Assembly (NCBI GenBank): GCA_021734685.1 | Contig: JAIPIL010000001.1 | Coordinates: forward strand, 1 to 49,621 | Origin: Minisyncoccota bacterium | Lineage (GTDB): Bacteria > Patescibacteriota > Minisyncoccia > Minisyncoccales > PWPS01 | Reading direction: 5' to 3' | Length of the DNA stretch: 49,621 bases | Shown here: positions 1-49,621 of the stretch, one piece after another | Position numbering within the stretch: position 1 is the stretch's first letter | Layout of the letters: every line of letters begins with the position of its first letter | Program-made: the position numbers and the translations under genes | The notes under the pieces: model-generated | What the model saw: only the letters and a program-made list of their open reading frames with translations | Told to the model about the DNA's origin: nothing | The model's database searches: none

Positions 1-127
1 AAAAAAATAAAAAATGTAATGAAAAAATTTCTGTTTTGGTTTGCCGTAGCGGAGCGGAGGCAAGCGGAAACGCACCTCATTATTCTGGATTCTGTTCAAA
101 AAAAGTTAGAATTTCAACCAAAAGGTA

Positions 128-282
128 CCGCCAATTTACAATTTCAGAGTTTTCGGAAGTTTTACGCACCTGCGGTGCGGTCGGCTCGCCTGCGGGCGAG
201 GCTGAAAGGGCTGATTTTGAAAGGATTTGCCACGCTCCGCGTGGCGAAAAAGAAATGTTTTGGTTTTGGATTTGGAAGTTCG
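128..282. repeat. Left copy of 155-bp inverted repeat bounding the serine recombinase gene
   Basis: About 97% identical (4 mismatches) to the reverse complement of 1790..1944. Contains two tandem mini-hairpins sharing a CTGCGG core (cgcacctgcggtgcg, ctcgcctgcgggcgag) and the palindrome gccacgctccgcgtggc. Confidence 0.85.
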
Positions 283-384
283 TTTGGGCGTTGCCCAAAG
301 CAAAACAAAGTTTTGCAACCAATCTTTTTTTGTTTCGCCTTTGGCGAAACATGGAAGCGATAATTTTTAATAATATTTTGACTT

Positions 385-2073
385 ATGACAAACTCAAATA
401 ATACAAAAGAACAAACCAGAAAGTTTTTCATCTACGCCCGCAAATCTACTGATTCAGAAGATCGGCAAGTGCGAAGTATTGGCGACCAGATTTCTGAATT
501 GAAAGAATTGGCGAAAAAGGAAAATTTGGAAATTATTGATACTATCGTGGAAAAACAAACCGCCAAGAAACCTGGTCGCCCCTTGTTTGCCGAAATGTTG
601 AAAAAACTTGAAGCGGGCGAAGCTGTGGGAATTTTAGCTTGGCACCCCGATAGATTGGCAAGAAATAGCGTAGATGGCGGACAAATTATCTATCTTGTAG
701 ATACTGGCGTAATTCAAGAGCTAAAATTTCCAACTTTCTGGTTTGATCCTACTCCGCAAGGCAAATTTATGCTTTCAATCGCTTTCGGACAGTCAAAATA
801 TTATGTTGATAATCTTTCGGAGAATATCAAGCGAGGTCATCGGCAAAAATTGAAAAATGGCTTATGGCCTCAAATGGCTCCGCTTGGATATTTGAATAAT
901 AAAGAAACAAAACAGATTTATGTTGATAAAGAAAAATCGCCATTTATCGAAAAGGCATTTGAGGCATACGCCACTGGCAACTATACTTTAAAAAATCTCC
1001 GAAAGAAAATCAACGACTTGGGACTTGTCGGCAAGAAAGGCAAAATGCTTTCCGTTTCAAATTATCAATATCTTTTACAAAATCCATTTTACTATGGACT
1101 TATCCGCTATGGTGGTGAATTTTACGAAGGAAAGCATAAGCCGATTATTTCAAAGAAACTTTTTGACGAAGTGCAAGAAGTGATGAAAAGGAAATCTAAA
1201 CCGCAGAAAGTGAAAAAGATGAAATTTTTTCTTTATCGTGGATTTTTTAAGTGCGGTGAATGTGGATTTACAATCACAGCAGATAAGAAAATCAAGAAAA
1301 GCGGAAAAGAATATATTTACTACTACTGCACCAAGAAAAATCCACATCACCAATGCACGCAAAATGTTTTTACGAGAGAAGAAAAAATTTCATCTCAAAT
1401 TAGCGAGGAACTTCAAAAAGTTTCTTTGCCTGATGATTGCGCTGATTGGATGATCAAGGAATTGAAAAAAGAGAAAATCCAATCCAGCAAATCATCAGAC
1501 TTTTTTGTTCAAAAGACAGAAAAGGAACTTTCAAAACTTGATGAGAAGTTGGAAAAACTAATGAACGCATATTTGGAAAGTGTTTTGAATATTAGTGAAT
1601 ACCAAAAAGCAAAAAATTTTCTCATCAATCAAAAACAAGTTTTGAAAGACAAATTAAACGCTTTTGAACTAAAAAGTAATAATCGGTTCGAACTCGCCGA
1701 CAAGTTTATAAAAGACAGTAAACAAGCCAAAATTATCGCTTCCAAAGAAAATCCCGAAGGGATTCGGGATTTTCTAAAAAAGATTGGTTCGAACTTCCAA
1801 ATCCAAAACCAAAACATTTCTTTTTTGCCACGCGGAGCGTGGCAAATCGTTGCAAAATCAGCCCTTTCAGCCTCGCCCGCAGGCGAGGCGACCGCACCGC
1901 AGGTGCGTAAAACTTCCGAAAACTCTGAAATTGTAAATTGGCGGAGAGGGCGGGATTCGAACCCGCAAGTCCTTGCGGACGGCGGTTTTCAAAACCGCTG
2001 GAATAGCCGTTATCCGACCTCTCCTTTTGGGGTAAATATTCCCCATGTCCAACCCCGGGTTGGACATGGGTGA
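385..2073 (+). CDS. Large serine recombinase (resolvase/invertase catalytic domain + recombinase domain + zinc ribbon + coiled coil)
   Basis: N-terminal YARKST(D)...RQ...GDQ...RLARN motifs with the catalytic Ser, a Cys-rich CGECG...YYYC...HHQC zinc ribbon, and a long coiled-coil tail. The ORF has no stop until 2073, so the last ~95 codons are read from the right inverted repeat and antisense tRNA-Ser. The functional C-terminus is probably near 1790 or earlier. Confidence 0.85.
   Translation: MTNSNNTKEQTRKFFIYARKSTDSEDRQVRSIGDQISELKELAKKENLEIIDTIVEKQTAKKPGRPLFAEMLKKLEAGEAVGILAWHPDRLARNSVDGGQIIYLVDTGVIQELKFPTFWFDPTPQGKFMLSIAFGQSKYYVDNLSENIKRGHRQKLKNGLWPQMAPLGYLNNKETKQIYVDKEKSPFIEKAFEAYATGNYTLKNLRKKINDLGLVGKKGKMLSVSNYQYLLQNPFYYGLIRYGGEFYEGKHKPIISKKLFDEVQEVMKRKSKPQKVKKMKFFLYRGFFKCGECGFTITADKKIKKSGKEYIYYYCTKKNPHHQCTQNVFTREEKISSQISEELQKVSLPDDCADWMIKELKKEKIQSSKSSDFFVQKTEKELSKLDEKLEKLMNAYLESVLNISEYQKAKNFLINQKQVLKDKLNAFELKSNNRFELADKFIKDSKQAKIIASKENPEGIRDFLKKIGSNFQIQNQNISFLPRGAWQIVAKSALSASPAGEATAPQVRKTSENSEIVNWRRGRDSNPQVLADGGFQNRWNSRYPTSPFGVNIPHVQPRVGHG
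1790..1944. repeat. Right copy of 155-bp inverted repeat; its outer end overlaps the 3' end of tRNA-Ser(TGA)
   Basis: Reverse complement matches 128..282. The last 6 nt (ggcgg/tggcgg) coincide with the tRNA-Ser acceptor end. Confidence 0.85.
1939..2024 (-). tRNA. tRNA-Ser (anticodon TGA), CCA encoded
   Basis: Hand-folded cloverleaf: acceptor ggagagg/cctctcc, anticodon loop tTTGAaa, long variable arm, T-loop GGTTCGAATCC. Confidence 0.8.
2041..2070. repeat. REP-like perfect palindrome CCCATGTCCAACC-CCG-GGTTGGACATGGG (copy 1 of 4)
   Basis: Same palindrome at 25827..25855 (degenerate), 48854..48890 and 49591..49620. The last two flank a RAYT transposase gene. Confidence 0.8.
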
Positions 2074-2076
2074 TTT

Positions 2077-2164
2077 TGGCGGAGGAGGTGGGATTCGAAC
2101 CCACGTGGGCGTTAACCCTGCACATTAGCAGTGTGCCGCAATAGACCAACTATGCGACTCCTCC
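2077..2164 (-). tRNA. tRNA-Ser (anticodon GCT), CCA encoded
   Basis: Acceptor ggaggag/ctcctcc, anticodon loop ctGCTaa, long variable arm, GGTTCGAATCC T-loop. Confidence 0.8.
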
Positions 2165-2240
2165 ACTGAATAACGGATTTATTATATCTTAATTTCCATA
2201 TATTTTCAAATATTTAATGATACAAGTTGGATTTAAAGAA

Positions 2241-2268
2241 CTGGATTCCCGCTTTCGCGGGAATGACA
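2241..2268. repeat. Conserved intergenic hairpin element CTGGATTCCCGC-loop-GCGGGAATGACA (family copy)
   Basis: 8-bp stem attcccgc/gcgggaat with invariant flanks ctgg...gaca. Nine or more copies occur in the window. Confidence 0.8.
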
Positions 2269-2276
2269 AGGGGTTT

Positions 2277-2305
2277 GGCACAGGTCGGACCTGTGCCATT
2301 TTTTT
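2277..2305. terminator. Invariant palindrome GGCACAGGTCGGACCTGTGCC + T-run (copy 1 of 3), intrinsic-terminator-like
   Basis: 10-bp GC-rich stem followed by T7. Near-identical copies at 21417..21446 and 24427..24464. Confidence 0.6.
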
Positions 2306-2323
2306 GTGTTTCTTTTGGAAGCG

Positions 2324-2352
2324 TTGCGTTTTGGGTTTTAATTATGTATAAT
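2324..2352 (+). promoter_or_regulatory. Candidate sigma70-type promoter for tRNA-Arg/recG (TTGCGT-17-TATAAT)
   Basis: -35 TTGCGT at 2324..2329, 17-nt spacer, -10 TATAAT at 2347..2352, 18 nt upstream of the tRNA 5' end. Confidence 0.4.
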
Positions 2353-2370
2353 ATGGTTGTTTTATAGGGA

Positions 2371-2444
2371 GCACCCGTAGTTCAACTGGATAGAACGTCA
2401 GATTGCGGATCTGGAGGTTGCAGGTTCAAGTCCTGCCGGGTGCA
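2371..2444 (+). tRNA. tRNA-Arg (anticodon GCG as read by hand)
   Basis: Acceptor gcacccg/cgggtgc, D-arm gttc..gaac, anticodon stem tcaga/tctgg with loop ttGCGga, T-loop GGTTCAAGTCC. Confidence 0.65.
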
Positions 2445-2448
2445 CACG

Positions 2449-4557
2449 ATGAACTTCTCTACTTCTGTTTTAGAAATCTCTGGAGTTGGCCCAGCCAACA
2501 AGAAGAAATTGGAAAAGCTAAAGATAAAAACTGTTGGCGATCTTTTGTTTTATTTTCCGCGCCGATATGAAAACTTTTCTCAAAAAAGTTCTGTTGCTTC
2601 AATCTATAACAAGGGAAAATACACTATTGAAGGAAAGGTTATTAAGACAAATACTGATGTGACGATCGGGAGGAGAATTGCTATTTTTGAAATAATTATA
2701 AAAGACGAAACGGGAGAGATAAAAGCTGTTTGGTTTAATCAACCCTATTTAAAAGAAAAGATAAAAGAAGGAGATGAGATTGTTCTTTCGGGAGCAGTTA
2801 ATTTTTCTAAAGACGGCTTACAATTTTCAAATCCTTTTTTCCGAAAGCTAAACTCTGATGAAGATGCTTTTGATATAATCTCTATATACTCCGAACAAGG
2901 AGCAGTCACCTCTTCTTTTCTCCGTTCTGTTATTAAGAAAGCTCTCTCTGGGATAAACATTCAAAACAAGGAAACCCTCCCTGTCGAAGTTGTTAAAAAA
3001 AATAACCTTCTTTCTTTATCAAAGGCACTAAACGAAGTTCACTTTCCGTCTTCAACTAACAGTCTAAAGAAAGCAAAGAGAAGATTTTCTTTTGAAAGAA
3101 TCTTTCTTCTCCAACTTTTCATACTAGAGCAGAAGATCGCCATCTCTAAGAAAAAGGGGGTTCCTGTTCCAGTTGATATTGAAAAAGTTAAAGATCTTGT
3201 TGACGGCCTTCCGTTTACCTTGACCGATGCTCAAAAAAAGGCGTCTTGGCAGATTCTTAAAGATATAGAGAAAAACACTCCGATGAACCGTCTTCTTGAG
3301 GGAGATGTTGGTTCTGGAAAGACGATTGTTGCAACAATCGCTTCTCTCGCGGTAATAAAAGCTGGTTATCAGGTTGCGCTGATGGCTCCAACGGAAGTTC
3401 TCTCAAGGCAACACTTTGATGAGATAGCAAAACTACTCTGGCGTTTCAAGATTGATATCGGTCTTCTTACCGGAAAAAAAGATAAGATAAGGTCAAAAAG
3501 ATTAAAGGGAGATACTTTTGAAGTCTCCAGGGAAAAGCTTCAAGAAAAAGTGGAAGAAGGAAAGGTGGACCTGTTGGTGGGAACTCACACCTTAATACAA
3601 GACAAAGTGAAGTTTAAAAATCTTGCTCTTGTTATTGTTGATGAACAACAAAGATTTGGGGTAGAACAGCGAGCAAAACTGTGCTTAAAAAAAGATTCTT
3701 TTATTCCTCACCTCCTCTCAATGACTGCAACTCCGATCCCAAGAACCCTTGCCCTTACCCTTTACGGCGATCTTGATCTCTCGGTTATTGATGAGATGCC
3801 CGAAGAAAGAAAACCGATAATAACTGAGCTGGTCTCTCCCAAAAAAAGAGAGGATGCTTACCTGAAGATAAAAGAAGAGATAAAGAAAGGAAGGCAGTGC
3901 TTTTTCATCTGTCCGCGGATTGAAGATCCTGACAAAAAACCTGCTGATGGAAAAAAATCACCGTGGGCAAACTTGAAATCAGTTGAAAAAGAGAAAGAGA
4001 GGCTTGCAACAGAAGTTTTTCCAGAATTTAAAGTTGAAGGGCTACACGGAAAGATGAAGAACTCTGAGAAAGAGAAAGTGATGAAAGATTTCAGAGATAA
4101 AAAGATAGATCTTCTTGTTTCAACTTCTGTTATAGAAGTCGGGGTTGATGTTAAAAACGCAAGCATAATGGTCATTGAGGGCGCGGAGATGTTTGGCTTA
4201 TCACAACTTCACCAGTTTCGGGGAAGAGTTGGAAGAAGTGATATTCAGTCATACTGCTTTTTGTTTACAAGTTCGTGGAACGAGAAGATAAAACAACGAT
4301 TAAAAGCACTTTTAACTTCAAAAAACGGATTTGAGTTAGCAGAAAAAGATCTTGAGATAAGAGGCCCCGGTGATTTTATCGGGAAAAAGCAGTGGGGGTA
4401 TGATGACTTCACGATGAAAGCCTTGAAAGATCCTGTCTTGGTTGAGAGTGCGAGAGAAACAGCGAAAGATATTCTTGAGGAAGATCCCGGTTTAAAGAAA
4501 AACTCTCTTTTGAGAAAGAGAGTTGATCTACTAAAGAGAAAGATACATCTTGAGTAG
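2449..4557 (+). CDS. recG: ATP-dependent DNA helicase RecG
   Basis: N-terminal wedge/OB domain, helicase motif I GDVGSGKT and motif II VDEQQRFG, C-terminal helicase domain. Start set to ATG 2449, because the GTG at 2440 overlaps the tRNA. Confidence 0.85.
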   Translation: MNFSTSVLEISGVGPANKKKLEKLKIKTVGDLLFYFPRRYENFSQKSSVASIYNKGKYTIEGKVIKTNTDVTIGRRIAIFEIIIKDETGEIKAVWFNQPYLKEKIKEGDEIVLSGAVNFSKDGLQFSNPFFRKLNSDEDAFDIISIYSEQGAVTSSFLRSVIKKALSGINIQNKETLPVEVVKKNNLLSLSKALNEVHFPSSTNSLKKAKRRFSFERIFLLQLFILEQKIAISKKKGVPVPVDIEKVKDLVDGLPFTLTDAQKKASWQILKDIEKNTPMNRLLEGDVGSGKTIVATIASLAVIKAGYQVALMAPTEVLSRQHFDEIAKLLWRFKIDIGLLTGKKDKIRSKRLKGDTFEVSREKLQEKVEEGKVDLLVGTHTLIQDKVKFKNLALVIVDEQQRFGVEQRAKLCLKKDSFIPHLLSMTATPIPRTLALTLYGDLDLSVIDEMPEERKPIITELVSPKKREDAYLKIKEEIKKGRQCFFICPRIEDPDKKPADGKKSPWANLKSVEKEKERLATEVFPEFKVEGLHGKMKNSEKEKVMKDFRDKKIDLLVSTSVIEVGVDVKNASIMVIEGAEMFGLSQLHQFRGRVGRSDIQSYCFLFTSSWNEKIKQRLKALLTSKNGFELAEKDLEIRGPGDFIGKKQWGYDDFTMKALKDPVLVESARETAKDILEEDPGLKKNSLLRKRVDLLKRKIHLE

Positions 4558-4565
4558 ATTAAATG

Positions 4566-4640
4566 TGACCCCAAGGGGATTTGAACCCCTGTTACTAGGA
4601 TGAAAACCTAGCGTCCTAGACCAAGCTAGACGATGGGGCC
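4566..4640 (-). tRNA. tRNA-Glu (anticodon TTC)
   Basis: Strong resemblance to canonical tRNA-Glu (GGCCCCATCGTCTAG...TTTTCAT...GGGGTTCAAATCCCC). Confidence 0.8.
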
Positions 4641-4714
4641 GTCAGCTTCCAAAAATGCGTTACTATTTTAATATAAATTACTAAAAAAAACAAGAGGGAG
4701 GGAGAAATCCAAAA

Positions 4715-4742
4715 CTGGATTCCCGCTTTCGCGGGAATGACA
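4715..4742. repeat. Conserved intergenic hairpin element (CTGGATTCCCGCTTTCGCGGGAATGACA)
   Basis: Identical to the copy at 2241..2268. Confidence 0.8.
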
Positions 4743-4909
4743 AAGGAGGGGGAAGGAATGACACTCCGTCGTCATTGCGAGGGCTTTAGCCCGTGGCAAT
4801 CTCTCGTGGACTGCAAGAATGATGAGATTCTTCAGTCGCTTCGCTCCTTCAGAATGACGGGGAAGAAAGTCAAAGGTCAATTGTCAAAGGTTAACTATCA
4901 AAACAAACT

Positions 4910-6043
4910 ATGATTATTTTAGCTGTTGAAACTTCTTGTGATGATACTGGGATTGCTTTGTTGAAGAAAGACAAAGGGAAAGTTGAGACTATTGCCAGTG
5001 TTGTTTCGTCACAGAATGAAGTTCATGAAAAGTGGGGAGGGGTTTATCCTTCCGAAGCAAAAAGGGAACATCAGAAAAATCTTATCCCAGCTTTGACTGG
5101 TGTTCTTAAAAAAAGTAATTTTCTTGAAGAGGGAGAAACGCCTGAACACCCTGAGATAGAAAACATCTTATGGAGAGAGACCACCCTTCTCTCTAACTTA
5201 AAAGATTTTTTGAAAAAATATCGTGTTAAAAAGATTGATGCTATCGCAGTTACTGTCGGACCCGGACTAGATCCTTGTTTGTGGGTTGGAGTTAACTTTG
5301 CAAGAGCTTTTTCTCTGTGCTTGGATCTTCCTATTGTCCCCGTTAATCACATAAAGGCACACATCTCTTTCTTTCTTTTTTCCGATAAAAATGTTGCTTT
5401 TCCAGTGGTTACTCTTATTGCAAGCGGAGGGCACACAGAACTTGTTCTGATGAAAGATATTAACTCTTATCAGGTTCTTGGAAGAACAAGAGATGATGCT
5501 GCGGGAGAGTGCTTTGACAAATCGGCAAGAGTTCTTGGACTTGGATATCCGGGAGGACCAAAGATCGCAGCTGAAGCTGCTAAATTTTCAATTTCCAATT
5601 CTCAATTTTCAATTAAACTGCCTCGGCCGATGAAGTATTCTGATGATTATGATTTTAGCTTCTCAGGGCTTAAAACTGCTGTTTTGTATGATTACCGCTC
5701 AAGAGATAAAGAAACGCAACAGAACAAAGAATACATCGCTTTAATGGCAAAAGAAGTTGAAGAATCAGTAACTGATGTTTTAATCTTCAAACTTGAAAAA
5801 GCAGTAAAAGAGCATAACGCAAAAACGGTAATTATCGGAGGAGGAGTTACAGCAAACAAGACTCTTCAAGAAAAAGCAAAAGAGATGACTTTGAAATTTG
5901 AAGGAGTTGAACTTCTCACTCCTTCAGTTAATCTTGCGACAGATAATGCAGAGATGATAGGTGCAACGGCGTTTATGTCAAAAGAGAGAAAAAACTACAA
6001 AGAAGTTGAGGCAAAGCCCAACTTAAAGATCTCCGATAATTAG
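4910..6043 (+). CDS. tsaD: tRNA N6-adenosine threonylcarbamoyltransferase TsaD (Kae1/YgjD family)
   Basis: N-terminal ILAVETSCDDTGIAL and an ASGGH..L metal-binding region. At 377 aa it is somewhat longer than typical, with insertions. Confidence 0.8.
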   Translation: MIILAVETSCDDTGIALLKKDKGKVETIASVVSSQNEVHEKWGGVYPSEAKREHQKNLIPALTGVLKKSNFLEEGETPEHPEIENILWRETTLLSNLKDFLKKYRVKKIDAIAVTVGPGLDPCLWVGVNFARAFSLCLDLPIVPVNHIKAHISFFLFSDKNVAFPVVTLIASGGHTELVLMKDINSYQVLGRTRDDAAGECFDKSARVLGLGYPGGPKIAAEAAKFSISNSQFSIKLPRPMKYSDDYDFSFSGLKTAVLYDYRSRDKETQQNKEYIALMAKEVEESVTDVLIFKLEKAVKEHNAKTVIIGGGVTANKTLQEKAKEMTLKFEGVELLTPSVNLATDNAEMIGATAFMSKERKNYKEVEAKPNLKISDN

Positions 6044-6179
6044 AGAGACTACTTTTCTATTTTTTTAACCATCTCAATAATTTGTTTTCTAAATAAAACG
6101 AAGGTAAGAATGGTTAAAAGGAGAGGGATGAGGATGTAGGTTGTGAACATCTTTATTAATTTTGAATTTTGAATTTTTT

Positions 6180-6208
6180 CTGGATTCCCAGTCAAGCTGG
6201 GAATGACA
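6180..6208. repeat. Conserved intergenic hairpin element (loop variant AGTCAAGCT), flanked by TTTTGAA and GTCAAA heptamer arrays
   Basis: Identical to the copy at 28280..28308. Confidence 0.8.
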
Positions 6209-6261
6209 AGCGGGGGAAAGTCAAAAGTTAAATGTCAAATGTCAATTGTTTTCAGGAATTT

Positions 6262-6642
6262 TTATAGTTCTATTTTTCTTTTCTTTTCTTTTTCTATTTT
6301 TGGGACTTCTATTGTTAGGATGGAGTCTTTTATGTCTGCTTTTATCTGTGATGGATCAAAGTCTTCGGGCATAATTACTTCTCTTCTGAAGTCACCAAAG
6401 TAGCACTCTTGAGTATAGAAGTTTTTCACTTCATCATCTCTTTTTGGGCACTCGCGGTGTCCTTTAATAACAATTGTGTCTTTTTCAGTAACAACTTCTA
6501 TGTCCTCTTTTTTTACTCCTGCAACTGGCGCTTGAATCACAATGTTCTTCTCGGTTTCGTATATATCAACAGCGAGTTCTCCTTCTTTTTTAAACCACGA
6601 CTTCTCTTCATTTTTTTTATCTTCTTTATTTTTTTTAGGCAT
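6262..6642 (-). CDS. Hsp20/alpha-crystallin family small heat-shock protein
   Basis: Alpha-crystallin domain pattern (AVDIYETEKNIVIQAPVAGVKKEDIEV...). The start is the ATG at 6642 (MPKKNKED). The longer ORF in the track would overlap tRNA-Leu. Confidence 0.75.
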   Translation of the reverse strand: MPKKNKEDKKNEEKSWFKKEGELAVDIYETEKNIVIQAPVAGVKKEDIEVVTEKDTIVIKGHRECPKRDDEVKNFYTQECYFGDFRREVIMPEDFDPSQIKADIKDSILTIEVPKIEKEKKRKIEL

Positions 6643-6679
6643 ATTTTTAGAATAACACTTTAAAAAACAAAAAACAATG

Positions 6680-6761
6680 TGCCCTCGAGAGGACTTGAAC
6701 CTCCAACCCTTGCGGGACACGGTCCTAAGCCGTGCGCGTATACCAGTTCCGCCACGAGGGC
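6680..6761 (-). tRNA. tRNA-Leu (anticodon TAG)
   Basis: Acceptor gccctcg/cgagggc, anticodon loop ctTAGga, long variable arm, GGTTCAAGTCC T-loop. Confidence 0.75.
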
Positions 6762-6790
6762 AAAGCACCTCTGTATTATAACAACAAAAA

Positions 6791-6826
6791 CCCCCAAAGC
6801 CAAGGGCTTTGAGGGCTTTTTTGTTC
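6791..6826. terminator. Hairpin caaagcc-aag-ggctttg with flanking T/A runs, likely terminator between convergent units
   Basis: 7-bp stem. T-run ttttttgtt on the + side and tttttgttgtt on the - side. Confidence 0.4.
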
Positions 6827-6835
6827 TAATTTTCC

Positions 6836-7201
6836 TTAAGAGGTTGTTCCTGTTGGCGCTCCAAGTAAGTTTGTAAGCAGTGCCACTACTCCACCAGCAA
6901 GAAGGGCAATCACAACTCCAATAAGAGCATATTTTACCCATTCTTTTGCTTTTGCAATTTTACCTTCATCACCACCTGCAGTTATAAAGTTAAATGCAGC
7001 TAATACTAAACAGATTACAACTACTATTAAAAATATTGTATAGACTGCTTGCATTACAAAATCAACAAAATCTTCTATATCACTCCAAGAAGTCCAAATG
7101 TCAGTAGGAGGATCTTCAAGTCCAAGTGCAAGACCAAAAGGCAGAACAAGCAAGCCGATTAAAAGAACTGATAAAAATGGTGTTATTTTTTTTATTTTCA
7201 T
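6836..7201 (-). CDS. VirB2/TrbC pilin-like small membrane protein (paralog 1)
   Basis: Signal peptide, then two hydrophobic helices joined by a short basic loop (FITAGGDEGKIAKAKEW). Same architecture as the N-termini of the large proteins at 38241 and 43676. Confidence 0.55.
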   Translation of the reverse strand: MKIKKITPFLSVLLIGLLVLPFGLALGLEDPPTDIWTSWSDIEDFVDFVMQAVYTIFLIVVVICLVLAAFNFITAGGDEGKIAKAKEWVKYALIGVVIALLAGGVVALLTNLLGAPTGTTS

Positions 7202-7245
7202 TTTATTTTTATTGTTTTAATAAAAATCAACGACCTTTATTATAT

Positions 7246-7641
7246 TTATACCCTCTCTAAATTAATAATATAATCATCATTATCACAAGTCAAGTATTCT
7301 TCATAAATAGAAGAAGTTTCTTCGTATGTTAAAAGATTTTCAATCAGTGTTTGCATTCCTCCAGCAAGAAGGGCAACGGCAACCCCGATAACTCCGTAGA
7401 AAACCATCTTTTTTGCTTTTTCAAACTTAGTTGGATCCCCAGCTGCGGTAAGAAAAGTTATTCCAGCAATTACAAAAAAGATAACGGCAACTCCACCAAA
7501 AATTGCCCATAAAAATTTTGCAAAGTTGTTTATTATCTCAACAACATCATCTCCGGTTTCAATTATCGGATCATCAGCCAAAACAAGCAGTGGAGAAAAA
7601 GCAAGCAGTCCAATAAACAAAAAAGTTGTTATTTTTTTCAT
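7246..7641 (-). CDS. VirB2/TrbC pilin-like small membrane protein (paralog 2)
   Basis: Signal peptide plus TM-loop-TM with LTAAGDPTKFEKAKKMV...LLAGG. Confidence 0.55.
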   Translation of the reverse strand: MKKITTFLFIGLLAFSPLLVLADDPIIETGDDVVEIINNFAKFLWAIFGGVAVIFFVIAGITFLTAAGDPTKFEKAKKMVFYGVIGVAVALLAGGMQTLIENLLTYEETSSIYEEYLTCDNDDYIINLERV

Positions 7642-7645
7642 ATTT

Positions 7646-8029
7646 TTAAATTAAATAATCTTCATAAATAAAAGCGTCAGGGTCAGGGTCAGCTTCTTCA
7701 ACTCCGATCACATCTTTAACAACAAGAATAATTCCGTTGGCAACAATTATTATAGTAAGCCCAATCACTGCCCACTTTATAAGATTTGTTGCTTCTTTTG
7801 CTTTTCCTGGGTCTCCTCCAGCAAAGAAAAACTTAAAACCACCCCAGATAAAGATAATCGGGGCGATTGCAAAAGCAACCATTGTTATAAAAGAAACAAC
7901 AGCACTTATTATAGCTTCTATAGAATCATATTCTAGTGGATTATCAATTGTAATAGGGTCGCCAAAAACTAAAAGCGGCACTAAGGAAAAAAACAAAGTG
8001 AAAATTAATATCTTTTTATTTTTTTTCAT
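7646..8029 (-). CDS. VirB2/TrbC pilin-like small membrane protein (paralog 3)
   Basis: Start set to MKKNKKILIF (ATG 8029). Motif FFAGGDPGKAKEATNLIKW between two TM helices. Confidence 0.55.
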   Translation of the reverse strand: MKKNKKILIFTLFFSLVPLLVFGDPITIDNPLEYDSIEAIISAVVSFITMVAFAIAPIIFIWGGFKFFFAGGDPGKAKEATNLIKWAVIGLTIIIVANGIILVVKDVIGVEEADPDPDAFIYEDYLI

Positions 8030-8510
8030 ACAATACTCCGAAGTGAGAAACTCCGGCGTCAATTTTTTTTACAACTTGAAATCCATTTTCTTTTATTTTT
8101 TGATCAACTTCGCTTTCTGAAACACTTTCCGTATTACTCCAATCAACAACAAGCATCTTTCCTGACTGTCTTAAAACTCGGTGTGCTTCATTTATTACTG
8201 CTTCTTTATCTTCTGCTTGAAAGAGAATGTTTGAAATAACAACCAAGTCAAAAGAACCAGCAGGAAGATTTGTTCCTTTTTCAACATCTGCTAAAAGAGT
8301 TCTGATGTTGTAAACTTTTTCCGTTTCTGCCTTACTCTTCAATGCAGATAGTGCTTCGTTCATAACATCAACTGCGTAAACTGTCCCATCTTCACTTTTT
8401 TTTGCCAACGGAATACTCCATCCTCCAGAATCACAACCAAAATCAGCAATCTTCATACTTTTTGAAACAGAAATTTCATCTATTATTCTTGTTGGATTTA
8501 AAAAGCTCAT
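8016..8510 (-). CDS. Class I SAM-dependent methyltransferase
   Basis: Motif I DFGCDSGGWS and a post-I acidic residue (VYAVDV). Small Rossmann-fold methyltransferase. Confidence 0.7.
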   Translation of the reverse strand: MSFLNPTRIIDEISVSKSMKIADFGCDSGGWSIPLAKKSEDGTVYAVDVMNEALSALKSKAETEKVYNIRTLLADVEKGTNLPAGSFDLVVISNILFQAEDKEAVINEAHRVLRQSGKMLVVDWSNTESVSESEVDQKIKENGFQVVKKIDAGVSHFGVLYEKK

Positions 8511-8511
8511 T

Positions 8512-11010
8512 TTAGATACAAATAACTGATACTAATTTATCTCCTTTGTTTAGTTTCATCATTCTTGCTCCTTGAGTTATTCTTGATTGAACAGGGATGT
8601 TGGAAAGATTTACTCTTATAACTTTTCCTTTTTGTGAGACCATCATCACATCACTTTCAATAGTTAGTGTTCTTAATGCTGCAACCTCTCCGATCTTTTT
8701 TGTGTTTTTAACGGTTTTAACTCCCATTCCTCCTCTTTTTTGAGCACGATAACTCTTGGTTTTTATTCTCTTTCCATATCCGTTTTTGGTCATAATTAAC
8801 AAGTAAGAACCATCAACGCTTTCTTTTTCAATTATTGACACATCAGCAACGCCATCATCCTTTTCTTTAATGTTTATTCCTCGCACTCCTCCTGCTTGTC
8901 TTCCCATTGCACGAACTTCTTTCTCGTTAAAACGAATCAGTTTTCCTTTTTTTGTTGCAATTGCAATCTCATCGCTTCCACTTGTCTTTCTTACTCGGCA
9001 AACTTCATCATCTTCTTTCAGTGTAATTGCAATCAATCCGGATCTACGAATATTAACAAACTCTTTCAACTGTGTTTTTTTGATAATACCTTTTTTTGTT
9101 ATTATTATCAAATTTTTATCACTAACTGTTTCTTCCTTCTCTAAAGGAATAACTGCCAACACTTTCTCTTCTGGTGATATCTCTAAAAAGTTTAACAACC
9201 CTCTTCCTCTTGCGGTTCTGACTCCTTCAGGAATCTGATAAACTGGAATCCTGAAAACTTTTCCGCTATCAGTAAAGAATAAAAGAAAATCGTGAGTCAT
9301 TGCTTCTATGAAGTGATCAACAACATCTTCTTTTCCGGTCTTCATTCCCAGCATTCCTTTTCCTCCTCTTTTTTGCGCCTTGTATGTTGCTGGGTTTATT
9401 CTCTTAATATATCCTCCTTGCGTTATTGTGACAATTGTTGGTTCTTGAGGAATAAGATCAAGATCATTAACTTTCTTTAGTCCTTTTTCGTTAACTTTGG
9501 TTCTTCTCTCATCATTAAACATCTCCTTCATTTCAAGAAGTTCTTTTTTAACAATCTCCATAATCTTCTTATCGCTTGCAAGAATTGCAGTAAGTCTTTT
9601 TATAATTGCTTGCTTCTCTTTCAACTCGTCTTCTATTTCTTTCTTCTCCATCTTCGCTAATTTTTGCAACTTCATCTCCAAAATCGCATCTGCTTGAATT
9701 TCTGTAAACTCAAACTTCTTTATTAAGTTCTGTTTTGCATTCTCTTTATTTTCTGATCCTTTAATTGTTTTTATTATCTCGTCTATATGAGAAAGTGCCT
9801 TGTAAAGCCCTTCTAGTATGTGGGCTCTATCTTTTGCTTTTTGTAAATCAAACTTGGTTCTTCTTATAATCACCTGATTGCGGTAATCAATATAATAACG
9901 GAGAAGCTCTGCTAGCCCCATCACTCTTGGCTGAATTCCATCAATTAAGGCGATCATATTAAGATGAAACTTTTCTTGTAGTGATGAAAAACTGTAAAGA
10001 CGGTTCAGTATCTTGCGGGGATAAGCACTTGATTTCAATTCAAAAACAATTCTCATTCCTTCTCGGTCTGACTCGTCTCGGATATCTTTTATTCCGTCTA
10101 ACTTCTTCTTCTGAACAAGTTTTGCAAAATCTTGAACAAGTTTTGCTTTTCTTACTCGGTAAGGAATTTCAGTAATAATAATTTGAGTTTTTCCTTTTTC
10201 TTCAACCACTTCTGCTTTCCCTCTGATTGTAATAGATCCTCTTCCTTGTGAGTAGGCAGAAATAATATCTTCTTTGTTGTATATTTCTCCTCCAGTAGGA
10301 AAGTCTGGTCCTTTCACAAACTGAAAAAGATCTTCAGTGTCTGCTTTTGGATTTTCAATAAGGTGAACGGTTGCGTCAACAATTTCTCCAATGTTGTGTG
10401 GAGGAATGTTTGTTGCCATTCCTACTGCTATTCCGAGAGAACCGTTTAAAAGAAGTTGAGGGACAGGAGAAGGAAGAACTGTTGGTTCTTTTTTTGTTCC
10501 ATCATAATTTGATATAAAGTCAACTGTTTCTTTCTGAATATCCTGAAGCATTATCTCTCCCATCTTTGAAAGACGAGCCTCACTGTAACGCATAGCGGAT
10601 GGAGGATCCCCATCAACTGATCCAAAGTTTCCTTGTCCTTGGACTAGGGGGTAGCGCATTGAGAAGTCTTGTGCCATTAGCACCATAGAGTGATAAACTG
10701 CCATATCTCCGTGAGGATGATACCTTGCTAAAGTTGAACCAACCACACTCGCTGACTTTCTATATTTTGCACTGTGAGTAATTCCATCTTCTTTCATCGC
10801 ATATAAAATTCTGCGGTGAACTGGTTTTAATCCATCACGAACATCAGGAAGGGCTCTTCCAACAATAACCGACATCGCATAATCCATATACGATTCTTGC
10901 ATCTCTATTGTAATATCTCTCGGTTTCACATATCCGATCTCTGCCCCTAACTCTTTCTTTTCTTCTCCACCAGCGTTTTGTTCTTTATTTGTGTTGTCTT
11001 TATTTTTCAT
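8512..11010 (-). CDS. gyrA: DNA gyrase subunit A
   Basis: N-terminal active-site region [28 protein letters not shown], catalytic Tyr region, and a C-terminal beta-pinwheel with the GyrA-box QKRGGKG. Confidence 0.9.
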
Positions 11011-11017
11011 TGTTTTT

Positions 11018-11683
11018 TTATTTTAACTTTGGAATTAAAGGAATTACTTTCATATCTATAGACGGAAGTTTGTTTTCTTCTATCTCTAACTCTTCTTCTT
11101 TTTTAACTTCCTTTTCTCCTATCGCTTTTAAGAATGGAGACAGATCATCTATATCAAGATCAAGTCCTTCAATCTTGTAGTGCATCGGAATAACGACTCT
11201 TGGTTCAATCTGAGAAATCACTCCAGTTGCTTCTTTTGCATCTATTGTGTAAACACCTCCAACTGGAATCATAAGAACATCAACTTCTCCAATCTCTTTC
11301 ATCTGTTCAGTGCTTAACTCTTTTTCTCCAAAATCACCAAGATGACACAATCTTACTCCGTCTATTTCTAATGTATAAATAGTATTCAGTCCTCTTTTTG
11401 CTCCTTTTTCTTGATCATGATAAGACTGAGTTCCTTGAATAAAAACATTGTGCAGTTCATATTCTCCAGGATTGTCTATGACAAAAGGATTACCCTTCAC
11501 TCCTTTTATATTATTATGATCAGAGTGATTATGTGTAACAAGCACTACGCTTGCTTCTATTTCGGGAAGTTTCAACCCTGTCTTTTCATCAAAAGGGTCT
11601 ATTAAGATAGACACTTTTTCTTTATTCTTTTTTTTCTGAATAGTTATCAGAAAACAAGATTGTCCGTACCAAGTAATGTTCAT
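11018..11683 (-). CDS. MBL-fold metallo-hydrolase
   Basis: HNHSDHN metal-binding motif (HxHxDH) and the ILIDPF start typical of UPF0173/YtkL-like MBL proteins. Confidence 0.7.
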
Positions 11684-11765
11684 AGGTTTGGTGCGCTGAT
11701 TATTGCTGATATCAACGCTGATTATTGCTAATTTATTTTTACTCTATTGTATTTTATCACTACTC

Positions 11766-11793
11766 TTGCAAAAATCAAGAAATTGTGTAAAAT
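11766..11793 (+). promoter_or_regulatory. Candidate promoter TTGCAA-16-TGTGTAAAAT (extended -10) 7 nt upstream of the S1 start codon, implying a leaderless or near-leaderless mRNA
   Basis: -35 TTGCAA at 11766..11771, TGn-extended -10 TAAAAT at 11788..11793, ATG at 11801. Confidence 0.4.
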
Positions 11794-11800
11794 ATATCCT

Positions 11801-12859
11801 ATGACTAAAGAATTATTAAAGGAAAAAAACTTACTTAACATTCCTAAGGAAGGAGAGATAGTTGAAGGCAAGGTTGTCGGAAAAGGACGATCTGCAGCTT
11901 TTCTTGATTTAGGAATATTCGGAACAGGAATTATATACGGACGCGAATTCCTTTCCGCAAAACATGAGTTAAAAGAAATGAAAGAAGGCGATATTGTTGT
12001 CGTAAAAATCATTTCTCTTGATTCTGACGAAGGATATGTAGAGTGTTCAAGAATTCAAGCTAAAAAAGAAATGGCTTGGGATATTCTTGAAAAACAAAAA
12101 GAAAATGAAGAGACAATCACTGTAAAGATAGAGGGAGCAAACAAAGGTGGTCTTCTTGCTAAAATATCAGGAATTCCTTCTTTTATTCCTTCTTCACAGT
12201 TATCTCCTGACAACTACCCTCGTGTAGAAGGAGGTGATTCAGGAAAAATACTGAAAGAGCTACAAAAGTTTGTAGGAAATAATATGGATGTTCAGATTCT
12301 TGATATATCAAAACAAAAAGAAAAAATTATTCTTTCCGAAAAAGCAAACAGCAACAGTGAAGTCAAAGAAAGCTCCTTTAAGTCATATAAAGAAGGAGAT
12401 GTTGTTGACGGAAAGATAACTGGAATTGTTGATTTTGGAGCATTTGTCCGTCTTGAAGATGGAATTGAAGGACTAATTCATATTTCTGAGATAGATTGGA
12501 GTTTAGTTCAAAATCCTAGTGATGTTCTAAAAGAAGGAGAATCAGTTAAAGCAAAAATAATAAAAATTGAAGATGGAAAGATCTTCCTCTCTTTGAAAGC
12601 TTTAAAGAAAGATCCTTGGAAAGAGATTGAAAAGAAACATAAAGAAGGCGATGTAATAAAAGGAACTGTTTCTAAATTCGTTGCTTTCGGAGTTTTCATA
12701 GAAATAGAAGGAGGAATTCAAGGACTCTGCCACATCTCTGAATTCAAAACAAAAGAAAAAGCAGAAGAAGCTTTAGAAGTAGGAAAAACCTACGACTTCA
12801 AAATCCTATCAATAAACGCAGCCGAAAGAAGACTCAGCTTGAGAGTTGTAGAAGAGTAA
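11801..12859 (+). CDS. Ribosomal protein S1-like protein (four S1 RNA-binding domains)
   Basis: Four repeats of the S1 pattern (G.VV.G.V......GAFV.L..G..GL.HISE). Confidence 0.75.
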   Translation: MTKELLKEKNLLNIPKEGEIVEGKVVGKGRSAAFLDLGIFGTGIIYGREFLSAKHELKEMKEGDIVVVKIISLDSDEGYVECSRIQAKKEMAWDILEKQKENEETITVKIEGANKGGLLAKISGIPSFIPSSQLSPDNYPRVEGGDSGKILKELQKFVGNNMDVQILDISKQKEKIILSEKANSNSEVKESSFKSYKEGDVVDGKITGIVDFGAFVRLEDGIEGLIHISEIDWSLVQNPSDVLKEGESVKAKIIKIEDGKIFLSLKALKKDPWKEIEKKHKEGDVIKGTVSKFVAFGVFIEIEGGIQGLCHISEFKTKEKAEEALEVGKTYDFKILSINAAERRLSLRVVEE

Positions 12860-12882
12860 AATAAGCTGAAACAAAACAAAAA

Positions 12883-12909
12883 ACACACGATAGCTCGTGT
12901 GTTTTTTTG
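12883..12909 (+). terminator. Intrinsic terminator (acacacga-tagc-tcgtgtgt + T7)
   Basis: 8-bp stem followed by a T-run, immediately after the S1 gene. Confidence 0.65.
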
Positions 12910-12910
12910 T

Positions 12911-12931
12911 TCCCGAGGTGTCACCTCGGGA
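12911..12931. repeat. Palindrome TCCCGAGGTGTCACCTCGGGA (second copy at 14071..14091)
   Basis: Perfect 8-bp arms. Duplicated 1.1 kb away with a 1-nt loop difference. Confidence 0.7.
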
Positions 12932-12950
12932 AGATTCTTATTACGAAAAT

Positions 12951-13229
12951 CTAAGAAACATCAATTTTGATCTTAGCACCAAGTGCTCTAGCAACTTTAT
13001 TTAAAAAAGATAGAGATGGATTATATTTTCCTGACTCAAGACGAGCTATAGCTGACTGCTTAGTTCCAATCTTTTCTGCAATATCTTTCTGTGTTAATCC
13101 TTTTTTAATTCTTTTTTCTATAAGCAAGCGAACCAATTCAAACTCAAAACCTATTTCATCGTAATGACTCTTTACTTGCTTGTCTTTCAGTAGCTCTTTT
13201 TTGAAGCTTTTGAAACTTTTTGTTTTCAT
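12951..13229 (-). CDS. HTH XRE-family antitoxin (HigA-like)
   Basis: Cro/C1-type HTH (LTQKDIAEKIGTKQSAIARLESG). Sits immediately downstream of a RelE/gp49-like toxin gene. Confidence 0.7.
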   Translation of the reverse strand: MKTKSFKSFKKELLKDKQVKSHYDEIGFEFELVRLLIEKRIKKGLTQKDIAEKIGTKQSAIARLESGKYNPSLSFLNKVARALGAKIKIDVS

Positions 13230-13256
13230 TGTTCTAATAATAACATATATGTTATT

Positions 13257-13565
13257 TTAGTCAAGAAGCTTTATAATATTTTTCGCTCTTTCGATTTCTT
13301 TTCTTGGAATTTTGCGATCTTTTTTAACAAACCCGTGCAATAAAATAATTTGTTTTTTATGGAAAGTATAAATAATTCTAACTTCTTGAGCTCCTCTTAT
13401 TCTTAATTCAAAAATATCATTATCTATCTTTTTACTGTAAGGCATTCTAATTTCACTTCCAAACACCCCTAATAGTTCTATTGTACGAATCGTTTTTGCA
13501 ATAGTTTGTTTTTCTAGAGATTTTATAAATTTTTCTACAGATTTTTCAAAAAATCTAATTTCCAT
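13257..13565 (-). CDS. Type II toxin, RelE/ParE superfamily (HigB/gp49-like)
   Basis: About 100 aa, with EIRFFEKS...F.EL.. and a conserved C-terminal HGFVKK..K.P. Toxin-then-HTH order matches HigBA. Confidence 0.6.
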   Translation of the reverse strand: MEIRFFEKSVEKFIKSLEKQTIAKTIRTIELLGVFGSEIRMPYSKKIDNDIFELRIRGAQEVRIIYTFHKKQIILLHGFVKKDRKIPRKEIERAKNIIKLLD

Positions 13566-13707
13566 AAAAACTTATTTTTCCTAATTCAAAGAGGTTTGTT
13601 TCTTTCATTCCGTCAAGCTTTGATTGGATTCTCGATACACATCCGGATGTGTACACCAAGGATAATGGGATTGCCACGTCGCTTCGCTCCTCGCAATGAC
13701 GATAAAG

Positions 13708-13735
13708 TGTCATTCCCGCGAAAGCGGGAATCCAG
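13708..13735. repeat. Conserved intergenic hairpin element (inverted orientation: TGTCATTCCCGCGAAAGCGGGAATCCAG)
   Basis: Reverse complement of the CTGGATTCCCGC...GCGGGAATGACA family. Confidence 0.8.
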
Positions 13736-13799
13736 TTTCGCGTTGTTTTGCGTTTCAGTTTCGCGTTGTTTTGCGCGCTTCCTTTGGAAGCGTTATTTG

Positions 13800-13873
13800 T
13801 CTCCTCGGGAGGACTCGAACCTCCAACCTACTGCTTAGAAGGCAGTCGCTCTATCCGGTTGAGCTACGAGGAG
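13800..13873 (-). tRNA. tRNA-Arg (anticodon TCT)
   Basis: Acceptor ctcctcg/cgaggag, anticodon loop ctTCTaa, GGTTCGAGTCC T-loop. Confidence 0.75.
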
Positions 13874-13876
13874 TAT

Positions 13877-13953
13877 TGGGGTGAGCGACGGGACTTGAAC
13901 CCGCAACCACTGCGACCACAACGCAGTGCTCTGCCAGTTGAGCTACGCCCACC
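13877..13953 (-). tRNA. tRNA-His (anticodon GTG) with genomically encoded G-1 and CCA
   Basis: Extra 5' G before acceptor gtgggcg, discriminator C, anticodon loop ttGTGgt. Confidence 0.8.
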
Positions 13954-13994
13954 ATGTTTGGATAAATTCTAATAACCAAAATTCAAAATTACAA

Positions 13995-14046
13995 ACTGGA
14001 TTCCCGCTGGAGTTTATCCTCGGCTACGATCGGGGGCGGGAATGAC
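13995..14046. repeat. Conserved intergenic hairpin element, long-loop variant (CTGGATTCCCGC-28 nt-GCGGGAATGACA)
   Basis: Same flanks and stem as the family, with an expanded loop. Confidence 0.7.
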
Positions 14047-14198
14047 AGAAAGAGTATGAATTTCCCGAGGTTCCCGAGGTCTCACCTCGGGAGTTTTCTC
14101 TCTAGATCGGATCTAGTAATTTTTGTTTTAAAATTCTTTCATTCTTTAATTTGAAATTTATTCGAAATTCAAAATTTAAAATTCAAAATTATCATATT

Positions 14199-14271
14199 GT
14201 CTCCCCGTCAGGACTTGAACCTGAACTTCTCCCTTAGGAGGGGAGTGCTCTATCCAGTTAAGCTACGAGGA
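14199..14271 (-). tRNA. tRNA-Arg (anticodon CCT)
   Basis: Acceptor ctcctcg/cggggag (one G-U pair), anticodon loop ctCCTaa, GGTTCAAGTCC T-loop. Confidence 0.75.
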
Positions 14272-14385
14272 GCTAACCTCACAGATTATATTAAAAAACT
14301 GCAAATTAGTCAATGTTTTACCCGTTATCTTTTTTGATTTAAGTGGCTTTTTGTGATAGTATTGGGGTATTGATTAAAATTAAAT

Positions 14386-16221
14386 ATGAAAAAAAATAAT
14401 TTAAAAATTTTTGGAAGAAATGTTGTCTCCTTTATTATTGTCTTAGTAGTTATTATAACTCTTTTTAGTTTAGTTGCTACTGATTCCCTTAAAGAAAAGG
14501 AAGAGATCTCTTTAGCGGGACTTTCTGAAAAAATAAACAAAGAAGAAGTTTTAAGGATGGTTGTTGTTGGTGGTAATATTGAAGCATATATTAGTGAAGA
14601 AGATTTTGTTACTGCCAAAACAGAGCCTGGTATTTCTGTTTATGAATCACTTGTAAACTGGGGAACAGAAGAAAGCAAAATAAGAAAAATTGATGTTGAT
14701 TTTAAAGAAGAGAAAGACTGGTCTTCAGTTTTAAATTTAGCTTTTTTAATTATTCCTGTTCTTTTTCTTATCTTTATCTTCTACTTTATATTCAAGCAAG
14801 CAAAAGGAGGGGCGATGCAAGCTCTTGATTTTTCAAAAGCAAAAGCAAGAGTTTTTGGAGAGAAAGGATCTCCTTCTTCTGGAGTTACTTTTCAAGATGT
14901 CGCTGGATTAGAAGAAGTGAAAGAAGAGTTGGAAGAAGTTGTTGATTTTCTTAAAAACCCTTCCCGATTTTTAAAACTTGGAGCAAGGATACCAAAAGGA
15001 GTTCTTCTTACGGGAGCTCCCGGAGTCGGTAAAACTCTTATGGCAAGAGCAGTTGCTGGTGAAGCAAAGGTTCCTTTTTTTGAGATCTCTGGGTCAGAAT
15101 TTATAGAACTATTTGTTGGAGTTGGTTCAAGTAGAGTTAGAGATCTTTTTGCTAACGCTAAAAAGAAACAACCTTGCATTATTTATATAGACGAACTTGA
15201 CGCAATCGGAAGATCAAGAGGAGCTGGTGTTGGAGGTGGACACGACGAGAGAGAGCAAACTCTTAATCAGATTCTTTCTGAGATGGATGGTTTTGCTCAG
15301 GACACAAAGATCGTTGTTCTTGCAAGTACCAACCGTCCCGATGTTCTTGATTCAGCATTGCTAAGACCCGGAAGATTTGATCGGAAAATAATTCTTGATC
15401 TCCCAGATAAAAAAGCCCGCCAAGAGATACTGAAAGTTCACACAAAAAACAAACCACTGGTTTCTTCTGTTAACTTGAAAGAAGTTGCTGAGAGAACTCC
15501 TGGATTTTCAGGTGCTGAAATTGCTAACTTGGCTAATGAAGCAGCTCTTCTTTCTGCAAGAAAAAGAAAAAAGAAGGTTGGACAAGCAGAGTTGCTAGAA
15601 GCAATTGAAAAAGTTCTTCTTGGGCCTGAAAAGAAAGGTTATTTAGTGAACAAGAAAGAGAAAGAACTTAGTGCTTATCACGAAGCAGGCCATGCTATTG
15701 TTTCTTCTTTTCTTCCAGAAGCAGAACCAGTTCAAAAAATATCAATTGTTTCTCGTGGACAAGCGGGAGGATATACAATTAAAATTCCTCTTGAAGAAAG
15801 CAGAATAAAAAGAAAATCAGAGTTTATTTCTGAGATAGCAGTTCTTCTTGGCGGATACACTGCTGAAAAAATATTCTTTGGAGAAGTTTCTACGGGGTCT
15901 TCAAATGACCTTGATAGAGCTTCAAGATACGCAAGAAAAATGGTGAAAGAATTTGGAATGTCTCCACTTGGTCCACTTCGCTTTGGGGGAGAAAGAAGTC
16001 ATGTCTTTTTAGGAAAAACAATGGCTGAAGAAAGAGATTACTCTGAAGAAACCGCATCAAAGATAGATAAAGAGGTTTCTGTTTTTATAGAACAAGGATT
16101 AAAAAAAGCAGAAGATATAATTAAAGACAAGAAAGAAACCTTAGAAAAAGTTGCGAAAACTTTAGTAGAAAAAGAAACCTTAGAAAGAAAAGAATACGAA
16201 AAAATAATAAAAAGTTCCTAG
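14386..16221 (+). CDS. ftsH: ATP-dependent zinc metalloprotease FtsH
   Basis: N-terminal TM, AAA+ Walker A GAPGVGKT, second region of homology, and the zinc motif HEAGHA. Confidence 0.9.
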
Positions 16222-16334
16222 TAATAGGTGGAATTATTTAAATTTTGTGATATAATTAGTGATGGTTAGTAATACTTAATCATTGATAATTGATTTTAGT
16301 CAAAGGTCACATGTCAAAGGTTAAATGTTATTTC

Positions 16335-16409
16335 GGGCGCATAGCTCAGCTTGGTAAGAGCGCTACTCTTATAAAGTAGAGGTCCCTGGTTCAAGTCCAG
16401 GTGCGCCCA
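16335..16409 (+). tRNA. tRNA-Ile (anticodon TAT)
   Basis: Acceptor gggcgca/tgcgccc, anticodon stem ctact/agtag with loop ctTATaa, GGTTCAAGTCC T-loop. Confidence 0.7.
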
Positions 16410-16454
16410 CAGTTTGTTTAATTTTGAATTTAGATTCCACCCGAAGGGTGTAAT

Positions 16455-16528
16455 GGGTGCGTAGCTCAGTTGGCTAGAGCGCTACCGTGACATGGTAGAG
16501 GTCTCAGGTTCAAGTCCTGACGCACCCA
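16455..16528 (+). tRNA. tRNA-Val (anticodon GAC)
   Basis: Acceptor gggtgcg/cgcaccc, anticodon loop gtGACat. Confidence 0.75.
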
Positions 16529-16542
16529 CAAGTGTTTTTAAA

Positions 16543-17208
16543 ATGAATATAGTTTACGAAGACAAGAATATTATCGCTGTGAATAAACCTGCTGGAGTGG
16601 TTGTTTTTTCAGAAGATAAAGAAGAGTTAAGTGTTGCAAAAATTCTTGCTGATAAGTTTCCTGAATTAAACAGTGTTGGAGAAGAAAGAAAGGGAGCTGT
16701 TCACCGTTTAGATAAAGACACAAGTGGAGTTGTTCTTTTTGCAAAAAGTAACGAAGCATTAGCTTTCTTGCAAAAACAGTTTGCTGAAAGAAAAGTAAAG
16801 AAAAAATATATCGCCCTTGTTTTTAGAGAAGTGAAAAAAGACAAAGGAAGAATAGAAAGTTTTCTTTCCCGTTCGCCAAAAGACAGAAGAAAACAAAGAT
16901 CACTTCCTGACAAAGGGAAAAAAGCTGTCACTTTTTTTAAAGTAATTAAAAGGTTTGAAAAGTTTACACTTTTAGTTGCTTCCCCAAAAACAGGAAGAAA
17001 GCATCAGATAAGGTGTCACCTTGCTTCGTTAGGACATCCGATCGTTGGAGATAAACTTTACCGTTTTAAAGACTTGAAGAGTCCAAAAAGCGTTAGAAGA
17101 CAACTTCTCCATGCATTTTCAATTGAAATAAAAACCCCTTCTGGAAAAGATTTAAAAGTAAAAGCAAATATTCCTGAAGATATAAAAGATGTATTAAGAA
17201 AAATATAA
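16543..17208 (+). CDS. RluA-family pseudouridine synthase
   Basis: Catalytic-Asp motif HRLDKDTSGVVLFAKS. Lacks an N-terminal S4 domain. Start is the ATG at 16543, since the track ORF begins inside tRNA-Val. Confidence 0.8.
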   Translation: MNIVYEDKNIIAVNKPAGVVVFSEDKEELSVAKILADKFPELNSVGEERKGAVHRLDKDTSGVVLFAKSNEALAFLQKQFAERKVKKKYIALVFREVKKDKGRIESFLSRSPKDRRKQRSLPDKGKKAVTFFKVIKRFEKFTLLVASPKTGRKHQIRCHLASLGHPIVGDKLYRFKDLKSPKSVRRQLLHAFSIEIKTPSGKDLKVKANIPEDIKDVLRKI

Positions 17209-17210
17209 TT

Positions 17211-17543
17211 ATGTCATCAAAATTAGAAGAATTTAAAAAAGAACAGAAAAAGGATAGTATTCCTGATATACAAACTGGAAATACAGTTAGAGTTACTCAA
17301 AAGATAGGAGATAAAACTCAACTATTTGAAGGTCTTGTTATCGCCCAAAATCACGGAAAAGACACAACCGGAACAATTACTTTAAGAAAAGTTATTGATA
17401 AAGTTGGTGTAGAGAAGGTTTTTCCACTTCACTCTCCTACAATTGAAAAGATTGAAGTTGTCAAAAAAGGAAAAACAAGAAAATCAAAGATATACTACAT
17501 AAGAGAAAAATCCAAAAAAATAGTACAAAAGAAAATAAAATAA
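17211..17543 (+). CDS. rplS: 50S ribosomal protein L19
   Basis: Conserved L19 pattern (GD.V.V......G.K.R.Q.FEG.VIA....G...T.T.RK...GVGVE..FP..SP.I..IEV). Confidence 0.85.
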   Translation: MSSKLEEFKKEQKKDSIPDIQTGNTVRVTQKIGDKTQLFEGLVIAQNHGKDTTGTITLRKVIDKVGVEKVFPLHSPTIEKIEVVKKGKTRKSKIYYIREKSKKIVQKKIK

Positions 17544-17581
17544 AAAGTAAAGTTTAAACCAAGCACTGCTTGGTTTATTAT

Positions 17582-17666
17582 GCCCGGGTGTCGGAATTGG
17601 TAGACGACTTTGGTTGAGGGCCAAAGGTCCTTTATGGGCGTGTGGGTTCAAGTCCCACCTCGGGCA
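17582..17666 (+). tRNA. tRNA-Leu (anticodon GAG)
   Basis: Acceptor gcccggg/ctcgggc, anticodon loop ttGAGgg, long variable arm. Confidence 0.75.
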
Positions 17667-17773
17667 CAAATTGACAGTTGACCTTTAACTTTTAACATTT
17701 AACTTGATTTCCGCTTCTGCGGAAATGATAAAAAGTAGTCAATAGTCAAATGTTAAATGTCAATTGTCATTAA

Positions 17774-17847
17774 GGGCGGTTAGCTCAGTTGGCTAGAGCG
17801 CATCGCTTACATCGATGAGGTCATAGGTTCGAGTCCTATACCGCCCA
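17774..17847 (+). tRNA. tRNA-Val (anticodon TAC)
   Basis: Acceptor gggcggt/accgccc, anticodon loop ctTACat, GGTTCGAGTCC. Confidence 0.8.
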
Positions 17848-17892
17848 CAAAGTTGACACTTGATCATTAACATGTGACAATTAAATTACAAT

Positions 17893-17964
17893 GCCGCGGT
17901 AGCTCAGTGGTAGAGCGCTTCTCTGAAAAAGAAGAGGTCGTCAGTTCAATCCTGACCCGCGGCA
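17893..17964 (+). tRNA. tRNA-Phe (anticodon GAA)
   Basis: Acceptor gccgcgg/ccgcggc, anticodon loop ctGAAaa. Confidence 0.8.
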
Positions 17965-17970
17965 CAAATT

Positions 17971-18042
17971 GCGGGTGTGGTATAATGGCTATTACACGTC
18001 CTTGCCAAGGACGAGATGGCGGTTCAATTCCGCTCACCCGCT
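17971..18042 (+). tRNA. tRNA-Gly (anticodon GCC)
   Basis: Acceptor gcgggtg/cacccgc, anticodon loop ttGCCaa, discriminator U. Confidence 0.8.
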
Positions 18043-18046
18043 CTAA

Positions 18047-18084
18047 TAAAAAAATGTCATAGGTGACACCTATGACATTTTTTG
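18047..18084. terminator. Bidirectional intrinsic terminator (A-run, atgtcatagg-tgaca-cctatgacat, T-run)
   Basis: 10-bp perfect stem flanked by A7 and T6. Sits between the + strand tRNA cluster and a convergent - strand gene. Confidence 0.7.
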
Positions 18085-18100
18085 TTTTCCTTTTCTCTCT

Positions 18101-19087
18101 CTATTTATTTTTTTCAAGCTCGTCAATCTTCTTTTTTAGTTCTATCATTTTTAACTCTCTACCAACGGTTATCTTGTAAAACTTTTCTAGCTCGTTTACT
18201 CTCTTCTGTAGTTCCTCTGTTTTCTTTGAAACTTTTTCTTCTAAACTACCTGTTAATTCTTGCAACTCCTTTGTCCTTTCTTTAACTTTTACTTCCAACA
18301 TTTCTTTTGTTTTTTCCGTTGCTGCTTGTGATTGTTGAAGATTTTCAACCATCTTATTAAAAGATTGAGCTAGTTCTTCTATCTCGTTTTGTGTTTTAAT
18401 TTCAACTCTGTGATTTAAATTTCCTCTTCCAATTATATCAACTCCTTCTTTCAAGATAAATAACGGCTTCGTTAATGTTTCAGACAGTAAAAACAAGATG
18501 AAAAAACCTCCCATCGTTGCTAAAAAAGTAATAAAAAAGCCATATAACATCATCTCTTTAGTCTGTTCTTTCTTTTTATCTAAAGAGATTGTTATTTTAG
18601 AGAAACCAATTACTTCTCTTTCTTTCTCTTCTTCTAAAGAAAAGAAAGGGTGAGTTTCTAAAACTGGAGCATAGAAATCATAGACAAGAGACCCTTTCTC
18701 TGTTTTATTACTAACTCTTATCACCCCTCTTTCTTTTTCTAGTCTTTCTTTAATCTTAGAAGATATTCTTTGTTCTGATAAAGTTCCTTGCTCTTTCTTT
18801 TCAAGTAAAATTATCCCTTTTTCATTGTAAGAAGCTATCAGTATCACTTCTTCTCTCTCAAAGAGCGCCTCGGCAAAAGGTTTTAGTAGCACCGGATCCT
18901 CTGATGCAACTCCAAGTTCAGAAGCGTAAGAAAAGTCATTAACTAAATGCTCTCCTGACGAAACTAATTCTTCTTCTAATAAGCTGTTTATTCGGTAACT
19001 AAAAAGAGACAACAAAAGCACAGCGATAAATATCACTAAACCCCCTCCGTAAATAAGAAGTTGAGTTTTAAAGCTTTTAGTCTTCAT
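18101..19087 (-). CDS. HAMP domain-containing membrane protein with C-terminal coiled coil (no recognizable kinase or MCP output domain)
   Basis: N-terminal TM, periplasmic-like region, second TM, HAMP-like LTKPLFILKEGVDIIGRGNLNHRVE, then a heptad-rich tail. Confidence 0.5.
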   Translation of the reverse strand: MKTKSFKTQLLIYGGGLVIFIAVLLLSLFSYRINSLLEEELVSSGEHLVNDFSYASELGVASEDPVLLKPFAEALFEREEVILIASYNEKGIILLEKKEQGTLSEQRISSKIKERLEKERGVIRVSNKTEKGSLVYDFYAPVLETHPFFSLEEEKEREVIGFSKITISLDKKKEQTKEMMLYGFFITFLATMGGFFILFLLSETLTKPLFILKEGVDIIGRGNLNHRVEIKTQNEIEELAQSFNKMVENLQQSQAATEKTKEMLEVKVKERTKELQELTGSLEEKVSKKTEELQKRVNELEKFYKITVGRELKMIELKKKIDELEKNK

Positions 19088-19096
19088 AAGTCGTTC

Positions 19097-20509
19097 TTAG
19101 TACTTGCTGAAAATAAGCACTGATGGGGTTACTTCTCCGTATCTGTTTCCAACTCCAAAGAAATTACCATAAGGTCCAAGGTTAGAGTTTCCTATAAAAG
19201 GAGCGCCTCCCGATGCTTCCATTGTTTTTTCAATCATCTGATCCCAACCTTCTTTTTCTGGAATTCCTAATAAAGAAGCTCCACACTGATCAACTAAAAC
19301 TCCAGCAATTTCTTCTTGAGGAACCCCTCCTCTGGCTCTTGCTAGTCTGACAGCAAGACCAAGTCTTTCAATAAAAAGCTCTGGATCACTTTCAAGTAAG
19401 TGAATCTCAGTTCCTTCAGGTATAACTGTTCCGATATTAATACTATCGTCTTCATTGAAGTGTAAAGTGATTATCATGTGCCAATTTTTAGTTCCGTCAC
19501 TTTCTAAAACTTCAATACCAAGAGTATGATAGAGAGTTTTATGAAGAAACATATTGCTTGTTCCCATAAACTCATCTAATTCACCTCCTAACCACTCGTT
19601 ATATACTTCAGCGGCTGGTTGATCATCAATAGTAATGATTCTAATTCCTTTTTCATCTCTTGCAACTTCAGTTACTTCACCTTTTGGTCCTGCTGGATTA
19701 AATCCTCCCAAAAAAGCATGTCCAATTTTAGTATCAGTGTAAATAACAGCAACAACAACCCCTTTTTCATAAGCTTTATCATTTACAAATAAAGACTCTC
19801 CACCACTAACCAGGTCGCCATATCCAGCAGCAGCTCCTCCTCCAACAATAGGAACTTGCTCGCCAAGAACACTCTCTGCTCCTTTAATAAAGAGATCTTC
19901 TCCTGCTCCAAAGTGAGCACTGGCCATCATTGCAATTTTAGGAGAGTCTTCTTTTCCTGCGTCTTTTATCGCTCTCTCAGTGGCAATTTTTGCAGTTTGC
20001 TCTGGAGAATCACCTTCGCTTAATTCTGCTCCCCCTACACCAACAACTAAATTCTCTCCAGAGAAGCCCATCATACTTAACACATTTCCTTCTTCTACTC
20101 CTTCTCCTATTTTAAATCCATCTTTTGTCATTATTCCAAACAAAGAAGTGTATCCATATATTTTAACCCCTTCTGGCAAGACTTTTCTTGCTTCTTGGAT
20201 AATCTTTTCTTGATCAAATCCAACGGTTGAAGTTAAAACAACAAAACTAGGATCTTCTCCTAGTTCTTCCATCATTTTATTAAATGCTTCTAATACAACT
20301 ACTTCTTCTTTTTCTTCAGAAGCAGTGTTTTCTGAAAGAACACCATAACCTGTTCCTATTTTTAATTTTACTTCTCTTTCTTCAATAACAACCTCGGGTT
20401 CTTCTTCTACAACGGGATCTTCATTATCTCTTAGAAAGAATAATAAAAACGCCCCGATTATAACCACAAGAGCAGTTACTGCTCCAATAATGATTTTTTT
20501 ATTTATCAT
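19097..20509 (-). CDS. Membrane-anchored sensory protein, possibly FIST-domain
   Basis: N-terminal TM. Gly-rich segments (PIVGGGAAAGYGDLVSGGESLFVND, AFLGGFNPAGP) resemble FIST N/C small-ligand sensor domains. The assignment is tentative. Confidence 0.35.
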   Translation of the reverse strand: MINKKIIIGAVTALVVIIGAFLLFFLRDNEDPVVEEEPEVVIEEREVKLKIGTGYGVLSENTASEEKEEVVVLEAFNKMMEELGEDPSFVVLTSTVGFDQEKIIQEARKVLPEGVKIYGYTSLFGIMTKDGFKIGEGVEEGNVLSMMGFSGENLVVGVGGAELSEGDSPEQTAKIATERAIKDAGKEDSPKIAMMASAHFGAGEDLFIKGAESVLGEQVPIVGGGAAAGYGDLVSGGESLFVNDKAYEKGVVVAVIYTDTKIGHAFLGGFNPAGPKGEVTEVARDEKGIRIITIDDQPAAEVYNEWLGGELDEFMGTSNMFLHKTLYHTLGIEVLESDGTKNWHMIITLHFNEDDSINIGTVIPEGTEIHLLESDPELFIERLGLAVRLARARGGVPQEEIAGVLVDQCGASLLGIPEKEGWDQMIEKTMEASGGAPFIGNSNLGPYGNFFGVGNRYGEVTPSVLIFSKY

Positions 20510-20757
20510 ATTTTTAATTTTAATAATTAATAGTTTTTTTATTATAAGTCGACCACCTACCTTAAATGTTAATTTTTTTATTATTTCATATTATCATAAA
20601 AAAAATATTTAACCAATTTCTTGACATAAAAATAAAAACAGATAAAGTAGAGGCAGTAAATAATCTTGAAAATGTTGACTTATGTTTTTTTATATGATAA
20701 GATGTATACACTCTCTTGAAAGGAGAGCTTTTTGTTTTATTAATTAATATATTATAT

Positions 20758-21402
20758 ATGTCTACTCAAAAGGTATCTACCGATGATAGTAGTAGTATAC
20801 GGATCATCCTCTTACTACCACTTTCTCTGTTTTTTATCTTTGCAATAGAAAACAACGACAGTAGTAACAGTGAAGAGCTTGTAGAAAAAGAAATGGCCAT
20901 CTTGTCTTCTTATGAAGAAGTAGATGATGACTACTTTTCAGAAGATAATAATCTTCAAATTACAGCCTTGACTGTTAAATCAAATCCTGTTTATCACAAA
21001 TCCCAAGTAATGGGTTCTCAGGAAATAAGAGAAGAAAATGGTGAAGAACTAATAGAAGGTGAAAAACTAATAGAAGAAGTTGTTGTGAAAGAAGTGTTTT
21101 TAGTTGAGATGACGGGATACTCAAGTACTCCCGATCAAACAAACTGTCAACCATTTATAACAGCCTCTGGAGAGTGGGTGAGAGATGGAATAGTGGCAAC
21201 AAACTTTCTTGAATTCGGAACAAAGATAAGAATCCCTGAATACTTTGGAGATAAAGAGTTTGTTGTAAAAGACAGAATGAACTCAAGATACACTCTTCCT
21301 AAGAATGATTCCTATGACGGATATGTTGACATCTGGTTCCAAACCAGAAACGAAGCAGTAAACTTCGGAAGAGTTTTAGCAGAAATAGAAGTAATAGAAT
21401 AA
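20758..21402 (+). CDS. 3D (MltA-like) domain secreted/membrane-anchored protein
   Basis: C-terminal CQPFITASGEWVRDGIVA...GTKIRIPEYFGDKEFVVKDRMNSRY...VDIWF...EAVNFGR with the three conserved Asp of the 3D domain. An alternative TTG start at 20716 would add 14 aa. Confidence 0.6.
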   Translation: MSTQKVSTDDSSSIRIILLLPLSLFFIFAIENNDSSNSEELVEKEMAILSSYEEVDDDYFSEDNNLQITALTVKSNPVYHKSQVMGSQEIREENGEELIEGEKLIEEVVVKEVFLVEMTGYSSTPDQTNCQPFITASGEWVRDGIVATNFLEFGTKIRIPEYFGDKEFVVKDRMNSRYTLPKNDSYDGYVDIWFQTRNEAVNFGRVLAEIEVIE

Positions 21403-21416
21403 ACAACAAAAAAAAT

Positions 21417-21446
21417 GGCACAGGTCTGACCTGTGCCATTTTTTTG
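21417..21446. terminator. Invariant palindrome GGCACAGGTCTGACCTGTGCC flanked by A8/T7 (copy 2 of 3)
   Basis: Same element as 2277..2305 and 24427..24464. Bidirectional terminator geometry. Confidence 0.6.
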
Positions 21447-21447
21447 T

Positions 21448-21532
<85 letters not shown>

Positions 21533-21593
21533 AGGAATGACCTTTGACATGTGACAATTGACTGGATTCCGTCAAAGGTCAACTGTCAAATTG

Positions 21594-21665
21594 AGGCCTG
21601 GGCGGGATTTGAACCCGCGCATGAGGGTTTTGCAGACCCTTGCCTTACCACTTGGCTACCAGGCC
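21594..21665 (-). tRNA. tRNA-Cys (anticodon GCA)
   Basis: Acceptor ggcctgg/ccaggcc, anticodon loop ctGCAaa, discriminator U. Confidence 0.8.
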
Positions 21666-21670
21666 ATAAG

Positions 21671-23164
21671 CTAAAGAGTTTTATTTACTGTTTTTTCTTT
21701 ATAAAGAACAACTACATCTCCTTCTTCGGTTTTTGTTTTGCTTTCTATAAGCATTCCCATCTCTTCATTTTCTGAAATTTTCTCCATATCTTTTTCTTCT
21801 TTTTTCAAATTAACTATTTTTCCTTCTCCTATTTTTTCTTTATCTCTTTGTATTTCAATAAGTGATCCCTTGATTGCCTCTCCTTTGGTTATCTTTCCTC
21901 CTAAAATTTGTCTGTTTTTCTGTGTTCTAAATACAGCTAATATCTTTATTTTCCCGATCTCTTCTCTTATAATCTCTGGTTCCAACATTCCTTCAATTGT
22001 TTTTTTAACAAAATCAATTAGTTCGTAAATTATATCAAAATATTCAATTTTTACATCCTCTTGAATCGCCATCTTTTCTGCTGATTTTTCGATACTAACA
22101 TTAAAGGCAATTATTTTTGTATCTTCTGTTTTTGCCCACTCTATATCAGACTCAGTTATATTTCCAATATCAGCTTTTATTATTTTAACTGCAACCTCTT
22201 CTTGTGGTATTTTACTTAGTGAATTTTCTATCGCTTCAAGAGAACCAACCCCATCAACTTTTAAAATAATATTTACTGTTTTTTGCTCTCTTGATACTGC
22301 TTTTTTTTCTTTTATCTCTTTTCTAGAAACAAATCTTTTTGCATCTTCAGCTTTCTCAAAAACAAAGAAGTCTTCTCCAGCGCTTAGACAGTCTTTAATT
22401 CCTGTTATCTGAACCGGAGTAGATTCTCCTGCTTCTTCTTTTTCCTTTCCAAGAAAATCTTGAATGGTTCTTATCTTTCCACAGCTATGCTCTGTTCCAA
22501 TAAAATCTCCCTTTCTTAAAGTTCCTTTTTTAATAAGAAGGTTAATAACTGTCCCTTTTTTAGGATCTCTGACTGACTCTATAACAACTCCTTCTGCCCC
22601 ATCAACATCTTCCAATTCAAGTCCTTCCATTTCTGCAACAAGACCAACCAGTTCTAACAACTCATCTATTCCTTCTTTATTTTTACAAGAGATATTTGCT
22701 GAAGGAACCTCTCCTCCATACGATTCTAAAAATATCTGTTCTTTTGCAAGATCTTGCTTTGTCTTTTCTATATCTGCTTGCTTTTTGTCAATCTTATTTA
22801 TTGCAACAACAAACGGAATTTTACTGTCTTTTAAACACTGAATTGCCTCTTTTGTTTGCTCTTTAACTCCTTCATCAGCGGCAACTACTAAAATTCCAAC
22901 ATCAGCAACATCTGTTCCTCTTGAACGCATCTTAGAGAAAGCCTCGTGCCCAGGAGTATCAATAAAAGTAATCTCTTTTCCTTGGTGAGAGATCATATAT
23001 GCTCCTATTCTCTGAGTTATCCCTCCTGCTTCTTTTTCAGTTATTTTGAGATCTTTCACTGCTTCAAGAAGAGAGCTTTTTCCGTGATCAACATGACCAA
23101 GAACCACAACTATTGGTGGTCGTGTCTTTGCGTTGTTCTCATTTTTTTTATTTTTTTCTACCAT
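21671..23164 (-). CDS. infB: Translation initiation factor IF-2 (minimal form, 497 aa)
   Basis: The G domain starts almost at the N-terminus (VVVLGHVDHGKSSLLEA; DTPGHEAF; NKID), followed by domain II and a C-terminal beta-barrel. Confidence 0.8.
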   Translation of the reverse strand: MVEKNKKNENNAKTRPPIVVVLGHVDHGKSSLLEAVKDLKITEKEAGGITQRIGAYMISHQGKEITFIDTPGHEAFSKMRSRGTDVADVGILVVAADEGVKEQTKEAIQCLKDSKIPFVVAINKIDKKQADIEKTKQDLAKEQIFLESYGGEVPSANISCKNKEGIDELLELVGLVAEMEGLELEDVDGAEGVVIESVRDPKKGTVINLLIKKGTLRKGDFIGTEHSCGKIRTIQDFLGKEKEEAGESTPVQITGIKDCLSAGEDFFVFEKAEDAKRFVSRKEIKEKKAVSREQKTVNIILKVDGVGSLEAIENSLSKIPQEEVAVKIIKADIGNITESDIEWAKTEDTKIIAFNVSIEKSAEKMAIQEDVKIEYFDIIYELIDFVKKTIEGMLEPEIIREEIGKIKILAVFRTQKNRQILGGKITKGEAIKGSLIEIQRDKEKIGEGKIVNLKKEEKDMEKISENEEMGMLIESKTKTEEGDVVVLYKEKTVNKTL

Positions 23165-23185
23165 AATTTTATTTAAAATCCTTTA

Positions 23186-23536
23186 CTATCCTTCAATCGC
23201 TTTCTTCTCTTCTTTTGATAAAGCATACTCAGAAGAACCTTTTTCTACTGGTTTTCCATAAATCCTATTACCGTCTTTTGTATAAAAGTTTGTGACAACT
23301 ACTCCGTTTTTCTCTTGATCTACAAAAGCAATAGAAAAACTTTGATTTCCTCCTTCTCCTGGAAACGGATTAAACCTTACTACTCCTGGCTTTTTTAAAT
23401 AAAGTTTTTCTCTCTTTTTCATTTCAATCAGTTCTTCTCTTATCTCTTTGTTTTCTTGTTCTATCTGTTTTAATTTTTCTAAAACTTCTCCAATGTCTTG
23501 AGGTTCTTCTTCTTGTTTCTTTTTGAAATTAAACAT
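23186..23536 (-). CDS. Hypothetical protein (N-terminal coiled coil)
   Basis: ORF with a charged heptad-like N-terminus. No motif recognized. Confidence 0.4.
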   Translation of the reverse strand: MFNFKKKQEEEPQDIGEVLEKLKQIEQENKEIREELIEMKKREKLYLKKPGVVRFNPFPGEGGNQSFSIAFVDQEKNGVVVTNFYTKDGNRIYGKPVEKGSSEYALSKEEKKAIEG

Positions 23537-23558
23537 ATTTACTTAAATTAACCAGTTG

Positions 23559-23642
23559 CGGAGAGAGCGGGACTTGAACCCGCAAGTCCTTGCGGACACC
23601 GATTTTCGAAATCGGCGGAATAGCCAGTTATCCGATCTCTCC
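23559..23642 (-). tRNA. tRNA-Ser (anticodon CGA)
   Basis: Acceptor ggagaga/tctctcc, anticodon loop ttCGAaa, long variable arm. Confidence 0.8.
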
Positions 23643-23660
23643 ACTTTTTAGAGGAAAAAG

Positions 23661-23734
23661 TGGACCCTACCGGACTTGAACCGGTGGCCTCTACCGTGCC
23701 ACGGTAGCGCTCTAGCCAACTGAGCTAAGGGCCC
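23661..23734 (-). tRNA. tRNA-Ala (anticodon GGC)
   Basis: G3-U70 identity pair present in acceptor gggccct/agggtcc, anticodon loop gtGGCac. Confidence 0.75.
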
Positions 23735-23756
23735 AAAGCTCGCGCTCCGCGCGAGA

Positions 23757-23915
23757 AAATTTTCAATTTTCAATTTGACAATTTTCAATGAATGACCAAA
23801 TTTTTTAATGAATAAATTTTCAAAAATAATTTTACTTTATTTTATAAAAACTATAAGGTTTAGAAAATTAAGAAATTGAAAATTCATTGAAAATTGAAAA
23901 TTGCCAAATTGAAAA
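23757..23915. mobile_element. MITE-like element: ~40-bp terminal inverted repeats (AATTTTCAATTTTCAATTTGaCAATTTTCAATGAATGAC...) around a ~75-bp core
   Basis: Left arm 23757..23800 and right arm 23876..23915 are reverse complements. The same arms flank two other intergenic segments at 36642..36852 and 37488..37646. Confidence 0.5.
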
Positions 23916-23920
23916 CTATT

Positions 23921-24379
23921 TCACAACTTGTCAATTATATCACCATCACCTTGTATTATCAACCTTCTTCTTTTGTCGTCTTTGAACTCAAAGTGTATCT
24001 CGGCTGATTTTTCGGGAAGTGATTTTTTTATGTTTTCTCCCCACTCAACCACTACTATATTTTCTTCGTTGTTTATAATCTCTTGAAATCCTAATACTGA
24101 TAAATCTTTATCTTCTATCCGATAAGCATCAAAGTGATAGAGATATTTATTATTTTTTGTTTTGTATTTTTTAAAAACAAGAAAAGTAGGACTTGTTATG
24201 TTTTCTTCAACACCCACCCCTTCTGCAAATCCTTGTGTAAAAGTAGTTTTTCCTCCCCCCAGATCACCACTCAGAGATAAAAAAAACTTTTTTTGTTTTT
24301 CTATCACTTTTTTCCCCATCAAAAACCCTATCTTCTTCGTTTCTTCAGGAGAGTTTGTTACTACTTCTTTTTTAATCAT
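23921..24379 (-). CDS. tsaE: tRNA threonylcarbamoyladenosine biosynthesis protein TsaE
   Basis: P-loop LSGDLGGGKTTF and SPTF motif. Start is the ATG at 24379 (MIKKEV), because the longer track ORF runs through the terminator palindrome. Confidence 0.8.
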   Translation of the reverse strand: MIKKEVVTNSPEETKKIGFLMGKKVIEKQKKFFLSLSGDLGGGKTTFTQGFAEGVGVEENITSPTFLVFKKYKTKNNKYLYHFDAYRIEDKDLSVLGFQEIINNEENIVVVEWGENIKKSLPEKSAEIHFEFKDDKRRRLIIQGDGDIIDKL

Positions 24380-24426
24380 CTTCCCATTATACAAAATCCA
24401 ACCCACTAGTTCAAACCCCTTCTTTA

Positions 24427-24464
24427 AAAAAAATGGCACAGGTCGGACCTGTGCCATTTTTTTT
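24427..24464. repeat. Invariant palindrome A8-GGCACAGGTCGGACCTGTGCC-T8 (copy 3 of 3), here in a divergent-promoter region
   Basis: Identical core to 2277..2305 and 21417..21446. Confidence 0.6.
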
Positions 24465-24521
24465 GATTGACTAAATGGGTTATTTGGTATATAAATAAGG
24501 GGTTACTATGCCTTAATTATT

Positions 24522-25826
24522 ATGCAAAGATCAACTGTGAGAGGGGAGGTTAATATTCCTTTGAAACTTATTAAAGACCTTTCTTCTAATAAAATAAATA
24601 ATGTTTCTGATTTTGAAAGAAAATTGAAAGATTGTATCAACAAAGATACTTCCGTTTTATTGGAACTTCTTTTTATTGGAGCTTTGTTTATTGACTCCTC
24701 GGATATTCATTTAGAAGCAGAAGAAGAAGGATTGAAATTAAGAGTGAGAGTAGATGGTGTTCTGAGAGATGTCTTGGTTATAGAAAGAAAAGTCGCCGAC
24801 AAAGTAGTTTCTAGGATAAAACTGCTCTCAAGTGTAAAGCTAAATGTTAAAGATCGTCCCCAAGACGGAAGTTTTACTATCGTTTTTCCTTTTGAAGAAG
24901 CTCCTTTAGAGGTGGATATAAGAATGTCCACTCTTCCTTCTGAGTATGGAGAAACAGTTGTTTTAAGATTGCTTGATCCGAGAAAATTAATAACCCTTGA
25001 AGAGCTTGGGCTTAGAAAAGATCTACTTGCTCTTTTTAAAGAACAGATAAGAAAACCAAACGGAATGATTTTTGTTACTGGGCCAACTGGTAGTGGTAAA
25101 ACAACTACCCTTTATGCTTTTTTGAAAACAATAAACAGTCCTGATTCAAAAATAATAACAATAGAAGAGCCGATAGAGTATCATCTTGATGGAATATCAC
25201 AAACCGAAACAAGACCTGACAAAGGATATGATTTTGCTGGAGGATTAAAAGCAATTATGCGACAAGATCCTGATGTTATTCTTGTTGGAGAGATTAGAGA
25301 TATAGAAACAACACAAATTGCCACACAAGCTGCTTTAACTGGACATCTTGTTTTTTCAACACTACACACTAATGATGCCCCTGGAACGATATCACGACTA
25401 GTTTCTCTTGGAGAGCAAATCTCTAATATCGCTCCTGCAATAAATATGATAATTGCACAAAGACTGGTAAGAAAAATCTGTCCGATGTGTGCAAAAATTG
25501 AAAAACCAGACGAAGAAACTATGAAAAAAATAAAAGAAGAGTTAAGTAATGTTGATAAAAGTATATTTTCTCTTCCTTCTGAGTTAAAAATTCCTACTGC
25601 AACTGGTTGCCGGGGTTGTAATTTTACTGGATATAAAGGAAGATTGGGTGTTTTTGAGGCGTTTATTGTAGATAGTGAGATAGAAGATTTTCTTTTTCAT
25701 TATCAGTCAACTGCTGAATTAAGAGAAAAAGCAATTGAAAAAGGAATGATGACTGTAAGACAAGACGCTTTAATCAAAGTAATTGAACAAAAAACAACAA
25801 TAGAAGAAGTTAACCGAGTAACATAA
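24522..25826 (+). CDS. Type IV pilus/type II secretion assembly ATPase (PilB/GspE family), short form
   Basis: Walker A GPTGSGKTTT, Asp box, Walker B, His box, and a C-terminal tetracysteine CPMC...CRGC zinc motif. Confidence 0.8.
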   Translation: MQRSTVRGEVNIPLKLIKDLSSNKINNVSDFERKLKDCINKDTSVLLELLFIGALFIDSSDIHLEAEEEGLKLRVRVDGVLRDVLVIERKVADKVVSRIKLLSSVKLNVKDRPQDGSFTIVFPFEEAPLEVDIRMSTLPSEYGETVVLRLLDPRKLITLEELGLRKDLLALFKEQIRKPNGMIFVTGPTGSGKTTTLYAFLKTINSPDSKIITIEEPIEYHLDGISQTETRPDKGYDFAGGLKAIMRQDPDVILVGEIRDIETTQIATQAALTGHLVFSTLHTNDAPGTISRLVSLGEQISNIAPAINMIIAQRLVRKICPMCAKIEKPDEETMKKIKEELSNVDKSIFSLPSELKIPTATGCRGCNFTGYKGRLGVFEAFIVDSEIEDFLFHYQSTAELREKAIEKGMMTVRQDALIKVIEQKTTIEEVNRVT

Positions 25827-25855
25827 CCATGTCCATCCCCGGGTTAGACATGGGG
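25827..25855. repeat. REP-like palindrome, degenerate copy (CCATGTCCATCC-CCG-GGTTAGACATGGGG), overlapping the pilB stop codon
   Basis: Two mismatches in the arms relative to the consensus copies. Confidence 0.6.
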
Positions 25856-25865
25856 TAGTGTTGTT

Positions 25866-26861
25866 ATGAATACAAAAAAAAGGGCTGTTTCTCCTGTTTT
25901 AACTCAAGAGGACGAAGGGCTTGATTTCACTTTGAGACCTCAAAGTTTTAAGGATTATATCGGACAGTCAAATATCAAAAAAAATATCAGCATAATAATA
26001 GATGCTGCAAAGAAAAGAAAAGAGCCTTGTATTGAGCATATTTTATTTTATGGTGGTTCAGGGTTGGGAAAAACAACTCTCTCTTTTTTAATATCAAAAG
26101 AAATGAGAAGTAGTATGAGAACTGTTGCTGGTCCTTCAATAAAAAGAAGTGGTGATTTAGCGGCAATTCTAACTAATTTAAAAAAAGGAGATGTTCTTTT
26201 TATTGATGAAATTCACAGAATGAATAGTGTTTGTGAGGAGGTTATATACCCAGTAATGGAAGACTTTAAACTAAACATTGTTATTGGAAAAGGACCGATG
26301 GCAAGAACAATGGATATTAAAATTCCACCATTTACTCTTGTTGGGGCAACCACAAAACTGGCTCTTTTATCTTCTCCTTTTAGAAGTAGATTTGGTGCTA
26401 CTTTCCGTATTGATAACTATAAAACAGAAGAAGTGGAACAGATAATAGCAAGGTCTGCTGAACTTTTAAATATAAAAGTAGAAAAAGATGCTTTGAAAAG
26501 AATTGCCTCTTGTTCAAGATTTAATCCCCGAGTTGCAAACCGCCTCTTAAAGAGAGTGCGTGATTTTTCCCAATCAAAGAACAAAGAAGTTATAACCGAA
26601 AAAGATGCAAAACAAGCTCTTTCATTTTTAGATATTGATGAGATTGGTCTTGATTCCGGAGATAAAAAAGTTCTTGAAGTTTTAATAAAATCCTTTAATG
26701 GTGGCCCTGCGGGAATAACTTCCATCGCAATGGCTTCCGGTGAAGAAGAAGAAACAATCGCTGAAATACACGAGCCATACTTAATGCAGATCGGATTCAT
26801 AAAAAGAACAAAACAAGGAAGAGTAGTTACAGAGAAAGGAAGAAAATATTTAGGAGTTTAA
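25866..26861 (+). CDS. ruvB: Holliday junction branch-migration ATPase RuvB
   Basis: Walker A GGSGLGKTT, sensor motifs, and a C-terminal winged helix. Confidence 0.9.
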   Translation: MNTKKRAVSPVLTQEDEGLDFTLRPQSFKDYIGQSNIKKNISIIIDAAKKRKEPCIEHILFYGGSGLGKTTLSFLISKEMRSSMRTVAGPSIKRSGDLAAILTNLKKGDVLFIDEIHRMNSVCEEVIYPVMEDFKLNIVIGKGPMARTMDIKIPPFTLVGATTKLALLSSPFRSRFGATFRIDNYKTEEVEQIIARSAELLNIKVEKDALKRIASCSRFNPRVANRLLKRVRDFSQSKNKEVITEKDAKQALSFLDIDEIGLDSGDKKVLEVLIKSFNGGPAGITSIAMASGEEEETIAEIHEPYLMQIGFIKRTKQGRVVTEKGRKYLGV

Positions 26862-26872
26862 AAAAATTTCAA

Positions 26873-27502
26873 ATGTTAAAATATTTATCACTTCTTGTTC
26901 TGTTAATTCCTTTGTCAACTTACGGTTTGGTTATTAGTGAAGTTCAGATAGAGGGAGATAATCCTAGTGAGTGTTATATTAAAATTTATAATCCGTTAGA
27001 TGAAGTTGTTGATCTTAGTGATTATCGTCTTCGTAAAAAAACTTCAACTGGTAAAGATTACTCTTTAAGAGTTTTTCCTGCAGAGAGTTATATCAAAAAA
27101 GATAATTTTTTCATCTGGGCAAGTTCAGAAAACAGTTCTTTTCCTGAAACAGTAGAAGCAGATATTTCTTCAACACAAACAATATCTTCTGATAATAGTA
27201 TTGCTCTTTTTGATAATAATGATAACTTAGTTGATGTTGTCTGTTGGGGAAGTGGTGAAAATTCTTACTGCAACGAAGATGTTCTTGAAAATCCAGAAGA
27301 AGGGCAAGTAATAAAGAGAAAGGATAATGTTGGCGATTTTTATCTACACCCTCCTCCATTATCTTTAATAGACATAAAAGAGATAAAAACAGAGAAACAA
27401 GAAAAACAAAAAACACATCCTTTTATTTTTGGATTTTTTCTTTCTCTGTTTTTAGCAACGATAGTTTTGTATTTAAAAATAATAATAACTAATAAATATT
27501 AA
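26873..27502 (+). CDS. Lamin-tail-domain (LTD) secreted protein with C-terminal membrane anchor
   Basis: Signal peptide, then ISEVQIEGDNPSECYIKIYNP...DLSDYRL (LTD pattern), and a C-terminal hydrophobic helix. Confidence 0.55.
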   Translation: MLKYLSLLVLLIPLSTYGLVISEVQIEGDNPSECYIKIYNPLDEVVDLSDYRLRKKTSTGKDYSLRVFPAESYIKKDNFFIWASSENSSFPETVEADISSTQTISSDNSIALFDNNDNLVDVVCWGSGENSYCNEDVLENPEEGQVIKRKDNVGDFYLHPPPLSLIDIKEIKTEKQEKQKTHPFIFGFFLSLFLATIVLYLKIIITNKY

Positions 27503-27503
27503 G

Positions 27504-28214
27504 ATGTCCGGACACAGTCACTTTAAAAACATAAAAAGAAGAAAAGATTCAGAGGACAAAAGGAAAGCGTCTGTTTTTTCCAAAATGTCAAAAATGATAA
27601 TTGCTTCTGTTAGAGAAAACGGAAAAGATCCCGATTCAAACACTACTCTTCGCACTATTATAGAAAAAGCAAGAAAAGCAGATATGCCAAAAGAAAAAAT
27701 AGAAAGGGCTATTCTTCGTGGTTCTGGAGAAGGAGATGGGGGAAGTTTAGAATTTTTTTCAGTTGAAGTTTACGGTCCAGAAAATGTTGCGATTATTATT
27801 GAAGGGAGTAGTAGTAATAAAAACCGAACAATTGGTGAGATTAAAGAAGTATTAAAAAGATATAACGGAAAAATAGCTAATCTGGGTTCTGTTAAGTGGT
27901 TGTTTGAACAAAAAGGAGTTTTAGAGATAGACAAAGAACAAATCCCTGACGCAGAAGAGTTCTTTTTAGAGGCGCTGGACTTTGGTGCAGAAGAAATTAA
28001 AGAAGATGATTTAGTTTTAACTATCTATACTTCTCCTACTGATACCGATAAGATAAAATCATTTGTTTCCAGCAAAGAATTAGACGCTAACTACATAAAG
28101 ATCGGATGGAAACCAACTTCTACTATAAAAACAAAGAAAGAAGATTATAAAAAAATAATAGAAGAACTGGAAGAAAATGAAGACATAGAGGGTGTTTATA
28201 GTAACGCGGAGTAA
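27504..28214 (+). CDS. YebC/PmpR-family probable transcriptional regulator
   Basis: Diagnostic N-terminus MSGHSHFKNIKRRK and the whole-length pattern. Confidence 0.85.
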   Translation: MSGHSHFKNIKRRKDSEDKRKASVFSKMSKMIIASVRENGKDPDSNTTLRTIIEKARKADMPKEKIERAILRGSGEGDGGSLEFFSVEVYGPENVAIIIEGSSSNKNRTIGEIKEVLKRYNGKIANLGSVKWLFEQKGVLEIDKEQIPDAEEFFLEALDFGAEEIKEDDLVLTIYTSPTDTDKIKSFVSSKELDANYIKIGWKPTSTIKTKKEDYKKIIEELEENEDIEGVYSNAE

Positions 28215-28402
28215 AAAATTACAAATTCCAAATTACAAATTCCAAATAAATTACAAATTCAAATATCCAAAACTACAAACTGGATTCCCAGTCAAGCTGG
28301 GAATGACAAGAGGGGCAAGGATTATAAGTTGTTGTTTTGAATTTTGAATTTTGGTTATTGGTGCTTATTTAGAATTTGTAATTTGTAATTTGTAATTTAA
28401 AA
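28215..28402. repeat. Composite intergenic repeat: AAATTAC heptamer arrays in inverted orientation on both sides of a central hairpin element (28280..28308)
   Basis: Left aaattacaaattccaaattacaaattcc... and right gaatttgtaatttgtaatttgtaattt are reverse complements. The central hairpin is identical to 6180..6208. Confidence 0.75.
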
Positions 28403-28405
28403 CAT

Positions 28406-28879
28406 ATGATCGCAATAGGGATTGATCCTGGGACGGCTACTACTGGGTATGGAGTTGTTTCAGTTGAAAATAATTTTTTTAAGTGTCTTGACTATGGAAC
28501 TATTGATACTGACAAAAGTCTTTCAGATTCAGTTCGTCTTGATATTTTAAATAAAAAATTGAAAAAAATAATTAAAAAAAATTCTCCTGACATTTTTGCA
28601 ATAGAAAGTATTTATTTTTTTAAAAATGCAAAAACAGTTATTTCAGTTAGTCAAGCAAGAGGAGTTGCTCTTCTTACTGCTGAAAAGAAAAAGCTCCCCA
28701 TATATGAATTTACTCCTCTTGAAGTTAAAATGAATATTGCCAACTATGGAAGAGCTGATAAAAAACAAATCCAAGAAATGGTAAAAAGACTGCTTAATTT
28801 AAAAGAGATACCCCGCCCAGATGATGCTGCTGATGCTCTTGGAATTGCTATTTGTGGATTAATTAAAAGGGGTATATAA
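28406..28879 (+). CDS. ruvC: Holliday junction resolvase RuvC
   Basis: N-terminal IAIGIDPGTATTGYGVV and the conserved acidic residues. Confidence 0.85.
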   Translation: MIAIGIDPGTATTGYGVVSVENNFFKCLDYGTIDTDKSLSDSVRLDILNKKLKKIIKKNSPDIFAIESIYFFKNAKTVISVSQARGVALLTAEKKKLPIYEFTPLEVKMNIANYGRADKKQIQEMVKRLLNLKEIPRPDDAADALGIAICGLIKRGI

Positions 28880-28887
28880 AATAAATT

Positions 28888-30747
28888 ATGAAAAAAATAC
28901 TTATTAACATTCTTTATATTTTTATAATTCTATTCTTGATAGGAGTTCTTTTTTCTATCTCTGTTTTTATTTATTTTGCAAAAGACCTTCCTCGTCCTGA
29001 AAGATATACAGAATATCCTATTATTAGACAAACCGAAATATATGACCGAACAGGAGAAAATAAATTATATACAGTTTATGGAGAAGAAGTAAGAGAAATA
29101 ATATCAATAGAAGAAGTTCCTCAACACTTTATCAATGCTCTTTTAACTGCTGAAGATCGTAGTTTCTATAGTCATTTTGGGATTGATTTTAAAGGAATTA
29201 TTCGCTCTTTTATTCTTAATTTTCAATCAGGAAGAACAGTTGCTGGGGGGTCAACAATATCACAACAGTTTGTTCGTTCTGCTTTTTTAACCACAGAAAA
29301 GAAAGTGATGAGAAAAATAAGAGAAATTGTTTTAACGGTAGAACTTGAAAGAAGATATTCAAAAAATGAAATATTAGAATTTTATCTTAACCAAGTTCCT
29401 TTTGGTGCTAATATTTATGGAATAGAGTCAGCGGCAAATATGTATTTTAACAAGTCAGCAAAAGAACTTTCTTTAGCTGAGTCAGCAGTTCTTGTTTCTC
29501 TTCTTCCTGCTCCTAGTTATTTTTCCCCTTTTGGAGAAAATGTTGATATTCTTTTATCAAGAAAAGATCGTCTTCTTGATTCTATGAGTGAGGAAGGGTT
29601 TATTACAAAAAAGAAAACAGAAGAAGCAAAAGAAGAAGATATTGTTTTTTATAGATCTCCTGAGTATATAAAAGCTCCCCATTTTGTTCTTGATGTTAAA
29701 AAATCATTAGAAGAAAAGTATGGAGAAGATTTTATAAAAGAAAAGGGATTGAAAATATACACCACGATAGATTATGATATTCAGAAAAAAATAGAAGAAG
29801 TAGTCAAAGAAAAAGTTGAAGAGAATTATAATTACAATGCTTATAACGCTGCTGTTGTTGTTATAGATCCTAATAATGGAGAAGTTCTCGCAATGGTTGG
29901 TTCTGCTGATTATTTTGGAGATCCTTTACCAGAAGGATGTACTCCTGGGTTAGATTGTAAATTTGACCCGTTTACAAATATTGTTAACAGTGAGAGACAA
30001 CCCGGATCATCTTTTAAACCATTTGTTTATGCTATTGCTTTTGAAAATGGTTATAATGGAGAAACTATTATAATAGACGAAAAAACAAACTTTGGAACCT
30101 CACTAAATCCATATATTCCTCAAAATTATGATGGATTATTTAGGGGAGAAGTTACACTAAGAGACTCTTTGGCTCAATCTTTAAATATTCCTGCTGTGAA
30201 AGTTTTAAAAGACTTTGCAGGGCTAAAAAATACTGTAGAGAGGGTTCGTGATTTTGGAATTAACCTCTCTGAATCTTATGAGTTTTATGGCCTTCCTTTA
30301 GTTTTAGGAGGAGGGGATGTTAAATTAATAGAAATAACCTCTGCTTATGGAATATTTGCAAATGATGGTTATAAAAATAATATTTCTTCTGTTTTAAAAA
30401 TAACTGATAAAGAAGGAAATATTATAGAAGATAACAATAACACCTCTCAAAAAAGAGTTTTAAAATCATCTGTAACTGAAGAAATAACTGATATTTTATC
30501 AGATAATGATGCACGAGCCCCTGTTTTTGGACAAAATTCACCTCTTTATATTGAAGGAGAAGACATTGCTGTAAAAACAGGAAGTACTCAGAATTTTAGA
30601 GACGCTTGGTGTATAGGATATAATGAAGATTTTGTTGTTGGAGTGTGGGTTGGTAATAATGATAACTCTTATATGGTAAATGCTCCTGGAGTTGCTGTTG
30701 CTACTCCGATTTGGAGAGAAGTTTTTGAAATCTTATTAGAGGAGTAG
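28888..30747 (+). CDS. Bifunctional class A penicillin-binding protein (glycosyltransferase + transpeptidase)
   Basis: GT51 motifs (TAEDRSFYSHFGID; RKIRE) and the transpeptidase SxxK/SxN/KTG series (SSFKP, KTGST). Confidence 0.8.
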   Translation: MKKILINILYIFIILFLIGVLFSISVFIYFAKDLPRPERYTEYPIIRQTEIYDRTGENKLYTVYGEEVREIISIEEVPQHFINALLTAEDRSFYSHFGIDFKGIIRSFILNFQSGRTVAGGSTISQQFVRSAFLTTEKKVMRKIREIVLTVELERRYSKNEILEFYLNQVPFGANIYGIESAANMYFNKSAKELSLAESAVLVSLLPAPSYFSPFGENVDILLSRKDRLLDSMSEEGFITKKKTEEAKEEDIVFYRSPEYIKAPHFVLDVKKSLEEKYGEDFIKEKGLKIYTTIDYDIQKKIEEVVKEKVEENYNYNAYNAAVVVIDPNNGEVLAMVGSADYFGDPLPEGCTPGLDCKFDPFTNIVNSERQPGSSFKPFVYAIAFENGYNGETIIIDEKTNFGTSLNPYIPQNYDGLFRGEVTLRDSLAQSLNIPAVKVLKDFAGLKNTVERVRDFGINLSESYEFYGLPLVLGGGDVKLIEITSAYGIFANDGYKNNISSVLKITDKEGNIIEDNNNTSQKRVLKSSVTEEITDILSDNDARAPVFGQNSPLYIEGEDIAVKTGSTQNFRDAWCIGYNEDFVVGVWVGNNDNSYMVNAPGVAVATPIWREVFEILLEE

Positions 30748-30759
30748 TTTTTTAACTCC

Positions 30760-31878
30760 TTAGTTTTTTATAGGCATTATAATATAAAGAAAGTCTTCTT
30801 TATTTACTGGCCTTAAAATTCCTGGACTACTTTCGTTATTTATTTCAAAAACAACCTCTGAGTCTTTTATATTAGAAAGACCATCTAAAATAAATCTATA
30901 ATTAAAAGAGACACTAACACTCTCTCCCTCTGCTTTTCCTGATATTTTTGTTTCGTAATTACCTAACTCATTGTTGTTACTTTTAATAACAACTTCTTGT
31001 TTTTCAGAATCCACATCTAATATAACTTCATTTATTTTGCTTGTAAAAATACTTGATGCTTTTATTTTATTTAGGAATTCATCCTTATTTAATATTATTT
31101 TCGTTTTTAACTCTTTCGGAATAATACTTTGATAGTCTGGATAATTTCCTTCTATTATTTTTGATGTGAGCTCAATATGAGAGTGATTAAAATCATCCAT
31201 TTTTAATTTAAATAATATCTGATTATCTCCAAAAATAATTTCTATCTCTTTGTTTACTTCTTTAAAAATATTAACAACTTCTCTTGCTGTTCTCTGAGGA
31301 ATAATAACAGAAAAATCATCTATTTTTTCTTGTATTTTTATTTTCTTTTCAGCTAATCGGTAACTGTCAGTTGCTACTAAATATATTTTTTTATTTTTTA
31401 AAGAAAAAAGAACTCCTGATATTTCTGGTTTAACTTTAGACATTGAAGGAATGTCTATAATTTGCAATAATGCTTCGCATAAATCTTTACTATTTAAAAC
31501 TATTTTTTGTTTCTCTTCTGTTTTAGGAATAATTGGAAATTCTTCTACATCAACACCATTTATTTGTGTTTTATAATCATCACAGTCTAAAAGAATATTA
31601 TTATCTTTTGTTTTTAAGGTTATTTTCTTATTTGGAAGAAGATTAATAAAAGAAGAGAATGAATTATAAGGAATAACGACTTCTCCATGATCTTCTATTT
31701 TTCCTAATGTCCAATATTTTATTGCTATATCTAAATCAGTTGCTGAAAAGCTAATAAAATCATCTTCTGTTTTTATTAATATGTTTTTTAAAACAGGAAG
31801 TGATATTGATTTAGATGATGCTCTTCCGATAATACTTAATCCTTCTTTTAATTTATTTTGTAGTAAATTTATAATCAT
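30760..31878 (-). CDS. dnaN: DNA polymerase III beta sliding clamp
   Basis: Three-domain clamp pattern. Sits immediately downstream of dnaA on the same strand. Confidence 0.85.
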   Translation of the reverse strand: MIINLLQNKLKEGLSIIGRASSKSISLPVLKNILIKTEDDFISFSATDLDIAIKYWTLGKIEDHGEVVIPYNSFSSFINLLPNKKITLKTKDNNILLDCDDYKTQINGVDVEEFPIIPKTEEKQKIVLNSKDLCEALLQIIDIPSMSKVKPEISGVLFSLKNKKIYLVATDSYRLAEKKIKIQEKIDDFSVIIPQRTAREVVNIFKEVNKEIEIIFGDNQILFKLKMDDFNHSHIELTSKIIEGNYPDYQSIIPKELKTKIILNKDEFLNKIKASSIFTSKINEVILDVDSEKQEVVIKSNNNELGNYETKISGKAEGESVSVSFNYRFILDGLSNIKDSEVVFEINNESSPGILRPVNKEDFLYIIMPIKN

Positions 31879-32069
31879 AATATTAAATTAATTTATTAAC
31901 TAGTAGTTATTAGTACACTTGATAACTTGTAAATCCTTTTGTTTAAAGGGTTTTTTTATAAGGAAAAAAGATTAAAAAAGTGTTGAAAAGTGTTAAGTAA
32001 AAAAATCACCTGAATTTTAAATGTTTTTTTAACCTCTTTTCCACAACATCTTAACACCTCTACACTTCT

Positions 32070-33443
32070 TTACATTGAAAATAAACTTTCCCTTATGTGT
32101 GATATTTCTTCTTTTATCTCATTATTACTTTTTATCTCTCTCTCTATTTTAGAAAAAGAGTAAATTACTGTTGTATGATCTTTTCCGCCAATTTTTTTGC
32201 CAATATAAGGATAAGAGTAATTTAACTCTTTTCTTAAAAAGTATATTATAATCTGCCTTGACTTTGCAATTTCTTTTTTTCGGGAAGGGCCCATTATGTC
32301 TTTTTCATTAGTGTCATAAAAACTAGTAACTGCTTTTATAATTTTATCAAAAGAAAAATTAGACAAATTAGATTGGTTTATATTATTTAAAACAAGTTTT
32401 GCTGCTTCTATATTAATAGGTTTTTTTAATACCTGTTGATTAATTATTAATTTATTTAAAACTCCTTCAAGTTCTCTTATACTTCTTTGTATATTATCAG
32501 CAATAAAATAACAAACTTCGTCAGGAACATAGAAATCTTTCTCTTCAGCTTTTGTTTTTAAAATAGCTGCTCTTGTATCAGTATCAGGATTTCCAATGTC
32601 AACAATCATTCCTCCTTCAAATCTTGACCTTAGTCTGTCTGCTAAAGAACTAATAGATCGGGGTGGTCTATCAGAAGAAAGAATAATCTGTTTATTTTTT
32701 TCATATAAATTATTAAAAGTGTGAAAGAATTCTTCTTGTGTTTTTTCTTTATTAGAAAGAAATTGAATATCATCAATAATTAAAACATCAATATCTTTAT
32801 ATCTGTATTTAAAATCATCCATCTTGTTGTTTCTAATAGAAGATATTATTTCAGATATAAATTTTTGTGCTTGAACATAAAGAACTTTTTTTCCTTGAAA
32901 ATCATTTTTTATTTTATTTCCAATTGCTTGGATAAGGTGAGTTTTTCCTAGTCCAGTTTTACTGTAAATAAAAAAAGGATTATATAAAGATCCAGGATTT
33001 TCTGAAACAGCAGATCCTGCAGCATGAGCAAGTTCATTAAAAGGACCAACAACAAAATTATCAAAATTATATTTAGGATTTAACCCAGTTTCACTGTCAA
33101 TTGTCATTTCTGGAAATTCCATCTGGTTTTCAGAGTTTTCAACTTGTTTTTCATTAGAAGAGTTTTTATTATTAGAAACAGGAGGTAAAGAGTTGGGACT
33201 TATTATATATTCTATTTTTTTAATATTTTTATTTATCCTTTTTACTGTTTCTAGTATTTTTTTATGATATCTACTTTGAATCCAGTCTCTGACAAAGGTG
33301 CTTGGAACAGAAACGACAACTATGTCTTTTTTTATTTCAAAAATACTTGTGTTTTTAAACCAAGTGTTAAAACTTGCATCAGAAACATCAAGCTGAATTT
33401 CAGCAAGAACAGATTTCCAAAGATTTTCTTTTTCTATAAACAT
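32070..33443 (-). CDS. dnaA: Chromosomal replication initiator DnaA
   Basis: AAA+ Walker A GLGKTHL, Walker B, and a C-terminal DnaA-box binding domain. Confidence 0.9.
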   Translation of the reverse strand: MFIEKENLWKSVLAEIQLDVSDASFNTWFKNTSIFEIKKDIVVVSVPSTFVRDWIQSRYHKKILETVKRINKNIKKIEYIISPNSLPPVSNNKNSSNEKQVENSENQMEFPEMTIDSETGLNPKYNFDNFVVGPFNELAHAAGSAVSENPGSLYNPFFIYSKTGLGKTHLIQAIGNKIKNDFQGKKVLYVQAQKFISEIISSIRNNKMDDFKYRYKDIDVLIIDDIQFLSNKEKTQEEFFHTFNNLYEKNKQIILSSDRPPRSISSLADRLRSRFEGGMIVDIGNPDTDTRAAILKTKAEEKDFYVPDEVCYFIADNIQRSIRELEGVLNKLIINQQVLKKPINIEAAKLVLNNINQSNLSNFSFDKIIKAVTSFYDTNEKDIMGPSRKKEIAKSRQIIIYFLRKELNYSYPYIGKKIGGKDHTTVIYSFSKIEREIKSNNEIKEEISHIRESLFSM

Positions 33444-33597
33444 AAGGATATAAACTTAAAATTACTATATCATATTATAATTAATTGTGGAAAACTACTA
33501 AAATGGGAAAAAGTTGTGGATAACTTGTTAAAAATAACTAAAGATTGACTTATTTTACTATATAGAGTAATATATTGTTAAGTTAAAAGATAAATTT
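33444..33597. promoter_or_regulatory. Probable oriC (dnaA-rpmH intergenic region) with DnaA boxes and an AT-rich unwinding element
   Basis: Perfect DnaA box TGTGGATAA (= TTATCCACA) at about 33515..33523, a one-mismatch box TGTGGAAAA at 33486..33494, and an AT-rich stretch at 33451..33485. Another TTTTCCACA box lies at about 32036..32046 on the other side of dnaA. Confidence 0.6.
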
Positions 33598-33729
33598 ATG
33601 TTTTCCAGAGTACTTAAAAAAAGAAAAAGAAAAAAGACTCACGGATTTTTAGTTAGAAAAAGAACTAAAGGTGGGTGCAGTGTTCTAAAAAGAAGAATAA
33701 AGAAAGGAAGAAAAAAAATATCAGCATAG
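33598..33729 (+). CDS. rpmH: 50S ribosomal protein L34
   Basis: A 43-aa ORF that is not in the supplied track: MFSRVLKKRKRKKTHGFLVRKRTKGGCSVLKRRIKKGRKKISA. It matches the L34 pattern KRKR..THGF...G..VL.RRR.KGRK. Confidence 0.85.
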   Translation: MFSRVLKKRKRKKTHGFLVRKRTKGGCSVLKRRIKKGRKKISA

Positions 33730-33756
33730 ATTCTAATCTCTAAGATATTGTTTTTT

Positions 33757-34094
33757 ATGTTTCCTCAAAAAAATAGGTTACGAAAAAGAAAAGAGTTTGA
33801 GGATGTATTCAAAAAAGGAAAAACCTTTTTTGCTTCTTTTTTTTTGTAAAAATAAAAGAGAATAGTTTTAACTTCTCTAGATTTGCCTTTGTTGTTCCTA
33901 AAAAAGTAGAGAAAAAAGCAGTTGAAAGAAATAGAACAAAAAGAATGATGAGAGAAATTTTTAAAGAGTTTTCGGTTTGTTTTAATAGAAGTGTAGATTT
34001 GATTTTTATTACTCAAAAAAAAATAAATAAAGAAGATAGAGAAAAAGCAAAAAAGGAAGTAGAAAGAATTTTAAAAAAAGCAAAATTAATATGA
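33757..34094 (+). pseudogene. rnpA: RNase P protein component RnpA, interrupted by a frameshift at a T9 homopolymer (33837..33845)
   Basis: Frame 0 gives MFPQKNRLRKRKEFEDVFKKGKTFFASFFL then a stop at 33847. The -1 frame continues ...VKIKENSFNFSRFAFVVPKKVEKKAVERNRTKRMMREI...KLI to 34094. One extra T restores a full-length ~112-aa RnpA. Confidence 0.7.
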
Positions 34095-34786
34095 TAAGTT
34101 TCTTTTATACAACAATCTACCAACCGTTATTTAATTTAATGGTTTTTATTTATAATATCGTTCCTTATGCTGATTTAGGAGTAGTAGTTATTTTATTAAC
34201 AGTATTAATAAAAATACTTCTTTTTCCTTTAGGAGTTAAAGCAACAAAATCTCAAAAAGAGATGAATGAGATTCAACCAGAAATAAAGAAAATACAAAAA
34301 AAATACAAAGACGATAAAGAAGAGCAAGCAAAAAAAATTCTTGAGATATACAAAGAAAAAAAGATAAACCCTTTTTCAGGGATATTTGTTCTTCTTATTC
34401 AACTTCCAATTTTAATCTCTCTCTTCCAGATATTTAGAAAAGGAGTTGGCGAAGAAGAAATGAGTCAACTTTATAGTTTTGTCAGTAATCCTGGAGTAAT
34501 AGACACCACCTTTTTAAATATTATTGATATCTCTTCTCCTAATACTTTTCTAGCAATACTAGCAGCGGGAGGACAGTATTATCAGATGAAGATAAGCACC
34601 CAGACAGTGGAAGATAAGGGGAAAAAATCAGATACTGCCAAGATGATACAAAAACAGATGCTTTACTTCTTACCAGTATTCACTTTTATCATCCTCTTAA
34701 CAATTCCTTCTGCGGTTGGTCTCTACTGGATTGTAACAGTGCTTTTCTCTGTATTACAGTTCTATCTTGTAAAAAACAAAAAGTAA
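34091..34786 (+). CDS. yidC: Membrane protein insertase YidC (short form)
   Basis: Short YidC topology with the conserved INPFSG...LIQLPIL and ..G..WI motifs. Completes the rpmH-rnpA-yidC operon. Confidence 0.8.
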   Translation: MISFFYTTIYQPLFNLMVFIYNIVPYADLGVVVILLTVLIKILLFPLGVKATKSQKEMNEIQPEIKKIQKKYKDDKEEQAKKILEIYKEKKINPFSGIFVLLIQLPILISLFQIFRKGVGEEEMSQLYSFVSNPGVIDTTFLNIIDISSPNTFLAILAAGGQYYQMKISTQTVEDKGKKSDTAKMIQKQMLYFLPVFTFIILLTIPSAVGLYWIVTVLFSVLQFYLVKNKK

Positions 34787-34795
34787 CACTTGTTA

Positions 34796-34838
34796 TAAAA
34801 AAAGCATCGCGGACTCCGCCCCCGCGATGCTTTTTTTG
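34796..34838. terminator. Bidirectional intrinsic terminator (A6-gcatcgcgg-loop-ccgcgatgc-T7) between convergent yidC and the virB4-like gene
   Basis: 9-bp GC-rich stem with an A-run and a T-run. Confidence 0.7.
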
Positions 34839-34856
34839 TTTAATTTAGTGGTTTTA

Positions 34857-36641
34857 TTAGAAGCCTGTTTTTGCTTGTTTTATTTTTTGAAGTTCTTCTG
34901 GGGAAGAAGTTATTATCTGATCTTCTGCGTAAGAAGCAGTTATTCTTATTACCACATGTTTTTGTCCGGCAAAAAATATTCCTTCCCCAACTTCTCCCTC
35001 TAAAAGAGTTGATTTTTCTTCTCCAGTTAAATTGAAAGTTTCTTGAACAGTGTCTATAACTGCGGGAGATTGTTTAAGAAGTATTTTTAAAGCAGAGTTG
35101 TTAACAATTGGTTTTCCGTAACTTGAAGACATAAAATCAGAAACATCTTGAGTTATTGTAGATACTCCTAGCCAGTATTTTCTTGCTCTTTTAACTAATC
35201 CAAAAAGGAAAGAGGCTCCATCTTCGTGCTTCATCATTACCCACGCCTCATCAACAATAAACAATCTTTTCTTCATAGAAGAGGTTATTGTTTTCCAGAT
35301 GTAACGAGAAACAATAAACATTGCAATCGGTCGCATCTCATCTTCAAGGTCTCTTATTCCAAAAACAGTTATATTGTTATCCATTGTAACATTTGTGTAC
35401 TGGTTAAAAAATTCAGAATATGTTCCTTGGGTAAATTTTCCTAAACGAAGAACAAGATTTCTTGTTCCTTCCATTGAGTCTAAAACTTGCTCTAAATCAG
35501 AGAAGATAGGAATGTTTTTTTCCCAAGTAGAAGGGTCACTTTCAGGAGTTATATCTTTGGCAGCGTATGTTTCAGTGATTGCTTGGTCTATAATAGAATC
35601 TTCTTCAGGAGTAAGTCCTCCTAACATAATGCGGAGAAGACCAACAAGCCCGATAGTGTTTCTTCTTATAACTTCTGCAGGAGTTTCTCCTTCTACGGGG
35701 ACAGGAATATCAAAAGGATTAATATGATTATCAGAGCCGAGAGAAATATTAAAGAAAGATCCCCCAGCTGCTTCAGCAAGTGTTTTGTATTCGTTGTCAG
35801 GATCAATAATAATGACATCTATTCCACTCATCAAAGAACGAAGAGCTTCTAGCTTGACTAGATAAGATTTTCCACCTCCAGAAACGCCGAAGATGACAGA
35901 GTTTGCATTTTCCAGTGAGAATCTATCAAAAATAACAAGAGAGCGATTGCTTGCATTTATTCCGTATAAGATTCCATCATTAGAAGTGAGATCAAAAGAA
36001 ACAAAAGGAAAAATACTAGAAAGAGGTTCGGTATTCATTGGGGTTTTTGTGTTTACAAGGTCTATCCCAAACGGACAACTACTTATAAATCCTCCTGATT
36101 GTTGAAAAAGGGTTGGTCGGATGTAAACAGAACTTGATTCAAGAATTGATCGTAGGGTGTTCTCAATGTCTTCAGTTTCTTTTTCTGAATCACCAAAAAC
36201 AGTTATATAAAGACCTAACTGAAACATCTTCTCTTCAGCCATCTGTAAGCGATCTCTAAGTTCTTCCATGTCACCGTGAGCAGTTTCCAAAATAGGATCT
36301 CTTATATTTCCTTTTTCTCTTTTCTCCATTATTTCTGCTTGAGTAGCAGTTATCTGTTTTCTTAATTTTTTCAAAACATCACCAGTGTTTGCTGGGGTTA
36401 TGAAAAAAGATATATCTAACTGAGTATTAAGGTTTATAATAGAAGAAAGCCAACCAGCGTTTAAATAACGAGGATAAGAAAAAACAAAAAAAGAACGAGA
36501 GTATCTTTCTCCAAGCTTCAGATGTCCTTGTTTTTCATCAATAGAAGAAGGAGCGATAATATCAACAATTCTTAAAACACCATCGTCCTCCTCTTTCTTC
36601 TTTTTCCCAATTAAATTTTTAAAATCATCTATAAAAGACAT
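34857..36641 (-). CDS. VirB4/TrsE-family type IV secretion ATPase (ATPase domain)
   Basis: Walker A IFGVSGGGKS, Walker B RLFIVDEAW, C-terminal motifs, and the overall AAA_10/DUF87-like pattern of conjugal-transfer VirB4 proteins. Confidence 0.75.
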   Translation of the reverse strand: MSFIDDFKNLIGKKKKEEDDGVLRIVDIIAPSSIDEKQGHLKLGERYSRSFFVFSYPRYLNAGWLSSIINLNTQLDISFFITPANTGDVLKKLRKQITATQAEIMEKREKGNIRDPILETAHGDMEELRDRLQMAEEKMFQLGLYITVFGDSEKETEDIENTLRSILESSSVYIRPTLFQQSGGFISSCPFGIDLVNTKTPMNTEPLSSIFPFVSFDLTSNDGILYGINASNRSLVIFDRFSLENANSVIFGVSGGGKSYLVKLEALRSLMSGIDVIIIDPDNEYKTLAEAAGGSFFNISLGSDNHINPFDIPVPVEGETPAEVIRRNTIGLVGLLRIMLGGLTPEEDSIIDQAITETYAAKDITPESDPSTWEKNIPIFSDLEQVLDSMEGTRNLVLRLGKFTQGTYSEFFNQYTNVTMDNNITVFGIRDLEDEMRPIAMFIVSRYIWKTITSSMKKRLFIVDEAWVMMKHEDGASFLFGLVKRARKYWLGVSTITQDVSDFMSSSYGKPIVNNSALKILLKQSPAVIDTVQETFNLTGEEKSTLLEGEVGEGIFFAGQKHVVIRITASYAEDQIITSSPEELQKIKQAKTGF

Positions 36642-36852
36642 ATAATATAATTTTCAATTTTCAATTTGGCAATTTTCAATGAATGACTAAATGAAAAAAG
36701 CACCAAATCACAAGCATCAAATTCCAAATAAATTCAAAATCCTAAATTCAAAATTCAAAACAATCATTGTCATTCCCGCGAATGCGGGAATCCAGTTTTG
36801 GAAATTAAAAAATTGAAAATTCATTGAAAATTGAAAATTGCCAAATTGAAAA
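36642..36852. mobile_element. MITE-like element (same 40-bp inverted arms as 23757..23915), enclosing one copy of the CTGGATTCCCGC hairpin; directly abuts the virB4-like start codon
   Basis: Left arm 36649..36691, right arm 36813..36852, internal hairpin 36768..36795. The 51 bp at 36642..36692 are nearly identical to 37488..37538. Confidence 0.5.
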
Positions 36853-36860
36853 TTCTTTTG

Positions 36861-37487
36861 TTATCTTGTTAATTCTTCTGGGAATTCTGGGTAGTATCCT
36901 TTTTCGGCGCTTTTTGAGTGGAAGACTGACCAGAACAGTTCAATTATTTCAACAGTTGTTAGTGGGGCAGAGTGAAGGCCGCATCTTCTTAGCCCTAAGG
37001 CAACAAATTCCATTCTTTGGTAAAGCTGTCTTTTCCCACGGAGAAAACTGTCTTCAGTTATATCTTCTTCATCTCCTTTCTTCTTTCTTGAAAACTCAAC
37101 TCCTGATGAGTTGTAAGGAACAACAACAAAAAATCGTTTAGAATAGATGGATTCTTTTTCTATAAAATCTTCTAAAAATTGCCGATATCCAGCGGTTTGT
37201 TGTTGAAGAAGTTGATTGGTTTGTTTTTTTTCAATTTCTTTTATCTTTTCAATATATCCTGTAATGTTTGTTTTTCTTGACTGAACGACGATCTGACATG
37301 TGAAGTCAAGGGAATTTAGAAACGATTGGAAACGATCTATTATTGCTTTTTGTTCATCAGGGGATTTAAGAGCGATATTAACAGAAGAAACCATAAGAAT
37401 TCCTCTTATTCCTCCAGCACTTAAAATAACAGTACCTTCACGGATCTGCTTAATAGGGATAAAGTCTTGAGTGCTTTTAGTGGACAT
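36861..37487 (-). CDS. Cytoplasmic protein, possibly the detached N-terminal domain of VirB4
   Basis: 208 aa with no TM, beginning MSTKSTQDFIPIKQIREGTVILSAGGIRGIL, which resembles the N-terminal segment of Gram-positive-type VirB4 proteins. It sits between PrgI/VirB3-like and VirB4-ATPase genes. Confidence 0.35.
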   Translation of the reverse strand: MSTKSTQDFIPIKQIREGTVILSAGGIRGILMVSSVNIALKSPDEQKAIIDRFQSFLNSLDFTCQIVVQSRKTNITGYIEKIKEIEKKQTNQLLQQQTAGYRQFLEDFIEKESIYSKRFFVVVPYNSSGVEFSRKKKGDEEDITEDSFLRGKRQLYQRMEFVALGLRRCGLHSAPLTTVEIIELFWSVFHSKSAEKGYYPEFPEELTR

Positions 37488-37646
37488 ATAATATAATTTT
37501 CAATTTTCAATTTGGCAATTTTCAATGAATGACCAAATTTCCAAATAATTTAATTTTCAAAGATAATTTCCTTTATTAATGTTTATAAAATTAGGAAATT
37601 AAGAAATTGAAAATTCATTGAAAATTGAAAATTGCCAAATTGAAAA
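37488..37646. mobile_element. MITE-like element (third copy), filling the intergenic space between the PrgI-like gene and the 208-aa gene
   Basis: Left arm 37495..37538, right arm 37607..37646, in inverted orientation. Confidence 0.5.
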
Positions 37647-37649
37647 TTT

Positions 37650-38057
37650 TTATGCTGTTTCTATGAACTTGTTTACATCGCTTAATCTTCCTTTTGTTGC
37701 TTTTTTCTTTTTTTGCTTTACTACTGGTTCTTCTTTTTTTCTTTTGCTTGGTTGGTTAACTTTTATAATATAGTCTTTCTTTTTCCAAAGGTATCTTTTA
37801 TAGGAAGTACTGAAAAAAATAACTTTCTTTATATAACTTGGTAGTGGTTCTCCGTTTTTTTGAAAAAAAGCAAAAGCAATACCGACTGCTCCAACTAAAA
37901 AAGCAAGAGTGTAAAAAATTGGGGATGTTCCTCCAAAAACAACAAATAAAAGCAAAATAACAAAAGCGGCAACAGCAAGATATCCGAGTTGAGAAAAAGA
38001 AGCTGGCCCTAATATCTTTGCTTCTCTTTCAATATAATGAGGAACTTTGTAGCGCAT
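37650..38057 (-). CDS. PrgI/VirB3-like small membrane protein
   Basis: MRYKVPHYIEREAKILGPASFSQLGYLAVAAFVI followed by a second TM. This matches the PrgI-family pattern (basic N-terminus, ..E.KI.GP.T.RQ..YL, two TMs). Start is the ATG at 38057, because the track start is a TTG. Confidence 0.55.
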   Translation of the reverse strand: MRYKVPHYIEREAKILGPASFSQLGYLAVAAFVILLLFVVFGGTSPIFYTLAFLVGAVGIAFAFFQKNGEPLPSYIKKVIFFSTSYKRYLWKKKDYIIKVNQPSKRKKEEPVVKQKKKKATKGRLSDVNKFIETA

Positions 38058-38061
38058 AAAG

Positions 38062-38192
38062 ATATAGAAACATTTGACATTTAACAATTGACATTTGACT
38101 GTTGATATATATTCTGGATTCCCGCGTTCGCGGGAATGACAGTGGTTTCAATGGTCAATAGTCAAATGTCAACTGTCAATTACTATTCTATC
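38062..38192. repeat. Composite intergenic repeat: GTCAA-type heptamer arrays in inverted orientation flanking the hairpin element 38114..38141
   Basis: Left catttgacatttaacaattgacatttgactgttga, right ggtcaatagtcaaatgtcaactgtcaatt. The hairpin is CTGGATTCCCGCGTTCGCGGGAATGACA. Confidence 0.7.
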
Positions 38193-38240
38193 ACAAAACA
38201 ATCCTTTGACAATATTTTTTTTTAAAGTTAAAATGAACTA

Positions 38241-40787
38241 ATGATTAAGGGCAAAAAACTAATATTACTTTTTGTTTTTTTTATCTGTTTTTTTGCAGTT
38301 GCTTTTACATATGGAACAGAAGTTGATTATCCAGAAATAATGGGAACAACAGTAGGGGAAGATTCTTCAGTTGGTGATTTTGTTCAGTATCTTTTTAAGC
38401 TTACTATATTATTATCGGTTGTTGCTGTTGCAGGAATAATTCTCTATGGTGGTTTTGTATATCTAACCTCTCCAATAAATCCAGAGAAAAGAAAAGATGC
38501 GCAAAGAAGAGTTTATAATGGATTTGCTGGTCTTTTTATAATTCTTTCCTTTGTTGTGGTCGTGAATGCAATTAATCCTGATCTGCTAGAAATAGACCTT
38601 CCTTCACTAGGAATTGAAACAGGAGAAGATCCAGAAGATGTTTATTTTGGTGAAGAGTTAAGTGGAGATCTAGTTGTGGAAGAAGTTCCGGTTGGAACAT
38701 ATATGGAAGAAGAACTTAGTCCGATTTCAACAAGAATAGATACAATAGAAACAATGGATGAGTTAAAAGAAATGATTGAAGAAGAGAGAACTTTTAATCC
38801 TACAGTAAAAGGAATATCTGGGCTTAATCATTATCTTTTAAGTATCTCTGACGAGTGTTCTTGTGACAATGCTACTTGTTACTGTGCTCCTTCTTGCCCA
38901 ACTGGGATGCCTGAATTAGGGTGCCAGTCGCTTTTTTGTTCAGGTGATGTTTGTGATAGTGGAGATGGAGAACCTCGGGAAACAATGGAAGAGATTGAAG
39001 AGATAAATAAAGAAATAACAGAAGATCTTCAAAACATAAAAAATCAATTAGCATCGTATAGAGATGATTTCAAGAAAAGATTAAATGTTTTTCAAGAACT
39101 TGAAAAAAGAAAAAATGATTGCGCAGTTCAAGGACCGATAACTGAAAACGAGAAGACAAAAATAGAATCTTATCTTGAAAAAAGAGAGATGGATATTACG
39201 GTTAAAACTCACAAAGAGATGGGGATTACAGGAAGTGTTCCAAATCCATTAGATGCACACTGTGTTGTTGGTGGGCGACTTGTTGATTCTGGTGATTTTC
39301 CAAGAGAAGACCCAGCTTTTTTTGATAGATTATGGGAATTGGATTATATGGAAAGAATTGTTTGTCCTTACGAGTACCAGATTGGTGAAATATTTGACAA
39401 AACAAGAGAGTTGGCAATTATTAAGGTTATAAAGTTAGAGATATTAGTTGAAAGAGTAGAAGAGTTGTTAGTAGAAATACAGAAAGTAAGTGAATATGTT
39501 TCTGACATAGGAGTTCACAACTGTGAGCCAGATTGTAGTTGTATTTATAATCCTTGTTATAAACTTTGCTACCTGCCTTGGTGTTCTGCATTTTGTTACT
39601 GTATGTGTCTTGACTGTGTGGGAGGATGTATTGAAGAAGCTTCTCCTTACGGAGGGTTAATAAAAAGTGGAGATAGAGGTAAGATATACGAATCAGTTGA
39701 AAAAATGGAAGAATTGGAAGAAGAAATTCTTTTGCTTATAAAAGAGATTAACAGCACTATTATAGAAATAGCCCTTCCTATAAATCAGAGAGTTGTAATT
39801 ATCACTGATGTAAATATTCAAGGAAGCTCTGATTCAGCAGTAGTAGGAGAAAGTTATCTTGTTACCGACATAGATACAGTAAGTGATCGCTTGAAAATAT
39901 ATGATGATATTGGACAGAAAGGAGAAGGGGAAAGAAAAGAAGAAGGGTGGATTTCATTTGGTTCTTTTGAATTTGAGAACGATGAGATAGAAAAGATAAA
40001 ACAAGCAGCTAGTGAATGTTACACTCCAGTAGAATTATCATCATCAGGTGAAGAAAATTGGATTACTTTGAATAGAGAGAAAGCAGTCGGTAATTATGGT
40101 CCATTAGATTATCACATACTGACAAATCCTCATCCAAGAAATCTTTTTTGTTGTTCATATTCTGAAAACACAAAAGAACAGTATAGTGTTCCTGATCGTT
40201 ACAGTCTTGATTACAATATAATTCCCGCAGAATCATTTGATCCTTTATTGGAGTGGAGTGATGATGATAACTGTATTGAAGGATATGATTGTGCTTCGGA
40301 AATATCTTTACCAAGTGAGGCTGACTATACACAATATGATGATGCTTCTTTTAAATTAAAACAACAAATTACTTGCATGAGAAATGAACTTGACACAATT
40401 CAGATGAAAGAAGAGATCGGGCTTGATGATGATGGGAACATAACTGATCCAATCGGAGATATTTCATATATAACCGACCATCGTCTTTACGAACCATACA
40501 ACTCTTGCTCTTTTATTTTTGGAGGTGATTGTAGTTTTGATCACACGATGGTTTACGGGCAGAAAAGAATATCGCCACACTACGGAGGAAGTAAGTGTTA
40601 TGAAACAAAACTTTCTTATGCTGTTTCTTTTAGTGATGTTGAAAATGCAGAATATATTATAAAAGCCTCAAAAGCTTGTAATGCATCAAGTTATGTGACA
40701 TACATTCCTGTTTCCGCAGAAGGAGAAACTTCTTCTAAGCATATTCAAGTTAGTATAGCGGGAGCTTATGGTTGTGGAGCAGATTAA
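38241..40787 (+). CDS. Large secreted cysteine-rich protein with N-terminal VirB2/TrbC pilin-like domain (putative pilus-associated adhesin)
   Basis: Signal peptide plus a TM-loop-TM domain (…ILYGGFVYLTSPINPEKRKDAQRRVYNGFAGLFIIL…INPDLLE) that aligns with the small paralogs at 6836..8029 and with 43676. It is followed by ~700 aa with dense Cys clusters (CSCDNATCYCAPSCPTGMPELGCQSLFCSGDVCDSG; CEPDCSCIYNPCYKLCYLPWCSAFCYCMCLDCVGGC). Confidence 0.5.
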   Translation: MIKGKKLILLFVFFICFFAVAFTYGTEVDYPEIMGTTVGEDSSVGDFVQYLFKLTILLSVVAVAGIILYGGFVYLTSPINPEKRKDAQRRVYNGFAGLFIILSFVVVVNAINPDLLEIDLPSLGIETGEDPEDVYFGEELSGDLVVEEVPVGTYMEEELSPISTRIDTIETMDELKEMIEEERTFNPTVKGISGLNHYLLSISDECSCDNATCYCAPSCPTGMPELGCQSLFCSGDVCDSGDGEPRETMEEIEEINKEITEDLQNIKNQLASYRDDFKKRLNVFQELEKRKNDCAVQGPITENEKTKIESYLEKREMDITVKTHKEMGITGSVPNPLDAHCVVGGRLVDSGDFPREDPAFFDRLWELDYMERIVCPYEYQIGEIFDKTRELAIIKVIKLEILVERVEELLVEIQKVSEYVSDIGVHNCEPDCSCIYNPCYKLCYLPWCSAFCYCMCLDCVGGCIEEASPYGGLIKSGDRGKIYESVEKMEELEEEILLLIKEINSTIIEIALPINQRVVIITDVNIQGSSDSAVVGESYLVTDIDTVSDRLKIYDDIGQKGEGERKEEGWISFGSFEFENDEIEKIKQAASECYTPVELSSSGEENWITLNREKAVGNYGPLDYHILTNPHPRNLFCCSYSENTKEQYSVPDRYSLDYNIIPAESFDPLLEWSDDDNCIEGYDCASEISLPSEADYTQYDDASFKLKQQITCMRNELDTIQMKEEIGLDDDGNITDPIGDISYITDHRLYEPYNSCSFIFGGDCSFDHTMVYGQKRISPHYGGSKCYETKLSYAVSFSDVENAEYIIKASKACNASSYVTYIPVSAEGETSSKHIQVSIAGAYGCGAD

Positions 40788-40796
40788 AAATAAAAA

Positions 40797-43670
40797 ATGA
40801 AAAAAGATTTTTATAAAAAAATATTTTATACACCGTTAGCTGTTTTTCTATTTTTAGCAGTAATATCTATTATAAATCAGCAAACAGTAGTTGTTGGTGA
40901 TTATTTTCGTCCAGCTCCAGAAAGATTAAATATTATTGTTGATGAGATAGAGCAAGTTCTTTATGATATTGCTGGGTCAGAAACAGGAGATGATCTTTTT
41001 TCTGAAGTTACATCACTAATGCAAGAAGCGGATTGTCAATATGCAGACTCTCTTTGTAGAGAAGAAGGATGGACTACGGTTGGAGGGTTGATGGAGATTA
41101 GAAGTTGTGGAGTAATAGATAATAATGGGGTTGTTGGTAATTTATGGAGTAGTGAAAGTAAGCAAGAAGATTTTTATGCAAAGCAAGAAGAACTTCAAGA
41201 AAAAAAAGAACAGTTACAGTTTCTTCAGAACATATTAAAAAAAGAGATGAATCACGGAATTGCAAAAGACATTCAACAGATGAGAATTCAAGGAATGGAT
41301 GACGAAGCAGATATGGTAGAAGAAGAGTTGGGACTTCTCCTCTTTCTATTAGACCCTAATGATTCTGAAACAAGAGAGATATTAGATGAGGAGATTATAG
41401 AAGAAGGAGAGTCAATTTTAAGCAGTTCAGGAGTCAGTTGGTCAACAGAGTCACTTGTTAGTATATTAGATGAAGTAGTATCAATCTCTCCTGAAGGAGC
41501 AAAAGCTTCTTGCGTTCATGTTTGTGATCAAGAATACACAGTTACATTTTGTTTTAATACCACAAAACAAGAGAGTGTTGATCTGGTTTTTAATATAGCG
41601 CTTGAAATAAGTGATTTAGTTATAGACCCGATAGAGATAAAAGAGATAGTTTTGGCTCTTCCAGAAGAAGTTGATATTCCTGAAGTAAAATTGCAGTTTA
41701 GTATTCCTATTCCTGATATTAGCACGATAGAAGGAGGTTTTTCTATTGAAACAGAACCATCTCCAGAAAAGGGATTTTATTCTGATGAGATATGGTTGTC
41801 TTGTCCTGAATATGAAAATCACTCATTAAGTTATGGAGAGGTGGATATTGGAGAGATAAATCCAACAGAGATGAAGTGGTTTTTTGAAACATACGGCTAT
41901 CTGTCTGATGGGTGTAATAAAATAACATCTACTTTGTATGATCCGATAGACCCACTTTGCTATGATCCAAAAACAGTAATTTCAAGAACATCATCAAAGT
42001 GTGCAAGTATTTGGGGTTGTAATCCAGAAGCTCTTACTTGTAACTGTGGAGGGGCTGACTGCACTCTCTGCGAAGACCTTTACTGTGCTTGTCCGGATAC
42101 AGAGTGTAGCAGTTGTACTATAAAAAACGCTCAAGCCGAGGCGTGTGCTTCTCTGTTTTTAGGAGCAGGATCACCTATTCCTAGTGCTTGTACTCCTTCT
42201 GTAGATAAGGATGGGATGACTACTTGGCCTGGTGATATGTTGCCAGTAATGAAAGATAAGTGCTTAGAGATACTAGAGGAAGAAAAAGAAAAAAGTGTTG
42301 ATGATCAAGATGACATGCCTTACGAGTGTGCACTTGTTGCTGCTTGGGAAGGAGACATAGATCTCTATTCTGATGGATATTCAGAAACAATTGGTGGAGG
42401 CTCTGTTAATCTTGATGAGGGAAAGATCGGAGTTCTTCCTGACAGTTTTATTGGTTGTGATCCTCCAGAGATTCCTTCTTTTCCTAAAATTCCTCTTTCT
42501 GATTTTAATATAGAGATACCTGACATAAAAACACCTGATATTAATTTTTGTCCGATTGTTAAAGTTCAATTACCAGATGTGATAATAGAGGATTTGGAAT
42601 TTCCAGACATAGAACTTTGTAATTTGCAAGAATGTCAAGAACTTTTAGATTTTTTCCCAAATTTTATTGATGGTTTACCAACATTAGGAAGATTTCAAAT
42701 AGAAGTTCCGCCGTTAGATATTAATCCAATAGAGATAGACGGAATTGGAGTTGATATAGAGATAGCTCCTTTAGAAAATCTTTCTTTGGATTTTCATATG
42801 CCACAGATGCCTAATCTAAACTCTATATCTCTTTCTGAGTTTATATACGAAATTCCAGGGATAGAGATGCCGAACCCAGAGTTAACTTTTTCTTTTGGAG
42901 GAATAAATATAGATCTGATGTCAGCACTTATCGGATTTATTTTAAACTTTATTATGGCTGATCTACCAGGAGGATGTGCTACTCTTGGCGTTAAAATAGG
43001 ATGTTTAAGTGTTGTTTTTGAAGATTACCATCTTTCTTGGGGCGATTTTCCCAAAATACCAGAGATACCTGCTTGTGTGACCGCTCAAGAATTTTGTCGT
43101 GATTCAAAAAAGAAGTTAGGACAGTTGATAGACACAACAAACGAGATTGCTGAAGGAATACAAAGCACAGTTGGTGGCGTTCTTCAAATTCCAAGTGACA
43201 AGATTGATGAGATTGAAGCGTTAATAAATGAGAAAGTTCAGGAGAAAGAAGAAGAGATAAATGATATGGTTGAAGATTACGATCTTGTTGGAGAAATTGG
43301 AGAAGAGTTAATTGAACTTATTGATATTGGTGATATAGAGATAGATATTTCTTTAACTGATATTGCTGGAATTCCAGAAACAGTAACAATTCCCTGGGAT
43401 GCATTGGGAGTTGAGCCAAAAATCACTCTTTCTAACCCGATAGAGATTGAAATGCCAACAATTCCTTTATCAGATATAGGGGTTGAAAAAGAACTTATAA
43501 TATATATTCCTTTCTTACAGGTAAAAGAATTATTTAGTGCCGACATTGGAGGGTCAAGTTGTGAAAGTGACACTTCTAGCCAATCACTTTTTCAAGATTT
43601 CTTTGATAATAATTTTGACACTAAACTTGAGTTACAAGTAGAAGATATAATTAACATAATAGAAGATTAG
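40797..43670 (+). CDS. Large acidic, cysteine-containing secreted/surface protein with internal (I/F)P(D/E)I-type short repeats
   Basis: N-terminal signal anchor. Cys-rich block (CNPEALTCNCGGADCTLCEDLYCACPDTECSSC), then repetitive IEIPDIKTPDINF / LEFPDIEL / PPLDINPIEIDGIGVDIEIAPLE segments. Very D/E-rich. Confidence 0.45.
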   Translation: MKKDFYKKIFYTPLAVFLFLAVISIINQQTVVVGDYFRPAPERLNIIVDEIEQVLYDIAGSETGDDLFSEVTSLMQEADCQYADSLCREEGWTTVGGLMEIRSCGVIDNNGVVGNLWSSESKQEDFYAKQEELQEKKEQLQFLQNILKKEMNHGIAKDIQQMRIQGMDDEADMVEEELGLLLFLLDPNDSETREILDEEIIEEGESILSSSGVSWSTESLVSILDEVVSISPEGAKASCVHVCDQEYTVTFCFNTTKQESVDLVFNIALEISDLVIDPIEIKEIVLALPEEVDIPEVKLQFSIPIPDISTIEGGFSIETEPSPEKGFYSDEIWLSCPEYENHSLSYGEVDIGEINPTEMKWFFETYGYLSDGCNKITSTLYDPIDPLCYDPKTVISRTSSKCASIWGCNPEALTCNCGGADCTLCEDLYCACPDTECSSCTIKNAQAEACASLFLGAGSPIPSACTPSVDKDGMTTWPGDMLPVMKDKCLEILEEEKEKSVDDQDDMPYECALVAAWEGDIDLYSDGYSETIGGGSVNLDEGKIGVLPDSFIGCDPPEIPSFPKIPLSDFNIEIPDIKTPDINFCPIVKVQLPDVIIEDLEFPDIELCNLQECQELLDFFPNFIDGLPTLGRFQIEVPPLDINPIEIDGIGVDIEIAPLENLSLDFHMPQMPNLNSISLSEFIYEIPGIEMPNPELTFSFGGINIDLMSALIGFILNFIMADLPGGCATLGVKIGCLSVVFEDYHLSWGDFPKIPEIPACVTAQEFCRDSKKKLGQLIDTTNEIAEGIQSTVGGVLQIPSDKIDEIEALINEKVQEKEEEINDMVEDYDLVGEIGEELIELIDIGDIEIDISLTDIAGIPETVTIPWDALGVEPKITLSNPIEIEMPTIPLSDIGVEKELIIYIPFLQVKELFSADIGGSSCESDTSSQSLFQDFFDNNFDTKLELQVEDIINIIED

Positions 43671-43675
43671 TTTAA

Positions 43676-44929
43676 ATGAAAAAAATACTGTTTTTAATTT
43701 TCTTTCTTGCCTTTCTTGTTTCTCCACTGCTTGCTTTTGGAGATGATCCTTATGATCCAAATTTAGAAATAGAGTATCAGTGGCTAGATGATGCTGCCAA
43801 TGAAACTGAACAGGTTGGTACTTATGTTGCTTATCTCTTTGATTTTGGAGTAATAATTGTTGGGCTAATTCTTTTCGGAGCGCTTATTTACGGCGGTTTT
43901 GTTTTTATGACATCGGCGGGGGATCCGGGAAGAAGATCGGAAGCAAAAAGAAAAATAATAGCAGCGTTTTTAGGAACGATTCTTCTTCTTGGTTTTTATG
44001 TTTTAATAAATGAGATAAACCCTGACCTTCTTCAAGTTTCAGTAGAAGAACCAGAAGAGATAGAATATCCACCACTACCAGCAGGGCCTTATATCTGCAA
44101 TTTTGATTTTCCAGAACTTGACAGTATTCTTACTGATTATGTAAGTGCTGACGCTGAAACAAGAAACAGTGCTATACAGTTATTCTATGAAAAATTAAAA
44201 GAACGAGATAGCGATGAATATTGTATGGAGATAAAAACTCCAAAAGACACCGATTTTGGATATTTAACAGGAAGTAATGGTAATTATTTTGTTATTCCAG
44301 AGCTAGATGGAGGAACTCCTACTTATAATTATGGAGTTATTATTTTTGCTGAAGAAGATGGACTAAGAAAATCAAAAGCAAAAGGAGATGGAGTTATATG
44401 TTATGTATCTACTGGAGAAGTTACTGGAGGAGAAATAGACACAGGATTTTATATGAAATCAGTGGCACCGATAAGACTGAAACCTGACGAGCAAGGATGG
44501 GTTTACCTTTATGAAGGATATAACTTTAATGATGAAGATGATCCTAAAAACAATGAATATACAGGAGGAGCTTTAAAAGAATTATCAGTTCCACTAGGAC
44601 CAGGATCAAAAGAATCATTAATGACAGAAGCAATACTGGGAGCTGATTTTGTTTGTGGTATGATGAGTAGTTTTTGGAGTTCTGATAAACATCACTGCGG
44701 AATAAGGTCGTTTGAAATTGGAGAACCTGCTCCGGTTTTCGCTGTTTTTAAGACAGATGATGGTTCTTATGAACGATGTAATATAGCCAATAATAATTTT
44801 GGAGACTTGTCATCTCTTCTTCCAGGGTCAATTATAAAAGGAAATGACGATCTTGAAGGACTTACGCAAGTTTTTAAATTTAATGAAATTCATCTAATAA
44901 AAGGATATTTGATGGATTCAGAAAGATGA
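43676..44929 (+). CDS. Secreted protein with N-terminal VirB2/TrbC pilin-like domain plus ~300-aa globular domain
   Basis: …LILFGALIYGGFVFMTSAGDPGRRSEAKRKIIAAFLGTILLLGFYVLINEINPDLLQ aligns with the 848-aa protein N-terminus and with the small pilin-like paralogs. Confidence 0.5.
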   Translation: MKKILFLIFFLAFLVSPLLAFGDDPYDPNLEIEYQWLDDAANETEQVGTYVAYLFDFGVIIVGLILFGALIYGGFVFMTSAGDPGRRSEAKRKIIAAFLGTILLLGFYVLINEINPDLLQVSVEEPEEIEYPPLPAGPYICNFDFPELDSILTDYVSADAETRNSAIQLFYEKLKERDSDEYCMEIKTPKDTDFGYLTGSNGNYFVIPELDGGTPTYNYGVIIFAEEDGLRKSKAKGDGVICYVSTGEVTGGEIDTGFYMKSVAPIRLKPDEQGWVYLYEGYNFNDEDDPKNNEYTGGALKELSVPLGPGSKESLMTEAILGADFVCGMMSSFWSSDKHHCGIRSFEIGEPAPVFAVFKTDDGSYERCNIANNNFGDLSSLLPGSIIKGNDDLEGLTQVFKFNEIHLIKGYLMDSER

Positions 44930-46947
44930 TTAAAAAACAATTTAAAAATATTCTCTCAAGTTTTAAAGAAACAAAAACCCTTCTTTTTGCTTCGGTTTTC
45001 GCTTTGTCTGCTCCTCTTCTTGTGAACGCAAATTTTGTTTATGAAGGAATGGTGAGTTTTTTTGTGACTATTGCAAAAATTCCCTATTACTTAACAATAT
45101 ATCCAGCGATATGGATGACTGATCTTTTGTCTTTTGTGACAAGCTCTGATTTTATTACTTTTTCATATACAGGAGGAGATAATCCCGCTATTGCTGCTGG
45201 TCTTCCGATAACGCAAGGAATATCAAATATAATTTTAATACTGGTTTTACTGATTGTTATTGTTGGAATAATTCTTGAACTGAACGAATACGGATCAAAA
45301 AAGATGTTCGTTAAATTGTTAATAGTGGCTCTTTTAATAAACTTTGCTCCACTGCTCGTCGGTTTAATTGTTGACGCAAGCAATGTTCTTATGAATTATT
45401 TTATTGCAGGAATTGGAGATGAGATAAGCGCAATAAAAAGCACAATTGCTGGTGATGGGGGAAAGTTAATATTAGAAGAACTGGACGCAGAAGGGAAAGC
45501 GGGAGGAATTACAGAAGATATGTTAGTGCCAGTAGCTCTCCTTCTTATGCAGGCATTTATTAATGTCATAATGATTTTCGTTCTTTTCTTGTATGCTCTT
45601 TTATATATCTGTCGTTATATCGCAATATGGATTATTGTGATTCTTTCCCCGATCGCATTTGTTTGTATGATTCATACAACTACACAGAAATTATGGAAAG
45701 ATTGGTTTAAGCAGCTGATGCAGTGGTCACTTGTTGGTGCAACAGGAGCTTTCTTTCTTTACTTGTCTTTAAAAGTTAATTCTGAAATAAGAGCAGCGTA
45801 TGATACGGTTGGGATTCCAGTAGAAGGAGAGTCATTTATTTCAGACACTTTTAGTGCTATTCTTCCTCTCGGAATGGTGGCGATTTTTGCAGTAATGGGA
45901 TATATCTTAGCAATAAAAACCTCAGCGATAGGAACAGATAAAATAATAAATGTTGGACAATCAACAAGAAGGAGAGCAGTGAAGTGGGGCGCTGTTGGCG
46001 GTTATGTTGCTGGAAAATATGGAGCAAAGAAAGCAAAAGAAGGAGCGCAGTGGGGAGGAAATAAGATAGCTGGAGATAGAGCAAAAGGATGGTCAACAAA
46101 AGAAAACTGGGGAGAAGGCGAGAGTGGCTTTAAGGGATGGGCAAAAAGGACAGCAGGAAAGCCAATAACTGGAACGGCAAGAGCAACGGGAAGATTCTTT
46201 GGTCCAGGAGCTGAAGAACAACAACAAAACAAAGAACAAGAAAAGATAAATAAAGAGAAAGAGAAGTGGAAAGGAAGAAGCACTGATATTAAAGCTTCAA
46301 ATATAATGGGTGAGGGAAACAAGAGAGATATGGGAGCAGTGGTTAGTGCTGCGATAGAAGATGGAGATTTTGAAGATTTGATGAAAACTCCAGCTGGAAA
46401 GAAAATTCAAGAAAATTATGCCAATATCTATAAAACAATGAGTAAAGGGGGATCTGATAAGGCGATAAAAGAAGCACTTCCAGTTGAGTATCTTAATATG
46501 AAAAAAGCGGAAGGAATTAGTGAAAGCGAACTTGAAAAAGAAACAATGAATATCGCTAGAAATGGTGATGCATTAAAAGGATCAGCAAAACAAATTGAAA
46601 AAAGAATAGAAGAGGGCGACGAGATGGCAATGAAGCTTGGAAGAAATATATTACAACAAAAAACTAACACCATTCAGTCGTTTGTTGATAACGCCGAGAA
46701 AGGAATGAAAGCGTTTGAGCAAGTAGCTACACAATACTACAATAAGAATGAAGGATCCTTGAAAAATGCTTATAAGATATCTAGCGATGGAGATAAGATT
46801 AATGCTGCTATCTACACCCTTAATCCTTCGTTTGTTAAACACATTGACAAATCTCCAGGACAGATTATAACTGACATAAAAACTCCAGAATTAAAACAAT
46901 CTAGTGGAGGATCACCAATAGTAGATCAGTATGGAAACCCACTTTAG
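44926..46947 (+). CDS. VirB6/TrbL-like polytopic membrane protein with Gly/Lys-rich hydrophilic C-terminal tail
   Basis: Signal sequence, five or more hydrophobic helices across 250 aa (…IILILVLLIVIVGIIL…, …VLFLYALLYICRYIAIWIIVILSPIAFVCMI…), then a long charged tail. The start overlaps the upstream stop (ATGA), suggesting translational coupling. Confidence 0.45.
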   Translation: MIKKQFKNILSSFKETKTLLFASVFALSAPLLVNANFVYEGMVSFFVTIAKIPYYLTIYPAIWMTDLLSFVTSSDFITFSYTGGDNPAIAAGLPITQGISNIILILVLLIVIVGIILELNEYGSKKMFVKLLIVALLINFAPLLVGLIVDASNVLMNYFIAGIGDEISAIKSTIAGDGGKLILEELDAEGKAGGITEDMLVPVALLLMQAFINVIMIFVLFLYALLYICRYIAIWIIVILSPIAFVCMIHTTTQKLWKDWFKQLMQWSLVGATGAFFLYLSLKVNSEIRAAYDTVGIPVEGESFISDTFSAILPLGMVAIFAVMGYILAIKTSAIGTDKIINVGQSTRRRAVKWGAVGGYVAGKYGAKKAKEGAQWGGNKIAGDRAKGWSTKENWGEGESGFKGWAKRTAGKPITGTARATGRFFGPGAEEQQQNKEQEKINKEKEKWKGRSTDIKASNIMGEGNKRDMGAVVSAAIEDGDFEDLMKTPAGKKIQENYANIYKTMSKGGSDKAIKEALPVEYLNMKKAEGISESELEKETMNIARNGDALKGSAKQIEKRIEEGDEMAMKLGRNILQQKTNTIQSFVDNAEKGMKAFEQVATQYYNKNEGSLKNAYKISSDGDKINAAIYTLNPSFVKHIDKSPGQIITDIKTPELKQSSGGSPIVDQYGNPL

Positions 46948-46952
46948 TTAAA

Positions 46953-47363
46953 ATGAACAACGAAAAAATAACAAAAAACGAATATTTGGAGATATACAGA
47001 AAACTTCCCAAAGAAGTGAAGGATCTCTTCTGGTCTGAGGAGGTAGTTTTAGTTATTAAAAAATTAGAACAAAGGTACAATATCAGAGGAAACGCACTTC
47101 CAGTTATTGTTGGCTTTGTTCTTCTGGGATTAGTTCCTCTTTCTAATATCTCTAAAACGATAAGAATAAAAACCAGAATAAGCGAAGAAGAAGCAGAAAG
47201 TTTAGCAGATGACATCAAAAGACACATTCTAAAACCTGTTAAACATTTTTTAGAAACAGAGTATGAAGAAGAGTTCGCTCTTCAAGAAAAAGAAGGTGAT
47301 GATGAAGAGATAAAAACAGCTCTCAAAAAAGCAAAAACAGATCCGTATAAAGAACCATTTTAA
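46953..47363 (+). CDS. Hypothetical single-pass membrane protein (last gene of the + strand T4SS-like operon)
   Basis: One TM (ALPVIVGFVLLGLVPL) and an acidic C-terminus. No recognizable motif. Confidence 0.4.
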   Translation: MNNEKITKNEYLEIYRKLPKEVKDLFWSEEVVLVIKKLEQRYNIRGNALPVIVGFVLLGLVPLSNISKTIRIKTRISEEEAESLADDIKRHILKPVKHFLETEYEEEFALQEKEGDDEEIKTALKKAKTDPYKEPF

Positions 47364-47398
47364 TAAAAAGAGGGGAGGTGTTAGACACCTCCCCTTTA
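47364..47398. terminator. Bidirectional terminator hairpin (aggggaggtg-ttaga-cacctcccct) with flanking A/T runs
   Basis: 10-bp perfect stem between the convergent 136-aa gene and the SPFH gene. Confidence 0.65.
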
Positions 47399-47414
47399 CT
47401 CACCTCCTTTCATT

Positions 47415-48740
47415 TTAGAGATTTGCTCTTTTTATCATTTTTTTTCTTTCTTCGGCTGAAAATGGAACTTCACTGCTTCTATTAGCAGGAGGAGTTCCAC
47501 CGCCACTGTTTCCACTTCCGTCAGCAATTGTTTTAGCAAAAGCAAGGAGATCTACTCCGCCTCCCTTGCTTCCTTCAACAGAAACAATTTTTCGGTCAAC
47601 TCTTTCCCCAGCGGTTGTTTCTACAAGGTTTACGGCAAGCTCCGGAGATATTCCGGACTTGATATATCCCCTGATCATCTGCTTCTTCTTCTTGAAGCGA
47701 ATTTCAGCTGCTCCCATCTTGGCAACACTACTTCTTTCTTGTTCAAAAGCTCGTTGCACCTCTTCTGAGAAGTCAACTCGCGCCATCTTGAAGCGGGCAA
47801 CTTTAATTCCGTAGAGCTTTTCAGTTGGAGAAAATTTTTCTTCAGGAACGATGTCGTCAAGTTCAAAAAGCAGGTTGATCCTTCCGATGTTGTCGTTGTA
47901 GAAGGCGATTAGGTCAATTTCGCCACCTTCTTTTTTCAGATTCCACTCGTTCGGGTCAAGTTTTTTTCGGATAGTTTCAAGTTTTCCGATTAAAACTTGA
48001 TCACTGGTCATTCTTTTCCAACGGTCAATATCTTTTCTCGAGACGATGATTCCCATTATCTTTTTTGCCTCTGGAGTTGGAGCTTTTCCAAACTCTTTTC
48101 GGACTTCATCGGCTGCTACTCCAACAGCATTTCCATTATCATCCACCTCAACTTCATTGAGATAGTAGTGAGGCGGTCTTTCCAGACGAAAAACACAATC
48201 GATCAGAACCGCAACCTTGGCACGGTTTTGATAGAAGTCGTCAGCATCTTTTGTTCCGCATACCGACCCGAATTCATCCTCAATGGTGTCCACCATCCCT
48301 CTCTTGATCGTATCTTCTGTCATCTCAATGTAGGTGTTCAGATCGTAAGGGCGGTACTGAACAGAGCCAGTCATCTTGATAACAATTCTGTCTTTTGAGG
48401 TTGCTTCGGTGGTAACCTCAGCCGTTGTCAGTTTTTTCTCAAAGACCTCTTCTAGAACATCAACGAGAGGAAGAAGAAGATGGAGACCTTCTTCTAAGAT
48501 TCTAACTTCTCCATTTTTTTTCTTTACTCTTTTTCCAAACCGAGTAGGAATGGCGCCGTGAACGGTCGGAACCCTTGCCAATGAGTTAAAGGCAAGAATA
48601 AGAGCCACAAGGACGAAACCGACAAGCAAAGAGATTATGGGAAAAAATTGAAAATAAACAAATCCGACAACCAACAGTGAAACGATGACGAGCAAGGTAA
48701 ACGCGCTTTTGTTTTTAAGAAACTTTCCTGACTTTTCCAT
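47415..48740 (-). CDS. SPFH/band-7 (stomatin/prohibitin/flotillin-like) domain membrane protein
   Basis: N-terminal TMs, then a PHB-like core (…RVPTVHGAIPTRFGKR…RILEEGLHLLLPLVD…) and the characteristic …VQRAFEQE… helix. Gly-rich C-terminus. Confidence 0.65.
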   Translation of the reverse strand: MEKSGKFLKNKSAFTLLVIVSLLVVGFVYFQFFPIISLLVGFVLVALILAFNSLARVPTVHGAIPTRFGKRVKKKNGEVRILEEGLHLLLPLVDVLEEVFEKKLTTAEVTTEATSKDRIVIKMTGSVQYRPYDLNTYIEMTEDTIKRGMVDTIEDEFGSVCGTKDADDFYQNRAKVAVLIDCVFRLERPPHYYLNEVEVDDNGNAVGVAADEVRKEFGKAPTPEAKKIMGIIVSRKDIDRWKRMTSDQVLIGKLETIRKKLDPNEWNLKKEGGEIDLIAFYNDNIGRINLLFELDDIVPEEKFSPTEKLYGIKVARFKMARVDFSEEVQRAFEQERSSVAKMGAAEIRFKKKKQMIRGYIKSGISPELAVNLVETTAGERVDRKIVSVEGSKGGGVDLLAFAKTIADGSGNSGGGTPPANRSSEVPFSAEERKKMIKRANL

Positions 48741-48853
48741 TAGTAACTCCTCCTGTTATATAAAAATTGTTTAGTGTGCGATCATAAAATCCTTCCTTTT
48801 TATGCTTATATTTTACCACCAAAAAAACAATCTGTCAACACTATACTAACAAT

Positions 48854-48890
48854 CCCCCCCCCATGTCCAACCCGGGGTTGGACATGGGGA
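48854..48890. repeat. REP palindrome upstream of RAYT (C9-ATGTCCAACCCGGGGTTGGACATGGGG)
   Basis: Perfect 15-bp arms. Same sequence as 2041..2070 and 49591..49620. Confidence 0.8.
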
Positions 48891-48915
48891 TATTTTTTTG
48901 ATATTATAATTTTAT

Positions 48916-49584
48916 ATGAAAAGAAAAGACCCATTAGTTACTGGAAATGTTTATCATATTTTAAATAAAAGCATTGCGGGTTATAATATATTTCCCTCAG
49001 ATAATGATTATGAACTTTTTATCAAGATGATTAGATTTTTTTCTGTTGATGAAGATCTTCCAAAGTTTTCTCGTCTTTTGCCTCAAGCTGAAAGTGAAAG
49101 AAAAAGTTTTGAGCAATTTTTAGATGAAAAAACAAATAACAATTTCTTGATTCAGATAATTGCTTACACTGTCATGCCAACCCATTTTCATTTAGTAGTT
49201 AAACAACTTAAAGATGAGGGAATTTCAAAATTTTCAGGAAATATTTTAGGATCTTATTCACGAATATTTAATGCTCGTCATAAAAGAAGAGGACCTTTGT
49301 GGGAAAGCAGGTTTAAAAATGTTCCTGTTACTACTGATGAGCAGTTAATACACTTAACTAGATACACACACCTTAACGCGAGAACAGCAGGATTGGTTGA
49401 AAAGCCAGAACATTGGAAATATTCTTCATACAAAGAATATATTGAACCAGAAAAAATTAGTTATCCTATTTGTAAATTTGATGACTTGTTTGATATAAAT
49501 CCTTCAGAGTATCGTAAATTCGTAGAAGATCAAAAAGACTATCAAAGAGAACTAGCCAGAATCAAAAAAATAACCCTTGAATAA
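48916..49584 (+). CDS. REP-associated tyrosine transposase (RAYT; IS200/IS605-like Y1 HUH transposase)
   Basis: HUH motif PTHFHLVV and a catalytic-Tyr region (IHLTRYTHLNARTAGLVEKPEHWKYSSY). Flanked on both sides by the REP palindrome. Confidence 0.8.
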   Translation: MKRKDPLVTGNVYHILNKSIAGYNIFPSDNDYELFIKMIRFFSVDEDLPKFSRLLPQAESERKSFEQFLDEKTNNNFLIQIIAYTVMPTHFHLVVKQLKDEGISKFSGNILGSYSRIFNARHKRRGPLWESRFKNVPVTTDEQLIHLTRYTHLNARTAGLVEKPEHWKYSSYKEYIEPEKISYPICKFDDLFDINPSEYRKFVEDQKDYQRELARIKKITLE

Positions 49585-49590
49585 ATTTTT

Positions 49591-49620
49591 CCCATGTCCA
49601 ACCCGGGGTTGGACATGGGG
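49591..49620. repeat. REP palindrome downstream of RAYT
   Basis: CCCATGTCCAACCCGGGGTTGGACATGGGG with perfect arms. Confidence 0.8.
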
Positions 49621-49621
49621 T

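Follow-up and report, generated by a model that had tools for sequence, protein, structure and literature searches.

The DNA analysed here (hereafter, the window) is the stretch of 49,621 nt that spans positions 1–49,621 of the forward strand of contig JAIPIL010000001.1 in assembly GCA_021734685.1, from a Minisyncoccota bacterium (Patescibacteriota; Minisyncoccia; Minisyncoccales; PWPS01). At its left end lies a gene of a large serine recombinase (LSR), enclosed by inverted repeats and adjoined by two tRNA-Ser genes. The two arms of this repeat are designated a and a′, and those of a second, longer repeat found in related loci b and b′. The names of attachment sites and half-sites in the following list are putative assignments, explained below.

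1–127, plus strand: core-proximal 127 nt of arm b′, P-type arm of an internal attP-like site; the remainder of b′, the cargo and the outer arm b lie off the contig
80–127, minus strand: recombinase tail codons YLLVEILTFFEQNPE and a stop codon, in frame with the LSR only if a′ is joined to b
128–133, plus strand: core CCGCCA of the internal site (b′-core-a)
128–282, plus strand: left arm a, inverted copy of the P′-type arm and of the last 52 in-arm codons of the recombinase
165–245: three short G+C-rich hairpins (165–179, 185–200 and 229–245), mirrored at 1827–1907 in the right arm
283–384, plus strand: spacer from arm a to the start of the recombinase gene, presumed to hold the promoter
385–2073, plus strand: LSR open reading frame (ORF), 562 aa as integrated
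1790–1944, plus strand: right arm a′, coding; P′-type arm of an attL-like junction
1939–1944, minus strand: core CCGCCA at the tRNA junction, 3′ end of tRNA-Ser(TGA) (last two acceptor-stem bases, discriminator G, CCA)
1939–2024, minus strand: tRNA-Ser(TGA), called by ARAGORN; occupied target with a B-type half-site, gene intact
2077–2164, minus strand: tRNA-Ser(GCT), called by ARAGORN; also ends in CCGCCA; potential target, unoccupied; a terminator-like hairpin follows the gene
2181–2209, minus strand: promoter-like site TTGAAA-17-TATAAT (11/12, a consensus match only), upstream of both tRNA-Ser genes

A repeat search of the window returned the two arms, each 155 nt long and 97% complementary to the other, with four mismatches, the number counted in the first-pass annotation (184/1888, 220/1852, 223/1849 and 246/1826). 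No further copy of the 155-nt arm is present within the 49.6-kb window. The right arm ends in 6 nt (tggcgg, 1939–1944) that coincide with the CCGCCA end of tRNA-Ser(TGA), since ARAGORN places that gene at 1939–2024; both this coincidence and the presence of two tRNA-Ser genes had been noticed in the initial reading. Two hairpins sharing CTGCGG had also been described there as possible recombinase-binding subsites. Both are real (cgcacc-tgc-ggtgcg at 165–179 and ctcgcc-tgcg-ggcgag at 185–200), and a third one at 229–245 (CCACGC-NNN-GCGTGG) is conserved and codes for PRGAW. However, the CTGCGG hairpins appear unlikely to be sequence-specific subsites of the recombinase, because they sit in the most variable stretch of the arm, coding for a non-conserved linker, and because the hairpins present in the arms of other families differ in sequence. 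The spacer at 283–384 contains no conserved ORF on either strand and no strong promoter match on the plus strand. A minus-strand ORF (80–352) that runs through the left arm was rejected as a separate gene, as its start is not conserved; of 76 distinct spacers, only about half keep its frame open for at least 30 codons upstream of the arm.

The reading frame of the recombinase remains open through arm a′ (codons 469–520) and then through the antisense tRNA (codons beyond 520), in agreement with the earlier description. Three Pfam domains, all above their gathering scores, were found in the protein: Resolvase (PF00239, aa 15–160), Recombinase (PF07508, aa 183–269), and Zn_ribbon_recom (PF13408, aa 283–343). 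On the strength of these domains the enzyme is classed as a large serine recombinase, the identity originally proposed for it. The catalytic motif Y-x-R-x-S-T is found in FIYARKSTDSEDRQ at aa 15–28, with Arg19, Lys20, Ser21, and Thr22 conserved at 90% or more in an alignment of 18 sequences. The closest solved structure is that of the C-terminal domain of A118/LI integrase on an attP half-site (4KIS, E=8e-9). The AlphaFold2 model based on the 18-sequence alignment, which is of low confidence (mean pLDDT 49.5, pTM 0.30), contains two long helices comprising residues 350–397 and 403–446; this region, which may hold the coiled coil inserted in the zinc ribbon, aligns with the C-terminal domain of A118. 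Among annotated phage and plasmid enzymes none is more than 33% identical, and no exact-protein match was found for the window LSR or RecG (two alternative starts). Across the arm, the LSR frame is free of stop codons in 45 of 46 loci, compared with 16 and 15 of the 46 for the other two frames, and in these loci the stop codon of the LSR is always located at the core or beyond it.

Two other classes of serine recombinases were considered for the enzyme. A small DNA invertase (Hin/Gin/Cin/Pin, ~190 aa, with a C-terminal helix-turn-helix) is ruled out by the 562-aa ORF and by the recombinase and zinc-ribbon domains; the JGI name, ‘DNA invertase Pin-like’, is an automatic label only. A serine transposon of the IS607 family is ruled out by the LSR domain order and by the long inverted arms, and no tnpB was seen near the recombinase. 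In a scan of viral contigs, one relative (L083, 59% identity) was located on a phage-like contig, with neither arms nor a b-type tail, which says only that relatives of the window LSR can be phage integrases.

The association with tRNA genes extends to the relatives of the recombinase. A convergent tRNA-Ser gene, with one of four main anticodons, adjoins the 3′ end of the LSR gene in 68 of 100 cases, and two relatives that share only 42% identity (L041 and L066) target tRNA-Ala with the same architecture. Copies that are 92–95% identical adjoin different tRNA-Ser genes in unrelated flanks, pointing to mobility. At the insertion in the window a full tRNA-Ser gene ending in CCGCCA is still called by ARAGORN, as is characteristic of integrative islands. 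No empty target site is present among the 209 fetched loci; the outer boundary of the element was placed from the end of the b arm and the divergence of the flanks. Transcription from the candidate promoter at 2181–2209 would enter the recombinase gene antisense.

Scanning one representative genome per species located the LSR family at no fewer than 534 places; it also occurs in many metagenomes, and a member is present on at least one scaffold whose deposited genome is classed outside Patescibacteria (TA06). In about 200 related loci the order of elements is flank, GGCGG-b, cargo, b′-CCGCC-a, LSR, a′-GGCGG, tRNA-Ser. Arms of 120–155 nt, mostly 98–100% identical, flank the LSR homologue in approximately 60 of the 80 genome loci, which come from independent MAGs. 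Across the genome loci, the outer end of the arm is always CCGC(C/A), and its right end always abuts the T-arm and acceptor end of a tRNA. Each locus carries the same arm variant on both sides; variants differ from locus to locus, the middle of the arm diverging fast between loci while the two copies stay 98–100% identical within them.

The sequence to the left of arm a belongs to the same architecture. Positions 1–127 of the window match what precedes the left arm in five related loci and others, and the 22-mer at 111–132, consisting of the last 17 nt of b′ and the CCGCC core, is present in more than 120 metagenome contigs, in which the sequences part directly after CCGCC(A). Arm b′ pairs with a copy located 2–6 kb further out, across an XRE gene and defence cargo. 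This second pair of arms, together with the cargo, was seen in eight loci; in one of them (L081) the arm homologous to b′ is 359 nt long and its inverted copy lies 5.4 kb away. In both L081 and L058 the b and a pairs overlap by 3–5 nt at the core. The architecture is also found in a 993-kb complete chromosome (L058) and in a 706-kb contig. The cargo nearly always consists of an XRE regulator and restriction-modification or other defence genes, the relatives carrying XRE with Fic, TdeIII, a type III system with AAA_13, methyltransferases, HpaII, or TaqI. The genomic island described in MAG nzgw456 (PMC12455944) is a type I system, distinct from the HpaII cassette found beside the LSR in L043. 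Thus, of the earlier proposal of a minimal 1.8-kb element inserted at a tRNA, a mobile LSR element at the 3′ end of tRNA-Ser stands, but the minimal size does not, as the left flank is b′. Nor are the 155-bp repeats the ends of the element, which is bounded by the tRNA at one end and by the outer b arm at the other; the contig of the window breaks inside b′.

The core is the sole sequence common to all three types of site present in these loci. The same b′-core precedes either a-type arms or unique flanks, and several of these flanks start with a hairpin and a T-run, as found after tRNA genes. The distance from the core to the motif GTTCGAA is 11 nt in the tRNA and 16 nt in b′; as a sequence pattern, the sites thus share a short core, CCGCC(A), with an outer motif that lies 5 bp further out in b′. 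Rutherford and co-workers are said to have described in 2013 a zinc-ribbon motif placed 5 bp further outward in attP as a feature of LSRs. The three sites may be read as attL (tRNA·core·a), attR (b′·core·flank), and an internal, inverted attP (b′·core·a). By this reading the 155-bp inverted repeat would represent two copies of the P′ arm, and the longer repeat, b/b′, would be two copies of the P arm. We consider it reasonably probable that the region in the window corresponds to the integrase module of a two-part integrative element targeting the 3′ ends of tRNA-Ser genes. A palindromic attP (a′-core-a) inserting as a simple unit was rejected, since the two ends carry the core in inverted rather than direct orientation and arm a is flanked on its left by b′.

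The LSR frame not only crosses the core, but its continuation in b encodes a tail of 15–19 residues past the core that is conserved in all families, down to those with 42% identity. Integration at a tRNA would therefore swap the C terminus of the recombinase, replacing the conserved tail by antisense-tRNA codons. About 20 of the best 120 homologue clusters end in the b-tail. The entropy at the third codon position of the tail is 1.22, compared with 0.42 and 0.33 at the other two, although this periodicity is no proof of the frame, as one antisense frame gives an equal signal. Assignment of the frame rests therefore on the stop codons, on the amino-acid replacements, which are conservative only in the recombinase frame, and on continuity with the LSR frame. 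The AlphaFold2 model described above, with its mean pLDDT of 49.5, is too poor to inform on the tail.

The free form of the proposed two-part element would be a circle, in which two inverted copies of attP separate the segment with the recombinase from that with the cargo. Recombination of the attP that lies in the 3′ end of the LSR gene with the attB of tRNA-Ser would yield the arrangement seen in the window, and the accompanying exchange of the C terminus would probably change the activity of the enzyme or shut it off. If the other attP were used, the LSR gene would remain intact and run in the same direction as the tRNA. In L204, tRNA-Ser(GGA) is followed by core-a and an LSR that ends in the b-tail, on a contig of 37 kb whose arms, 135 nt long, are 89.6% identical, and in L205 the order is LSR, a′-core′-b, cargo, with arms that are 81.5% identical. 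In most contigs with a b-tail the arms are 100% identical and the contig starts inside an arm, and L172 is a plainly symmetric contig; such b-tail joints may thus reflect the path of assembly and not real molecules. Among the fetched loci there was no closed circular contig. All four relative orientations of the LSR and the cargo are seen at least once (L095 and L207; L205 and L156; L172), which a circle with two attP sites does not predict without inversion. Similarly, the two-part model describes the duplicated attP, but offers no reason for its existence or for its 98–100% identity. Canonical LSRs integrate by recombination of attP with attB and require a directionality factor for excision; no candidate for such a factor was recognised in the cargo.

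A more far-reaching version of this model may be put forward tentatively, although we think it rather doubtful. The elements would form a distinct class with two segments, in which the free circle carries attP twice, as identical copies in inverted orientation, and one copy lies within the 3′ end of the LSR gene. Exchange of the tail upon integration would let the state of the DNA set the activity or direction of the enzyme with no separate directionality factor, the spare attP would serve to rebuild the intact gene or allow the element to be reused, and the elements would be a main vehicle by which restriction-modification systems spread among Patescibacteria.

An alternative assigns the arms a different role, as inversion sites at which the LSR itself, or host RecA acting on the 155 bp of identity, flips the LSR gene. 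In one orientation the LSR would be joined to its proper b tail, following the tRNA promoter and preceding XRE and the cargo, whereas in the orientation found in the window it would be capped by the antisense tRNA and convergent with tRNA transcription, so that the LSR, and perhaps the defence cargo as well, could be switched on and off. The Hin switch likewise has a recombinase gene inside inverted repeats, and the strong promoter-like site (a consensus match) directs the tRNAs toward the cassette. The arms also evolve in concert, which needs ongoing exchange between them. In L095 and L207, the LSR, a′-core′-b, XRE, and the cargo follow each other in one direction, and in three loci, including L204, tRNA-Ser is located upstream of the LSR in the same direction. 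However, the arms of L095 and L207 are 100% identical and their contigs begin inside an arm, so that the assembly path is ambiguous, and L204 is equally consistent with alternative integration. The orientation is also strongly biased, with the 3′ end of the LSR facing a tRNA-like end in 72 loci and b in 4, and with the joint XRE-b′-a-LSR 5′ found 45 times in a census of junctions against a single flipped joint. As evidence of inversion, the census was downgraded, as L172 is symmetric and L095 and L207–L209 start inside identical arms. Furthermore, LSRs as generally understood do not bring an attL-type site into synapsis with attP. Taken together, a self-inverting cassette appears unlikely.

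Far less probable is an autonomous, 1.8-kb IS-like transposon inserted at the end of a tRNA, with the LSR as its transposase and the 155-bp arms as terminal inverted repeats. Many homologues are indeed located on contigs of 1.8–2.4 kb, highly similar copies are spread across many genomes, and the 3′ end of the LSR gene lies inside the terminal repeat, as in many insertion sequences. Short contigs, however, are the output expected of an assembler at repeats of this size. An insertion sequence bounded by its arms is further contradicted by the flank beyond arm a, which is conserved in many unrelated loci and is part of the second pair of arms (b′) around the cargo; a unit of a and a′ alone, in a context of neither tRNA nor b, was seen at no locus. 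There is also no target-site duplication, the core being inverted rather than direct at the two ends, and the tail, a conserved part of the gene, falls outside the arms.

That the repeat is a passive duplicate of DNA beside the tRNA or an artefact of assembly, and takes no part in recombination, has a negligible probability: although the window starts just 127 nt before the left arm, so that the contig breaks at the structure, and inverted chimeras are known in metagenome assemblies, the same architecture is present in dozens of independent assemblies, including the complete chromosome, and in the tRNA-Ala-targeting relatives, the arms in the window differ at four positions, arms co-vary within loci, and the sequence of 128–282 was nowhere seen without a recombinase nearby, in keeping with the original view of the repeats as part of a recombination apparatus.

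Among the recombination systems comparable with the proposed two-part element are the LSRs of temperate phages and integrative elements (A118/LI, phiC31, Bxb1, TP901-1, and SprA of SPbeta). These enzymes have the same set of domains, and homology to A118 integrase is detectable; the short shared core, the 5-bp shift of the outer motif between B- and P-type half-sites, and a target gene left intact are further points of likeness. Unlike them, the family found in the window retains an intact, inverted second attP when integrated, resulting in perfect repeats of 120–360 bp. Its ORF spans the crossover point, no directionality factor is evident, and identity to annotated phage or plasmid enzymes does not exceed 33%. 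An attP site located inside the integrase gene itself, with integration altering or splitting the coding sequence, is known for intP/intX of the Myxococcus phage Mx8 and for archaeal integrases of the SSV1 type, and SSV1 also targets a tRNA gene. Here, it is the last 15–19 codons that would be traded for antisense-tRNA codons. In turn, Mx8 and SSV1 integrases are tyrosine recombinases and have no inverted spare attP.

The yeast 2-micron plasmid, with FLP and FRT in 599-bp inverted repeats, resembles the putative circle in having two unique segments, one of which encodes the recombinase, and a target site in each repeat. FLP, however, is a tyrosine recombinase that inverts freely and amplifies a replicating plasmid, whereas in the element described here no replication gene was seen and the orientation is strongly biased. 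The likeness to Hin, a serine recombinase whose gene is enclosed by inverted repeats, is limited by the ~190-aa size of Hin/Gin-type invertases, their C-terminal helix-turn-helix, 26-bp sites, and Fis-bound enhancer, compared with an LSR of 520–535 aa beside a tRNA. Tycheposons and other tRNA islands are also small cargo islands found at tRNA genes of streamlined genomes and provided with site-specific recombinases; to our knowledge, none has the inverted-arm architecture. They differ in their hosts and in that the cargo of the window family is nearly always XRE with restriction-modification or defence genes. LSRs are mentioned in a preprint in this connection (bioRxiv 10.1101/2020.12.28.424599).

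No description of the inverted-arm LSR layout was found in the literature, and we rate an LSR element with a spare inverted attachment site as a new form of LSR integrative element. The mobile elements of Patescibacteria (Candidate Phyla Radiation) are little described. Since the cargo is so uniformly XRE and defence genes, the LSR family is a candidate for the main route by which defence genes are exchanged among these reduced genomes. Directionality is a central question for LSRs and for their use in genome engineering, and an LSR frame running across its own crossover, with a C terminus set by the state of the DNA, would, if true, amount to a new form of directionality control. The putative attB (3′ end of tRNA-Ser) and attP (b′-core-a) are defined specifically enough for synthesis. 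The two nested inverted repeats also explain why many Patescibacteria contigs end at the LSR gene.

The recombinase gene near the start of the window lies between two inverted arms, a and a', and is convergent with a tRNA operon:

128-282: left inverted arm a, 155 nt, mismatched to the right arm at 184, 220, 223 and 246
385..2073: recombinase ORF, 562 aa, beginning between the arms and continuing through the right arm and the antisense tRNA
1790-1944: right inverted arm a', 155 nt, four mismatches to the left arm
1939-2024, minus strand: tRNA-Ser(TGA), from ARAGORN
2077-2164, minus strand: tRNA-Ser(GCT), from ARAGORN
2209-2181: promoter-like site ahead of the tRNA operon

The ORF encodes Resolvase, Recombinase and Zn_ribbon_recom domains, and on these domain grounds the enzyme is assigned to the large serine recombinases (LSRs). 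The first-pass annotation, which described an LSR enclosed by 155-nt inverted repeats with four mismatches, is confirmed by the repeat search and the domains, as is the coincidence of the right arm's outer end with the 3' end of tRNA-Ser(TGA) by the ARAGORN coordinates, the CCGCCA end of this tRNA forming the outermost six bases of the arm; the frame reported to run stop-free through the arm and the antisense tRNA is that of ORF 385..2073. No third copy of the 155-nt arm is present in the 49.6-kb window.

The view of this unit as a minimal 1.8-kb element had to be abandoned, since its left flank (window 1-127) is the end of a second arm pair, b/b', that encloses cargo. The sequence lying ahead of the left arm in L004, L005, L006, L007, L027 and other homologous loci matches this flank. 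In loci with enough flank, the b and b' arms are 200-359 nt long and are spaced 1.9-6 kb apart (for example in L058, L073, L050, L067, L064, L078, L018 and L040), with the inner b arm and arm a sharing 3-5 nt at the CCGCC core. The positions in L081 are:

3593-3951 and 9382-9740: b arms
9738-9892 and 11406-11560: a arms

The first gene beside b' always encodes an XRE-type helix-turn-helix protein of 64-94 aa and is oriented away from the recombinase (45 joints). The cargo that follows consists of defence genes, encoding a Fic protein in L058, TdeIII endonuclease in L005, three methyltransferases in L081, a type III restriction-modification system with an AAA_13 ATPase in L095, TaqI endonuclease with a LexA/S24-methylase fusion in L205, and a RadC-C5-methylase fusion with HpaII endonuclease in L043. 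The window contig begins within b'; the cargo and the outer boundary therefore lie on a different contig. Each b arm of L081 also contains a 33-nt internal inverted repeat pair with a 21-nt spacer (3700-3786 and 9547-9633), which may be an operator for the neighbouring XRE gene. One and the same b arm is linked, in L149 (1-181) and in L171, to a-type arms of differing recombinase families, and in L149 the arms of two 59%-identical recombinases flank one cargo; the core seems to be the point at which arms and cargo are reshuffled. The 706-kb contig of L003 has an inverted b arm joined to about recombinase codon 7 (3914-4029) at a 14-nt microhomology, AGAAA[G/T]TTTTTCAT, and this rearranged copy is probably dead.

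A protein search finds thousands of relatives of the recombinase, the best 120 homologue clusters being 61-96% identical, mostly from Patescibacteria and often on contigs of 1.8-2.4 kb. From a scan of one genome per species, which gave at least 534 relatives, 80 loci were retrieved; in about 60 of these 80, the gene lies between inverted arms that measure 120-155 nt and are for the most part 98-100% identical. At the outer end, each arm reads CCGCC(A); some families have CCGCA instead. Across the genome loci, the right arm regularly borders on a convergent tRNA at its acceptor end and T-arm, and the sequence left of the left arm is likewise conserved among unrelated loci. The convergent tRNA is a tRNA-Ser in 68 of 100 cases (GCT 22, GGA 22, CGA 13, TGA 10 and ACT 1), and other tRNAs are found beside distant relatives only. 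Copies 92-95% identical to that of the window adjoin differing tRNA-Ser genes in otherwise unrelated flanks, and the unit is therefore mobile.

Several loci extend this picture. The window's own tRNA-Ser(CGA) (23558-23642), which ends ...CTCTCCGCA-ACTGG without an encoded CCA and without a CCGCC core, is unoccupied; tRNA-Ser genes of this type are occupied elsewhere by some related element families with a CCGCA core (e.g., L013 and L078), and core and target therefore co-vary. A relative of about 42% identity with the double-arm layout (L041 5623-8985, L066 4882-8279) abuts tRNA-Ala(GGC) in L041, its core CCACCA being the 3' end of that tRNA; this unit lies directly beside a tRNA-Ser-type element, so that these loci hold three or four inverted-repeat units side by side. 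At the right end of L002 and L087 (about 1865 and 1944), a' abuts the non-tRNA sequence GTTCTAGACCGATGTAGC directly followed by CCGCC, which looks like insertion at a pseudo-site, and the arms of L002 are different variants, only 83.5% identical. A 76%-identical copy with 134-nt arms at tRNA-Ser(CGA), on a 253-kb scaffold deposited as candidate division TA06 (L023/L082), has a Transposase_mut gene in place of cargo and neighbours with Por_Secre_tail, Peptidase_C25 and MMPL domains, which suggests transfer beyond Patescibacteria. On an IMG/VR contig (L083, 1-11380), a 59%-identical recombinase with neither inverted arms nor a b-type tail lies beside phage genes (amidase, LysM protein, SU10 adaptor, BppU); relatives of the window's enzyme therefore also serve as prophage integrases.

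Three junctions recur, T·c·a, b'·c·a (in the opposite orientation to the other two) and b'·c·X', where T is the tRNA end, c the core and X' a unique flank. These are exactly the junctions that would be expected as attL, attP and attR from attP = b'·c·a and attB = T·c·X'. In a scan, the last 17 nt of b' with the core matched more than 120 metagenome contigs. Beyond CCGCC, these continue into an a-type arm, belonging to one of several families, or into a unique flank; in several cases this flank starts with a hairpin and a T-run, resembling sequence downstream of tRNA genes. The distance from the core to the end of a GTTCGAA motif is 11 nt in the tRNA half-site, where the motif is the T-loop, and 16 nt in b'. 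In LSR attP sites the zinc-ribbon-domain motif lies 5 bp further out than in attB, a pattern established in work on the A118/LI integrase. The nearest solved relative of the recombinase is 4KIS. Within the core, CG and GC are palindromic dinucleotides, one of which may be the crossover position, and the arms of every family carry one to three short G+C-rich hairpins of differing sequence. Many metagenome contigs end within b', about 125-127 nt before the CCGCC core or at it (L087, L092, L105, L135, L142 and window 1-127); the assembly graph appears to branch directly after the core, which would explain the frequency with which contigs of these genomes break off at the recombinase gene.

The recombinase frame is stop-free throughout a' in 45 of 46 loci, the other two frames being open in 16 and 15 of the 46, and the stop always lies 0-208 nt past the core. 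The inner third of the arm encodes a conserved ...GSNFQI...F.PRGAW motif, and its middle, hypervariable between loci, encodes a non-conserved linker. When the frame is continued into b (the reverse complement of the internal site), the same ending is found in every family, including relatives of 42-60% identity, with the consensus W-R-[YC]-x-L-x-[EK]-[IV]-[RL]-[TMN]-[FY]-F-x-[QE]-N-P-[DE] and a stop after 15-19 codons. In the window, these tail codons are:

83-127, minus strand: YLLVEILTFFEQNPE, with the stop at 80-82

In the integrated gene of the window, the tail is replaced by RGRDSNPQ..., encoded by the antisense tRNA. Within tail codons 9-15, which are located outside any expected 25-bp half-site, entropy is 0.42, 0.33 and 1.22 at positions 1, 2 and 3, so that variation is mostly third-position, and all four bases occur at the third position of the proline codon. 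Third-position periodicity is also present in one antisense frame, and only the recombinase frame is stop-free with conservative replacements (mean BLOSUM62 +0.13 vs -0.70, in a sequence set picked by the tail motif, the unbiased view being the frame continuation in all families). A separate small gene on the tail-codon strand is unsupported.

Among the top 120 homologue clusters, about 20 terminate in the b-encoded tail, including the three closest to the window (P0001-P0003, 535 aa each). Many contigs with this tail are unreliable, because their sequence opens 114-119 nt into one of two arms that are 100% identical (L095, L207-L209), or because they are symmetric and carry the recombinase 5' end on either side of the cargo (L172). 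Two others are resolved. The 37-kb contig of L204 carries, in order, tRNA-Leu, tRNA-Ser(GGA), core-a, spacer and recombinase with the b-tail, its 135-nt arms being 89.6% identical and below the assembler's k of 141; L205, with arms only 81.5% identical, runs from the recombinase through a'-core'-b, cargo and XRE to b'. L204 and L205, taken with the selection on the tail codons, indicate that the element really passes through a stage in which a' is joined to b.

The anatomy of the element is solid and widespread; a functional reading of the tail swap and of the duplicated attP is proposed. We infer a free circle of the order a - spacer - LSR -> a'·c'·b - cargo ... XRE - b'·c and back to a, in which two inverted attP copies would part the recombinase segment from the cargo segment. 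Recombination of the attP within the 3' end of the gene with a tRNA-Ser attB would yield the common arrangement, as in the window, and would also swap the recombinase tail, while use of the other attP would give the L204 type, with the gene intact and co-oriented with the tRNA. The 3' end of the gene faces the tRNA-like end in 72 loci and b in four, and a co-oriented tRNA-Ser lies upstream of the recombinase in three. The strong excess of the common type could arise if an active enzyme beside an intact attP, in a genome offering other tRNA-Ser targets, were more harmful than a gene with a swapped tail that converges on a strongly promoted tRNA operon. In L010, tRNA-Ser genes flank the recombinase on both sides, and in L011 a tRNA-like 3' end sequence is found on the upstream side too, an arrangement that would be the expected product of recombination between the internal attP and a second tRNA-Ser gene. 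Neither an empty target site among the 209 fetched loci nor a closed circular contig was recovered, and no directionality factor was recognised.

The two arm copies in a locus stay identical while the linker region diverges fast between loci, which would be explained most simply by gene conversion of one arm by the other. Occasional inversion between the arms is the main rival reading, and gene conversion would itself permit such inversion. A Hin-type invertase, an IS607-type transposon and a terminal-repeat-bounded insertion sequence each failed on a defining feature when tested.

The element would work like a tRNA-targeting integrative island. In Mx8 intP and SSV1-type integrases, attP lies inside the integrase gene, as here, although those are tyrosine enzymes and that of the window is a serine enzyme. 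The 2-micron plasmid has long inverted repeats carrying the target site on a circle, whereas the circle here is a proposed one. No annotated phage or plasmid enzyme exceeds 33% identity to the recombinase, and full-text literature searches turned up no account of this layout.

The window is very tRNA-dense, with 18 tRNA genes, three of them for tRNA-Ser, in 49.6 kb, and the genome is low in GC (about 35%), both in keeping with a Patescibacteria origin. Between 31001 and 34000, G+C falls to 0.23-0.26, compared with about 0.33-0.40 in the rest of the window, and this stretch may be another acquired island.

Follow-up and report, generated by a model that had tools for sequence, protein, structure and literature searches.

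Nine intergenic hairpins in a CPR/Patescibacteria-type genome match the NTS/dRS3 repeat of Neisseria

Hairpin copies and their genomic neighborhood

The window, by which we mean the whole 49.6-kb (49,621-nt) stretch of DNA analyzed here, contains nine copies of a 28-nt hairpin, TGTCATTCCCGC-loop-GCGGGAATCCAG, eight of them canonical and one diverged, in both orientations and at a density of about one per 5.5 kb. The plus strand shows CTGGATTCCC...GGGAATGACA at 2241, 4715, 6180, 13996, 28280 and 38114; the copies at 13708 and 36768 have the opposite orientation, and the diverged copy lies at 17703. The pattern ATTCCCGC-N(3-33)-GCGGGAAT is matched six times against 0.00 expected from 100 shuffles. 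The positions and the two orientations agree with those noted in an earlier, sequence-only reading of this DNA. All nine copies are located outside tRNA genes and Pfam-supported genes and are overlapped only by short, unsupported read-through ORFs, such as those at 4668-4880 and 13596-13838, which are spurious.

Five of the nine copies are found near tRNA genes. The copy at 2241-2268 (minus strand, with TGTCATTCCCGCGAAAGCGGGAATCCAG on the strand that carries the Neisseria Transformation Sequence, or NTS, discussed below) has the divergent genes for tRNA-Ser(gct) and tRNA-Arg(gcg) on either side, and its sequence is repeated at 4715-4742 (minus strand), in the spacer between the divergent tRNA-Glu and tsaD genes, and a truncated half-site, AGGAATGACA, comes after it at 4754-4763. 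The same sequence appears on the other strand at 13708-13735 (plus strand), between the start of higB and the 3' end of tRNA-Arg(tct). The copy at 13996-14047 (minus strand), in the tRNA-His/tRNA-Arg(cct) spacer, has a 28-nt loop insert, CCCCGATCGTAGCCGAGGATAAACTCCA; a long loop resembling this one is also present in a Saccharibacteria MAG. The diverged copy, TATCATTTCCGCAGAAGCGGAAATCAAG, at 17703-17730 (minus strand), retains a fully paired stem and lies in the tRNA-Leu/tRNA-Val spacer, at the center of a palindrome formed by heptamer arrays. The proximity to tRNA genes proposed earlier thus holds for these copies but does not amount to clear enrichment, because roughly one-third of the noncoding DNA, if not more, consists of tRNA-adjacent spacers.

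The remaining copies occupy other kinds of spacer. A variant at 6180-6208 (minus strand), whose stem is altered in a compensatory way to ATTCCCAG/CTGGGAAT and whose loop measures 5 nt, is located between the convergent tsaD and hsp20 genes, and an identical variant at 28280-28308 (minus strand) is found between yebC and ruvC, flanked by 65-nt inverted heptamer arms. The yebC-ruvC spacer is repeat-rich, and the short Logan contigs recovered with RuvC start inside it, 63 nt upstream of ruvC. The copy at 36768-36795 (plus strand; loop GAAT) is situated in the central part of one copy of a MITE-like element, and that at 38114-38141 (minus strand; loop GAAC) lies in the spacer separating a divergent prgI-like gene from an 848-aa ORF, at the center of inverted GTCAAAT-type arrays. 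The dnaA and dnaN genes occupy 30760-33443, which places the replication origin probably at about 33.5-34 kb.

The stem, described earlier as invariant, exists in three versions: the canonical one, ATTCCCAG/CTGGGAAT at 6180 and 28280, and ATTTCCGC/GCGGAAAT at 17703. Since pairing is preserved in all three, the changes are compensatory. Loops measure 4, 5 or 28 nt, within the range first given (4 to 28 nt), and identity including the loop extends beyond the single pair first noticed, to three copies (2241, 4715 and 13708) and a further two (6180 and 28280), which suggests recent spread or maintenance. Folded as single-stranded DNA with DNA parameters, all six copies tested form an 8-bp stem at -7.3 to -11 kcal/mol with z-scores of -2.9 to -6.0; individual values are -9.0 kcal/mol (z -4.0) at 2241, -7.3 kcal/mol at 6180, and -11 kcal/mol (z -6.0) at 13708.

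Correspondence with a published single-stranded DNA repeat

The NTS has been described as CGTCATTCCCGCGMAVGCGGGAATCYRG, a sequence that contains dRS3 and is one of the "Ssn-related motifs", or SRMs (Chenal et al. 2025, Nat Commun 16:2388, PMC11893778). Copies were assigned to the NTS/SRM group by the search rule of that study (at most one mismatch to CGTCATTCCCGCGMAVGCGGGAATCYRG) or by the degenerate SRM pattern. Four window copies, the 2241 copy with its single mismatch among them, differ from the consensus at position 1 only, and another has two mismatches. The dRS3 core (ATTCCC-N8-GGGAAT) and the SRM pattern fit five copies, including the one at 2241, and the other four are variants, namely two with a 9-nt spacer, the long-loop copy, and the diverged copy with its seven mismatches to NTS. 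The flanks GTC (5') and C (3') are present in eight of nine copies, with ATC and C in the diverged one. SRMs are rarely placed in genes, with 2% of NTS copies being intragenic (PMC11893778), and all nine window copies are intergenic. Judged by sequence, the window hairpins are the known NTS/dRS3 repeat, an ordinary instance in a new host of a motif that has already been described.

Comparison with the published systems supports this assignment and indicates where the window departs from them. The NTS/SRM repeats of Chenal et al. share the 28-nt sequence with its oriented flanks, the 8-bp hairpin, GMAV-type loops, intergenic placement, density, and tolerance of long loop inserts. Unlike those repeats, the window copies occur singly rather than as gene-flanking pairs, several are centered in heptamer-array palindromes, no ssn gene lies within the 49.6 kb, and the host appears to be of the CPR/Patescibacteria type, a group absent from the main text of PMC11893778. 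The dRS3/NIME repeats (Bentley et al. 2007, PMC1797815) have in common with the window the core found in five copies, an alternation of GC-rich hairpins with AT-rich repeat units, and mosaics with other small repeats, here at 4715-4860 and 13660-13735. However, the window copies are mostly kilobases apart, and heptamer arrays take the place of RS families as their AT-rich neighbors. Membership in dRS3/NIME arrays was rejected, as the window has no dRS3-RS-dRS3 arrays and two tRNA genes lie between its most closely spaced copies (13708 and 13996).

The published properties of the cognate enzyme give the conserved flanks a biochemical reading. SsnA is a 94-aa GIY-YIG nuclease that binds the NTS hairpin solely as single-stranded DNA and cuts just upstream, with no activity on RNA, on double-stranded DNA or on the opposite strand (PMC11893778). 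Binding depends most on the C that immediately follows the palindrome, and cleavage on the GTC that precedes it (PMC11893778); these are the unpaired flanks to which the sequence-only reading had drawn attention, and they are conserved in eight of the nine copies. That reading had proposed that a protein recognizes the hairpin or that it functions as a structured RNA. The protein alternative is upheld by the binding and cutting of this sequence by SsnA, and the RNA alternative is not: no Rfam family overlaps the hairpins, either at the gathering thresholds or at E<=1, where only tRNAs pass.

A role as transcription terminators, or as any other element acting at the RNA level, is highly improbable. 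A GC-rich stem with a GNRA-like loop would suit such a role, and one copy (2245-2264, minus strand) is flagged as terminator-like with a weak T-run, but the other eight main stems are unflagged, the hairpins that do have proper T-runs are of different sequence, orientation relative to neighboring genes is mixed, and SsnA does not act on RNA (PMC11893778). Plain terminators had been expected to sit only at the 3' ends of convergent genes and to lack conserved flanks, whereas three copies lie between divergent genes, and the motif and its flanks are identical across many phyla. We therefore reject the intrinsic terminator class, in line with the earlier view that these are not generic terminators. 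The main value of the assignment is for annotation, in that the hairpins should be labeled as NTS/SRM repeats rather than as terminators or small RNAs.

Distribution of the motif and the search for ssn

The exact 23-base motif was found in at least 120 genome stretches spanning many phyla, with numerous CPR MAGs among them, and viral contigs supply at least 120 stretches as well. This adds CPR/Patescibacteria MAGs and viral contigs to the known carriers of the exact NTS, which fits a horizontally moving Ssn-NTS unit. When the flanks of 157 copies drawn from many genomes were profiled, no conservation appeared outside the 28 nt except for a pyrimidine-rich tract at -10 to -1. This tract coincides with the region where Ssn cuts. 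When loci were anchored on the flanks only, 59 distinct inner sequences were recovered; 42 of these pair completely, and double-compensatory changes are seen, for instance TCCTGC/GCAGGA and CCCCGC/GCGGGG, so the covariation sought in the earlier reading is present. Neisseria SsnA loses activity on a hairpin of altered sequence and retained structure (PMC11893778), and the CAG/CTG and TTTCCGC stem variants may therefore be dead or need another enzyme.

A mechanism for such repeats has been published. [quoted passage not shown] To our knowledge, a biological role for NTS and Ssn has been demonstrated in Neisseria only. The ssn gene lies between two inverted NTS copies, an arrangement that resembles a small insertion sequence and probably accounts for the seeding and multiplication of the repeats. 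In the present genome, an Ssn nuclease may be encoded, at present or formerly, outside the 49.6-kb window, with the window copies serving as its substrates when DNA is taken up, transferred by conjugation or replicated. We place the probability that the nine hairpins are NTS/SRM copies with an Ssn of this kind at roughly three in four. If the organism has an ssn gene, the repeats could affect foreign-DNA uptake and recombination, which would be relevant to a lineage believed to live partly on DNA that it scavenges.

The window itself yielded no GIY-YIG/Ssn gene in a motif scan, tblastn with two Ssn proteins, an HMM search, or Pfam annotation of its ORFs; since it holds no ssn gene, cutting by Ssn in this genome is something we infer. 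The best tblastn match (E=0.007, 23423-23509) was rejected as a DUF4446 protein. Across 242 fetched loci, the HMM search recovered 11 Ssn-like ORFs, nine of them within 130 nt of an exact NTS, and Pfam classifies Ssn-like ORFs from these loci as GIY-YIG. The usual cassette in other genomes consists of an NTS, 5-15 nt, ssn, and an inverted NTS. None of the 15 motif-bearing CPR loci fetched contains an Ssn-like gene, and the only GIY-YIG gene in one of them (L092) is of a different type and 2.6 kb away. A PDB sequence search with an Ssn-like protein returned a weak UPF0213 match only. With ssn found neither in the window nor in these loci, it is conceivable, though doubtful, that some different protein services the repeats in CPR bacteria.

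The same absence of ssn favors an alternative in which the copies are inert selfish-DNA relics of ssn cassettes or MITE-like NTS pairs, with no current nuclease or host function. In CPR loci, two inverted NTS copies often face each other head to head across a gap of 10-25 nt, resembling empty cassettes that lack ssn, and the window includes one diverged copy and one truncated half-site. The yebC loci of 14 distant relatives (~78 kb), the only kind recovered by a metagenome scan with YebC (30-51% identity), contain no NTS-like motif and hence no readable insertion footprints, so the NTS load is lineage-specific. The relic reading is nevertheless unlikely, if still to be taken seriously: the identical copies speak for recent spread or maintenance, the stem variants show compensatory change instead of random decay, and ssnA is encoded by 81% of genomes with more than 200 SRMs and absent from 19% (PMC11893778). 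These SRM-rich genomes include Rickettsia and Wolbachia (PMC11893778).

Mobile elements, palindromes and companion hairpins

Several other kinds of mobile element resemble the window repeats in part. Filamentous prophages of Neisseria enter dRS3 by means of their own transposase (PMC1797815, PMC11893778), and dRS3 is thus a documented phage integration target. The motif is also common in viral contigs, and a large serine recombinase gene adjoins the 2241 copy, so the hairpins could be integration targets of phages or other mobile elements. We consider this very improbable, as the recombinase adjoins just one of nine copies, no IS110/Piv-type transposase is encoded in the window, and the hairpins are uninterrupted by inserted DNA.

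Another candidate is the Y1 (RAYT-like) transposase gene at 48916-49584, which resembles Y1_Tnp and REP-associated tyrosine transposases and might mobilize the copies as REP elements. REP/BIME-RAYT and IS200/IS605 TnpA systems, like NTS/Ssn, use oriented, strand-specific single-stranded DNA hairpins with a conserved 5' flank and have a nuclease gene flanked by its own hairpins (PMC11893778, discussion), whereas the enzyme fold is HUH-Y1 rather than GIY-YIG. In the window, however, the hairpin found at either end of the Y1 gene is another one, CCATGTCCAACC-CGGG-GGTTGGACATGG, and no NTS lies near the gene; REP/RAYT membership was rejected on this account and has a negligible probability. The CCATGTCCAACC-CGGG-GGTTGGACATGG hairpin recurs at 2043 and, in diverged form, at 25827.

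Miniature inverted-repeat elements of intracellular bacteria, of which Rickettsia palindromic repeats are an example, are a further point of comparison. The genome of a Rickettsia endosymbiont carries the exact motif as inverted pairs ~80-100 nt apart. The window copies, in contrast, are single hairpins, and MITE membership was rejected, given that neither a longer unit nor a target-site duplication was seen and that nothing is conserved beyond the 28 nt in the 157 copies or in the window. The MITE-like palindromic element mentioned above, with inverted arms of ~41 nt, has three copies, only one of which carries an NTS, in its central part.

The association with 7-bp arrays claimed earlier holds for seven of nine copies, but the arrays also fill intergenic regions free of the hairpin; the NTS is present in seven of ten array-bearing long spacers versus two of seven array-free ones, a sample too small to call enrichment. 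As a minor detail, four of nine copies are centered in long heptamer-array palindromes, between the inverted arms. Such copies might be footprints of a single-strand-targeted insertion with a preference for the tips of long palindromes, where the DNA is single-stranded. We regard this idea as speculative and doubtful; if true, it would provide the first positional clue to how the NTS spreads.

The NTS copies are accompanied by other small hairpins. One at 4770-4802 (plus strand), CGTCATTGC...GCAATCTC, has the same outer architecture as the NTS and is SRM-like in form only; the published SRM pattern does not fit it. A second, CGTCATTCTGAAGG...TGAAGAATCTC, at 4825-4859 (minus strand), is likewise SRM-like in form only and has a weak predicted fold, as does a third, CGTCATTGCGAGGAGCGAAGCGACGTGGCAATCCC, at 13668-13701 (minus strand), which adjoins the NTS at 13708. 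A literature search for the companion motif GTCATTGCGAG returned no relevant paper. The order of NTS plus companion at 13668-13735 is repeated at 4715-4802, and members of the companion family are also present in other phyla, at loci that carry the NTS.

A hairpin family matching a published ssDNA nuclease target

The proposed hairpin family is real: pattern searches of the window find all nine copies, in both orientations, and 0 matches to the two-arm pattern are expected in the shuffled window. On the strand starting with GTCATT, the NTS-like copies read TGTCATTCCCGC-loop-GCGGGAATCCAG and lie on the minus strand at 2241-2268, 4715-4742, 13996-14047 and 38114-38141, and on the plus strand at 13708-13735 and 36768-36795. 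Two mutually identical copies (6180-6208 and 28280-28308) carry the stem variant ATTCCCAG/CTGGGAAT, and a diverged copy (17703-17730) has the stem ATTTCCGC/GCGGAAAT. The sequence-only reading had called the stem invariant; three versions are present, each perfectly paired. The copies at 2241, 4715 and 13708 are identical, including the loop. As ssDNA, the 8-bp hairpin of the window copies folds at -7.3 to -11 kcal/mol, far below shuffled controls.

A full-text literature query with GTCATTCCCGC retrieved Chenal et al. 2025 (PMC11893778), who define the 28-nt Neisseria Transformation Sequence (NTS) as CGTCATTCCCGCGMAVGCGGGAATCYRG. The NTS encloses the older dRS3 repeat (ATTCCC-N8-GGGAAT), and the same paper describes a wider class, the Ssn-related motifs (SRM). 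Four window copies differ from the NTS at position 1 only and a fifth at two positions; dRS3 and the published SRM pattern both fit five copies. SsnA, a 94-aa single-domain GIY-YIG protein (cd10448), binds the hairpin as ssDNA only, on one strand only, and cuts a few nucleotides upstream; neither RNA nor dsDNA is a substrate (PMC11893778). Binding hinges on the C directly 3' of the palindrome and cleavage on the three bases 5' of it, while loop identity is dispensable and loop extension tolerated (PMC11893778). These recognition properties account for each of the conserved unpaired flanks, variable loops, occurrence in both orientations and lack of a link to gene ends. Both motif and mechanism are already published, and the earlier proposal of protein recognition was right; the minor novelty lies in a host that is probably CPR and in copies placed within palindromes. 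A search for RNA families gave no match at E<=1.

Distribution and the link to ssn

At least 120 genome stretches carry the 23-base motif exactly, as do at least 120 IMG/VR viral stretches. Hosts among the matches listed include Rickettsia, Cupriavidus, Massilia, Planctomycetota, Chloroflexota, Nitrospirota, Omnitrophota and cyanobacteria, along with ~15 CPR MAGs. An exact NTS also lies in a contig putatively binned as Nanoarchaeota (locus L028). NTS-like motifs are absent from the yebC loci of 14 distant relatives (~78 kb), and the NTS load is thus lineage-specific, as it is in Neisseria.

Searching 242 motif loci with a profile HMM trained on two adjacent GIY-YIG ORFs recovered 11 Ssn-like ORFs, with GIY-YIG confirmed by Pfam; nine of these lie <=130 nt from an exact NTS. 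The usual order (5'-NTS, 5-15 nt, ssn, short gap, inverted NTS-3') is that of the IS-like cassette of PMC11893778. Within the putative viral set (L123-L242), an Ssn-like gene adjoins an NTS in three loci (L140, L181 and L182). HMM and other sequence searches and Pfam find no Ssn or other GIY-YIG gene within the 49.6-kb window, and 0 of 15 motif-bearing CPR loci hold an Ssn-like gene. In many CPR loci, two NTS copies lie head to head at a distance of 10-25 nt and resemble emptied cassettes. Because of these absences and the emptied-looking cassettes, we can only infer that an Ssn from the same organism cleaves the window copies; ssnA is encoded by 81% of genomes with >200 SRMs (PMC11893778). 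The copies could instead be a recombinase target, as dRS3 is for Neisseria phages, but no such enzyme and no insertion are seen in the window.

Beyond the 28 nt, 157 copies show no conservation except a G-poor, pyrimidine-rich tract at -10..-1, also found upstream of several window copies (CCCCTCT, CCCCGCT). A flank-only anchor, GTCAT-N16-ATCYRG, returned 59 distinct inner sequences, 42 of them fully paired and many with double-compensatory stems; these stem variants were collected without selection, while the canonical-stem count is biased because loci were picked for having a canonical copy. The long-loop NTS at 13996-14047 (loop ending ...GAGGATAAACTCC) recurs nearly unchanged in a Saccharibacteria MAG (L059, 2872-2920), which suggests a distinct subfamily, not a random insertion.

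Palindromic surroundings of the copies

Further small repeats surround the NTS copies. Two mosaics (4715-4860 and 13660-13735) combine an NTS with hairpins that share its outer form, GTCATTGC...GCAATC and GTCATTCTGA...AGAATC. Loci from other phyla that carry an NTS contain both companion forms as well; these are SRM-like by form only, since they fall off the published pattern and fold weakly. A HigB-like (Gp49/DUF891) and HTH antitoxin pair (12951-13565) adjoins the second mosaic.

Most long spacers are filled with heptamer arrays (GTCAAAT, AAATTAC, AATTTTG), in many cases arranged as inverted arms (6158-6249, 16299-16328, 17669-17769, 28216-28398 and 38070-38181), and the copies at 17703, 28280, 36768 and 38114 lie between such arms. 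A MITE-like element of 170-220 nt, with inverted arms of ~41 nt made of AATTTTC-type heptamers, is present in three copies (23745-23925, 36635-36865 and 37483-37655), only one of which (36635-36865) contains an NTS, centrally placed. This placement fits NTS insertion into palindrome tips, in a small sample (four copies, one of three elements). GTCAAAT-type arrays repeat the -35-like hexamer TTGACA, and the MITE-like copies at 36635 and 37483 carry a promoter-like TTGCCA-17-TATATT in the left arm, directed toward the adjacent minus-strand gene. Similar AT-rich arrays stand beside NTS in other CPR MAGs, one at 55% G+C (L013).

Gene setting and neighboring elements

The window (~35% G+C, 18 tRNA genes) encodes recG, tsaD, gyrA, ftsH, infB, ruvABC, dnaA/dnaN and several T4SS-pilin, PrgI and VirB4-like proteins, a gene content suggestive of a CPR/Patescibacteria-type genome. 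All nine NTS copies fall outside tRNAs and Pfam-supported genes, and the ORFs overlapping them are short, unsupported and translate the repeats. Spacers between divergent genes hold three copies (2241, 4715 and 38114), a convergent spacer holds one (6180), and same-direction spacers hold five, in either orientation. A terminator reading was rejected: the single main stem called terminator-like has a weak T-run, and the window's true terminator-like hairpins are other sequences.

A second hairpin family, CCATGTCCAACC-CGGG-GGTTGGACATGG, occurs within 48861-49618 and at 2043-2069 and 25827-25853. Two of its hairpins enclose a 222-aa ORF (48916-49584) that matches Y1_Tnp (PF01797) and, below the model's cutoff, the REP-associated tyrosine transposase model, forming a REP-RAYT-REP-like unit. 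A REP/RAYT origin of the NTS copies was rejected, as this Y1 transposase-like protein has a different hairpin on both sides.

dnaN and dnaA lie beside spacers of 26-27% G+C, followed by yidC (30760-34090), and a replication origin is likely near 33.4-34.1 kb. A tRNA-Ile with anticodon UAU, for reading AUA and unusual in bacteria, is found at 16335-16410. Finally, a large serine recombinase ORF (385-2073) overlaps tRNA-Ser(tga) and the 2043-2069 hairpin in antisense, and a second tRNA-Ser adjoins it (region 1939-2164); the ORF may represent an element integrated at a tRNA gene, or may be over-extended.

Follow-up and report, generated by a model that had tools for sequence, protein, structure and literature searches.

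We consider it rather probable that the three palindromic elements found in the window (the whole analysed stretch of DNA, 49,621 nucleotides of contig JAIPIL010000001.1 from a Minisyncoccota bacterium) are ORF-less, non-autonomous derivatives of cassettes that resemble the intervening sequences (IVS) of rRNA genes and carry the gene of an intervening-sequence protein (IVP, family PF05635). They are located in junctions of protein-coding and tRNA genes, not in rRNA. The window has a G+C content of 34.5% and contains 18 tRNA genes; the Rfam search revealed no rRNA gene in it, its only matches at the gathering score being tRNAs, and relaxed thresholds added chance-level matches only.

The copies, designated A, B, and C, are 154–206 bp long; each occupies an entire intergenic gap, and the neighbours are minus-strand genes. 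The preliminary description, made from the sequence alone, placed three repeats in intergenic regions, one between tRNA-Ala and tsaE and two among genes of the type IV secretion system. All three are present where they were described, and their gene context was given correctly: copy A lies in the tsaE/tRNA-Ala junction, copy C between prgI and an N-terminal VirB4/TraC-like ORF, and copy B between that ORF and the VirB4 ATPase ORF. In a search that allowed up to 3 mismatches, a 36-nt arm probe matched the window exactly 3 times against 0.00 expected (100 shuffles). The genes dnaA, dnaN, and yidC are close to the elements' loci. The features are as follows.

23758–23917, minus strand: copy A, short form of family 1, 160 bp, flanked by the tsaE stop codon (23921–23923) and the hairpin preceding tRNA-Ala (23660–23734)
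23758–23793, unstranded: left arm of copy A, five heptamer-type units, GAC in unit 3
23882–23917, unstranded: right arm of copy A, GCC in unit 2 from the outer end, outermost unit degenerate (GAAAACT)
36649–36854, minus strand: copy B, long form of family 1, 206 bp, flanked by the stop codon of the N-terminal VirB4-like ORF (36861–37487) and the ATG of the VirB4 ATPase ORF (34857–36641)
36768–36795, minus strand: G+C-rich hairpin nested in copy B, minus-strand reading CTGGATTCCCGC-ATTC-GCGGGAATGACA
37495–37648, minus strand: copy C, short form of family 1, 154 bp, flanked by the prgI stop codon (37650–37652) and the ATG of the N-terminal VirB4-like ORF (37487)

Each arm is composed of five heptamer-type units, in agreement with the heptamer-built arms described originally; in the window copies the units are AATTTTC AATTTTC AATTTGRC AATTTTC AATGAAT. 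The 8-nt GRC unit is the third one in the left arm and the second one in the right arm. The exact 40-bp terminal inverted repeats of the preliminary description turned out to be 36-nt arms, complementary in register at only 29–30 of the 36 positions (81–83%) because this one unit is shifted between the left and the right arm. When the arms are slipped by one heptamer (7 nt), copies B and C form a perfect duplex of 25 bp, and not the stem of about 40 bp estimated earlier. The arms are nearly invariant across the copies. The core of A and C is conserved in the alignment; therefore, these two represent one discrete family of roughly 155 bp. The interior of copy B is longer than the core common to A and C and differs from it.

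The hairpin reported inside copy B does exist, but it is a separate dispersed module (CTGGATTCCC...GGGAATGACA, with a variable stem interior) that has 8 copies in the window, all of them intergenic, against 1.15 expected; they lie at 2243, 4717, 6182, 13726, 13998, 28282, 36786, and 38116, usually at the centre of palindromic mosaics. Further intergenic regions of the window have a like layout with different heptamer units, e.g., 28215–28405 and the GTCAAAT arrays beside tRNAs. The former is a 191-bp intergenic palindrome with the layout of copy B, in which AAATTAC/TTTGTAA units surround a CTGGATTCCCAG hairpin; at the matching site Patescibacteria MAG133, a relative considered below, has a GAAAATT arm instead (L013, 2709–3096). 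The GTCAAAG/GTCAAAT heptamers form a family that borders genes and tRNAs; at several positions, two inverted copies enclose a hairpin. Palindromic repeats of the GTCATTCTGA...GAAGAATC and CGTCATTGCGAGG types, nested in mosaics at 4641–4909 and 13566–13798 of the window and at many MAG133 loci, seem to be a further dispersed module. In addition, near-identical hairpins between A and T runs, which look like bidirectional terminators, are found in two families at several gene ends. The positions in the window are listed below.

4868–4898, 6219–6249, 16298–16328, 17668–17773, 21533–21592, and 38153–38183: GTCAAAG/GTCAAAT heptamer family
2268–2305, 21408–21445, and 24426–24463: terminator-like hairpins, family one
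2040–2070, 25820–25854, 48860–48890, and 49591–49620: terminator-like hairpins, family two

One more observation concerns the left end of the window, where a large serine recombinase ORF (385–2073; domains Resolvase, Recombinase, and Zn_ribbon_recom) is bracketed by a 155-nt inverted repeat with 97% identity (128–282 and 1790–1944). The 3' end of the ORF overlaps the right arm of this repeat, which adjoins tRNA-Ser (1939–2024); the region 128–2073 may be an invertible or integrated segment.

The occupancy of the three sites in relatives is the main evidence for mobility. The homologous loci were retrieved through the flanking proteins, and the percentages given for sites B and C are amino-acid identities of these proteins to those of the window. 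The closest relative, L084, has about 91% nucleotide identity to the window.

L098 (75%): site C, 17 nt, empty; site B, 10 nt, empty
L096/L097 (80%): site C, 7 nt, empty; site B, 191 nt with TTTGAAA units (family 4)
MAG133 (87%): site C, family-1 short form; site B, family-1 short form
L092 (89%): site C, family-1 short form; site B, 26-nt remnant with a single AATTTTCAATT
L093/L094 (89%): site C, single arm only; site B, 150 nt with TTCAAAA units (family 3)
L088 (95%): site C, 455-bp family-2 element with a 124-aa PF05635 gene; site B, 170-bp family-2 short form
L087 (99%): site C lies outside the contig, which begins 36 nt upstream of virB4N; site B, 170-bp family-2 short form
L084 (99%): site C, 455-bp family-2 element with a 124-aa PF05635 gene; site B, family-1 long form
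Window: site C, family-1 short form; site B, family-1 long form
Site A, by TsaE identity: family 1 in the window only; family-2-like short elements in relatives with 93%, 84%, and 78%; another mosaic in MAG133

Thus, the check for insertion polymorphism proposed at the outset shows sites that are empty, bear a remnant, or are occupied differently among relatives. Since empty or tight junctions occur among them, the ancestral state is a tight operon junction. These alleles indicate that the elements are insertions repeatedly gained, replaced, and lost, i.e., mobile on the evolutionary scale; the replacement of a whole gap could alternatively result from homologous recombination of the flanking genes between strains. 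A nearly identical copy B is found in L084, an independent assembly. Other units make up the family-2 arms, e.g., AAAAGTC AAAACGC in the left arm and GTTTTGA CTTTTGC in the right one. The near-empty site-B allele of L092 (5528–5553, ACAACAAAAATTTTCAATTATATATT) equals the filled allele minus everything between the two AATT tetramers, which fits a deletion through microhomology or a hairpin. The elements are not the cause of the splitting of VirB4 at 34857–37487 into a 208-aa TraC-like ORF and a 594-aa ATPase ORF, since it is also seen in relatives whose junctions are empty (L098).

The family itself has a narrow distribution. In a scan of one genome per species, the 20-nt arm core was frequent in a single relative, MAG133, which has about 45 arm occurrences on about 20 contigs. 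A metagenome scan with the same core gave 44 single matches, among which only L041, L069, and L071 were family-like, which restricts the exact arm to a narrow lineage. The window and MAG133 show synteny; their coding sequences are 82–90% identical, and the identity at four-fold degenerate sites is 72.5% (n = 513). Eight short copies from seven loci of the two genomes (the window and MAG133) align from end to end, with about 65 nt conserved at each end and a variable, A+T-rich centre. The orthologous copies (C in the window and L020b in MAG133) have 90% identity in the left part and 97% in the right one, well above the 72.5% at the four-fold sites of the flanking genes. The MAG133 paralogues are 97–100% identical to each other over the left 73 nt and, in this block, 90% identical to copy C, their counterpart in the window; the higher identity among the paralogues indicates copying between sites. 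In its core, copy A is most similar to a copy at L021, an unrelated locus of MAG133. MAG133 also has a tandem duplication (L033, 2152–2588; about 287 bp) that holds an arm pair and the start of a small ORF.

The relation to the IVP genes follows from the ends of the elements. Copy C contains a remnant of an IVP reading frame.

37529–37576, plus strand: IVP reading-frame remnant in copy C, ATGACCAAATTTCCAAATAA..., MTKFPNN...; homologous remnants start at 23792 (copy A) and 36683 (copy B)

The first 20 nt of this remnant are identical to the start of a 129-aa PF05635 gene (E = 4.6e-17) that is surrounded by family-1 arms in MAG133 (L029, 405–868); the cassette arm and the first 20 nt of the ORF are colinear with the window copies in the alignment. 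For family 1 the link is provided by this one cassette, with the homology extending about 20–40 nt past the arm on one side only. The window copies retain merely the first 3–16 IVP codons, and a tblastn search found no IVP gene in the window. In family 2 both forms are available in L088, where an element with the IVP gene and a short element occupy adjacent junctions; the two have in common 61 nt on the left (82%) and 65 nt on the right (86%), and these stretches reach into the ORF at both ends, including its first codons and its stop codon. In other words, the short forms retain just the two ends of the gene-carrying ones. The arm-encoded N- and C-termini of IVP are conserved in the protein alignment, which argues for a single unit of arms and ORF, from which the short forms derive by deletion; the direction of derivation, from long to short, is inferred.

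The PF05635 ORFs of full-length members were found in L029 (129 aa; 441–830, minus strand), L084 (124 aa; 9568–9942), L088 (124 aa), L111, and L118; they include cassettes of two further host lineages, where heptamer inverted repeats of 31–45 nt surround the gene in tight junctions. The IVPs of families 1 and 2 share 29% identity and come with different arm families. More than 120 homologues of the family-2 IVP, with 68–80% identity, occur in many genomes of the candidate phyla radiation (CPR) and in other MAGs. TsaE identity drops to about 50% outside the genus. All copies are found between protein or tRNA genes, and none of them is inside a 23S or 16S rRNA gene.

Other explanations should be weighed against these data. 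The preliminary description assigned the repeats to non-autonomous transposable elements. They are indeed bounded by inverted repeats, ORF-less, dispersed, and polymorphic; neither a transposase with the same ends nor a discernible target-site duplication was found. The MITE-like reading is right in spirit but not in the strict sense. We find it unlikely that these are classical MITEs, i.e., internally deleted DNA transposons that are moved by a transposase in trans and duplicate the target site, although they are small, numerous, and polymorphic by site, with inverted ends and without ORFs, and the near-empty L092 site retains AATTTTCAATT. The search for target-site duplications gave no consistent flanking direct repeat across nine copies; here the A+T-rich flanks could hide 2–4 nt, and the AATT...AATT ends could mask a duplication of AATT or TA. 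No transposase with these ends was found in about 0.8 Mb of related sequence, no arm-bounded transposase gene is present in the window or at any related locus inspected, and neither an excision intermediate nor a catalytic protein was identified. The sole gene-carrying versions encode four-helix-bundle proteins of PF05635, and tandem heptamers with a variable order of units would be unusual as transposase-binding ends. The spread of REP/BIME or REPIN-type repeats by a RAYT (IS200/IS605-like) tyrosine transposase appears to us very improbable. Intergenic mosaics of several repeat modules in alternating orientation are what this explanation leads one to expect, as are paired inverted units folding into a hairpin of about 150 nt; however, none of the arms taken singly is a palindromic REP unit, a non-exhaustive inspection of the retrieved loci revealed no RAYT-like gene, and the association with PF05635 genes was seen four times. 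Equally hard to credit, and already disfavoured, is growth in situ, in which A+T-rich heptamer microsatellites expand by local slippage and hairpin-templated copying with no transfer. The varying number of units and position of the GRC unit, the existence of several heptamer families with one layout, and the L092 junction with a single unit would suit it, but the non-repetitive subterminal and core sequence is common to unlinked loci of different genomes, the closest relative of copy A is at another MAG133 locus, and the arm-embedded IVP coding segments are kept in the short forms. Integron attC sites and CRISPR/TIGR arrays were rejected from the sequence, considering that the flanking genes are housekeeping ones, an R-box is absent, and the repeats are dispersed rather than arrayed.

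A quite improbable reading, in our opinion, is that of a host regulatory module, where the arms would serve as promoters or UP-like elements for downstream genes or as terminators for upstream ones and be retained because the operon needs them. The best such promoter match in the window is the following one.

36644–36672, minus strand: outward promoter-like match TTGCCA-17-TATATT (10/12), consensus match only; again at 37490–37518

This match and TTGAAA-18-GAAAAT (9/12) are aimed at downstream genes, 17 MAG133 arms are 3–20 nt upstream of starts, and the orthologous copies are more conserved than the four-fold sites. However, the first hexamer of TTGCCA-17-TATATT belongs to the arm and the second one to the flank, where it ends 2 nt before the ATG. 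The MAG133 arms are always directed outward at the nearest gene, with about two thirds of them within 21 nt of it, and they face gene or tRNA 3' ends more often (28 times) than gene starts or tRNA 5' ends (17 times); besides the pairs that bound short elements, single arms are found at the outer edge of mosaics of 100–900 bp holding other repeat modules. Consequently, the idea that the arms are a conserved single promoter upstream of many genes, which the preliminary description had named as a possible objection, fails in MAG133, and a general role of the arms as a shared sigma-70 promoter is rejected based on this orientation and on the distance of the hexamer from the ATG. Furthermore, the junctions measure 7–17 nt in relatives with 75–80% identity and contain unrelated arm families in closer ones, so the operon does not need the family-1 sequence; and in some MAG133 genes a canonical promoter is kept in the interval from the arm to the start codon. 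The elements lack a G+C-rich stem followed by a T run, i.e., an intrinsic terminator or attenuator, for which reason the attenuator role suggested originally is unsupported. As a separate point, near-consensus promoters in the window, TTGACA-17-TAAAAT (38206–38240) and TATAAT (48900–48915), end 6 nt before the ATG; this spacing suggests that leaderless or short-leader messages may be common in the host genome.

As to the derivation from IVP cassettes, the data show that the elements enter tight operon junctions, between the stop codon and a point 7–10 nt before the next start codon. We presume that they could act at the RNA level in the following way. When co-transcribed with the type IV secretion operon or a tRNA cluster, the arms would pair in an A+U-rich stem, either a perfect one of 25 bp or one of roughly 31/36 bp. 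By analogy with the rRNA IVSs, RNase III would cut this stem, thus removing most of the insert from the transcript and separating the cistrons; the unit offset between the arms would leave the last heptamer and the start-codon region unpaired. RNA structure prediction, listed among the checks at the outset, was run on the three intergenic transcripts. In the sense (minus-strand) orientation the predicted folds have paired arms, with z-scores of -4.2, -5.9, and -4.1. The pattern of G-U versus A-C pairs in the GRC unit, as read by eye, fits the sense strand in 3 of 5 independent copies. A tblastn search of the fragmentary related sequence with an approximate query did not find the rnc (RNase III) gene. 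The analogy with the rRNA intervening sequences makes the RNase III idea, already raised in the preliminary description, more plausible, and we regard the predicted stem as a plausible site of this enzyme. As for the movement of the DNA, the possibilities are IVP acting in trans, recombination between arms, or something else.

It is tempting to propose that IVP is a specificity factor, a homopentamer that reads the approximately five tandem heptamers of each arm in single-stranded DNA or RNA and drives the copying of cassettes and their ORF-less derivatives into junctions and rRNA helices; RNase III would then remove the insert, so that essential operons tolerate it. This is a conjecture in which we place little confidence. 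For comparison, the ring-shaped TRAP reads repeated triplets. The paper on the Coxiella IVS cites a crystal structure in which the S23p of Xanthomonas campestris is a homopentamer composed of four-helix bundles (PMC4990558). If the conjecture is true, it gives a role to a protein family that has been without a known one for 30 years and defines a new class of mobile elements.

We believe that three aspects of these observations are new: the occurrence of the cassette (inverted arms with the IVP gene) in ordinary operon junctions of a reduced Pacebacteria genome, the presence of gene-less derivatives alongside the IVP cassettes, and a turnover among relatives that is fast enough for filled, empty, remnant, and replaced alleles of three sites to be seen. 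In the literature, we found no account of IVP cassettes or their MITE-like derivatives outside rRNA in Patescibacteria, and nothing relevant on MITEs or palindromic repeats in this group. The IVSs and the four-helix-bundle proteins have been known since the early 1990s; to our knowledge, neither their function nor the mechanism of their spread has been established. The binding of IVP to its own arms, the punctuation of the type IV secretion operon by RNase III, and the choice between insertion and recombination are now testable. From a practical standpoint, these repeats break assemblies and distort the annotation of intergenic regions in CPR genomes.

Among the known systems, the BIMEs and REPINs of enterobacteria and pseudomonads are also mosaic extragenic regions with short inverted modules and hairpin doublets; here, however, no palindromic REP unit and no RAYT were seen, and the modules are heptamer arrays, GGGAAT hairpins, and GAAGAATC-type repeats. 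The Rickettsia palindromic elements (RPE) are likewise small palindromic elements of a reduced genome, but the window copies are all intergenic and have no sequence relationship to them. An observation that recalls the RPE was made in the related metagenome contig L041 (1380–1489, Ga0172366_10093910), where a heptamer palindrome of about 110 nt is in frame in a 583-aa ORF, beside a Hint-like CVTGDTLLPLV motif. Like the window elements, the Correia elements of Neisseria (CREE/NEMIS) and bacterial MITEs in general are intergenic inverted-repeat elements of 100–200 bp that are polymorphic between strains. They are transcribed together with adjacent genes, can become substrates of RNase III, and may supply outward promoter boxes, properties that the window elements may share. 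The Correia elements are marked by a TA duplication, by defined ends of 26 bp, and by an IHF site. Unlike them, the window elements have no visible duplication, their ends are heptamer arrays, and their gene-carrying relatives encode IVP.

The system closest to the reported elements is the IVS of 23S rRNA. Unlike the IVSs, the elements lie between protein-coding and tRNA genes and not in helices 25 or 45 of 23S rRNA, their arms are tandem heptamers of several families, the window copies have no ORF, and excision by RNase III is only proposed for them. In Coxiella, the IVS is a selfish element of 428–444 nt with a 28-bp inverted-repeat stem and an S23p (PF05635) ORF; RNase III cuts it out of the RNA, and how it arose and how it moves are unexplained (PMC4990558). 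The rRNA genes of CPR bacteria contain IVP ORFs together with many short ORF-less insertions (PMC11270868), and PF05635 resembles the Avd protein of diversity-generating retroelements (PMC10053308). The similarity to the IVSs of Leptospira and Coxiella covers the size of about 0.15–0.5 kb, the A+T-rich composition, the complementary ends that form a stem of 25–28 bp, the PF05635 four-helix-bundle protein encoded by full-length members, the existence of ORF-less short versions, and a sporadic distribution that suggests horizontal transfer of what is regarded as a selfish element (PMC4990558, PMC11270868).

Follow-up and report, generated by a model that had tools for sequence, protein, structure and literature searches.

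A dnaA-proximal type IV secretion locus on a Patescibacteria contig encodes pilin-domain fusion proteins with large, cysteine-rich predicted ectodomains

The DNA analysed here, referred to as the window, is one entire contig of 49.6 kb from a Patescibacteria MAG, and the module of interest extends from position 34857 to 47363. All eight genes listed in an earlier note on this sequence are present as open reading frames. The note had described two convergent operons with a terminator-free junction between them, and this arrangement has to be corrected. The operons diverge from a 153 nt spacer (38088–38240), and the convergent junctions are the outer ends of the module, each with a terminator-like hairpin. 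The left hairpin (34797–34836), which reads GCATCGCGG...CCGCGATGC and is followed by a T-run, lies between the convergent genes yidC and virB4, the right one (47371–47395) between the gene for a 136 aa protein and a convergent SPFH gene. The divergent spacer is a candidate promoter region by match to the consensus: the hexamers TTGACA-17-TAAAAT on the plus strand (38206–38234) match 11 of 12 consensus positions, and the hexamers TTGTCA-16-TAGAAT are present on the minus strand (38212–38185). A GC-rich hairpin (38114–38147) is located within the same spacer.

The gene at 34857–36641 (minus strand) encodes a VirB4-type ATPase of 594 aa, as had been proposed. The protein scored 363.7 bits against NCBIfam NF045971 (VirB4-like, CD1110 family; cut-off 325) and matched Pfam P-loop_TraG (8e-25) as well as VirB4 (4AG5, 8.8e-37) and TrwK (1.8e-7) in the PDB. 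Walker A (GVSGGGKS at residue 252) and Walker B (LFIVDE at residue 460) are both intact. All runner-up models were VirB4, TraC or TrbE, and DUF87/HerA reached 1e-7, in a 60-residue stretch surrounding the P-loop; the ATPase is VirB4 and not a member of FtsK/HerA. It covers positions 185–732 of the 752 positions of NF045971 and corresponds to the C-terminal two thirds of a full VirB4. Directly upstream, in a position that is conserved in relatives, a gene for a TrsD-like protein of 208 aa is found (36861–37487, minus strand). This protein matches positions 2–118 of the same CD1110 model, which bears out the suggestion that it represents the VirB4 N-domain, and it also matches NF045975 (6e-13) and TrsD NF041427 (2e-7, although its 31 bits fall short of the cut-off, 200). 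The two proteins add up to 802 aa, about one full VirB4, and a full-length VirB4 with N domain and ATPase in one polypeptide is not encoded at this locus. A pseudogene or frameshift was ruled out as the reason for the split: because all relatives examined show the same split, and wherever a relative has the PrgI-TrsD-VirB4 run the domain has a gene of its own, it corresponds to a TrsD-like arrangement. The orthologues of the 208 aa protein in loci L014 and L020 carry PF26593 (TraC-like); L-numbers (L001–L020 etc.) denote the homologous loci that were compared.

The first gene of the virB4 operon (37650–38057, minus strand) encodes a small membrane protein that had been described as PrgI/VirB3-like, and its match to PF12666 (2.7e-8, 34.7 bits, gathering score 27) agrees with this description. 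The open reading frame comprises 145 aa from a TTG at 38087 and 135 aa from an ATG at 38057. The ATG is probably the true start, judging from the sequences compared: homology to relatives begins at residue 11, and in the identical locus L016 the protein is called with 135 aa. A hydrophobic stretch at residues 34–75 fits two helices; one was scored in a window scan.

The plus strand operon starts with a gene for a large pilin-domain fusion of 848 aa (38241–40787). A signal peptide is followed by a VirB2-like two-helix hairpin (about residues 44–111) and an acidic ectodomain of 730 aa. The match to PF18895 (T4SS_pilin) was just under the gathering score (5.5e-5, 23.6 bits), NF045849 was matched with 3e-4, and the hairpin aligns in register with the other pilin-domain proteins of the contig. 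The second pilin-domain fusion, of 417 aa, is encoded at 43676–44929 (plus strand) and has the same organisation with a 300 aa ectodomain; its matches to PF18895 (2.5e-7, 31.1 bits, gathering score 26.6) and NF045849 (2.3e-9) are stronger. In both fusions the two hydrophobic helices are separated by a Lys/Arg-rich loop. Their C-terminal domains place both proteins outside the size of VirB2 pilins (about 70–140 aa), which would suit helical packing in a pilus.

Between the fusion genes lies a gene for an acidic protein of 957 aa (40797–43670, plus strand) with a pI of 4.05 and a single hydrophobic helix at the N-terminus; it has no match in Pfam, NCBIfam or the PDB and no domain that is known. 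The earlier note had called it an acidic repeat protein. The acidic character stands, and the label of a repeat protein was dropped, as self-BLAST found no internal repeats. The note's description of the large proteins as Cys-rich is correct, with 34 Cys in the 848 aa protein and 32 in the 957 aa protein, conserved in relatives; across 67 homologues the Cys of the 848 aa family are nearly invariant. The 848 aa and 957 aa families are unrelated in profile-profile comparison (hhalign probability 0.4%). PDB sequence searches with the 957, 848, 417 and 208 aa proteins or their profiles returned chance-level matches.

Structure prediction for the 848 aa protein by AlphaFold (AF2) depended on the alignment: seven close homologues gave a pLDDT of 37 and an unusable model, and 67 diverse homologues gave a pLDDT of 85.1 and a pTM of 0.78. 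The latter model shows a long helical bundle; the ectodomain probably has Cys knots in this bundle and, in addition, a barrel of the SH3 type and an alpha/beta domain. Foldseek against the PDB returned nothing at E <= 1e-3; the best match was SH3-like, covered about 65 residues and had an E of about 0.2. The structure search otherwise gave generic helical-bundle and 4-helix-bundle matches, with no specific PDB relative. An exhaustive search with the 848 aa protein yielded 3437 representative hits. Long pilin-domain proteins (>300 aa) with a high Cys content (median 4%) account for at least 130 representative clusters. All 10 family representatives that were looked up are nameless or annotated as "hypothetical protein". 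A word-indexed search found six close relatives each for the 848 aa and 957 aa proteins, and a repeat homologue search with an alignment including a distant homologue added one partial close relative. When metagenome DNA was searched with the 957 aa profile, one locus was found, apparently the L011/L012 contig again by match region and identity.

The gene for the 417 aa fusion overlaps the following gene by a start/stop ATGA at 44926–44929, as had been noted. This next gene (44926–46947, plus strand) encodes an extended VirB6/TrbL-like polytopic membrane protein of 673 aa, whose first 330 residues hold at least five hydrophobic helices and are followed by a hydrophilic tail of 340 aa. The polytopic architecture proposed earlier is thus found and similarity to TrbL exists, but the match to Pfam TrbL (PF04610; 3.9e-4, 20.7 bits) is weak and stays below the gathering score of 25.9. 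PF19590 (TrbL_3) is a precomputed match of the identical protein (E <= 1e-5) and of a homologue with 40% identity; our own scan did not reproduce it. A 3-sequence VirB6 profile had TrwI as its sole PDB match (E 0.2), which disappeared with a 6-sequence profile, and one of the six members of the latter is matched by Pfam TrbL. Taken together, similarities to both pilin and VirB6 families do exist at this locus. The last gene of the operon (46953–47363, plus strand) encodes the small 136 aa membrane protein, which falls into no known family and has a single hydrophobic helix at residues 48–66. It is conserved within the T4SS clusters of relatives, where homologues adjoin PrgI in L003 and L004; in L014 a 130 aa gene directly follows VirB6.

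The earlier note regarded the module as built around pilin-domain fusions. Two fusions are indeed part of it, but three canonical VirB2-like pilins of 121, 131 and 138 aa are also encoded on the contig, at 6836–8062 (minus strand), 27 kb from virB4, which brings the number of VirB2-like pilin domains to five. The small pilins match PF18895 with 2.4e-9, 1.4e-12 and 5e-13 (37–49 bits, all over the gathering score) as well as TrbC (PF04956), and align with the fusion hairpins. Unlike the fusions, all three fit the usual pilin size, and they are the probable major subunits.

The module is chromosomal and located beside dnaA, dnaN, rnpA and rpmH. The proposed position next to oriC is supported by dnaN and dnaA at 30760–33443, with dnaA 1.4 kb from the module, and by a perfect DnaA box between dnaA and rpmH (TGTGGATAA at 33515), the only one of its kind in the window; 1.3 kb separate this box from the stop codon of virB4. 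Elsewhere the contig encodes housekeeping functions, among them gyrA, recG, ftsH, infB and ruvABC. A large serine recombinase (385–2073) and an IS200-like gene are also found on the contig. In line with the earlier note, no relaxase, VirD4/T4CP, VirB9/10/11 or lytic transglycosylase was detected among the open reading frames of at least 100 aa on the 49.6 kb contig, and the combination of mating-pair genes with a relaxase and a coupling protein that marks a conjugative element does not occur on it. No equivalent of VirB8 or VirB1 was identified at the locus, and a LysM-M23 peptidase that adjoins the cluster in relatives is absent from the window.

The closest relatives are MAGs of Nealsonbacteria, Paceibacterota and Parcubacteria. 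The three genes PrgI-TrsD-VirB4 are located beside yidC/dnaA/dnaN in L001–L004 and L020. As this chromosomal neighbourhood, with dnaA and yidC, is conserved, we rejected a mobile element; because the locus is fixed at this site across divergent relatives, it should be vertically inherited. The cassette of large pilin fusion, giant acidic protein, pilin fusion of about 415 aa and VirB6 is kept in this order in L011, L013, L014, L018 and L019, with 24–40% identity. In these five loci the homologues of the 957 aa protein occupy the same position (24–39% identity), always after the large pilin fusion. Orthologues of the 417 aa protein (414–439 aa) immediately precede VirB6 in L011, L014, L018 and L019, and in L013 a tblastn match is found in the same position, where the source annotation has no gene. 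Compared to L002, identity is 90% for VirB4, 80% for the 848 aa protein and 66% for the 957 aa protein, and by these values the ectodomain proteins evolve faster than the motor.

We consider it quite likely, on sequence evidence, that the module is a chromosomal, origin-proximal Patescibacteria T4SS related to MPF_FATA systems, which acts as a non-conjugative host-contact machine and displays pilin-anchored ectodomains. By homology, VirB4 together with the separate TrsD-like N-domain forms the ATPase, and the extended VirB6 would be the polytopic membrane platform. In related systems VirB4 is anchored by PrgI/VirB3, a small membrane protein. The complex of VirB4, TrsD, PrgI and VirB6 would pull VirB2-like hairpins from the membrane and assemble a short pilus or a wall-spanning stalk, mainly from the small pilins, and the 848 aa and 417 aa proteins could join or cap this structure via their own hairpin. 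Since the hairpin loop of the fusions is rich in Lys/Arg it should face the cytoplasm, which would put the C-terminal ectodomains on the outside of the cell, where they are probably stabilised by disulfides. Together with the co-conserved 957 aa protein they would form the distal, host-contacting end of the machine. Such an apparatus may support an episymbiotic lifestyle by host contact and import or export of molecules, with no relaxase-driven DNA transfer. A function as surface filament or adhesin for host attachment, as put forward in the earlier note, is a plausible candidate; fold similarity lends no support to the adhesin role, since the structure search gave generic helical-bundle matches. 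For the cassette itself we tentatively propose a hitherto unrecognised extracellular module of the Patescibacteria T4SS, in which the hairpins may serve as insertion handles that load fast-diversifying, disulfide-stabilised ectodomains onto a filament or stalk. It is possible that these ectodomains, and not type IV pili, decide which host is engaged and form the distal end of the conduit.

The 730 aa C-terminal domain could sterically block entry of the 848 aa protein into a VirB2-type helical filament. The large pilin-domain proteins may instead be stationary parts of the channel, anchored by their hairpins around VirB6, with the ectodomains and the 957 aa protein forming a wall-spanning stalk or cap that replaces VirB5/8/9/10. 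The strict co-ordering of the cassette and its translational coupling with VirB6 would fit such a role, as would the lack of detectable VirB8/9/10 at the locus, the long helical bundle of the 848 aa model, which is of a type used by stalk-like assemblies, and the separate small pilins, which are available for any filament. We nevertheless regard a purely stationary function as rather doubtful. An origin of the large Cys-rich proteins outside the secretion system, as independent surface adhesins or secreted effectors with a pilin-like anchor that lie beside the T4SS by coincidence, appears very improbable. It would agree with the lack of a T4SS domain in the 957 aa protein and with the occurrence of the C-terminal module of the 848 aa protein also in proteins without a pilin domain. 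However, the pilin domain is present in 147 of the 162 retrieved homologues (848 aa and 957 aa families together) and is N-terminal in nearly all cases, five other loci with 24–40% identity keep the same order of the cassette genes and VirB6, and the cassette has a start/stop overlap of 4 nt with virB6.

A functional machine for DNA transfer or uptake is unlikely. It would require an unrecognised relaxase, or import as by ComB of H. pylori or the archaeal Ced system, with the surface proteins acting as mating-pair or donor-contact adhesins. The nearest matches of VirB4 are indeed conjugative ATPases from Firmicutes and Mycoplasma ICEs, with a weak match to CedB, the pilin domain matches the ICE pilin-like family NF045849, and the serine recombinase and IS200-like genes share the contig. 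The role of the Patescibacteria T4SS was termed "completely unknown", and nucleotide or DNA uptake was raised as a candidate (PMC11665869). On the other hand, the window contains neither relaxase nor T4CP, and the fixed position by dnaA/yidC across divergent relatives points to vertical inheritance. The entire Patescibacteria dataset comprises 109 relaxases, which are seldom near virB4 (PMC12102498), and in Southlakia epibionticum competence is dispensable but the T4SS is essential (PMC12857230).

Epibiotic growth of S. epibionticum ML1, the one species tested, requires the Patescibacteria T4SS and its pilin array (Wang et al. 2023, PMC10633639; PMC12857230). If the large pilin-anchored proteins, together with the acidic 957 aa protein, form the part of this system that faces the host, they are candidate determinants of host range and candidates for the physical link by which these ultra-small bacteria feed on hosts. 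As the cassette combines conserved gene order and fast-evolving sequence with a confident structure model, it provides usable targets in cultivable relatives. The four-gene cassette, which fuses pilin-like anchors to large Cys-rich surface domains, is the new part of this locus. The module itself, the absence of a relaxase and the position at oriC add one more example to a system that is already published.

A relaxase-less, dnaA-proximal VirB2/3/4/6 system with TrsD was described for Patescibacteria before (PMC12102498, PMC10633639, PMC7427843), and Quinonero-Coronel et al. (2025) catalogued the T4SS of Patescibacteria (CPR) with the same gene set, no relaxase and proximity to dnaA (PMC12102498). 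The view of the earlier note, that a minimal VirB2/3/4/6 core of episymbiotic small-genome bacteria and not a conjugative element is present, matches these published systems (PMC12102498, PMC10633639). They share with our locus a VirB4 of the monoderm conjugation type, TrsD-like and PrgI/VirB3 genes adjoining virB4, a VirB6-like protein and PF18895 pilins, have no relaxase or T4CP nearby, and are chromosomal, beside dnaA, dnaN, rnpA and rpmH; the components were assigned here by profile matches, which are weak for VirB6. In the published systems the pilins are small VirB2-like proteins in arrays, whereas here 848 aa and 417 aa pilin-domain proteins flank the 957 aa protein, and this cassette is absent from the published descriptions (PMC12102498, PMC10633639). 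The array of small pilins is moreover 27 kb away in our case, and no LysM-M23/VirB1-like gene adjoins the cluster. No pilus has been demonstrated for the Patescibacteria T4SS so far (PMC12857230). The giant Cys-rich ectodomains had been singled out as the novel part. No description of giant Cys-rich, pilin-anchored ectodomain proteins was found in the searchable literature, but they belong to a large, widespread database family and are not specific to this locus.

With MPF_FATA systems (pCF10 Prg, pGO1 Trs, C. difficile CTn/CD1110-type ICEs, Mycoplasma ICE) the locus shares a CD1110-family VirB4, a TrsD-like protein, PrgI and the lack of outer-membrane core components, and its pilin hairpin is similar to that of the ICE pilin-like family Mbov_0395. 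Unlike these systems, it is chromosomal and origin-linked, not part of a mobile element, and lacks a relaxase, a T4CP, counterparts of VirB8 (PrgL) and VirB1 (PrgK) and an adhesin of the PrgB type. The contig encodes several VirB2-like pilins, while Gram-positive systems generally do not have such pilins (PMC12102498, PMC12857230). The polytopic VirB6-like N-terminal half with a long hydrophilic C-terminal extension is shared with the "extended VirB6" proteins of Rickettsiales (e.g., Anaplasma VirB6-4; reviewed in PMC12857230), but there is no detectable sequence relationship past the weak TrbL match, and the extension is much shorter here (about 340 aa).

The Gram-negative VirB2/TrbC pilins (A. 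tumefaciens VirB, R388 Trw, pKM101 Tra) likewise have a signal peptide and a two-helix hairpin, and the small pilins of our contig match TrbC/VirB2 (PF04956). In Gram-negative T4SS the tip adhesin VirB5 provides a parallel for a dedicated subunit at the distal end which makes contact with the target cell. The structure search with the 848 aa model gave generic 4-helix bundles and no specific similarity to VirB5 or another T4SS structure. In contrast to the separate VirB2 and VirB5 of the Gram-negative systems, hairpin and large ectodomain are combined here in one polypeptide.

The 848-aa (38241-40787, plus strand) and 417-aa proteins (43676-44929, plus strand) both start with a signal peptide, followed by the two-helix T4SS_pilin hairpin PF18895, which bears out their earlier description as pilin-domain fusions. 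In an exhaustive HMMER search the 848-aa protein matched 3437 representative clusters at E <= 1e-3, 372 at E <= 1e-10 and 37 at E <= 1e-30, and most of the best 150 matches were 400-1000 aa long. An HMM made from the hairpins in the window was run on 162 retrieved proteins. The hairpin was present in 147 of them, almost always at the N-terminus, and these proteins had a median length of 630 aa, 92% being longer than 300 aa. Median cysteine content was 4.07% in 130 long representatives, and 11 ectodomain cysteines of the 848-aa protein were nearly invariant among 67 homologues (20-48% identity). The HMMER counts, the hairpin survey and the content and conservation of cysteines show that large Cys-rich pilin fusions make up a sizeable, conserved family that has no name, and are no oddity of one contig. 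The earlier note had considered the Cys-rich ectodomains novel; in the literature searched, pilin fusions that are large or rich in cysteine are not mentioned, but the family is large and widespread in the databases. According to a preprint, PF18895 dominates structure clusters specific to freshwater, which is consistent with many different folds being joined to the pilin hairpin.

With 67 diverse homologues as input, AlphaFold gave a model of the 848-aa protein with a pLDDT of 85.1 and a pTM of 0.78 (only 7 close homologues resulted in a useless model, pLDDT 37). In this model the signal peptide at the N-terminal start is followed by the hairpin (helices 44-76 and 81-111) and a linker of low confidence (120-136). 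Further on comes a domain in which very long helices predominate (246-296, 381-421 and 481-511), with two cysteine clusters between them (206-238 and 428-463). A small beta-barrel (about 517-580) and an alpha/beta domain (about 600-848) form the C-terminal part; the latter is also found in proteins without a pilin hairpin.

The 957-aa protein (40797-43670, plus strand) is acidic, as previously stated, with a pI of 4.05, and its cysteine richness is on par with that of the 848-aa protein (32 versus 34 Cys). Its description as a repeat protein has to be dropped, since no internal repeats were detectable. No relative of the 957-aa family was found in Pfam, NCBIfam or PDB, and profile comparison revealed no similarity to the 848-aa family. 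The ATGA overlap between the 417-aa gene and the gene for the 673-aa protein (44926-46947, plus strand) is real. The 673-aa protein is polytopic and an identical protein has a precomputed match to PF19590 (TrbL_3), in agreement with the proposed VirB6/TrbL-like assignment, but its own TrbL/VirB6 match is weak (3.9e-4) and below the gathering score. Profiles gave no clear gain: a TrwI hit (E 0.2) obtained with three sequences was lost with six, of which one matched Pfam TrbL.

These four genes form a cassette, whose order was identical in all five family members looked up from other lineages: a large pilin fusion (800-1005 aa), a protein of 751-2116 aa that is homologous to the 957-aa one along most of its length (24-39% identity), a pilin fusion of 414-439 aa and a VirB6-like protein of 670-750 aa. 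One of these loci (L014) has small pilins and PrgI-TraC-like-VirB4 colinear with the cassette. A more distant member (L020) has another arrangement, directly after virB4. Identity to the close relative L002 was 90% for VirB4, 80% for the 848-aa protein and 66% for the 957-aa protein; thus, the surface proteins diverge fastest.

In the relatives, ksgA and a LysM-Peptidase_M23 gene often precede the cassette, and sometimes, as in the window, it is followed on the other strand by a Band_7/SPFH gene. This SPFH/Band_7 membrane protein is encoded convergently to the cassette and right after it in the window (47415-48740, minus strand) and in two distant relatives (L018, 12304-13515; L019, 19692-20891), the three sequences having diverged beyond tblastn detection; its place there may reflect a conserved functional link. 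In relatives (L011, 6044-9790; L014, 2885-3847; L018, 986-2047; all minus strand) the LysM-Peptidase_M23 protein beside the cassette is likely a VirB1 substitute. L011 also encodes an 803-aa DUF8128/DUF87/TrwB_AAD_bind ATPase that is possibly coupling-protein-like. Neither of these two proteins is present in the window.

All eight ORFs claimed for the module (34857-47363) were found at their given positions, and most of the family assignments proved right; the following three are on the minus strand. The 594-aa protein (34857-36641) has Walker A and B motifs and reached 363.7 bits against the curated NCBIfam family NF045971 (VirB4-like conjugal transfer ATPase, CD1110 family; cut-off 325). It also matched Pfam P-loop_TraG (8e-25) and the solved Thermoanaerobacter VirB4 (4AG5; 8.8e-37), and more weakly TrwK. 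Since similarity to HerA/FtsK is confined to the P-loop region, the protein belongs to VirB4 and not to FtsK/HerA. It covers positions 185-732 of NF045971, and positions 2-118 are covered by the 208-aa protein (36861-37487), which also matches the TrsD family (2e-7); together the two proteins comprise 802 aa. A frameshift as cause of the split was ruled out, because every relative with that part of the cluster has PrgI, the TrsD-like protein and VirB4 encoded by a gene each. Among T4SS accessory proteins of Patescibacteria, TrsD is reported to be the commonest (PMC12102498). The PrgI/VirB3-like protein (37650-38057) exceeds the Pfam gathering score, and the ATG at 38057 is more likely its start than the TTG at 38087. 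Among species-representative genomes, the closest virB4 loci are from Patescibacteria MAGs named Nealsonbacteria, Paceibacterota, Parcubacteria or, mislabelled, Saccharibacteria.

The two operons are not convergent, as had been proposed, but divergent, starting from a 153-nt spacer (38088-38240) with promoter-like hexamers on both strands. The convergent junctions are the outer ends of the module, each with a terminator-like hairpin. The closest match to a promoter in this region, TTGACA-17-TAAAAT (38206-38234, plus strand, 11/12 positions), ends just 6 nt 5' of the ATG of the 848-aa gene, a distance that suggests a leaderless or near-leaderless cassette transcript. Six copies of a 25-nt motif, AATTTTCAATTTGGCAATTTTCAAT (0 expected by chance), form inverted pairs bracketing three intergenic spacers (36642-36860, 37488-37649 and 23765-23917). 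The 56-nt leaders before the TrsD-like and virB4 start codons are nearly identical (98%), as are 64-nt segments after the PrgI and TrsD-like stop codons (94%). In more distant relatives no spacer separates the TrsD-like gene from virB4, so the bracketed spacers appear to be insertions specific to the clade, either MITE-like or regulatory. A GC-rich palindrome, ATTCCCGCGAAnGCGGGAAT, has five intergenic copies (2245, 4719, 13712, 36772 and 38118), two of them within the T4SS, in an otherwise AT-rich genome; these copies resemble REP elements.

Three canonical small VirB2-like pilins (121, 131 and 138 aa) are encoded as a tandem array at 6836-8062 on the minus strand, 27 kb from virB4, with an Hsp20 gene on one side and a methyltransferase gene on the other. 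All three score above the PF18895 gathering score and also match TrbC/VirB2. The view of a module built around pilin-domain fusions is correct as to the two fusions but overlooked this array, and the presence of three ordinary pilins means that the system is not made from fusion pilins alone.

Outside the module the contig has the content of an ordinary chromosome (gyrA, recG, tsaD/tsaE, ftsH, infB, rpsA, ruvA-like/ruvB/ruvC, yebC, a class A PBP, 18 tRNAs, dnaN, dnaA, rpmH, rnpA, yidC), and the sole perfect DnaA box of the window is at 33515 in the dnaA-rpmH spacer. Downstream of an intact rpmH (33598-33732), rnpA (33757-34090, plus strand) has an apparent frameshift at a T9 run near 33836-33846 that places the N-terminal part (RLRKRKEFEDVF...) and the RNR-motif part (ERNRTKRMMRE...) in different frames; this is either a homopolymer assembly error or a genuine frameshift. 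About 10 kb upstream of the T4SS are a type II/IV secretion-family ATPase (24522-25826, plus strand; T2SSE 5e-109), presumably the motor of type IV pili, and a protein with a Lamin-tail domain (26873-27502, plus strand). A tRNA-Ile with anticodon TAT (16335-16410, plus strand; ARAGORN) would be an uncommon decoding strategy; most bacteria decode AUA by a lysidine-modified CAT tRNA. At the contig start, a large serine recombinase (385-2073, plus strand; Resolvase, Recombinase and Zn_ribbon_recom domains) adjoins tRNA-Ser genes; an integrated element that has nothing to do with the T4SS may have its border here. The other end of the contig is occupied by a Y1 transposase gene of IS200/IS605 type (48916-49584), which has the same GC-rich palindrome of 30 nt on either side (48860-48889 and 49591-49620) and may be the reason why the assembly broke there.

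As homology shows, the cluster encodes a VirB4 motor whose N-domain is a protein of its own, together with an anchor of the VirB3 type, a platform of the VirB6 type and five hairpins of the VirB2 type. The inter-helix loops (PEKRKDAQRR and GRRSEAKRK) are basic and by the positive-inside rule would be cytoplasmic, which would place the C-terminal domains outside the cell; this location fits their conserved cysteines. By analogy to VirB4-driven pilin extraction in characterised systems, the motor would build a pilus or stalk, chiefly from the small pilins. The 848-aa and 417-aa fusions may be incorporated or docked via the same hairpin, and their ectodomains, with the 957-aa partner, would be displayed at the host-facing end. 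In the main rival explanation, which we consider less likely, the fusions would be fixed parts of a stalk or cap and take the place of VirB5/8/9/10. That the large proteins are adhesins encoded here by coincidence is highly improbable.

DNA transfer or uptake is an improbable function as well. Because no relaxase or T4CP is encoded on the contig and the chromosomal synteny is fixed, the machine most likely serves host contact and exchange of proteins or small molecules, not conjugation.

A VirB4/VirB6/VirB2 region was first reported in Saccharibacteria by McLean et al. 2020, and Tn-seq showed that Southlakia epibionticum cannot grow as an epibiont without its T4SS genes and pilin array (Wang et al. 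2023, PMC10633639). In their survey of Patescibacteria, Quinonero-Coronel et al. 2025 described a monophyletic VirB4 clade related to MPF_FATA, with TrsD, PrgI/VirB3, VirB6 and VirB2-like pilins (found via PF18895) close to virB4, an almost complete lack of relaxases, and a frequent location beside dnaA, dnaN, rnpA and rpmH, read as a gene-dosage effect (PMC12102498). These systems were also highlighted in a 2025 T4SS review (PMC12857230). The window locus agrees with the published systems feature by feature, including the DnaA box at 33515. The module itself is thus already published, and the earlier note, largely right in its interpretation but wrong on operon direction and the repeat label, mostly rediscovered it. 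The published work treats the pilins as small proteins in arrays, whereas the locus described here adds large Cys-rich fusions; what is new is that a conserved cassette with large ectodomains has been defined and its family sized.

What the first reader, a model, noticed from the sequence alone, without database searches (positions are those of the whole stretch)
36642..37646. virB4 appears split, and both pieces are preceded by the same 51-bp sequence abutting the ATG
The 208-aa protein (36861..37487) and the 594-aa ATPase (34857..36641) are separate genes. Each start codon is immediately preceded on the coding strand by a near-identical ...TTGCCAAATTGAAAATTGAAAATTATATTAT-ATG sequence (36642..36692 and 37488..37538, one mismatch). 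In both cases this 51-bp segment is the inner end of a MITE-like inverted-repeat element. Either the element inserted into an ancestral single virB4 and now supplies a promoter or start for the distal part, or it is a duplicated regulatory cassette. A TTGCCA-17-TATATT promoter-like hexamer pair ends 2 nt before each ATG, which would imply leaderless transcripts.
Basis: partly seen in the sequence, partly recalled or inferred. Interest (0 to 1): 0.6.

Follow-up and report, generated by a model that had tools for sequence, protein, structure and literature searches.

The report
Hairpin repeats between known split-virB4 genes
The two identical stretches in front of the virB4 pieces are copies of a small hairpin-forming repeat scattered through this tiny bacterium's genome. 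The repeat landed between genes that were already separate, so it did not split virB4, and the split itself is a published feature of these bacteria.

Summary
A 56-nt stretch with one mismatch runs into the ATG of both the 208-aa gene and the 594-aa ATPase, and each copy is the gene-proximal arm of an inverted-repeat element.

The main interpretation fails. The 208-aa protein is a TrsD/"TraC-like" protein homologous to the N-terminus of VirB4. Thousands of stand-alone ~200-aa homologues exist. Relatives at 56-73% identity keep prgI, trsD and virB4 as separate genes with spacers of 21 nt or less in two loci and 7 and 68 nt in the third, and none has the element. This architecture was published for Patescibacteria in 2025.

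The element is a dispersed ~150-nt palindromic repeat built from heptamer (TTGAAAA-type) arms. The window has three copies and a related genome has dozens. A 453-nt relative with the same ends encloses a 23S-rRNA-IVS-type four-helix-bundle (S23p) gene. The window copies keep its first seven codons, so they are ORF-less miniatures of an IVS-like cassette.

They are most likely co-transcribed hairpins, possibly cut by RNase III. The TTGCCA-17-TATATT match ends too close to the ATG for a leaderless transcript.

One point is unexplained: genes next to these elements start with ATG-TCN far more often than other genes.

The parts
34857..36641 (-). VirB4-like T4SS ATPase, 594 aa. It lacks the first ~185 profile positions of a full-length VirB4.
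   Evidence: Pfam P-loop_TraG 7.9e-25 and AAA_10. NCBIfam CD1110 VirB4 family: 363.7 bits against a cutoff of 325, profile 185-732 of 752. Walker A GVSGGGKS is visible in the sequence.
36642..36860 (-). Element E2. It fills the whole trsD-virB4 spacer (219 nt). It has heptamer-repeat arms and carries extra nested modules in its loop.
   Evidence: RNA fold -61.4 kcal/mol, z -4.4, with a 25-bp basal stem. A near-identical 219-nt spacer (two substitutions) is present in the 99%-identical relatives L001 and L002.
36642..36692 (-).
36768..36795 (-). Nested GC-rich mini-hairpin module CTGGATTCCCGC-ATTC-GCGGGAATGACA inside the loop of E2. Related modules occur at 38110-38140 and 28280-28320, and in many MAG133 elements.
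36861..37487 (-). trsD-like gene, 208 aa (Pfam PF26593 'TraC-like'), a homologue of the VirB4 N-terminus.
   Evidence: precomputed PF26593. NCBIfam VirB4_plasma 6e-13 and TrsD/TraD 2e-7. AF2 pLDDT 81.6. The top 13 Foldseek PDB hits are all R388 TrwK/VirB4 chains or entries.
37488..37649 (-). Element E3. It fills the whole prgI-trsD spacer (162 nt) and is the simple form of the repeat.
   Evidence: RNA fold -44.4 kcal/mol, z -5.8. An orthologous copy is present in MAG133.
37488..37538 (-).
37529..37549 (+). Remnant of the S23p/IVP gene start (MTKFPNN) inside E3, antisense to the T4SS genes. It is identical to the first 7 codons of the 129-aa PF05635 ORF in the MAG133 L023 cassette.
37650..38057 (-). 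prgI / VirB3-like gene, 135 aa.
   Evidence: Pfam PrgI 2.7e-8. The ATG start at 38057 matches the 135-aa orthologues.
38081..38179 (-). Another heptamer-arm hairpin (TTGACAN repeats with a GGGAATCCAG module) in the prgI leader, ending 23 nt before the prgI ATG.
   Evidence: I12. RNA fold -42.2 kcal/mol, z -6.5.
38185..38212 (-). Best candidate operon promoter, TTGTCA-16-TG-TAGAAT, upstream of prgI.
   Evidence: consensus match only
23758..23920 (-). Element E1, the third copy of the same repeat, between tsaE (23921-24457) and tRNA-Ala. It lacks the TATATTATATG tail.

Best explanation
The two near-identical segments are the gene-proximal arms of two copies (E3 and E2) of a dispersed palindromic repeat of about 150 nt. 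Its arms are tandem heptamers (TTTTCAA / TTGAAAA with one TTGCCAA unit).

The family derives from an IVS-like cassette in which the same ends enclose an S23p/IVP four-helix-bundle gene (PF05635). The window copies are ORF-less miniatures that keep only the first codons of that gene.

The copies were inserted, or copied from one another together with a few flanking bases, into the very short spacers of an ancestrally tight prgI-trsD-virB4 operon. That operon lies next to dnaA. The two-gene TrsD + VirB4 arrangement is ancestral in Patescibacteria and was not caused by the element.

The following steps are inferred, not shown. The operon is transcribed from the promoter upstream of prgI. The elements are co-transcribed and fold into long AU-rich hairpins whose base lies 14 nt before each AUG. 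As with rRNA IVSs and Correia elements, they are probably cut by RNase III, leaving cistrons with short leaders. This would be tolerated because the genome hardly uses Shine-Dalgarno sites. The -35/-10 resemblance is most likely a by-product of TTG-containing heptamers next to AT-rich DNA.
For: Repeat family: three copies in the window. There are at least 37 exact arm matches in 21 stretches of one related genome, MAG133 / GCA_034661095.1, and 13 full two-arm elements were catalogued.

IVS-cassette origin: a 453-nt MAG133 element has the same ends around a 129-aa ORF that hits PF05635 at 4.6e-17. It shares about 27 nt at the left end and about 75 nt at the right end with the miniatures, including the ATG and 7 codons. 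In L001 a second PF05635 cassette with different heptamer arms sits in the very spacer that E3 occupies here. The Coxiella IVS has the same architecture: 428 nt, a 28-bp terminal stem, tandem heptamers before the S23p ATG, and RNase III cleavage in mid-stem (PMC4990558).

The split predates the element.

Tight ancestral spacers: 3/21, 4/overlap and 7/68 nt.

Hairpins: z -4.4, -5.8 and -6.5.

SD-poor genome: about 4 of 37 ORFs have an SD-like motif.

Orientation: 9 of 10 independent full elements have the same arm 5' in the sense of the flanking genes or tRNAs.

Turnover: the same spacers hold different elements in related genomes.
Against: No transcript data exist, so co-transcription and RNase III cleavage are inferred by analogy only.

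Comparing fold stability of the sense and antisense strands gave mixed results: 8 elements favour the sense strand, 2 tie and 2 favour the antisense strand.

No target-site duplication or clean empty site was found, so transposition is not demonstrated. The only ORF-bearing relative encodes S23p, which is not a known transposase.

The identity between E2 and E3 runs past the arm through ATATTAT-ATG-TC. Element-adjacent genes begin ATG-TCN in 8/12 cases against 11/154 for other genes. Simple insertion into a spacer does not explain this.
Confidence: 0.75

Rival explanations
1. Portable outward-facing promoter, as in Correia elements. The arm supplies a -35 (TTGCCA) and the junction supplies a -10 (TATATT), so trsD and virB4 each get their own, possibly leaderless, transcript.
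For: There is a 10/12 consensus match at both genes. Every arm contains TTG heptamers, and both outward ends often lie 3-12 nt from an ATG. The genome does show leaderless-type promoters, with the -10 ending 6-7 nt before the ATG at 11801, 38241 and 48916. Correia elements are known to create promoters at their ends (PMC2649163).
Against: The -10 match ends 2 nt before the ATG, so a normal start site would fall about 4-6 nt inside the ORF, and no alternative in-frame start is nearby. E1 and many MAG133 copies have no -10-like hexamer at that position. The arm-to-ATG distance varies from 3 to 12 nt, so the geometry is not conserved. The same arm equally often faces a stop codon or a tRNA 3' end. 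The scan finds 21 promoter-like sites in 3.9 kb against 12.3 expected, so such matches are cheap in this AT-rich DNA.
Confidence: 0.15
2. The outermost inverted repeat of the element includes the start codon (ACATA...TATGT). The element would then have supplied or overwritten the ATG and second codon of trsD and virB4, and the TAA of prgI.
For: The E2/E3 identity extends through ATATTAT-ATG-TC. ATG-TCN occurs at 8/12 element-adjacent starts against 11/154 elsewhere, p = 2.4e-6. An ATG lies within 16 nt of 22/49 outward arm ends, against 3-9/49 for permuted trinucleotides. Five left-end copies read TTTATG(T/C)TG where no gene starts, being antisense to stop regions or next to tRNA 3' ends. Element-free orthologues have other second codons. 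In MAG133 the left flank CATAAAA of the prgI-trsD copy recurs after the trsD stop.
Against: The spacer between the arm and the ATG varies in length and sequence. E1 and many other copies lack CATA/TATG ends. At the MAG133 ruvB/LTD-gene spacer, an inserted arm is followed by ACTAGTCT-ATG-CTA while the empty site in the window reads ATG-TTA, so no ATGTC was brought in. Protein lengths are unchanged compared with element-free relatives. TrsD codon 2 could have changed by a single substitution, GCC to TCC.
Confidence: 0.2
3. The element inserted into a single ancestral virB4 and created the two genes.
For: The two proteins are colinear, complementary parts of a VirB4, and an element lies exactly between them.
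Against: The same split, at the same residue (...GYYPEFPEELT-stop), exists without any element in relatives at 56-73% identity. It also exists across thousands of homologues and in staphylococcal pGO1-type systems as TrsD (PMC12102498).
Confidence: 0.01
4. A dedicated operator or protein-binding cassette, duplicated to co-regulate trsD and virB4 (T4SS-specific regulation).
For: Two nearly identical copies flank trsD. Tandem heptamers look like iterated binding sites. A pentameric S23p-type protein is a conceivable ligand (inference only).
Against: The same repeat lies next to tsaE/tRNA-Ala in the window. In MAG133 it lies beside tRNA-Arg/His and beside genes whose first residues resemble ribosomal protein L6 and triose-phosphate isomerase; those two identities were judged by eye only. 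In close relatives the T4SS spacers hold other element types or a lone arm.
Confidence: 0.05

Closest known systems
TrsD + VirB4 + PrgI/VirB3 module of the patescibacterial (MPF-FATA-like) type IV secretion system (PMC12102498)
   Same: The gene order is prgI, then a trsD-like ~200-aa gene, then virB4. The TrsD homologue is related to the VirB4 N-terminus. The module sits next to dnaA/dnaN near the replication origin, and pilin-like genes lie alongside.
   Different: Nothing essential differs in the genes. This lineage additionally carries hairpin repeats in every spacer of the module.
23S rRNA intervening sequences carrying an S23p ORF (Coxiella, Leptospira; PMC4990558)
   Same: The ORF-bearing relative is 453 nt, against 428 nt in Coxiella. 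Terminal inverted repeats form a stem of about 25-28 bp. Tandem heptamer repeats abut the start of a PF05635 ORF. Reductive, ORF-less forms exist.
   Different: None of the sampled copies lies in rRNA; they sit between protein genes and next to tRNAs. There are dozens of copies per genome rather than one per rrl gene. RNase III excision is untested here.
Correia repeat-enclosed elements / NEMIS of Neisseria (PMC2649163) and bacterial MITEs in general (PMC2229807, PMC10969869)
   Same: They are short, non-coding, inverted-repeat elements that are highly iterated, intergenic and often co-transcribed. They have promoter-like ends and hairpins that are RNase III substrates.
   Different: The sequence is unrelated. 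The arms are made of tandem heptamers. No TA or other target duplication was seen. The only coding relative carries S23p rather than a transposase. The promoter geometry at these genes is wrong for productive transcripts.
REPIN / BIME doublets mobilised by RAYT transposases
   Same: They are extragenic palindromic doublets that form hairpins, occur in many copies, and turn over quickly between related genomes.
   Different: No RAYT (IS200/IS605-type) gene flanked by the arms was seen in the DNA sampled. The arms are longer (~40 nt) and heptamer-periodic.

Membership tests
VirB4 T4SS ATPase (NCBIfam NF045971 CD1110 family / TIGR00929) | C-terminal P-loop ATPase domain with Walker A, scoring above the curated cutoff | tested here: met
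   594-aa protein: NF045971 363.7 bits against a cutoff of 325. Pfam P-loop_TraG 7.9e-25. GVSGGGKS is present.
VirB4 T4SS ATPase (NCBIfam NF045971 CD1110 family / TIGR00929) | A single polypeptide that includes the extreme N-terminal ~185 profile positions | tested here: not met
   The 594-aa protein covers profile 185-732 of 752. Positions 2-118 are carried by the separate 208-aa protein.
TrsD / TraC-like (PF26593; NCBIfam NF041427) | Stand-alone ~200-aa protein homologous to the VirB4 N-terminus | tested here: met
   Precomputed PF26593 hit on the protein and on all 120 listed homologues, which are 176-215 aa. VirB4_plasma profile 101-236, E 6e-13. The top 13 Foldseek hits are TrwK/VirB4, prob 0.94-1.0.
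TrsD / TraC-like (PF26593; NCBIfam NF041427) | Score above the curated NCBIfam TrsD cutoff (200 bits) | tested here: not met
   31.1 bits, E 2e-7. It is a distant relative of the staphylococcal subfamily. The local Pfam copy lacks PF26593.
TrsD / TraC-like (PF26593; NCBIfam NF041427) | Encoded between prgI/VirB3 and virB4 | tested here: met
   Seen in the window and in loci L001-L007 and L030-L032. The literature describes the same arrangement.
MITE (miniature inverted-repeat transposable element) | Short, non-coding, with terminal inverted repeats | tested here: met
   Elements of 150-220 nt with arms of about 40 nt and a 25-bp perfect core.
MITE (miniature inverted-repeat transposable element) | Many dispersed copies, with presence/absence differences between related genomes | tested here: met
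   for copy number. The E1 site and other spacers differ between the window and MAG133.
MITE (miniature inverted-repeat transposable element) | Target-site duplication flanking each copy | tested here: inconclusive
   No direct repeat is recognisable in the AT-rich flanks, and no clean filled/empty pair was available.
MITE (miniature inverted-repeat transposable element) | A parent element with the same ends that encodes a transposase | tested here: not met
   The only ORF-bearing relative found encodes a PF05635 four-helix-bundle protein. Only about 220 kb of the two genomes was available.
rRNA intervening sequence (IVS) with S23p ORF | Terminal inverted repeats forming a long stem, with heptamer repeats next to the S23p start | tested here: met
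   compared with PMC4990558.
rRNA intervening sequence (IVS) with S23p ORF | S23p (PF05635) ORF inside the element | tested here: not met
   The window copies keep only 3-7 codons. The ORF is present in MAG133 L023 and in the L001 prgI-trsD spacer.
rRNA intervening sequence (IVS) with S23p ORF | Located in a 23S rRNA helix | tested here: not met
   All sampled copies lie between protein or tRNA genes, and Rfam finds no rRNA near them.
rRNA intervening sequence (IVS) with S23p ORF | Excised from the transcript by RNase III | not testable with these tools
   This needs RNA data or an in vitro assay.
Correia / CREE-type promoter-bearing MITE | A functional promoter formed by the element end plus the flank | tested here: inconclusive
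   The consensus match is 10/12, but the -10 ends 2 nt before the ATG and is absent at E1 and many other copies.
REPIN / RAYT system | A RAYT gene flanked by the repeat | not tested
   No whole genome was available, and none was seen in the ORFs examined.

The most novel reading that the evidence does not exclude
S23p/IVP four-helix-bundle cassettes bounded by heptamer-repeat inverted arms are a self-propagating element class in Patescibacteria, and the S23p pentamer possibly recognises the heptamers. Their ORF-less miniatures spread into intercistronic and tRNA spacers and carry stop- and start-proximal ends (ACATAA...TATATGT). They would act as RNase III 'punctuation', cutting polycistronic transcripts into short-leader mRNAs in a genome that scarcely uses Shine-Dalgarno sites. 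That would give the long-mysterious S23p/IVS family a role outside rRNA.
Probability: 0.15. Interest if true: 0.7.

Novelty: new variant of a known kind. Interest (0 to 1): 0.35.

Why it matters
The headline idea, that a mobile element split virB4, is wrong. The split is the published TrsD+VirB4 architecture, so that part is ordinary.

Three things remain of some value. First, the locus gives a clear example of palindromic repeats colonising every spacer of an essential, origin-proximal operon in an ultra-small genome without disrupting it. Second, there is sequence-level evidence linking ORF-less intergenic hairpin repeats to S23p/IVS-type cassettes. The origin and mobility of those cassettes have been debated since the 1990s (PMC4990558). 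Third, there is a strong, unexplained association between these elements and ATG-TCN gene starts.

If RNA data confirmed processing at these hairpins, it would bear on how SD-poor CPR bacteria express operons.

Tried and rejected
- A profile search of the 208-aa family against PDB sequences gave no meaningful hit. The structural search was needed instead.
- Rfam at a permissive threshold over 36400-38300 gave only chance sub-threshold hits. A gathering-threshold scan of 19 MAG133 loci found only tRNAs, so no copy is in rRNA.
- The metagenome scan for the arm core returned only 5 stretches. Three have similar heptamer hairpins in other organisms and two are chance matches. It added little.
- tblastn with E. 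coli RNase III (sequence recalled from memory) against all held DNA gave no hits. This is uninformative because only part of each genome was held.
- Sense versus antisense fold energies, as a test for RNA-level selection, gave mixed results. G-U versus A-C asymmetry in the arms offered too few independent events to use.
- A search for target-site duplications and clean empty sites failed, because the spacers are mosaics of several repeat modules.
- Literature searches for MITEs or leaderless translation in CPR/Patescibacteria, and for PF05635 cassettes outside rRNA, found nothing relevant.
- An intrinsic-terminator role was rejected. The stems are AU-rich with no U-tract, and the scan found no terminator at the elements.
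- A DnaA-box or origin-related role was considered because dnaA is adjacent. It was rejected by eye only (no DnaA-box scan was run), because the heptamers do not resemble TTATCCACA, and because copies lie 10 kb away and throughout MAG133.
Full report
**Observation**

Read on the minus strand, 36637-36692 and 37483-37538 are identical at 55 of 56 positions. The match includes ATATTAT, the ATG and the next two bases (TC) of both the 594-aa gene (34857-36641) and the 208-aa gene (36861-37487). Both 24-25-nt cores have a chance expectation of 0.00 in shuffles; the 24-nt core gives three hits in the window and the 25-nt core six.

Each segment is one arm of an inverted repeat that fills its intergenic space: E2 at 36642-36860 and E3 at 37488-37649, each with a perfect 25-bp stem. 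TTGCCA-17-TATATT is a 10/12 promoter-consensus match ending 2 nt before each ATG. The description is therefore accurate. E1 shares both arms but not the TATATTATATG tail.

**The genes**

The window is chromosomal DNA of a Patescibacteria ("Candidatus Pacebacteria") MAG. It carries housekeeping genes: gyrA, rpsA-like, ftsH, infB, ruvB/C, a PBP, dnaN, dnaA and yidC.

The 594-aa protein is a VirB4-type ATPase. It scores 363.7 bits on NF045971 against a cutoff of 325, but covers only profile positions 185-732 of 752. The 208-aa protein aligns to positions 2-118 of the same profile, to 101-236 of VirB4_plasma (E 6e-13), and to the stand-alone TrsD/TraD family (E 2e-7). Its AlphaFold model (pLDDT 81.6) has TrwK/VirB4 chains of plasmid R388 as its 13 best PDB matches (prob 0.94-1.0, TMq 0.44-0.53). 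Upstream lies a PrgI/VirB3-like gene. So virB4 is split in the evolutionary sense.

**The split is old and already known**

The 208-aa protein has 3592 database homologues. The best 120 are 176-215 aa and all carry PF26593 "TraC-like". An exhaustive search of 50%-identity representatives gives 1973 clusters, and none of the best 150 is an ~800-aa fusion.

Loci from relatives at 73%, 60% and 56% identity (L030-L032) have the same prgI, ~200-aa, ~600-aa order. The first protein ends at the same place (...GY[YF]PEFP.EL..-stop). Their spacers are only 3/21, 4/overlap and 7/68 nt, and none contains the element.

A 2025 paper describes exactly this module in Patescibacteria. It reports TrsD as the most abundant T4SS component, remotely homologous to the VirB4 N-terminus, mostly adjacent to VirB4 and PrgI, and often near the origin of replication (PMC12102498).

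**What the repeat is**

The arms are tandem heptamers: AATTTTCAA-TTTGGCAA-TTTTCAA-TTTTCAA on one side and its near-complement on the other.

The 23-nt core occurs at least 37 times in 21 stretches of a single species-representative genome, MAG133 / GCA_034661095.1. TrsD of MAG133 is 87% identical to the window's. I catalogued 13 full two-arm elements of 143-432 nt plus many solo arms. The larger ones contain nested GC-rich modules, as E2 does.

One 453-nt MAG133 element (L023) has the same ends around a 129-aa ORF, which is a PF05635 "23S rRNA intervening sequence protein" (E 4.6e-17). It shares about 27 nt at one end and about 75 nt at the other with the ORF-less copies, including the ORF's ATG and first seven codons. 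E3 still reads MTKFPNN at 37529-37549 on the plus strand. The window elements are therefore miniature derivatives of an S23p cassette.

The architecture matches the Coxiella 23S rRNA IVS: about 430-450 nt, a stem of about 25-28 bp, tandem heptamers abutting the S23p start, and ORF decay. In Coxiella, RNase III excises the element by cutting in mid-stem (PMC4990558). None of the copies sampled here is in rRNA.

**History of this locus**

- MAG133 has the element in both T4SS spacers.
- The 99%-identical relative (L001/L002) has a near-identical E2 (two substitutions). In place of E3 it has a different-armed cassette carrying an intact PF05635 gene.
- The 89% relatives (L004-6) have a solo arm in one spacer and a TTCAAAA-heptamer variant in the other.
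- Elsewhere, the same spacers hold different repeat families in the window and in MAG133.
- The prgI leader itself contains a third heptamer-arm hairpin at 38081-38179.

Short spacers in this lineage are thus repeatedly colonised and overwritten. The near-identity of E2 and E3 reflects membership of one repeat family. They were probably copied from one another together with a few flanking bases: in MAG133 the left flank CATAAAA recurs at both sites.

**How it probably works**

The steps above are shown by the data. The steps in this section are inferred.

The best promoter candidate for the operon is TTGTCA-16-TG-TAGAAT at 38212-38185. E3 and E2 would be co-transcribed and fold into strong hairpins: -44.4 and -61.4 kcal/mol, z -5.8 and -4.4, with the stem base 14 nt before each AUG. 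By analogy with IVSs and Correia elements (PMC4990558; PMC2649163), RNase III cleavage is the most likely fate.

Only about 4 of 37 ORFs in the window have an SD-like motif. Replacing the upstream context of a cistron should therefore be tolerated.

Nine of ten independent full elements share the same orientation relative to flanking genes or tRNAs. This hints at RNA-level or transcription-linked constraint. Strand-specific folding energies are mixed.

**Why the promoter reading is doubtful**

- A -10 ending 2 nt before the ATG would start transcription inside the ORF.
- Promoter matches with leaderless geometry in this window end 6-7 nt before the ATG, at 11801, 38241 and 48916.
- E1 and many MAG133 copies lack any -10 at that place, and the arm-to-ATG distance varies from 3 to 12 nt.
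- Identical arms also face stop codons and tRNA 3' ends.
- TTG-containing heptamers next to AT-rich DNA produce such matches easily: 21 were found against 12.3 expected in 3.9 kb.

**Unexplained**

Genes whose ATG lies within 14 nt of an outward arm end begin ATG-TCN in 8 of 12 cases, against 11 of 154 for other genes (p = 2.4e-6). Element-free orthologues of trsD and virB4 have other second codons.

An ATG lies within 16 nt of 22 of 49 outward arm ends, against 3-9 of 49 for permuted trinucleotides. Five of these are not gene starts. The element may therefore have an outer inverted repeat, ACATA...TATGT, that contains the start codon. There are counter-examples. I rate this at about 0.2.

**Comparison and novelty**

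The gene arrangement is already known. The repeat behaves like a MITE, REPIN or Correia-type element and has the anatomy of an S23p IVS. It fails defining features of each:

- no target duplication was seen;
- no transposase-bearing parent was found;
- it is not in rRNA.

I found no description of S23p-cassette-derived miniatures in intergenic spacers in the searchable literature. I therefore class it as a new variant of a known kind, of modest interest.

**Limits**

No RNA data were available. Only about 220 kb of the two genomes was held. ORF calls outside the annotated loci are heuristic. E-values from the structural search are weak; the consistency of the hits, rather than their score, carries the inference.

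Noticed in passing
window 28216-28398; 38081-38179; 17679-17769; 13953-14198; about 4865-4909: Other families of heptamer-repeat inverted arms (AATTTGT, TTGACAN / AATGTCA, TTTTGAA, AAAGTCA units) fill other spacers. They often end a few nt before an ATG (ruvC, prgI, tsaD) or lie between tRNAs.
   Followed up: partly
window 11760-11800, 38206-38240, 48880-48915: Good sigma-70-like -10 boxes (TAAAAT, TAAAAT, TATAAT; the first two with -35 TTGCAA or TTGACA) end 6-7 nt before the ATG of the S1-domain gene, the 848-aa pilin-like gene and a 222-aa gene. This is leaderless-mRNA geometry. Only about 4 of 37 ORFs have an SD-like motif.
   Followed up: partly
L001:3545-4000 (JGI 3300035249, 99% relative): The spacer that holds E3 in the window holds here an intact 124-aa PF05635 (S23p/IVP) gene flanked by different heptamer arms (AAAATCA/AAAGTCA ... 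TTTTGAC/TTTTGCC). The trsD ATG again lies 11 nt after the arm.
   Followed up: yes
window + MAG133 loci L008-L029: Genes directly downstream of an E-type arm start with ATG-TCN (Met-Ser) in 8/12 cases against 11/154 otherwise. 11 of the 12 have T at position +4.
   Followed up: partly
window 36768-36795, 38110-38140, 28285-28315; L009, L010, L012, L014, L021, L028: Short GC-rich palindromic modules recur: CTGGATTCCC...GGGAATGACA and TGTCATTCTGAACGAAGCGAAG...GAAGAATC...TCAGAATGACA. They are nested inside or beside the heptamer elements, which makes the spacers mosaics.
   Followed up: no
window 36642-37649: E3 and E2 are direct repeats of about 150-220 nt flanking trsD. Homologous recombination between them could delete or amplify trsD. 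TrsD is reported essential in a Saccharibacterium (PMC12102498).
   Followed up: no
window 385-2073 (+), tRNA-Ser 1939-2164, tRNA-Arg 2371-2445: A 562-aa large serine recombinase (Resolvase + Recombinase + Zn ribbon) sits at the window edge and overlaps or abuts tRNA-Ser genes. It may mark the boundary of an integrated element.
   Followed up: no
L033:1330-1500 (metagenome contig Ga0172366_10093910, GC 42%): A similar TTGAAAA-heptamer hairpin from a different, higher-GC organism lies just after a CVTGDTLLP-like (intein-type) motif, in what looks like continuous coding sequence. The frame was not checked.
   Followed up: no
L025:6790-7346 (MAG133): Two identical element copies each follow a tRNA-Arg gene, in a tRNA-Arg / element / tRNA-His / tRNA-Arg / element array. 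The orthologous spacer in the window (13953-14198) holds a degenerate TTTTGAA-type element instead.
   Followed up: partly
L027:2087-2578 (MAG133): There is a tandem duplication of an element plus the first bases of the downstream 644-aa gene, next to a run of N. It may be an assembly artefact caused by the repeat.
   Followed up: no
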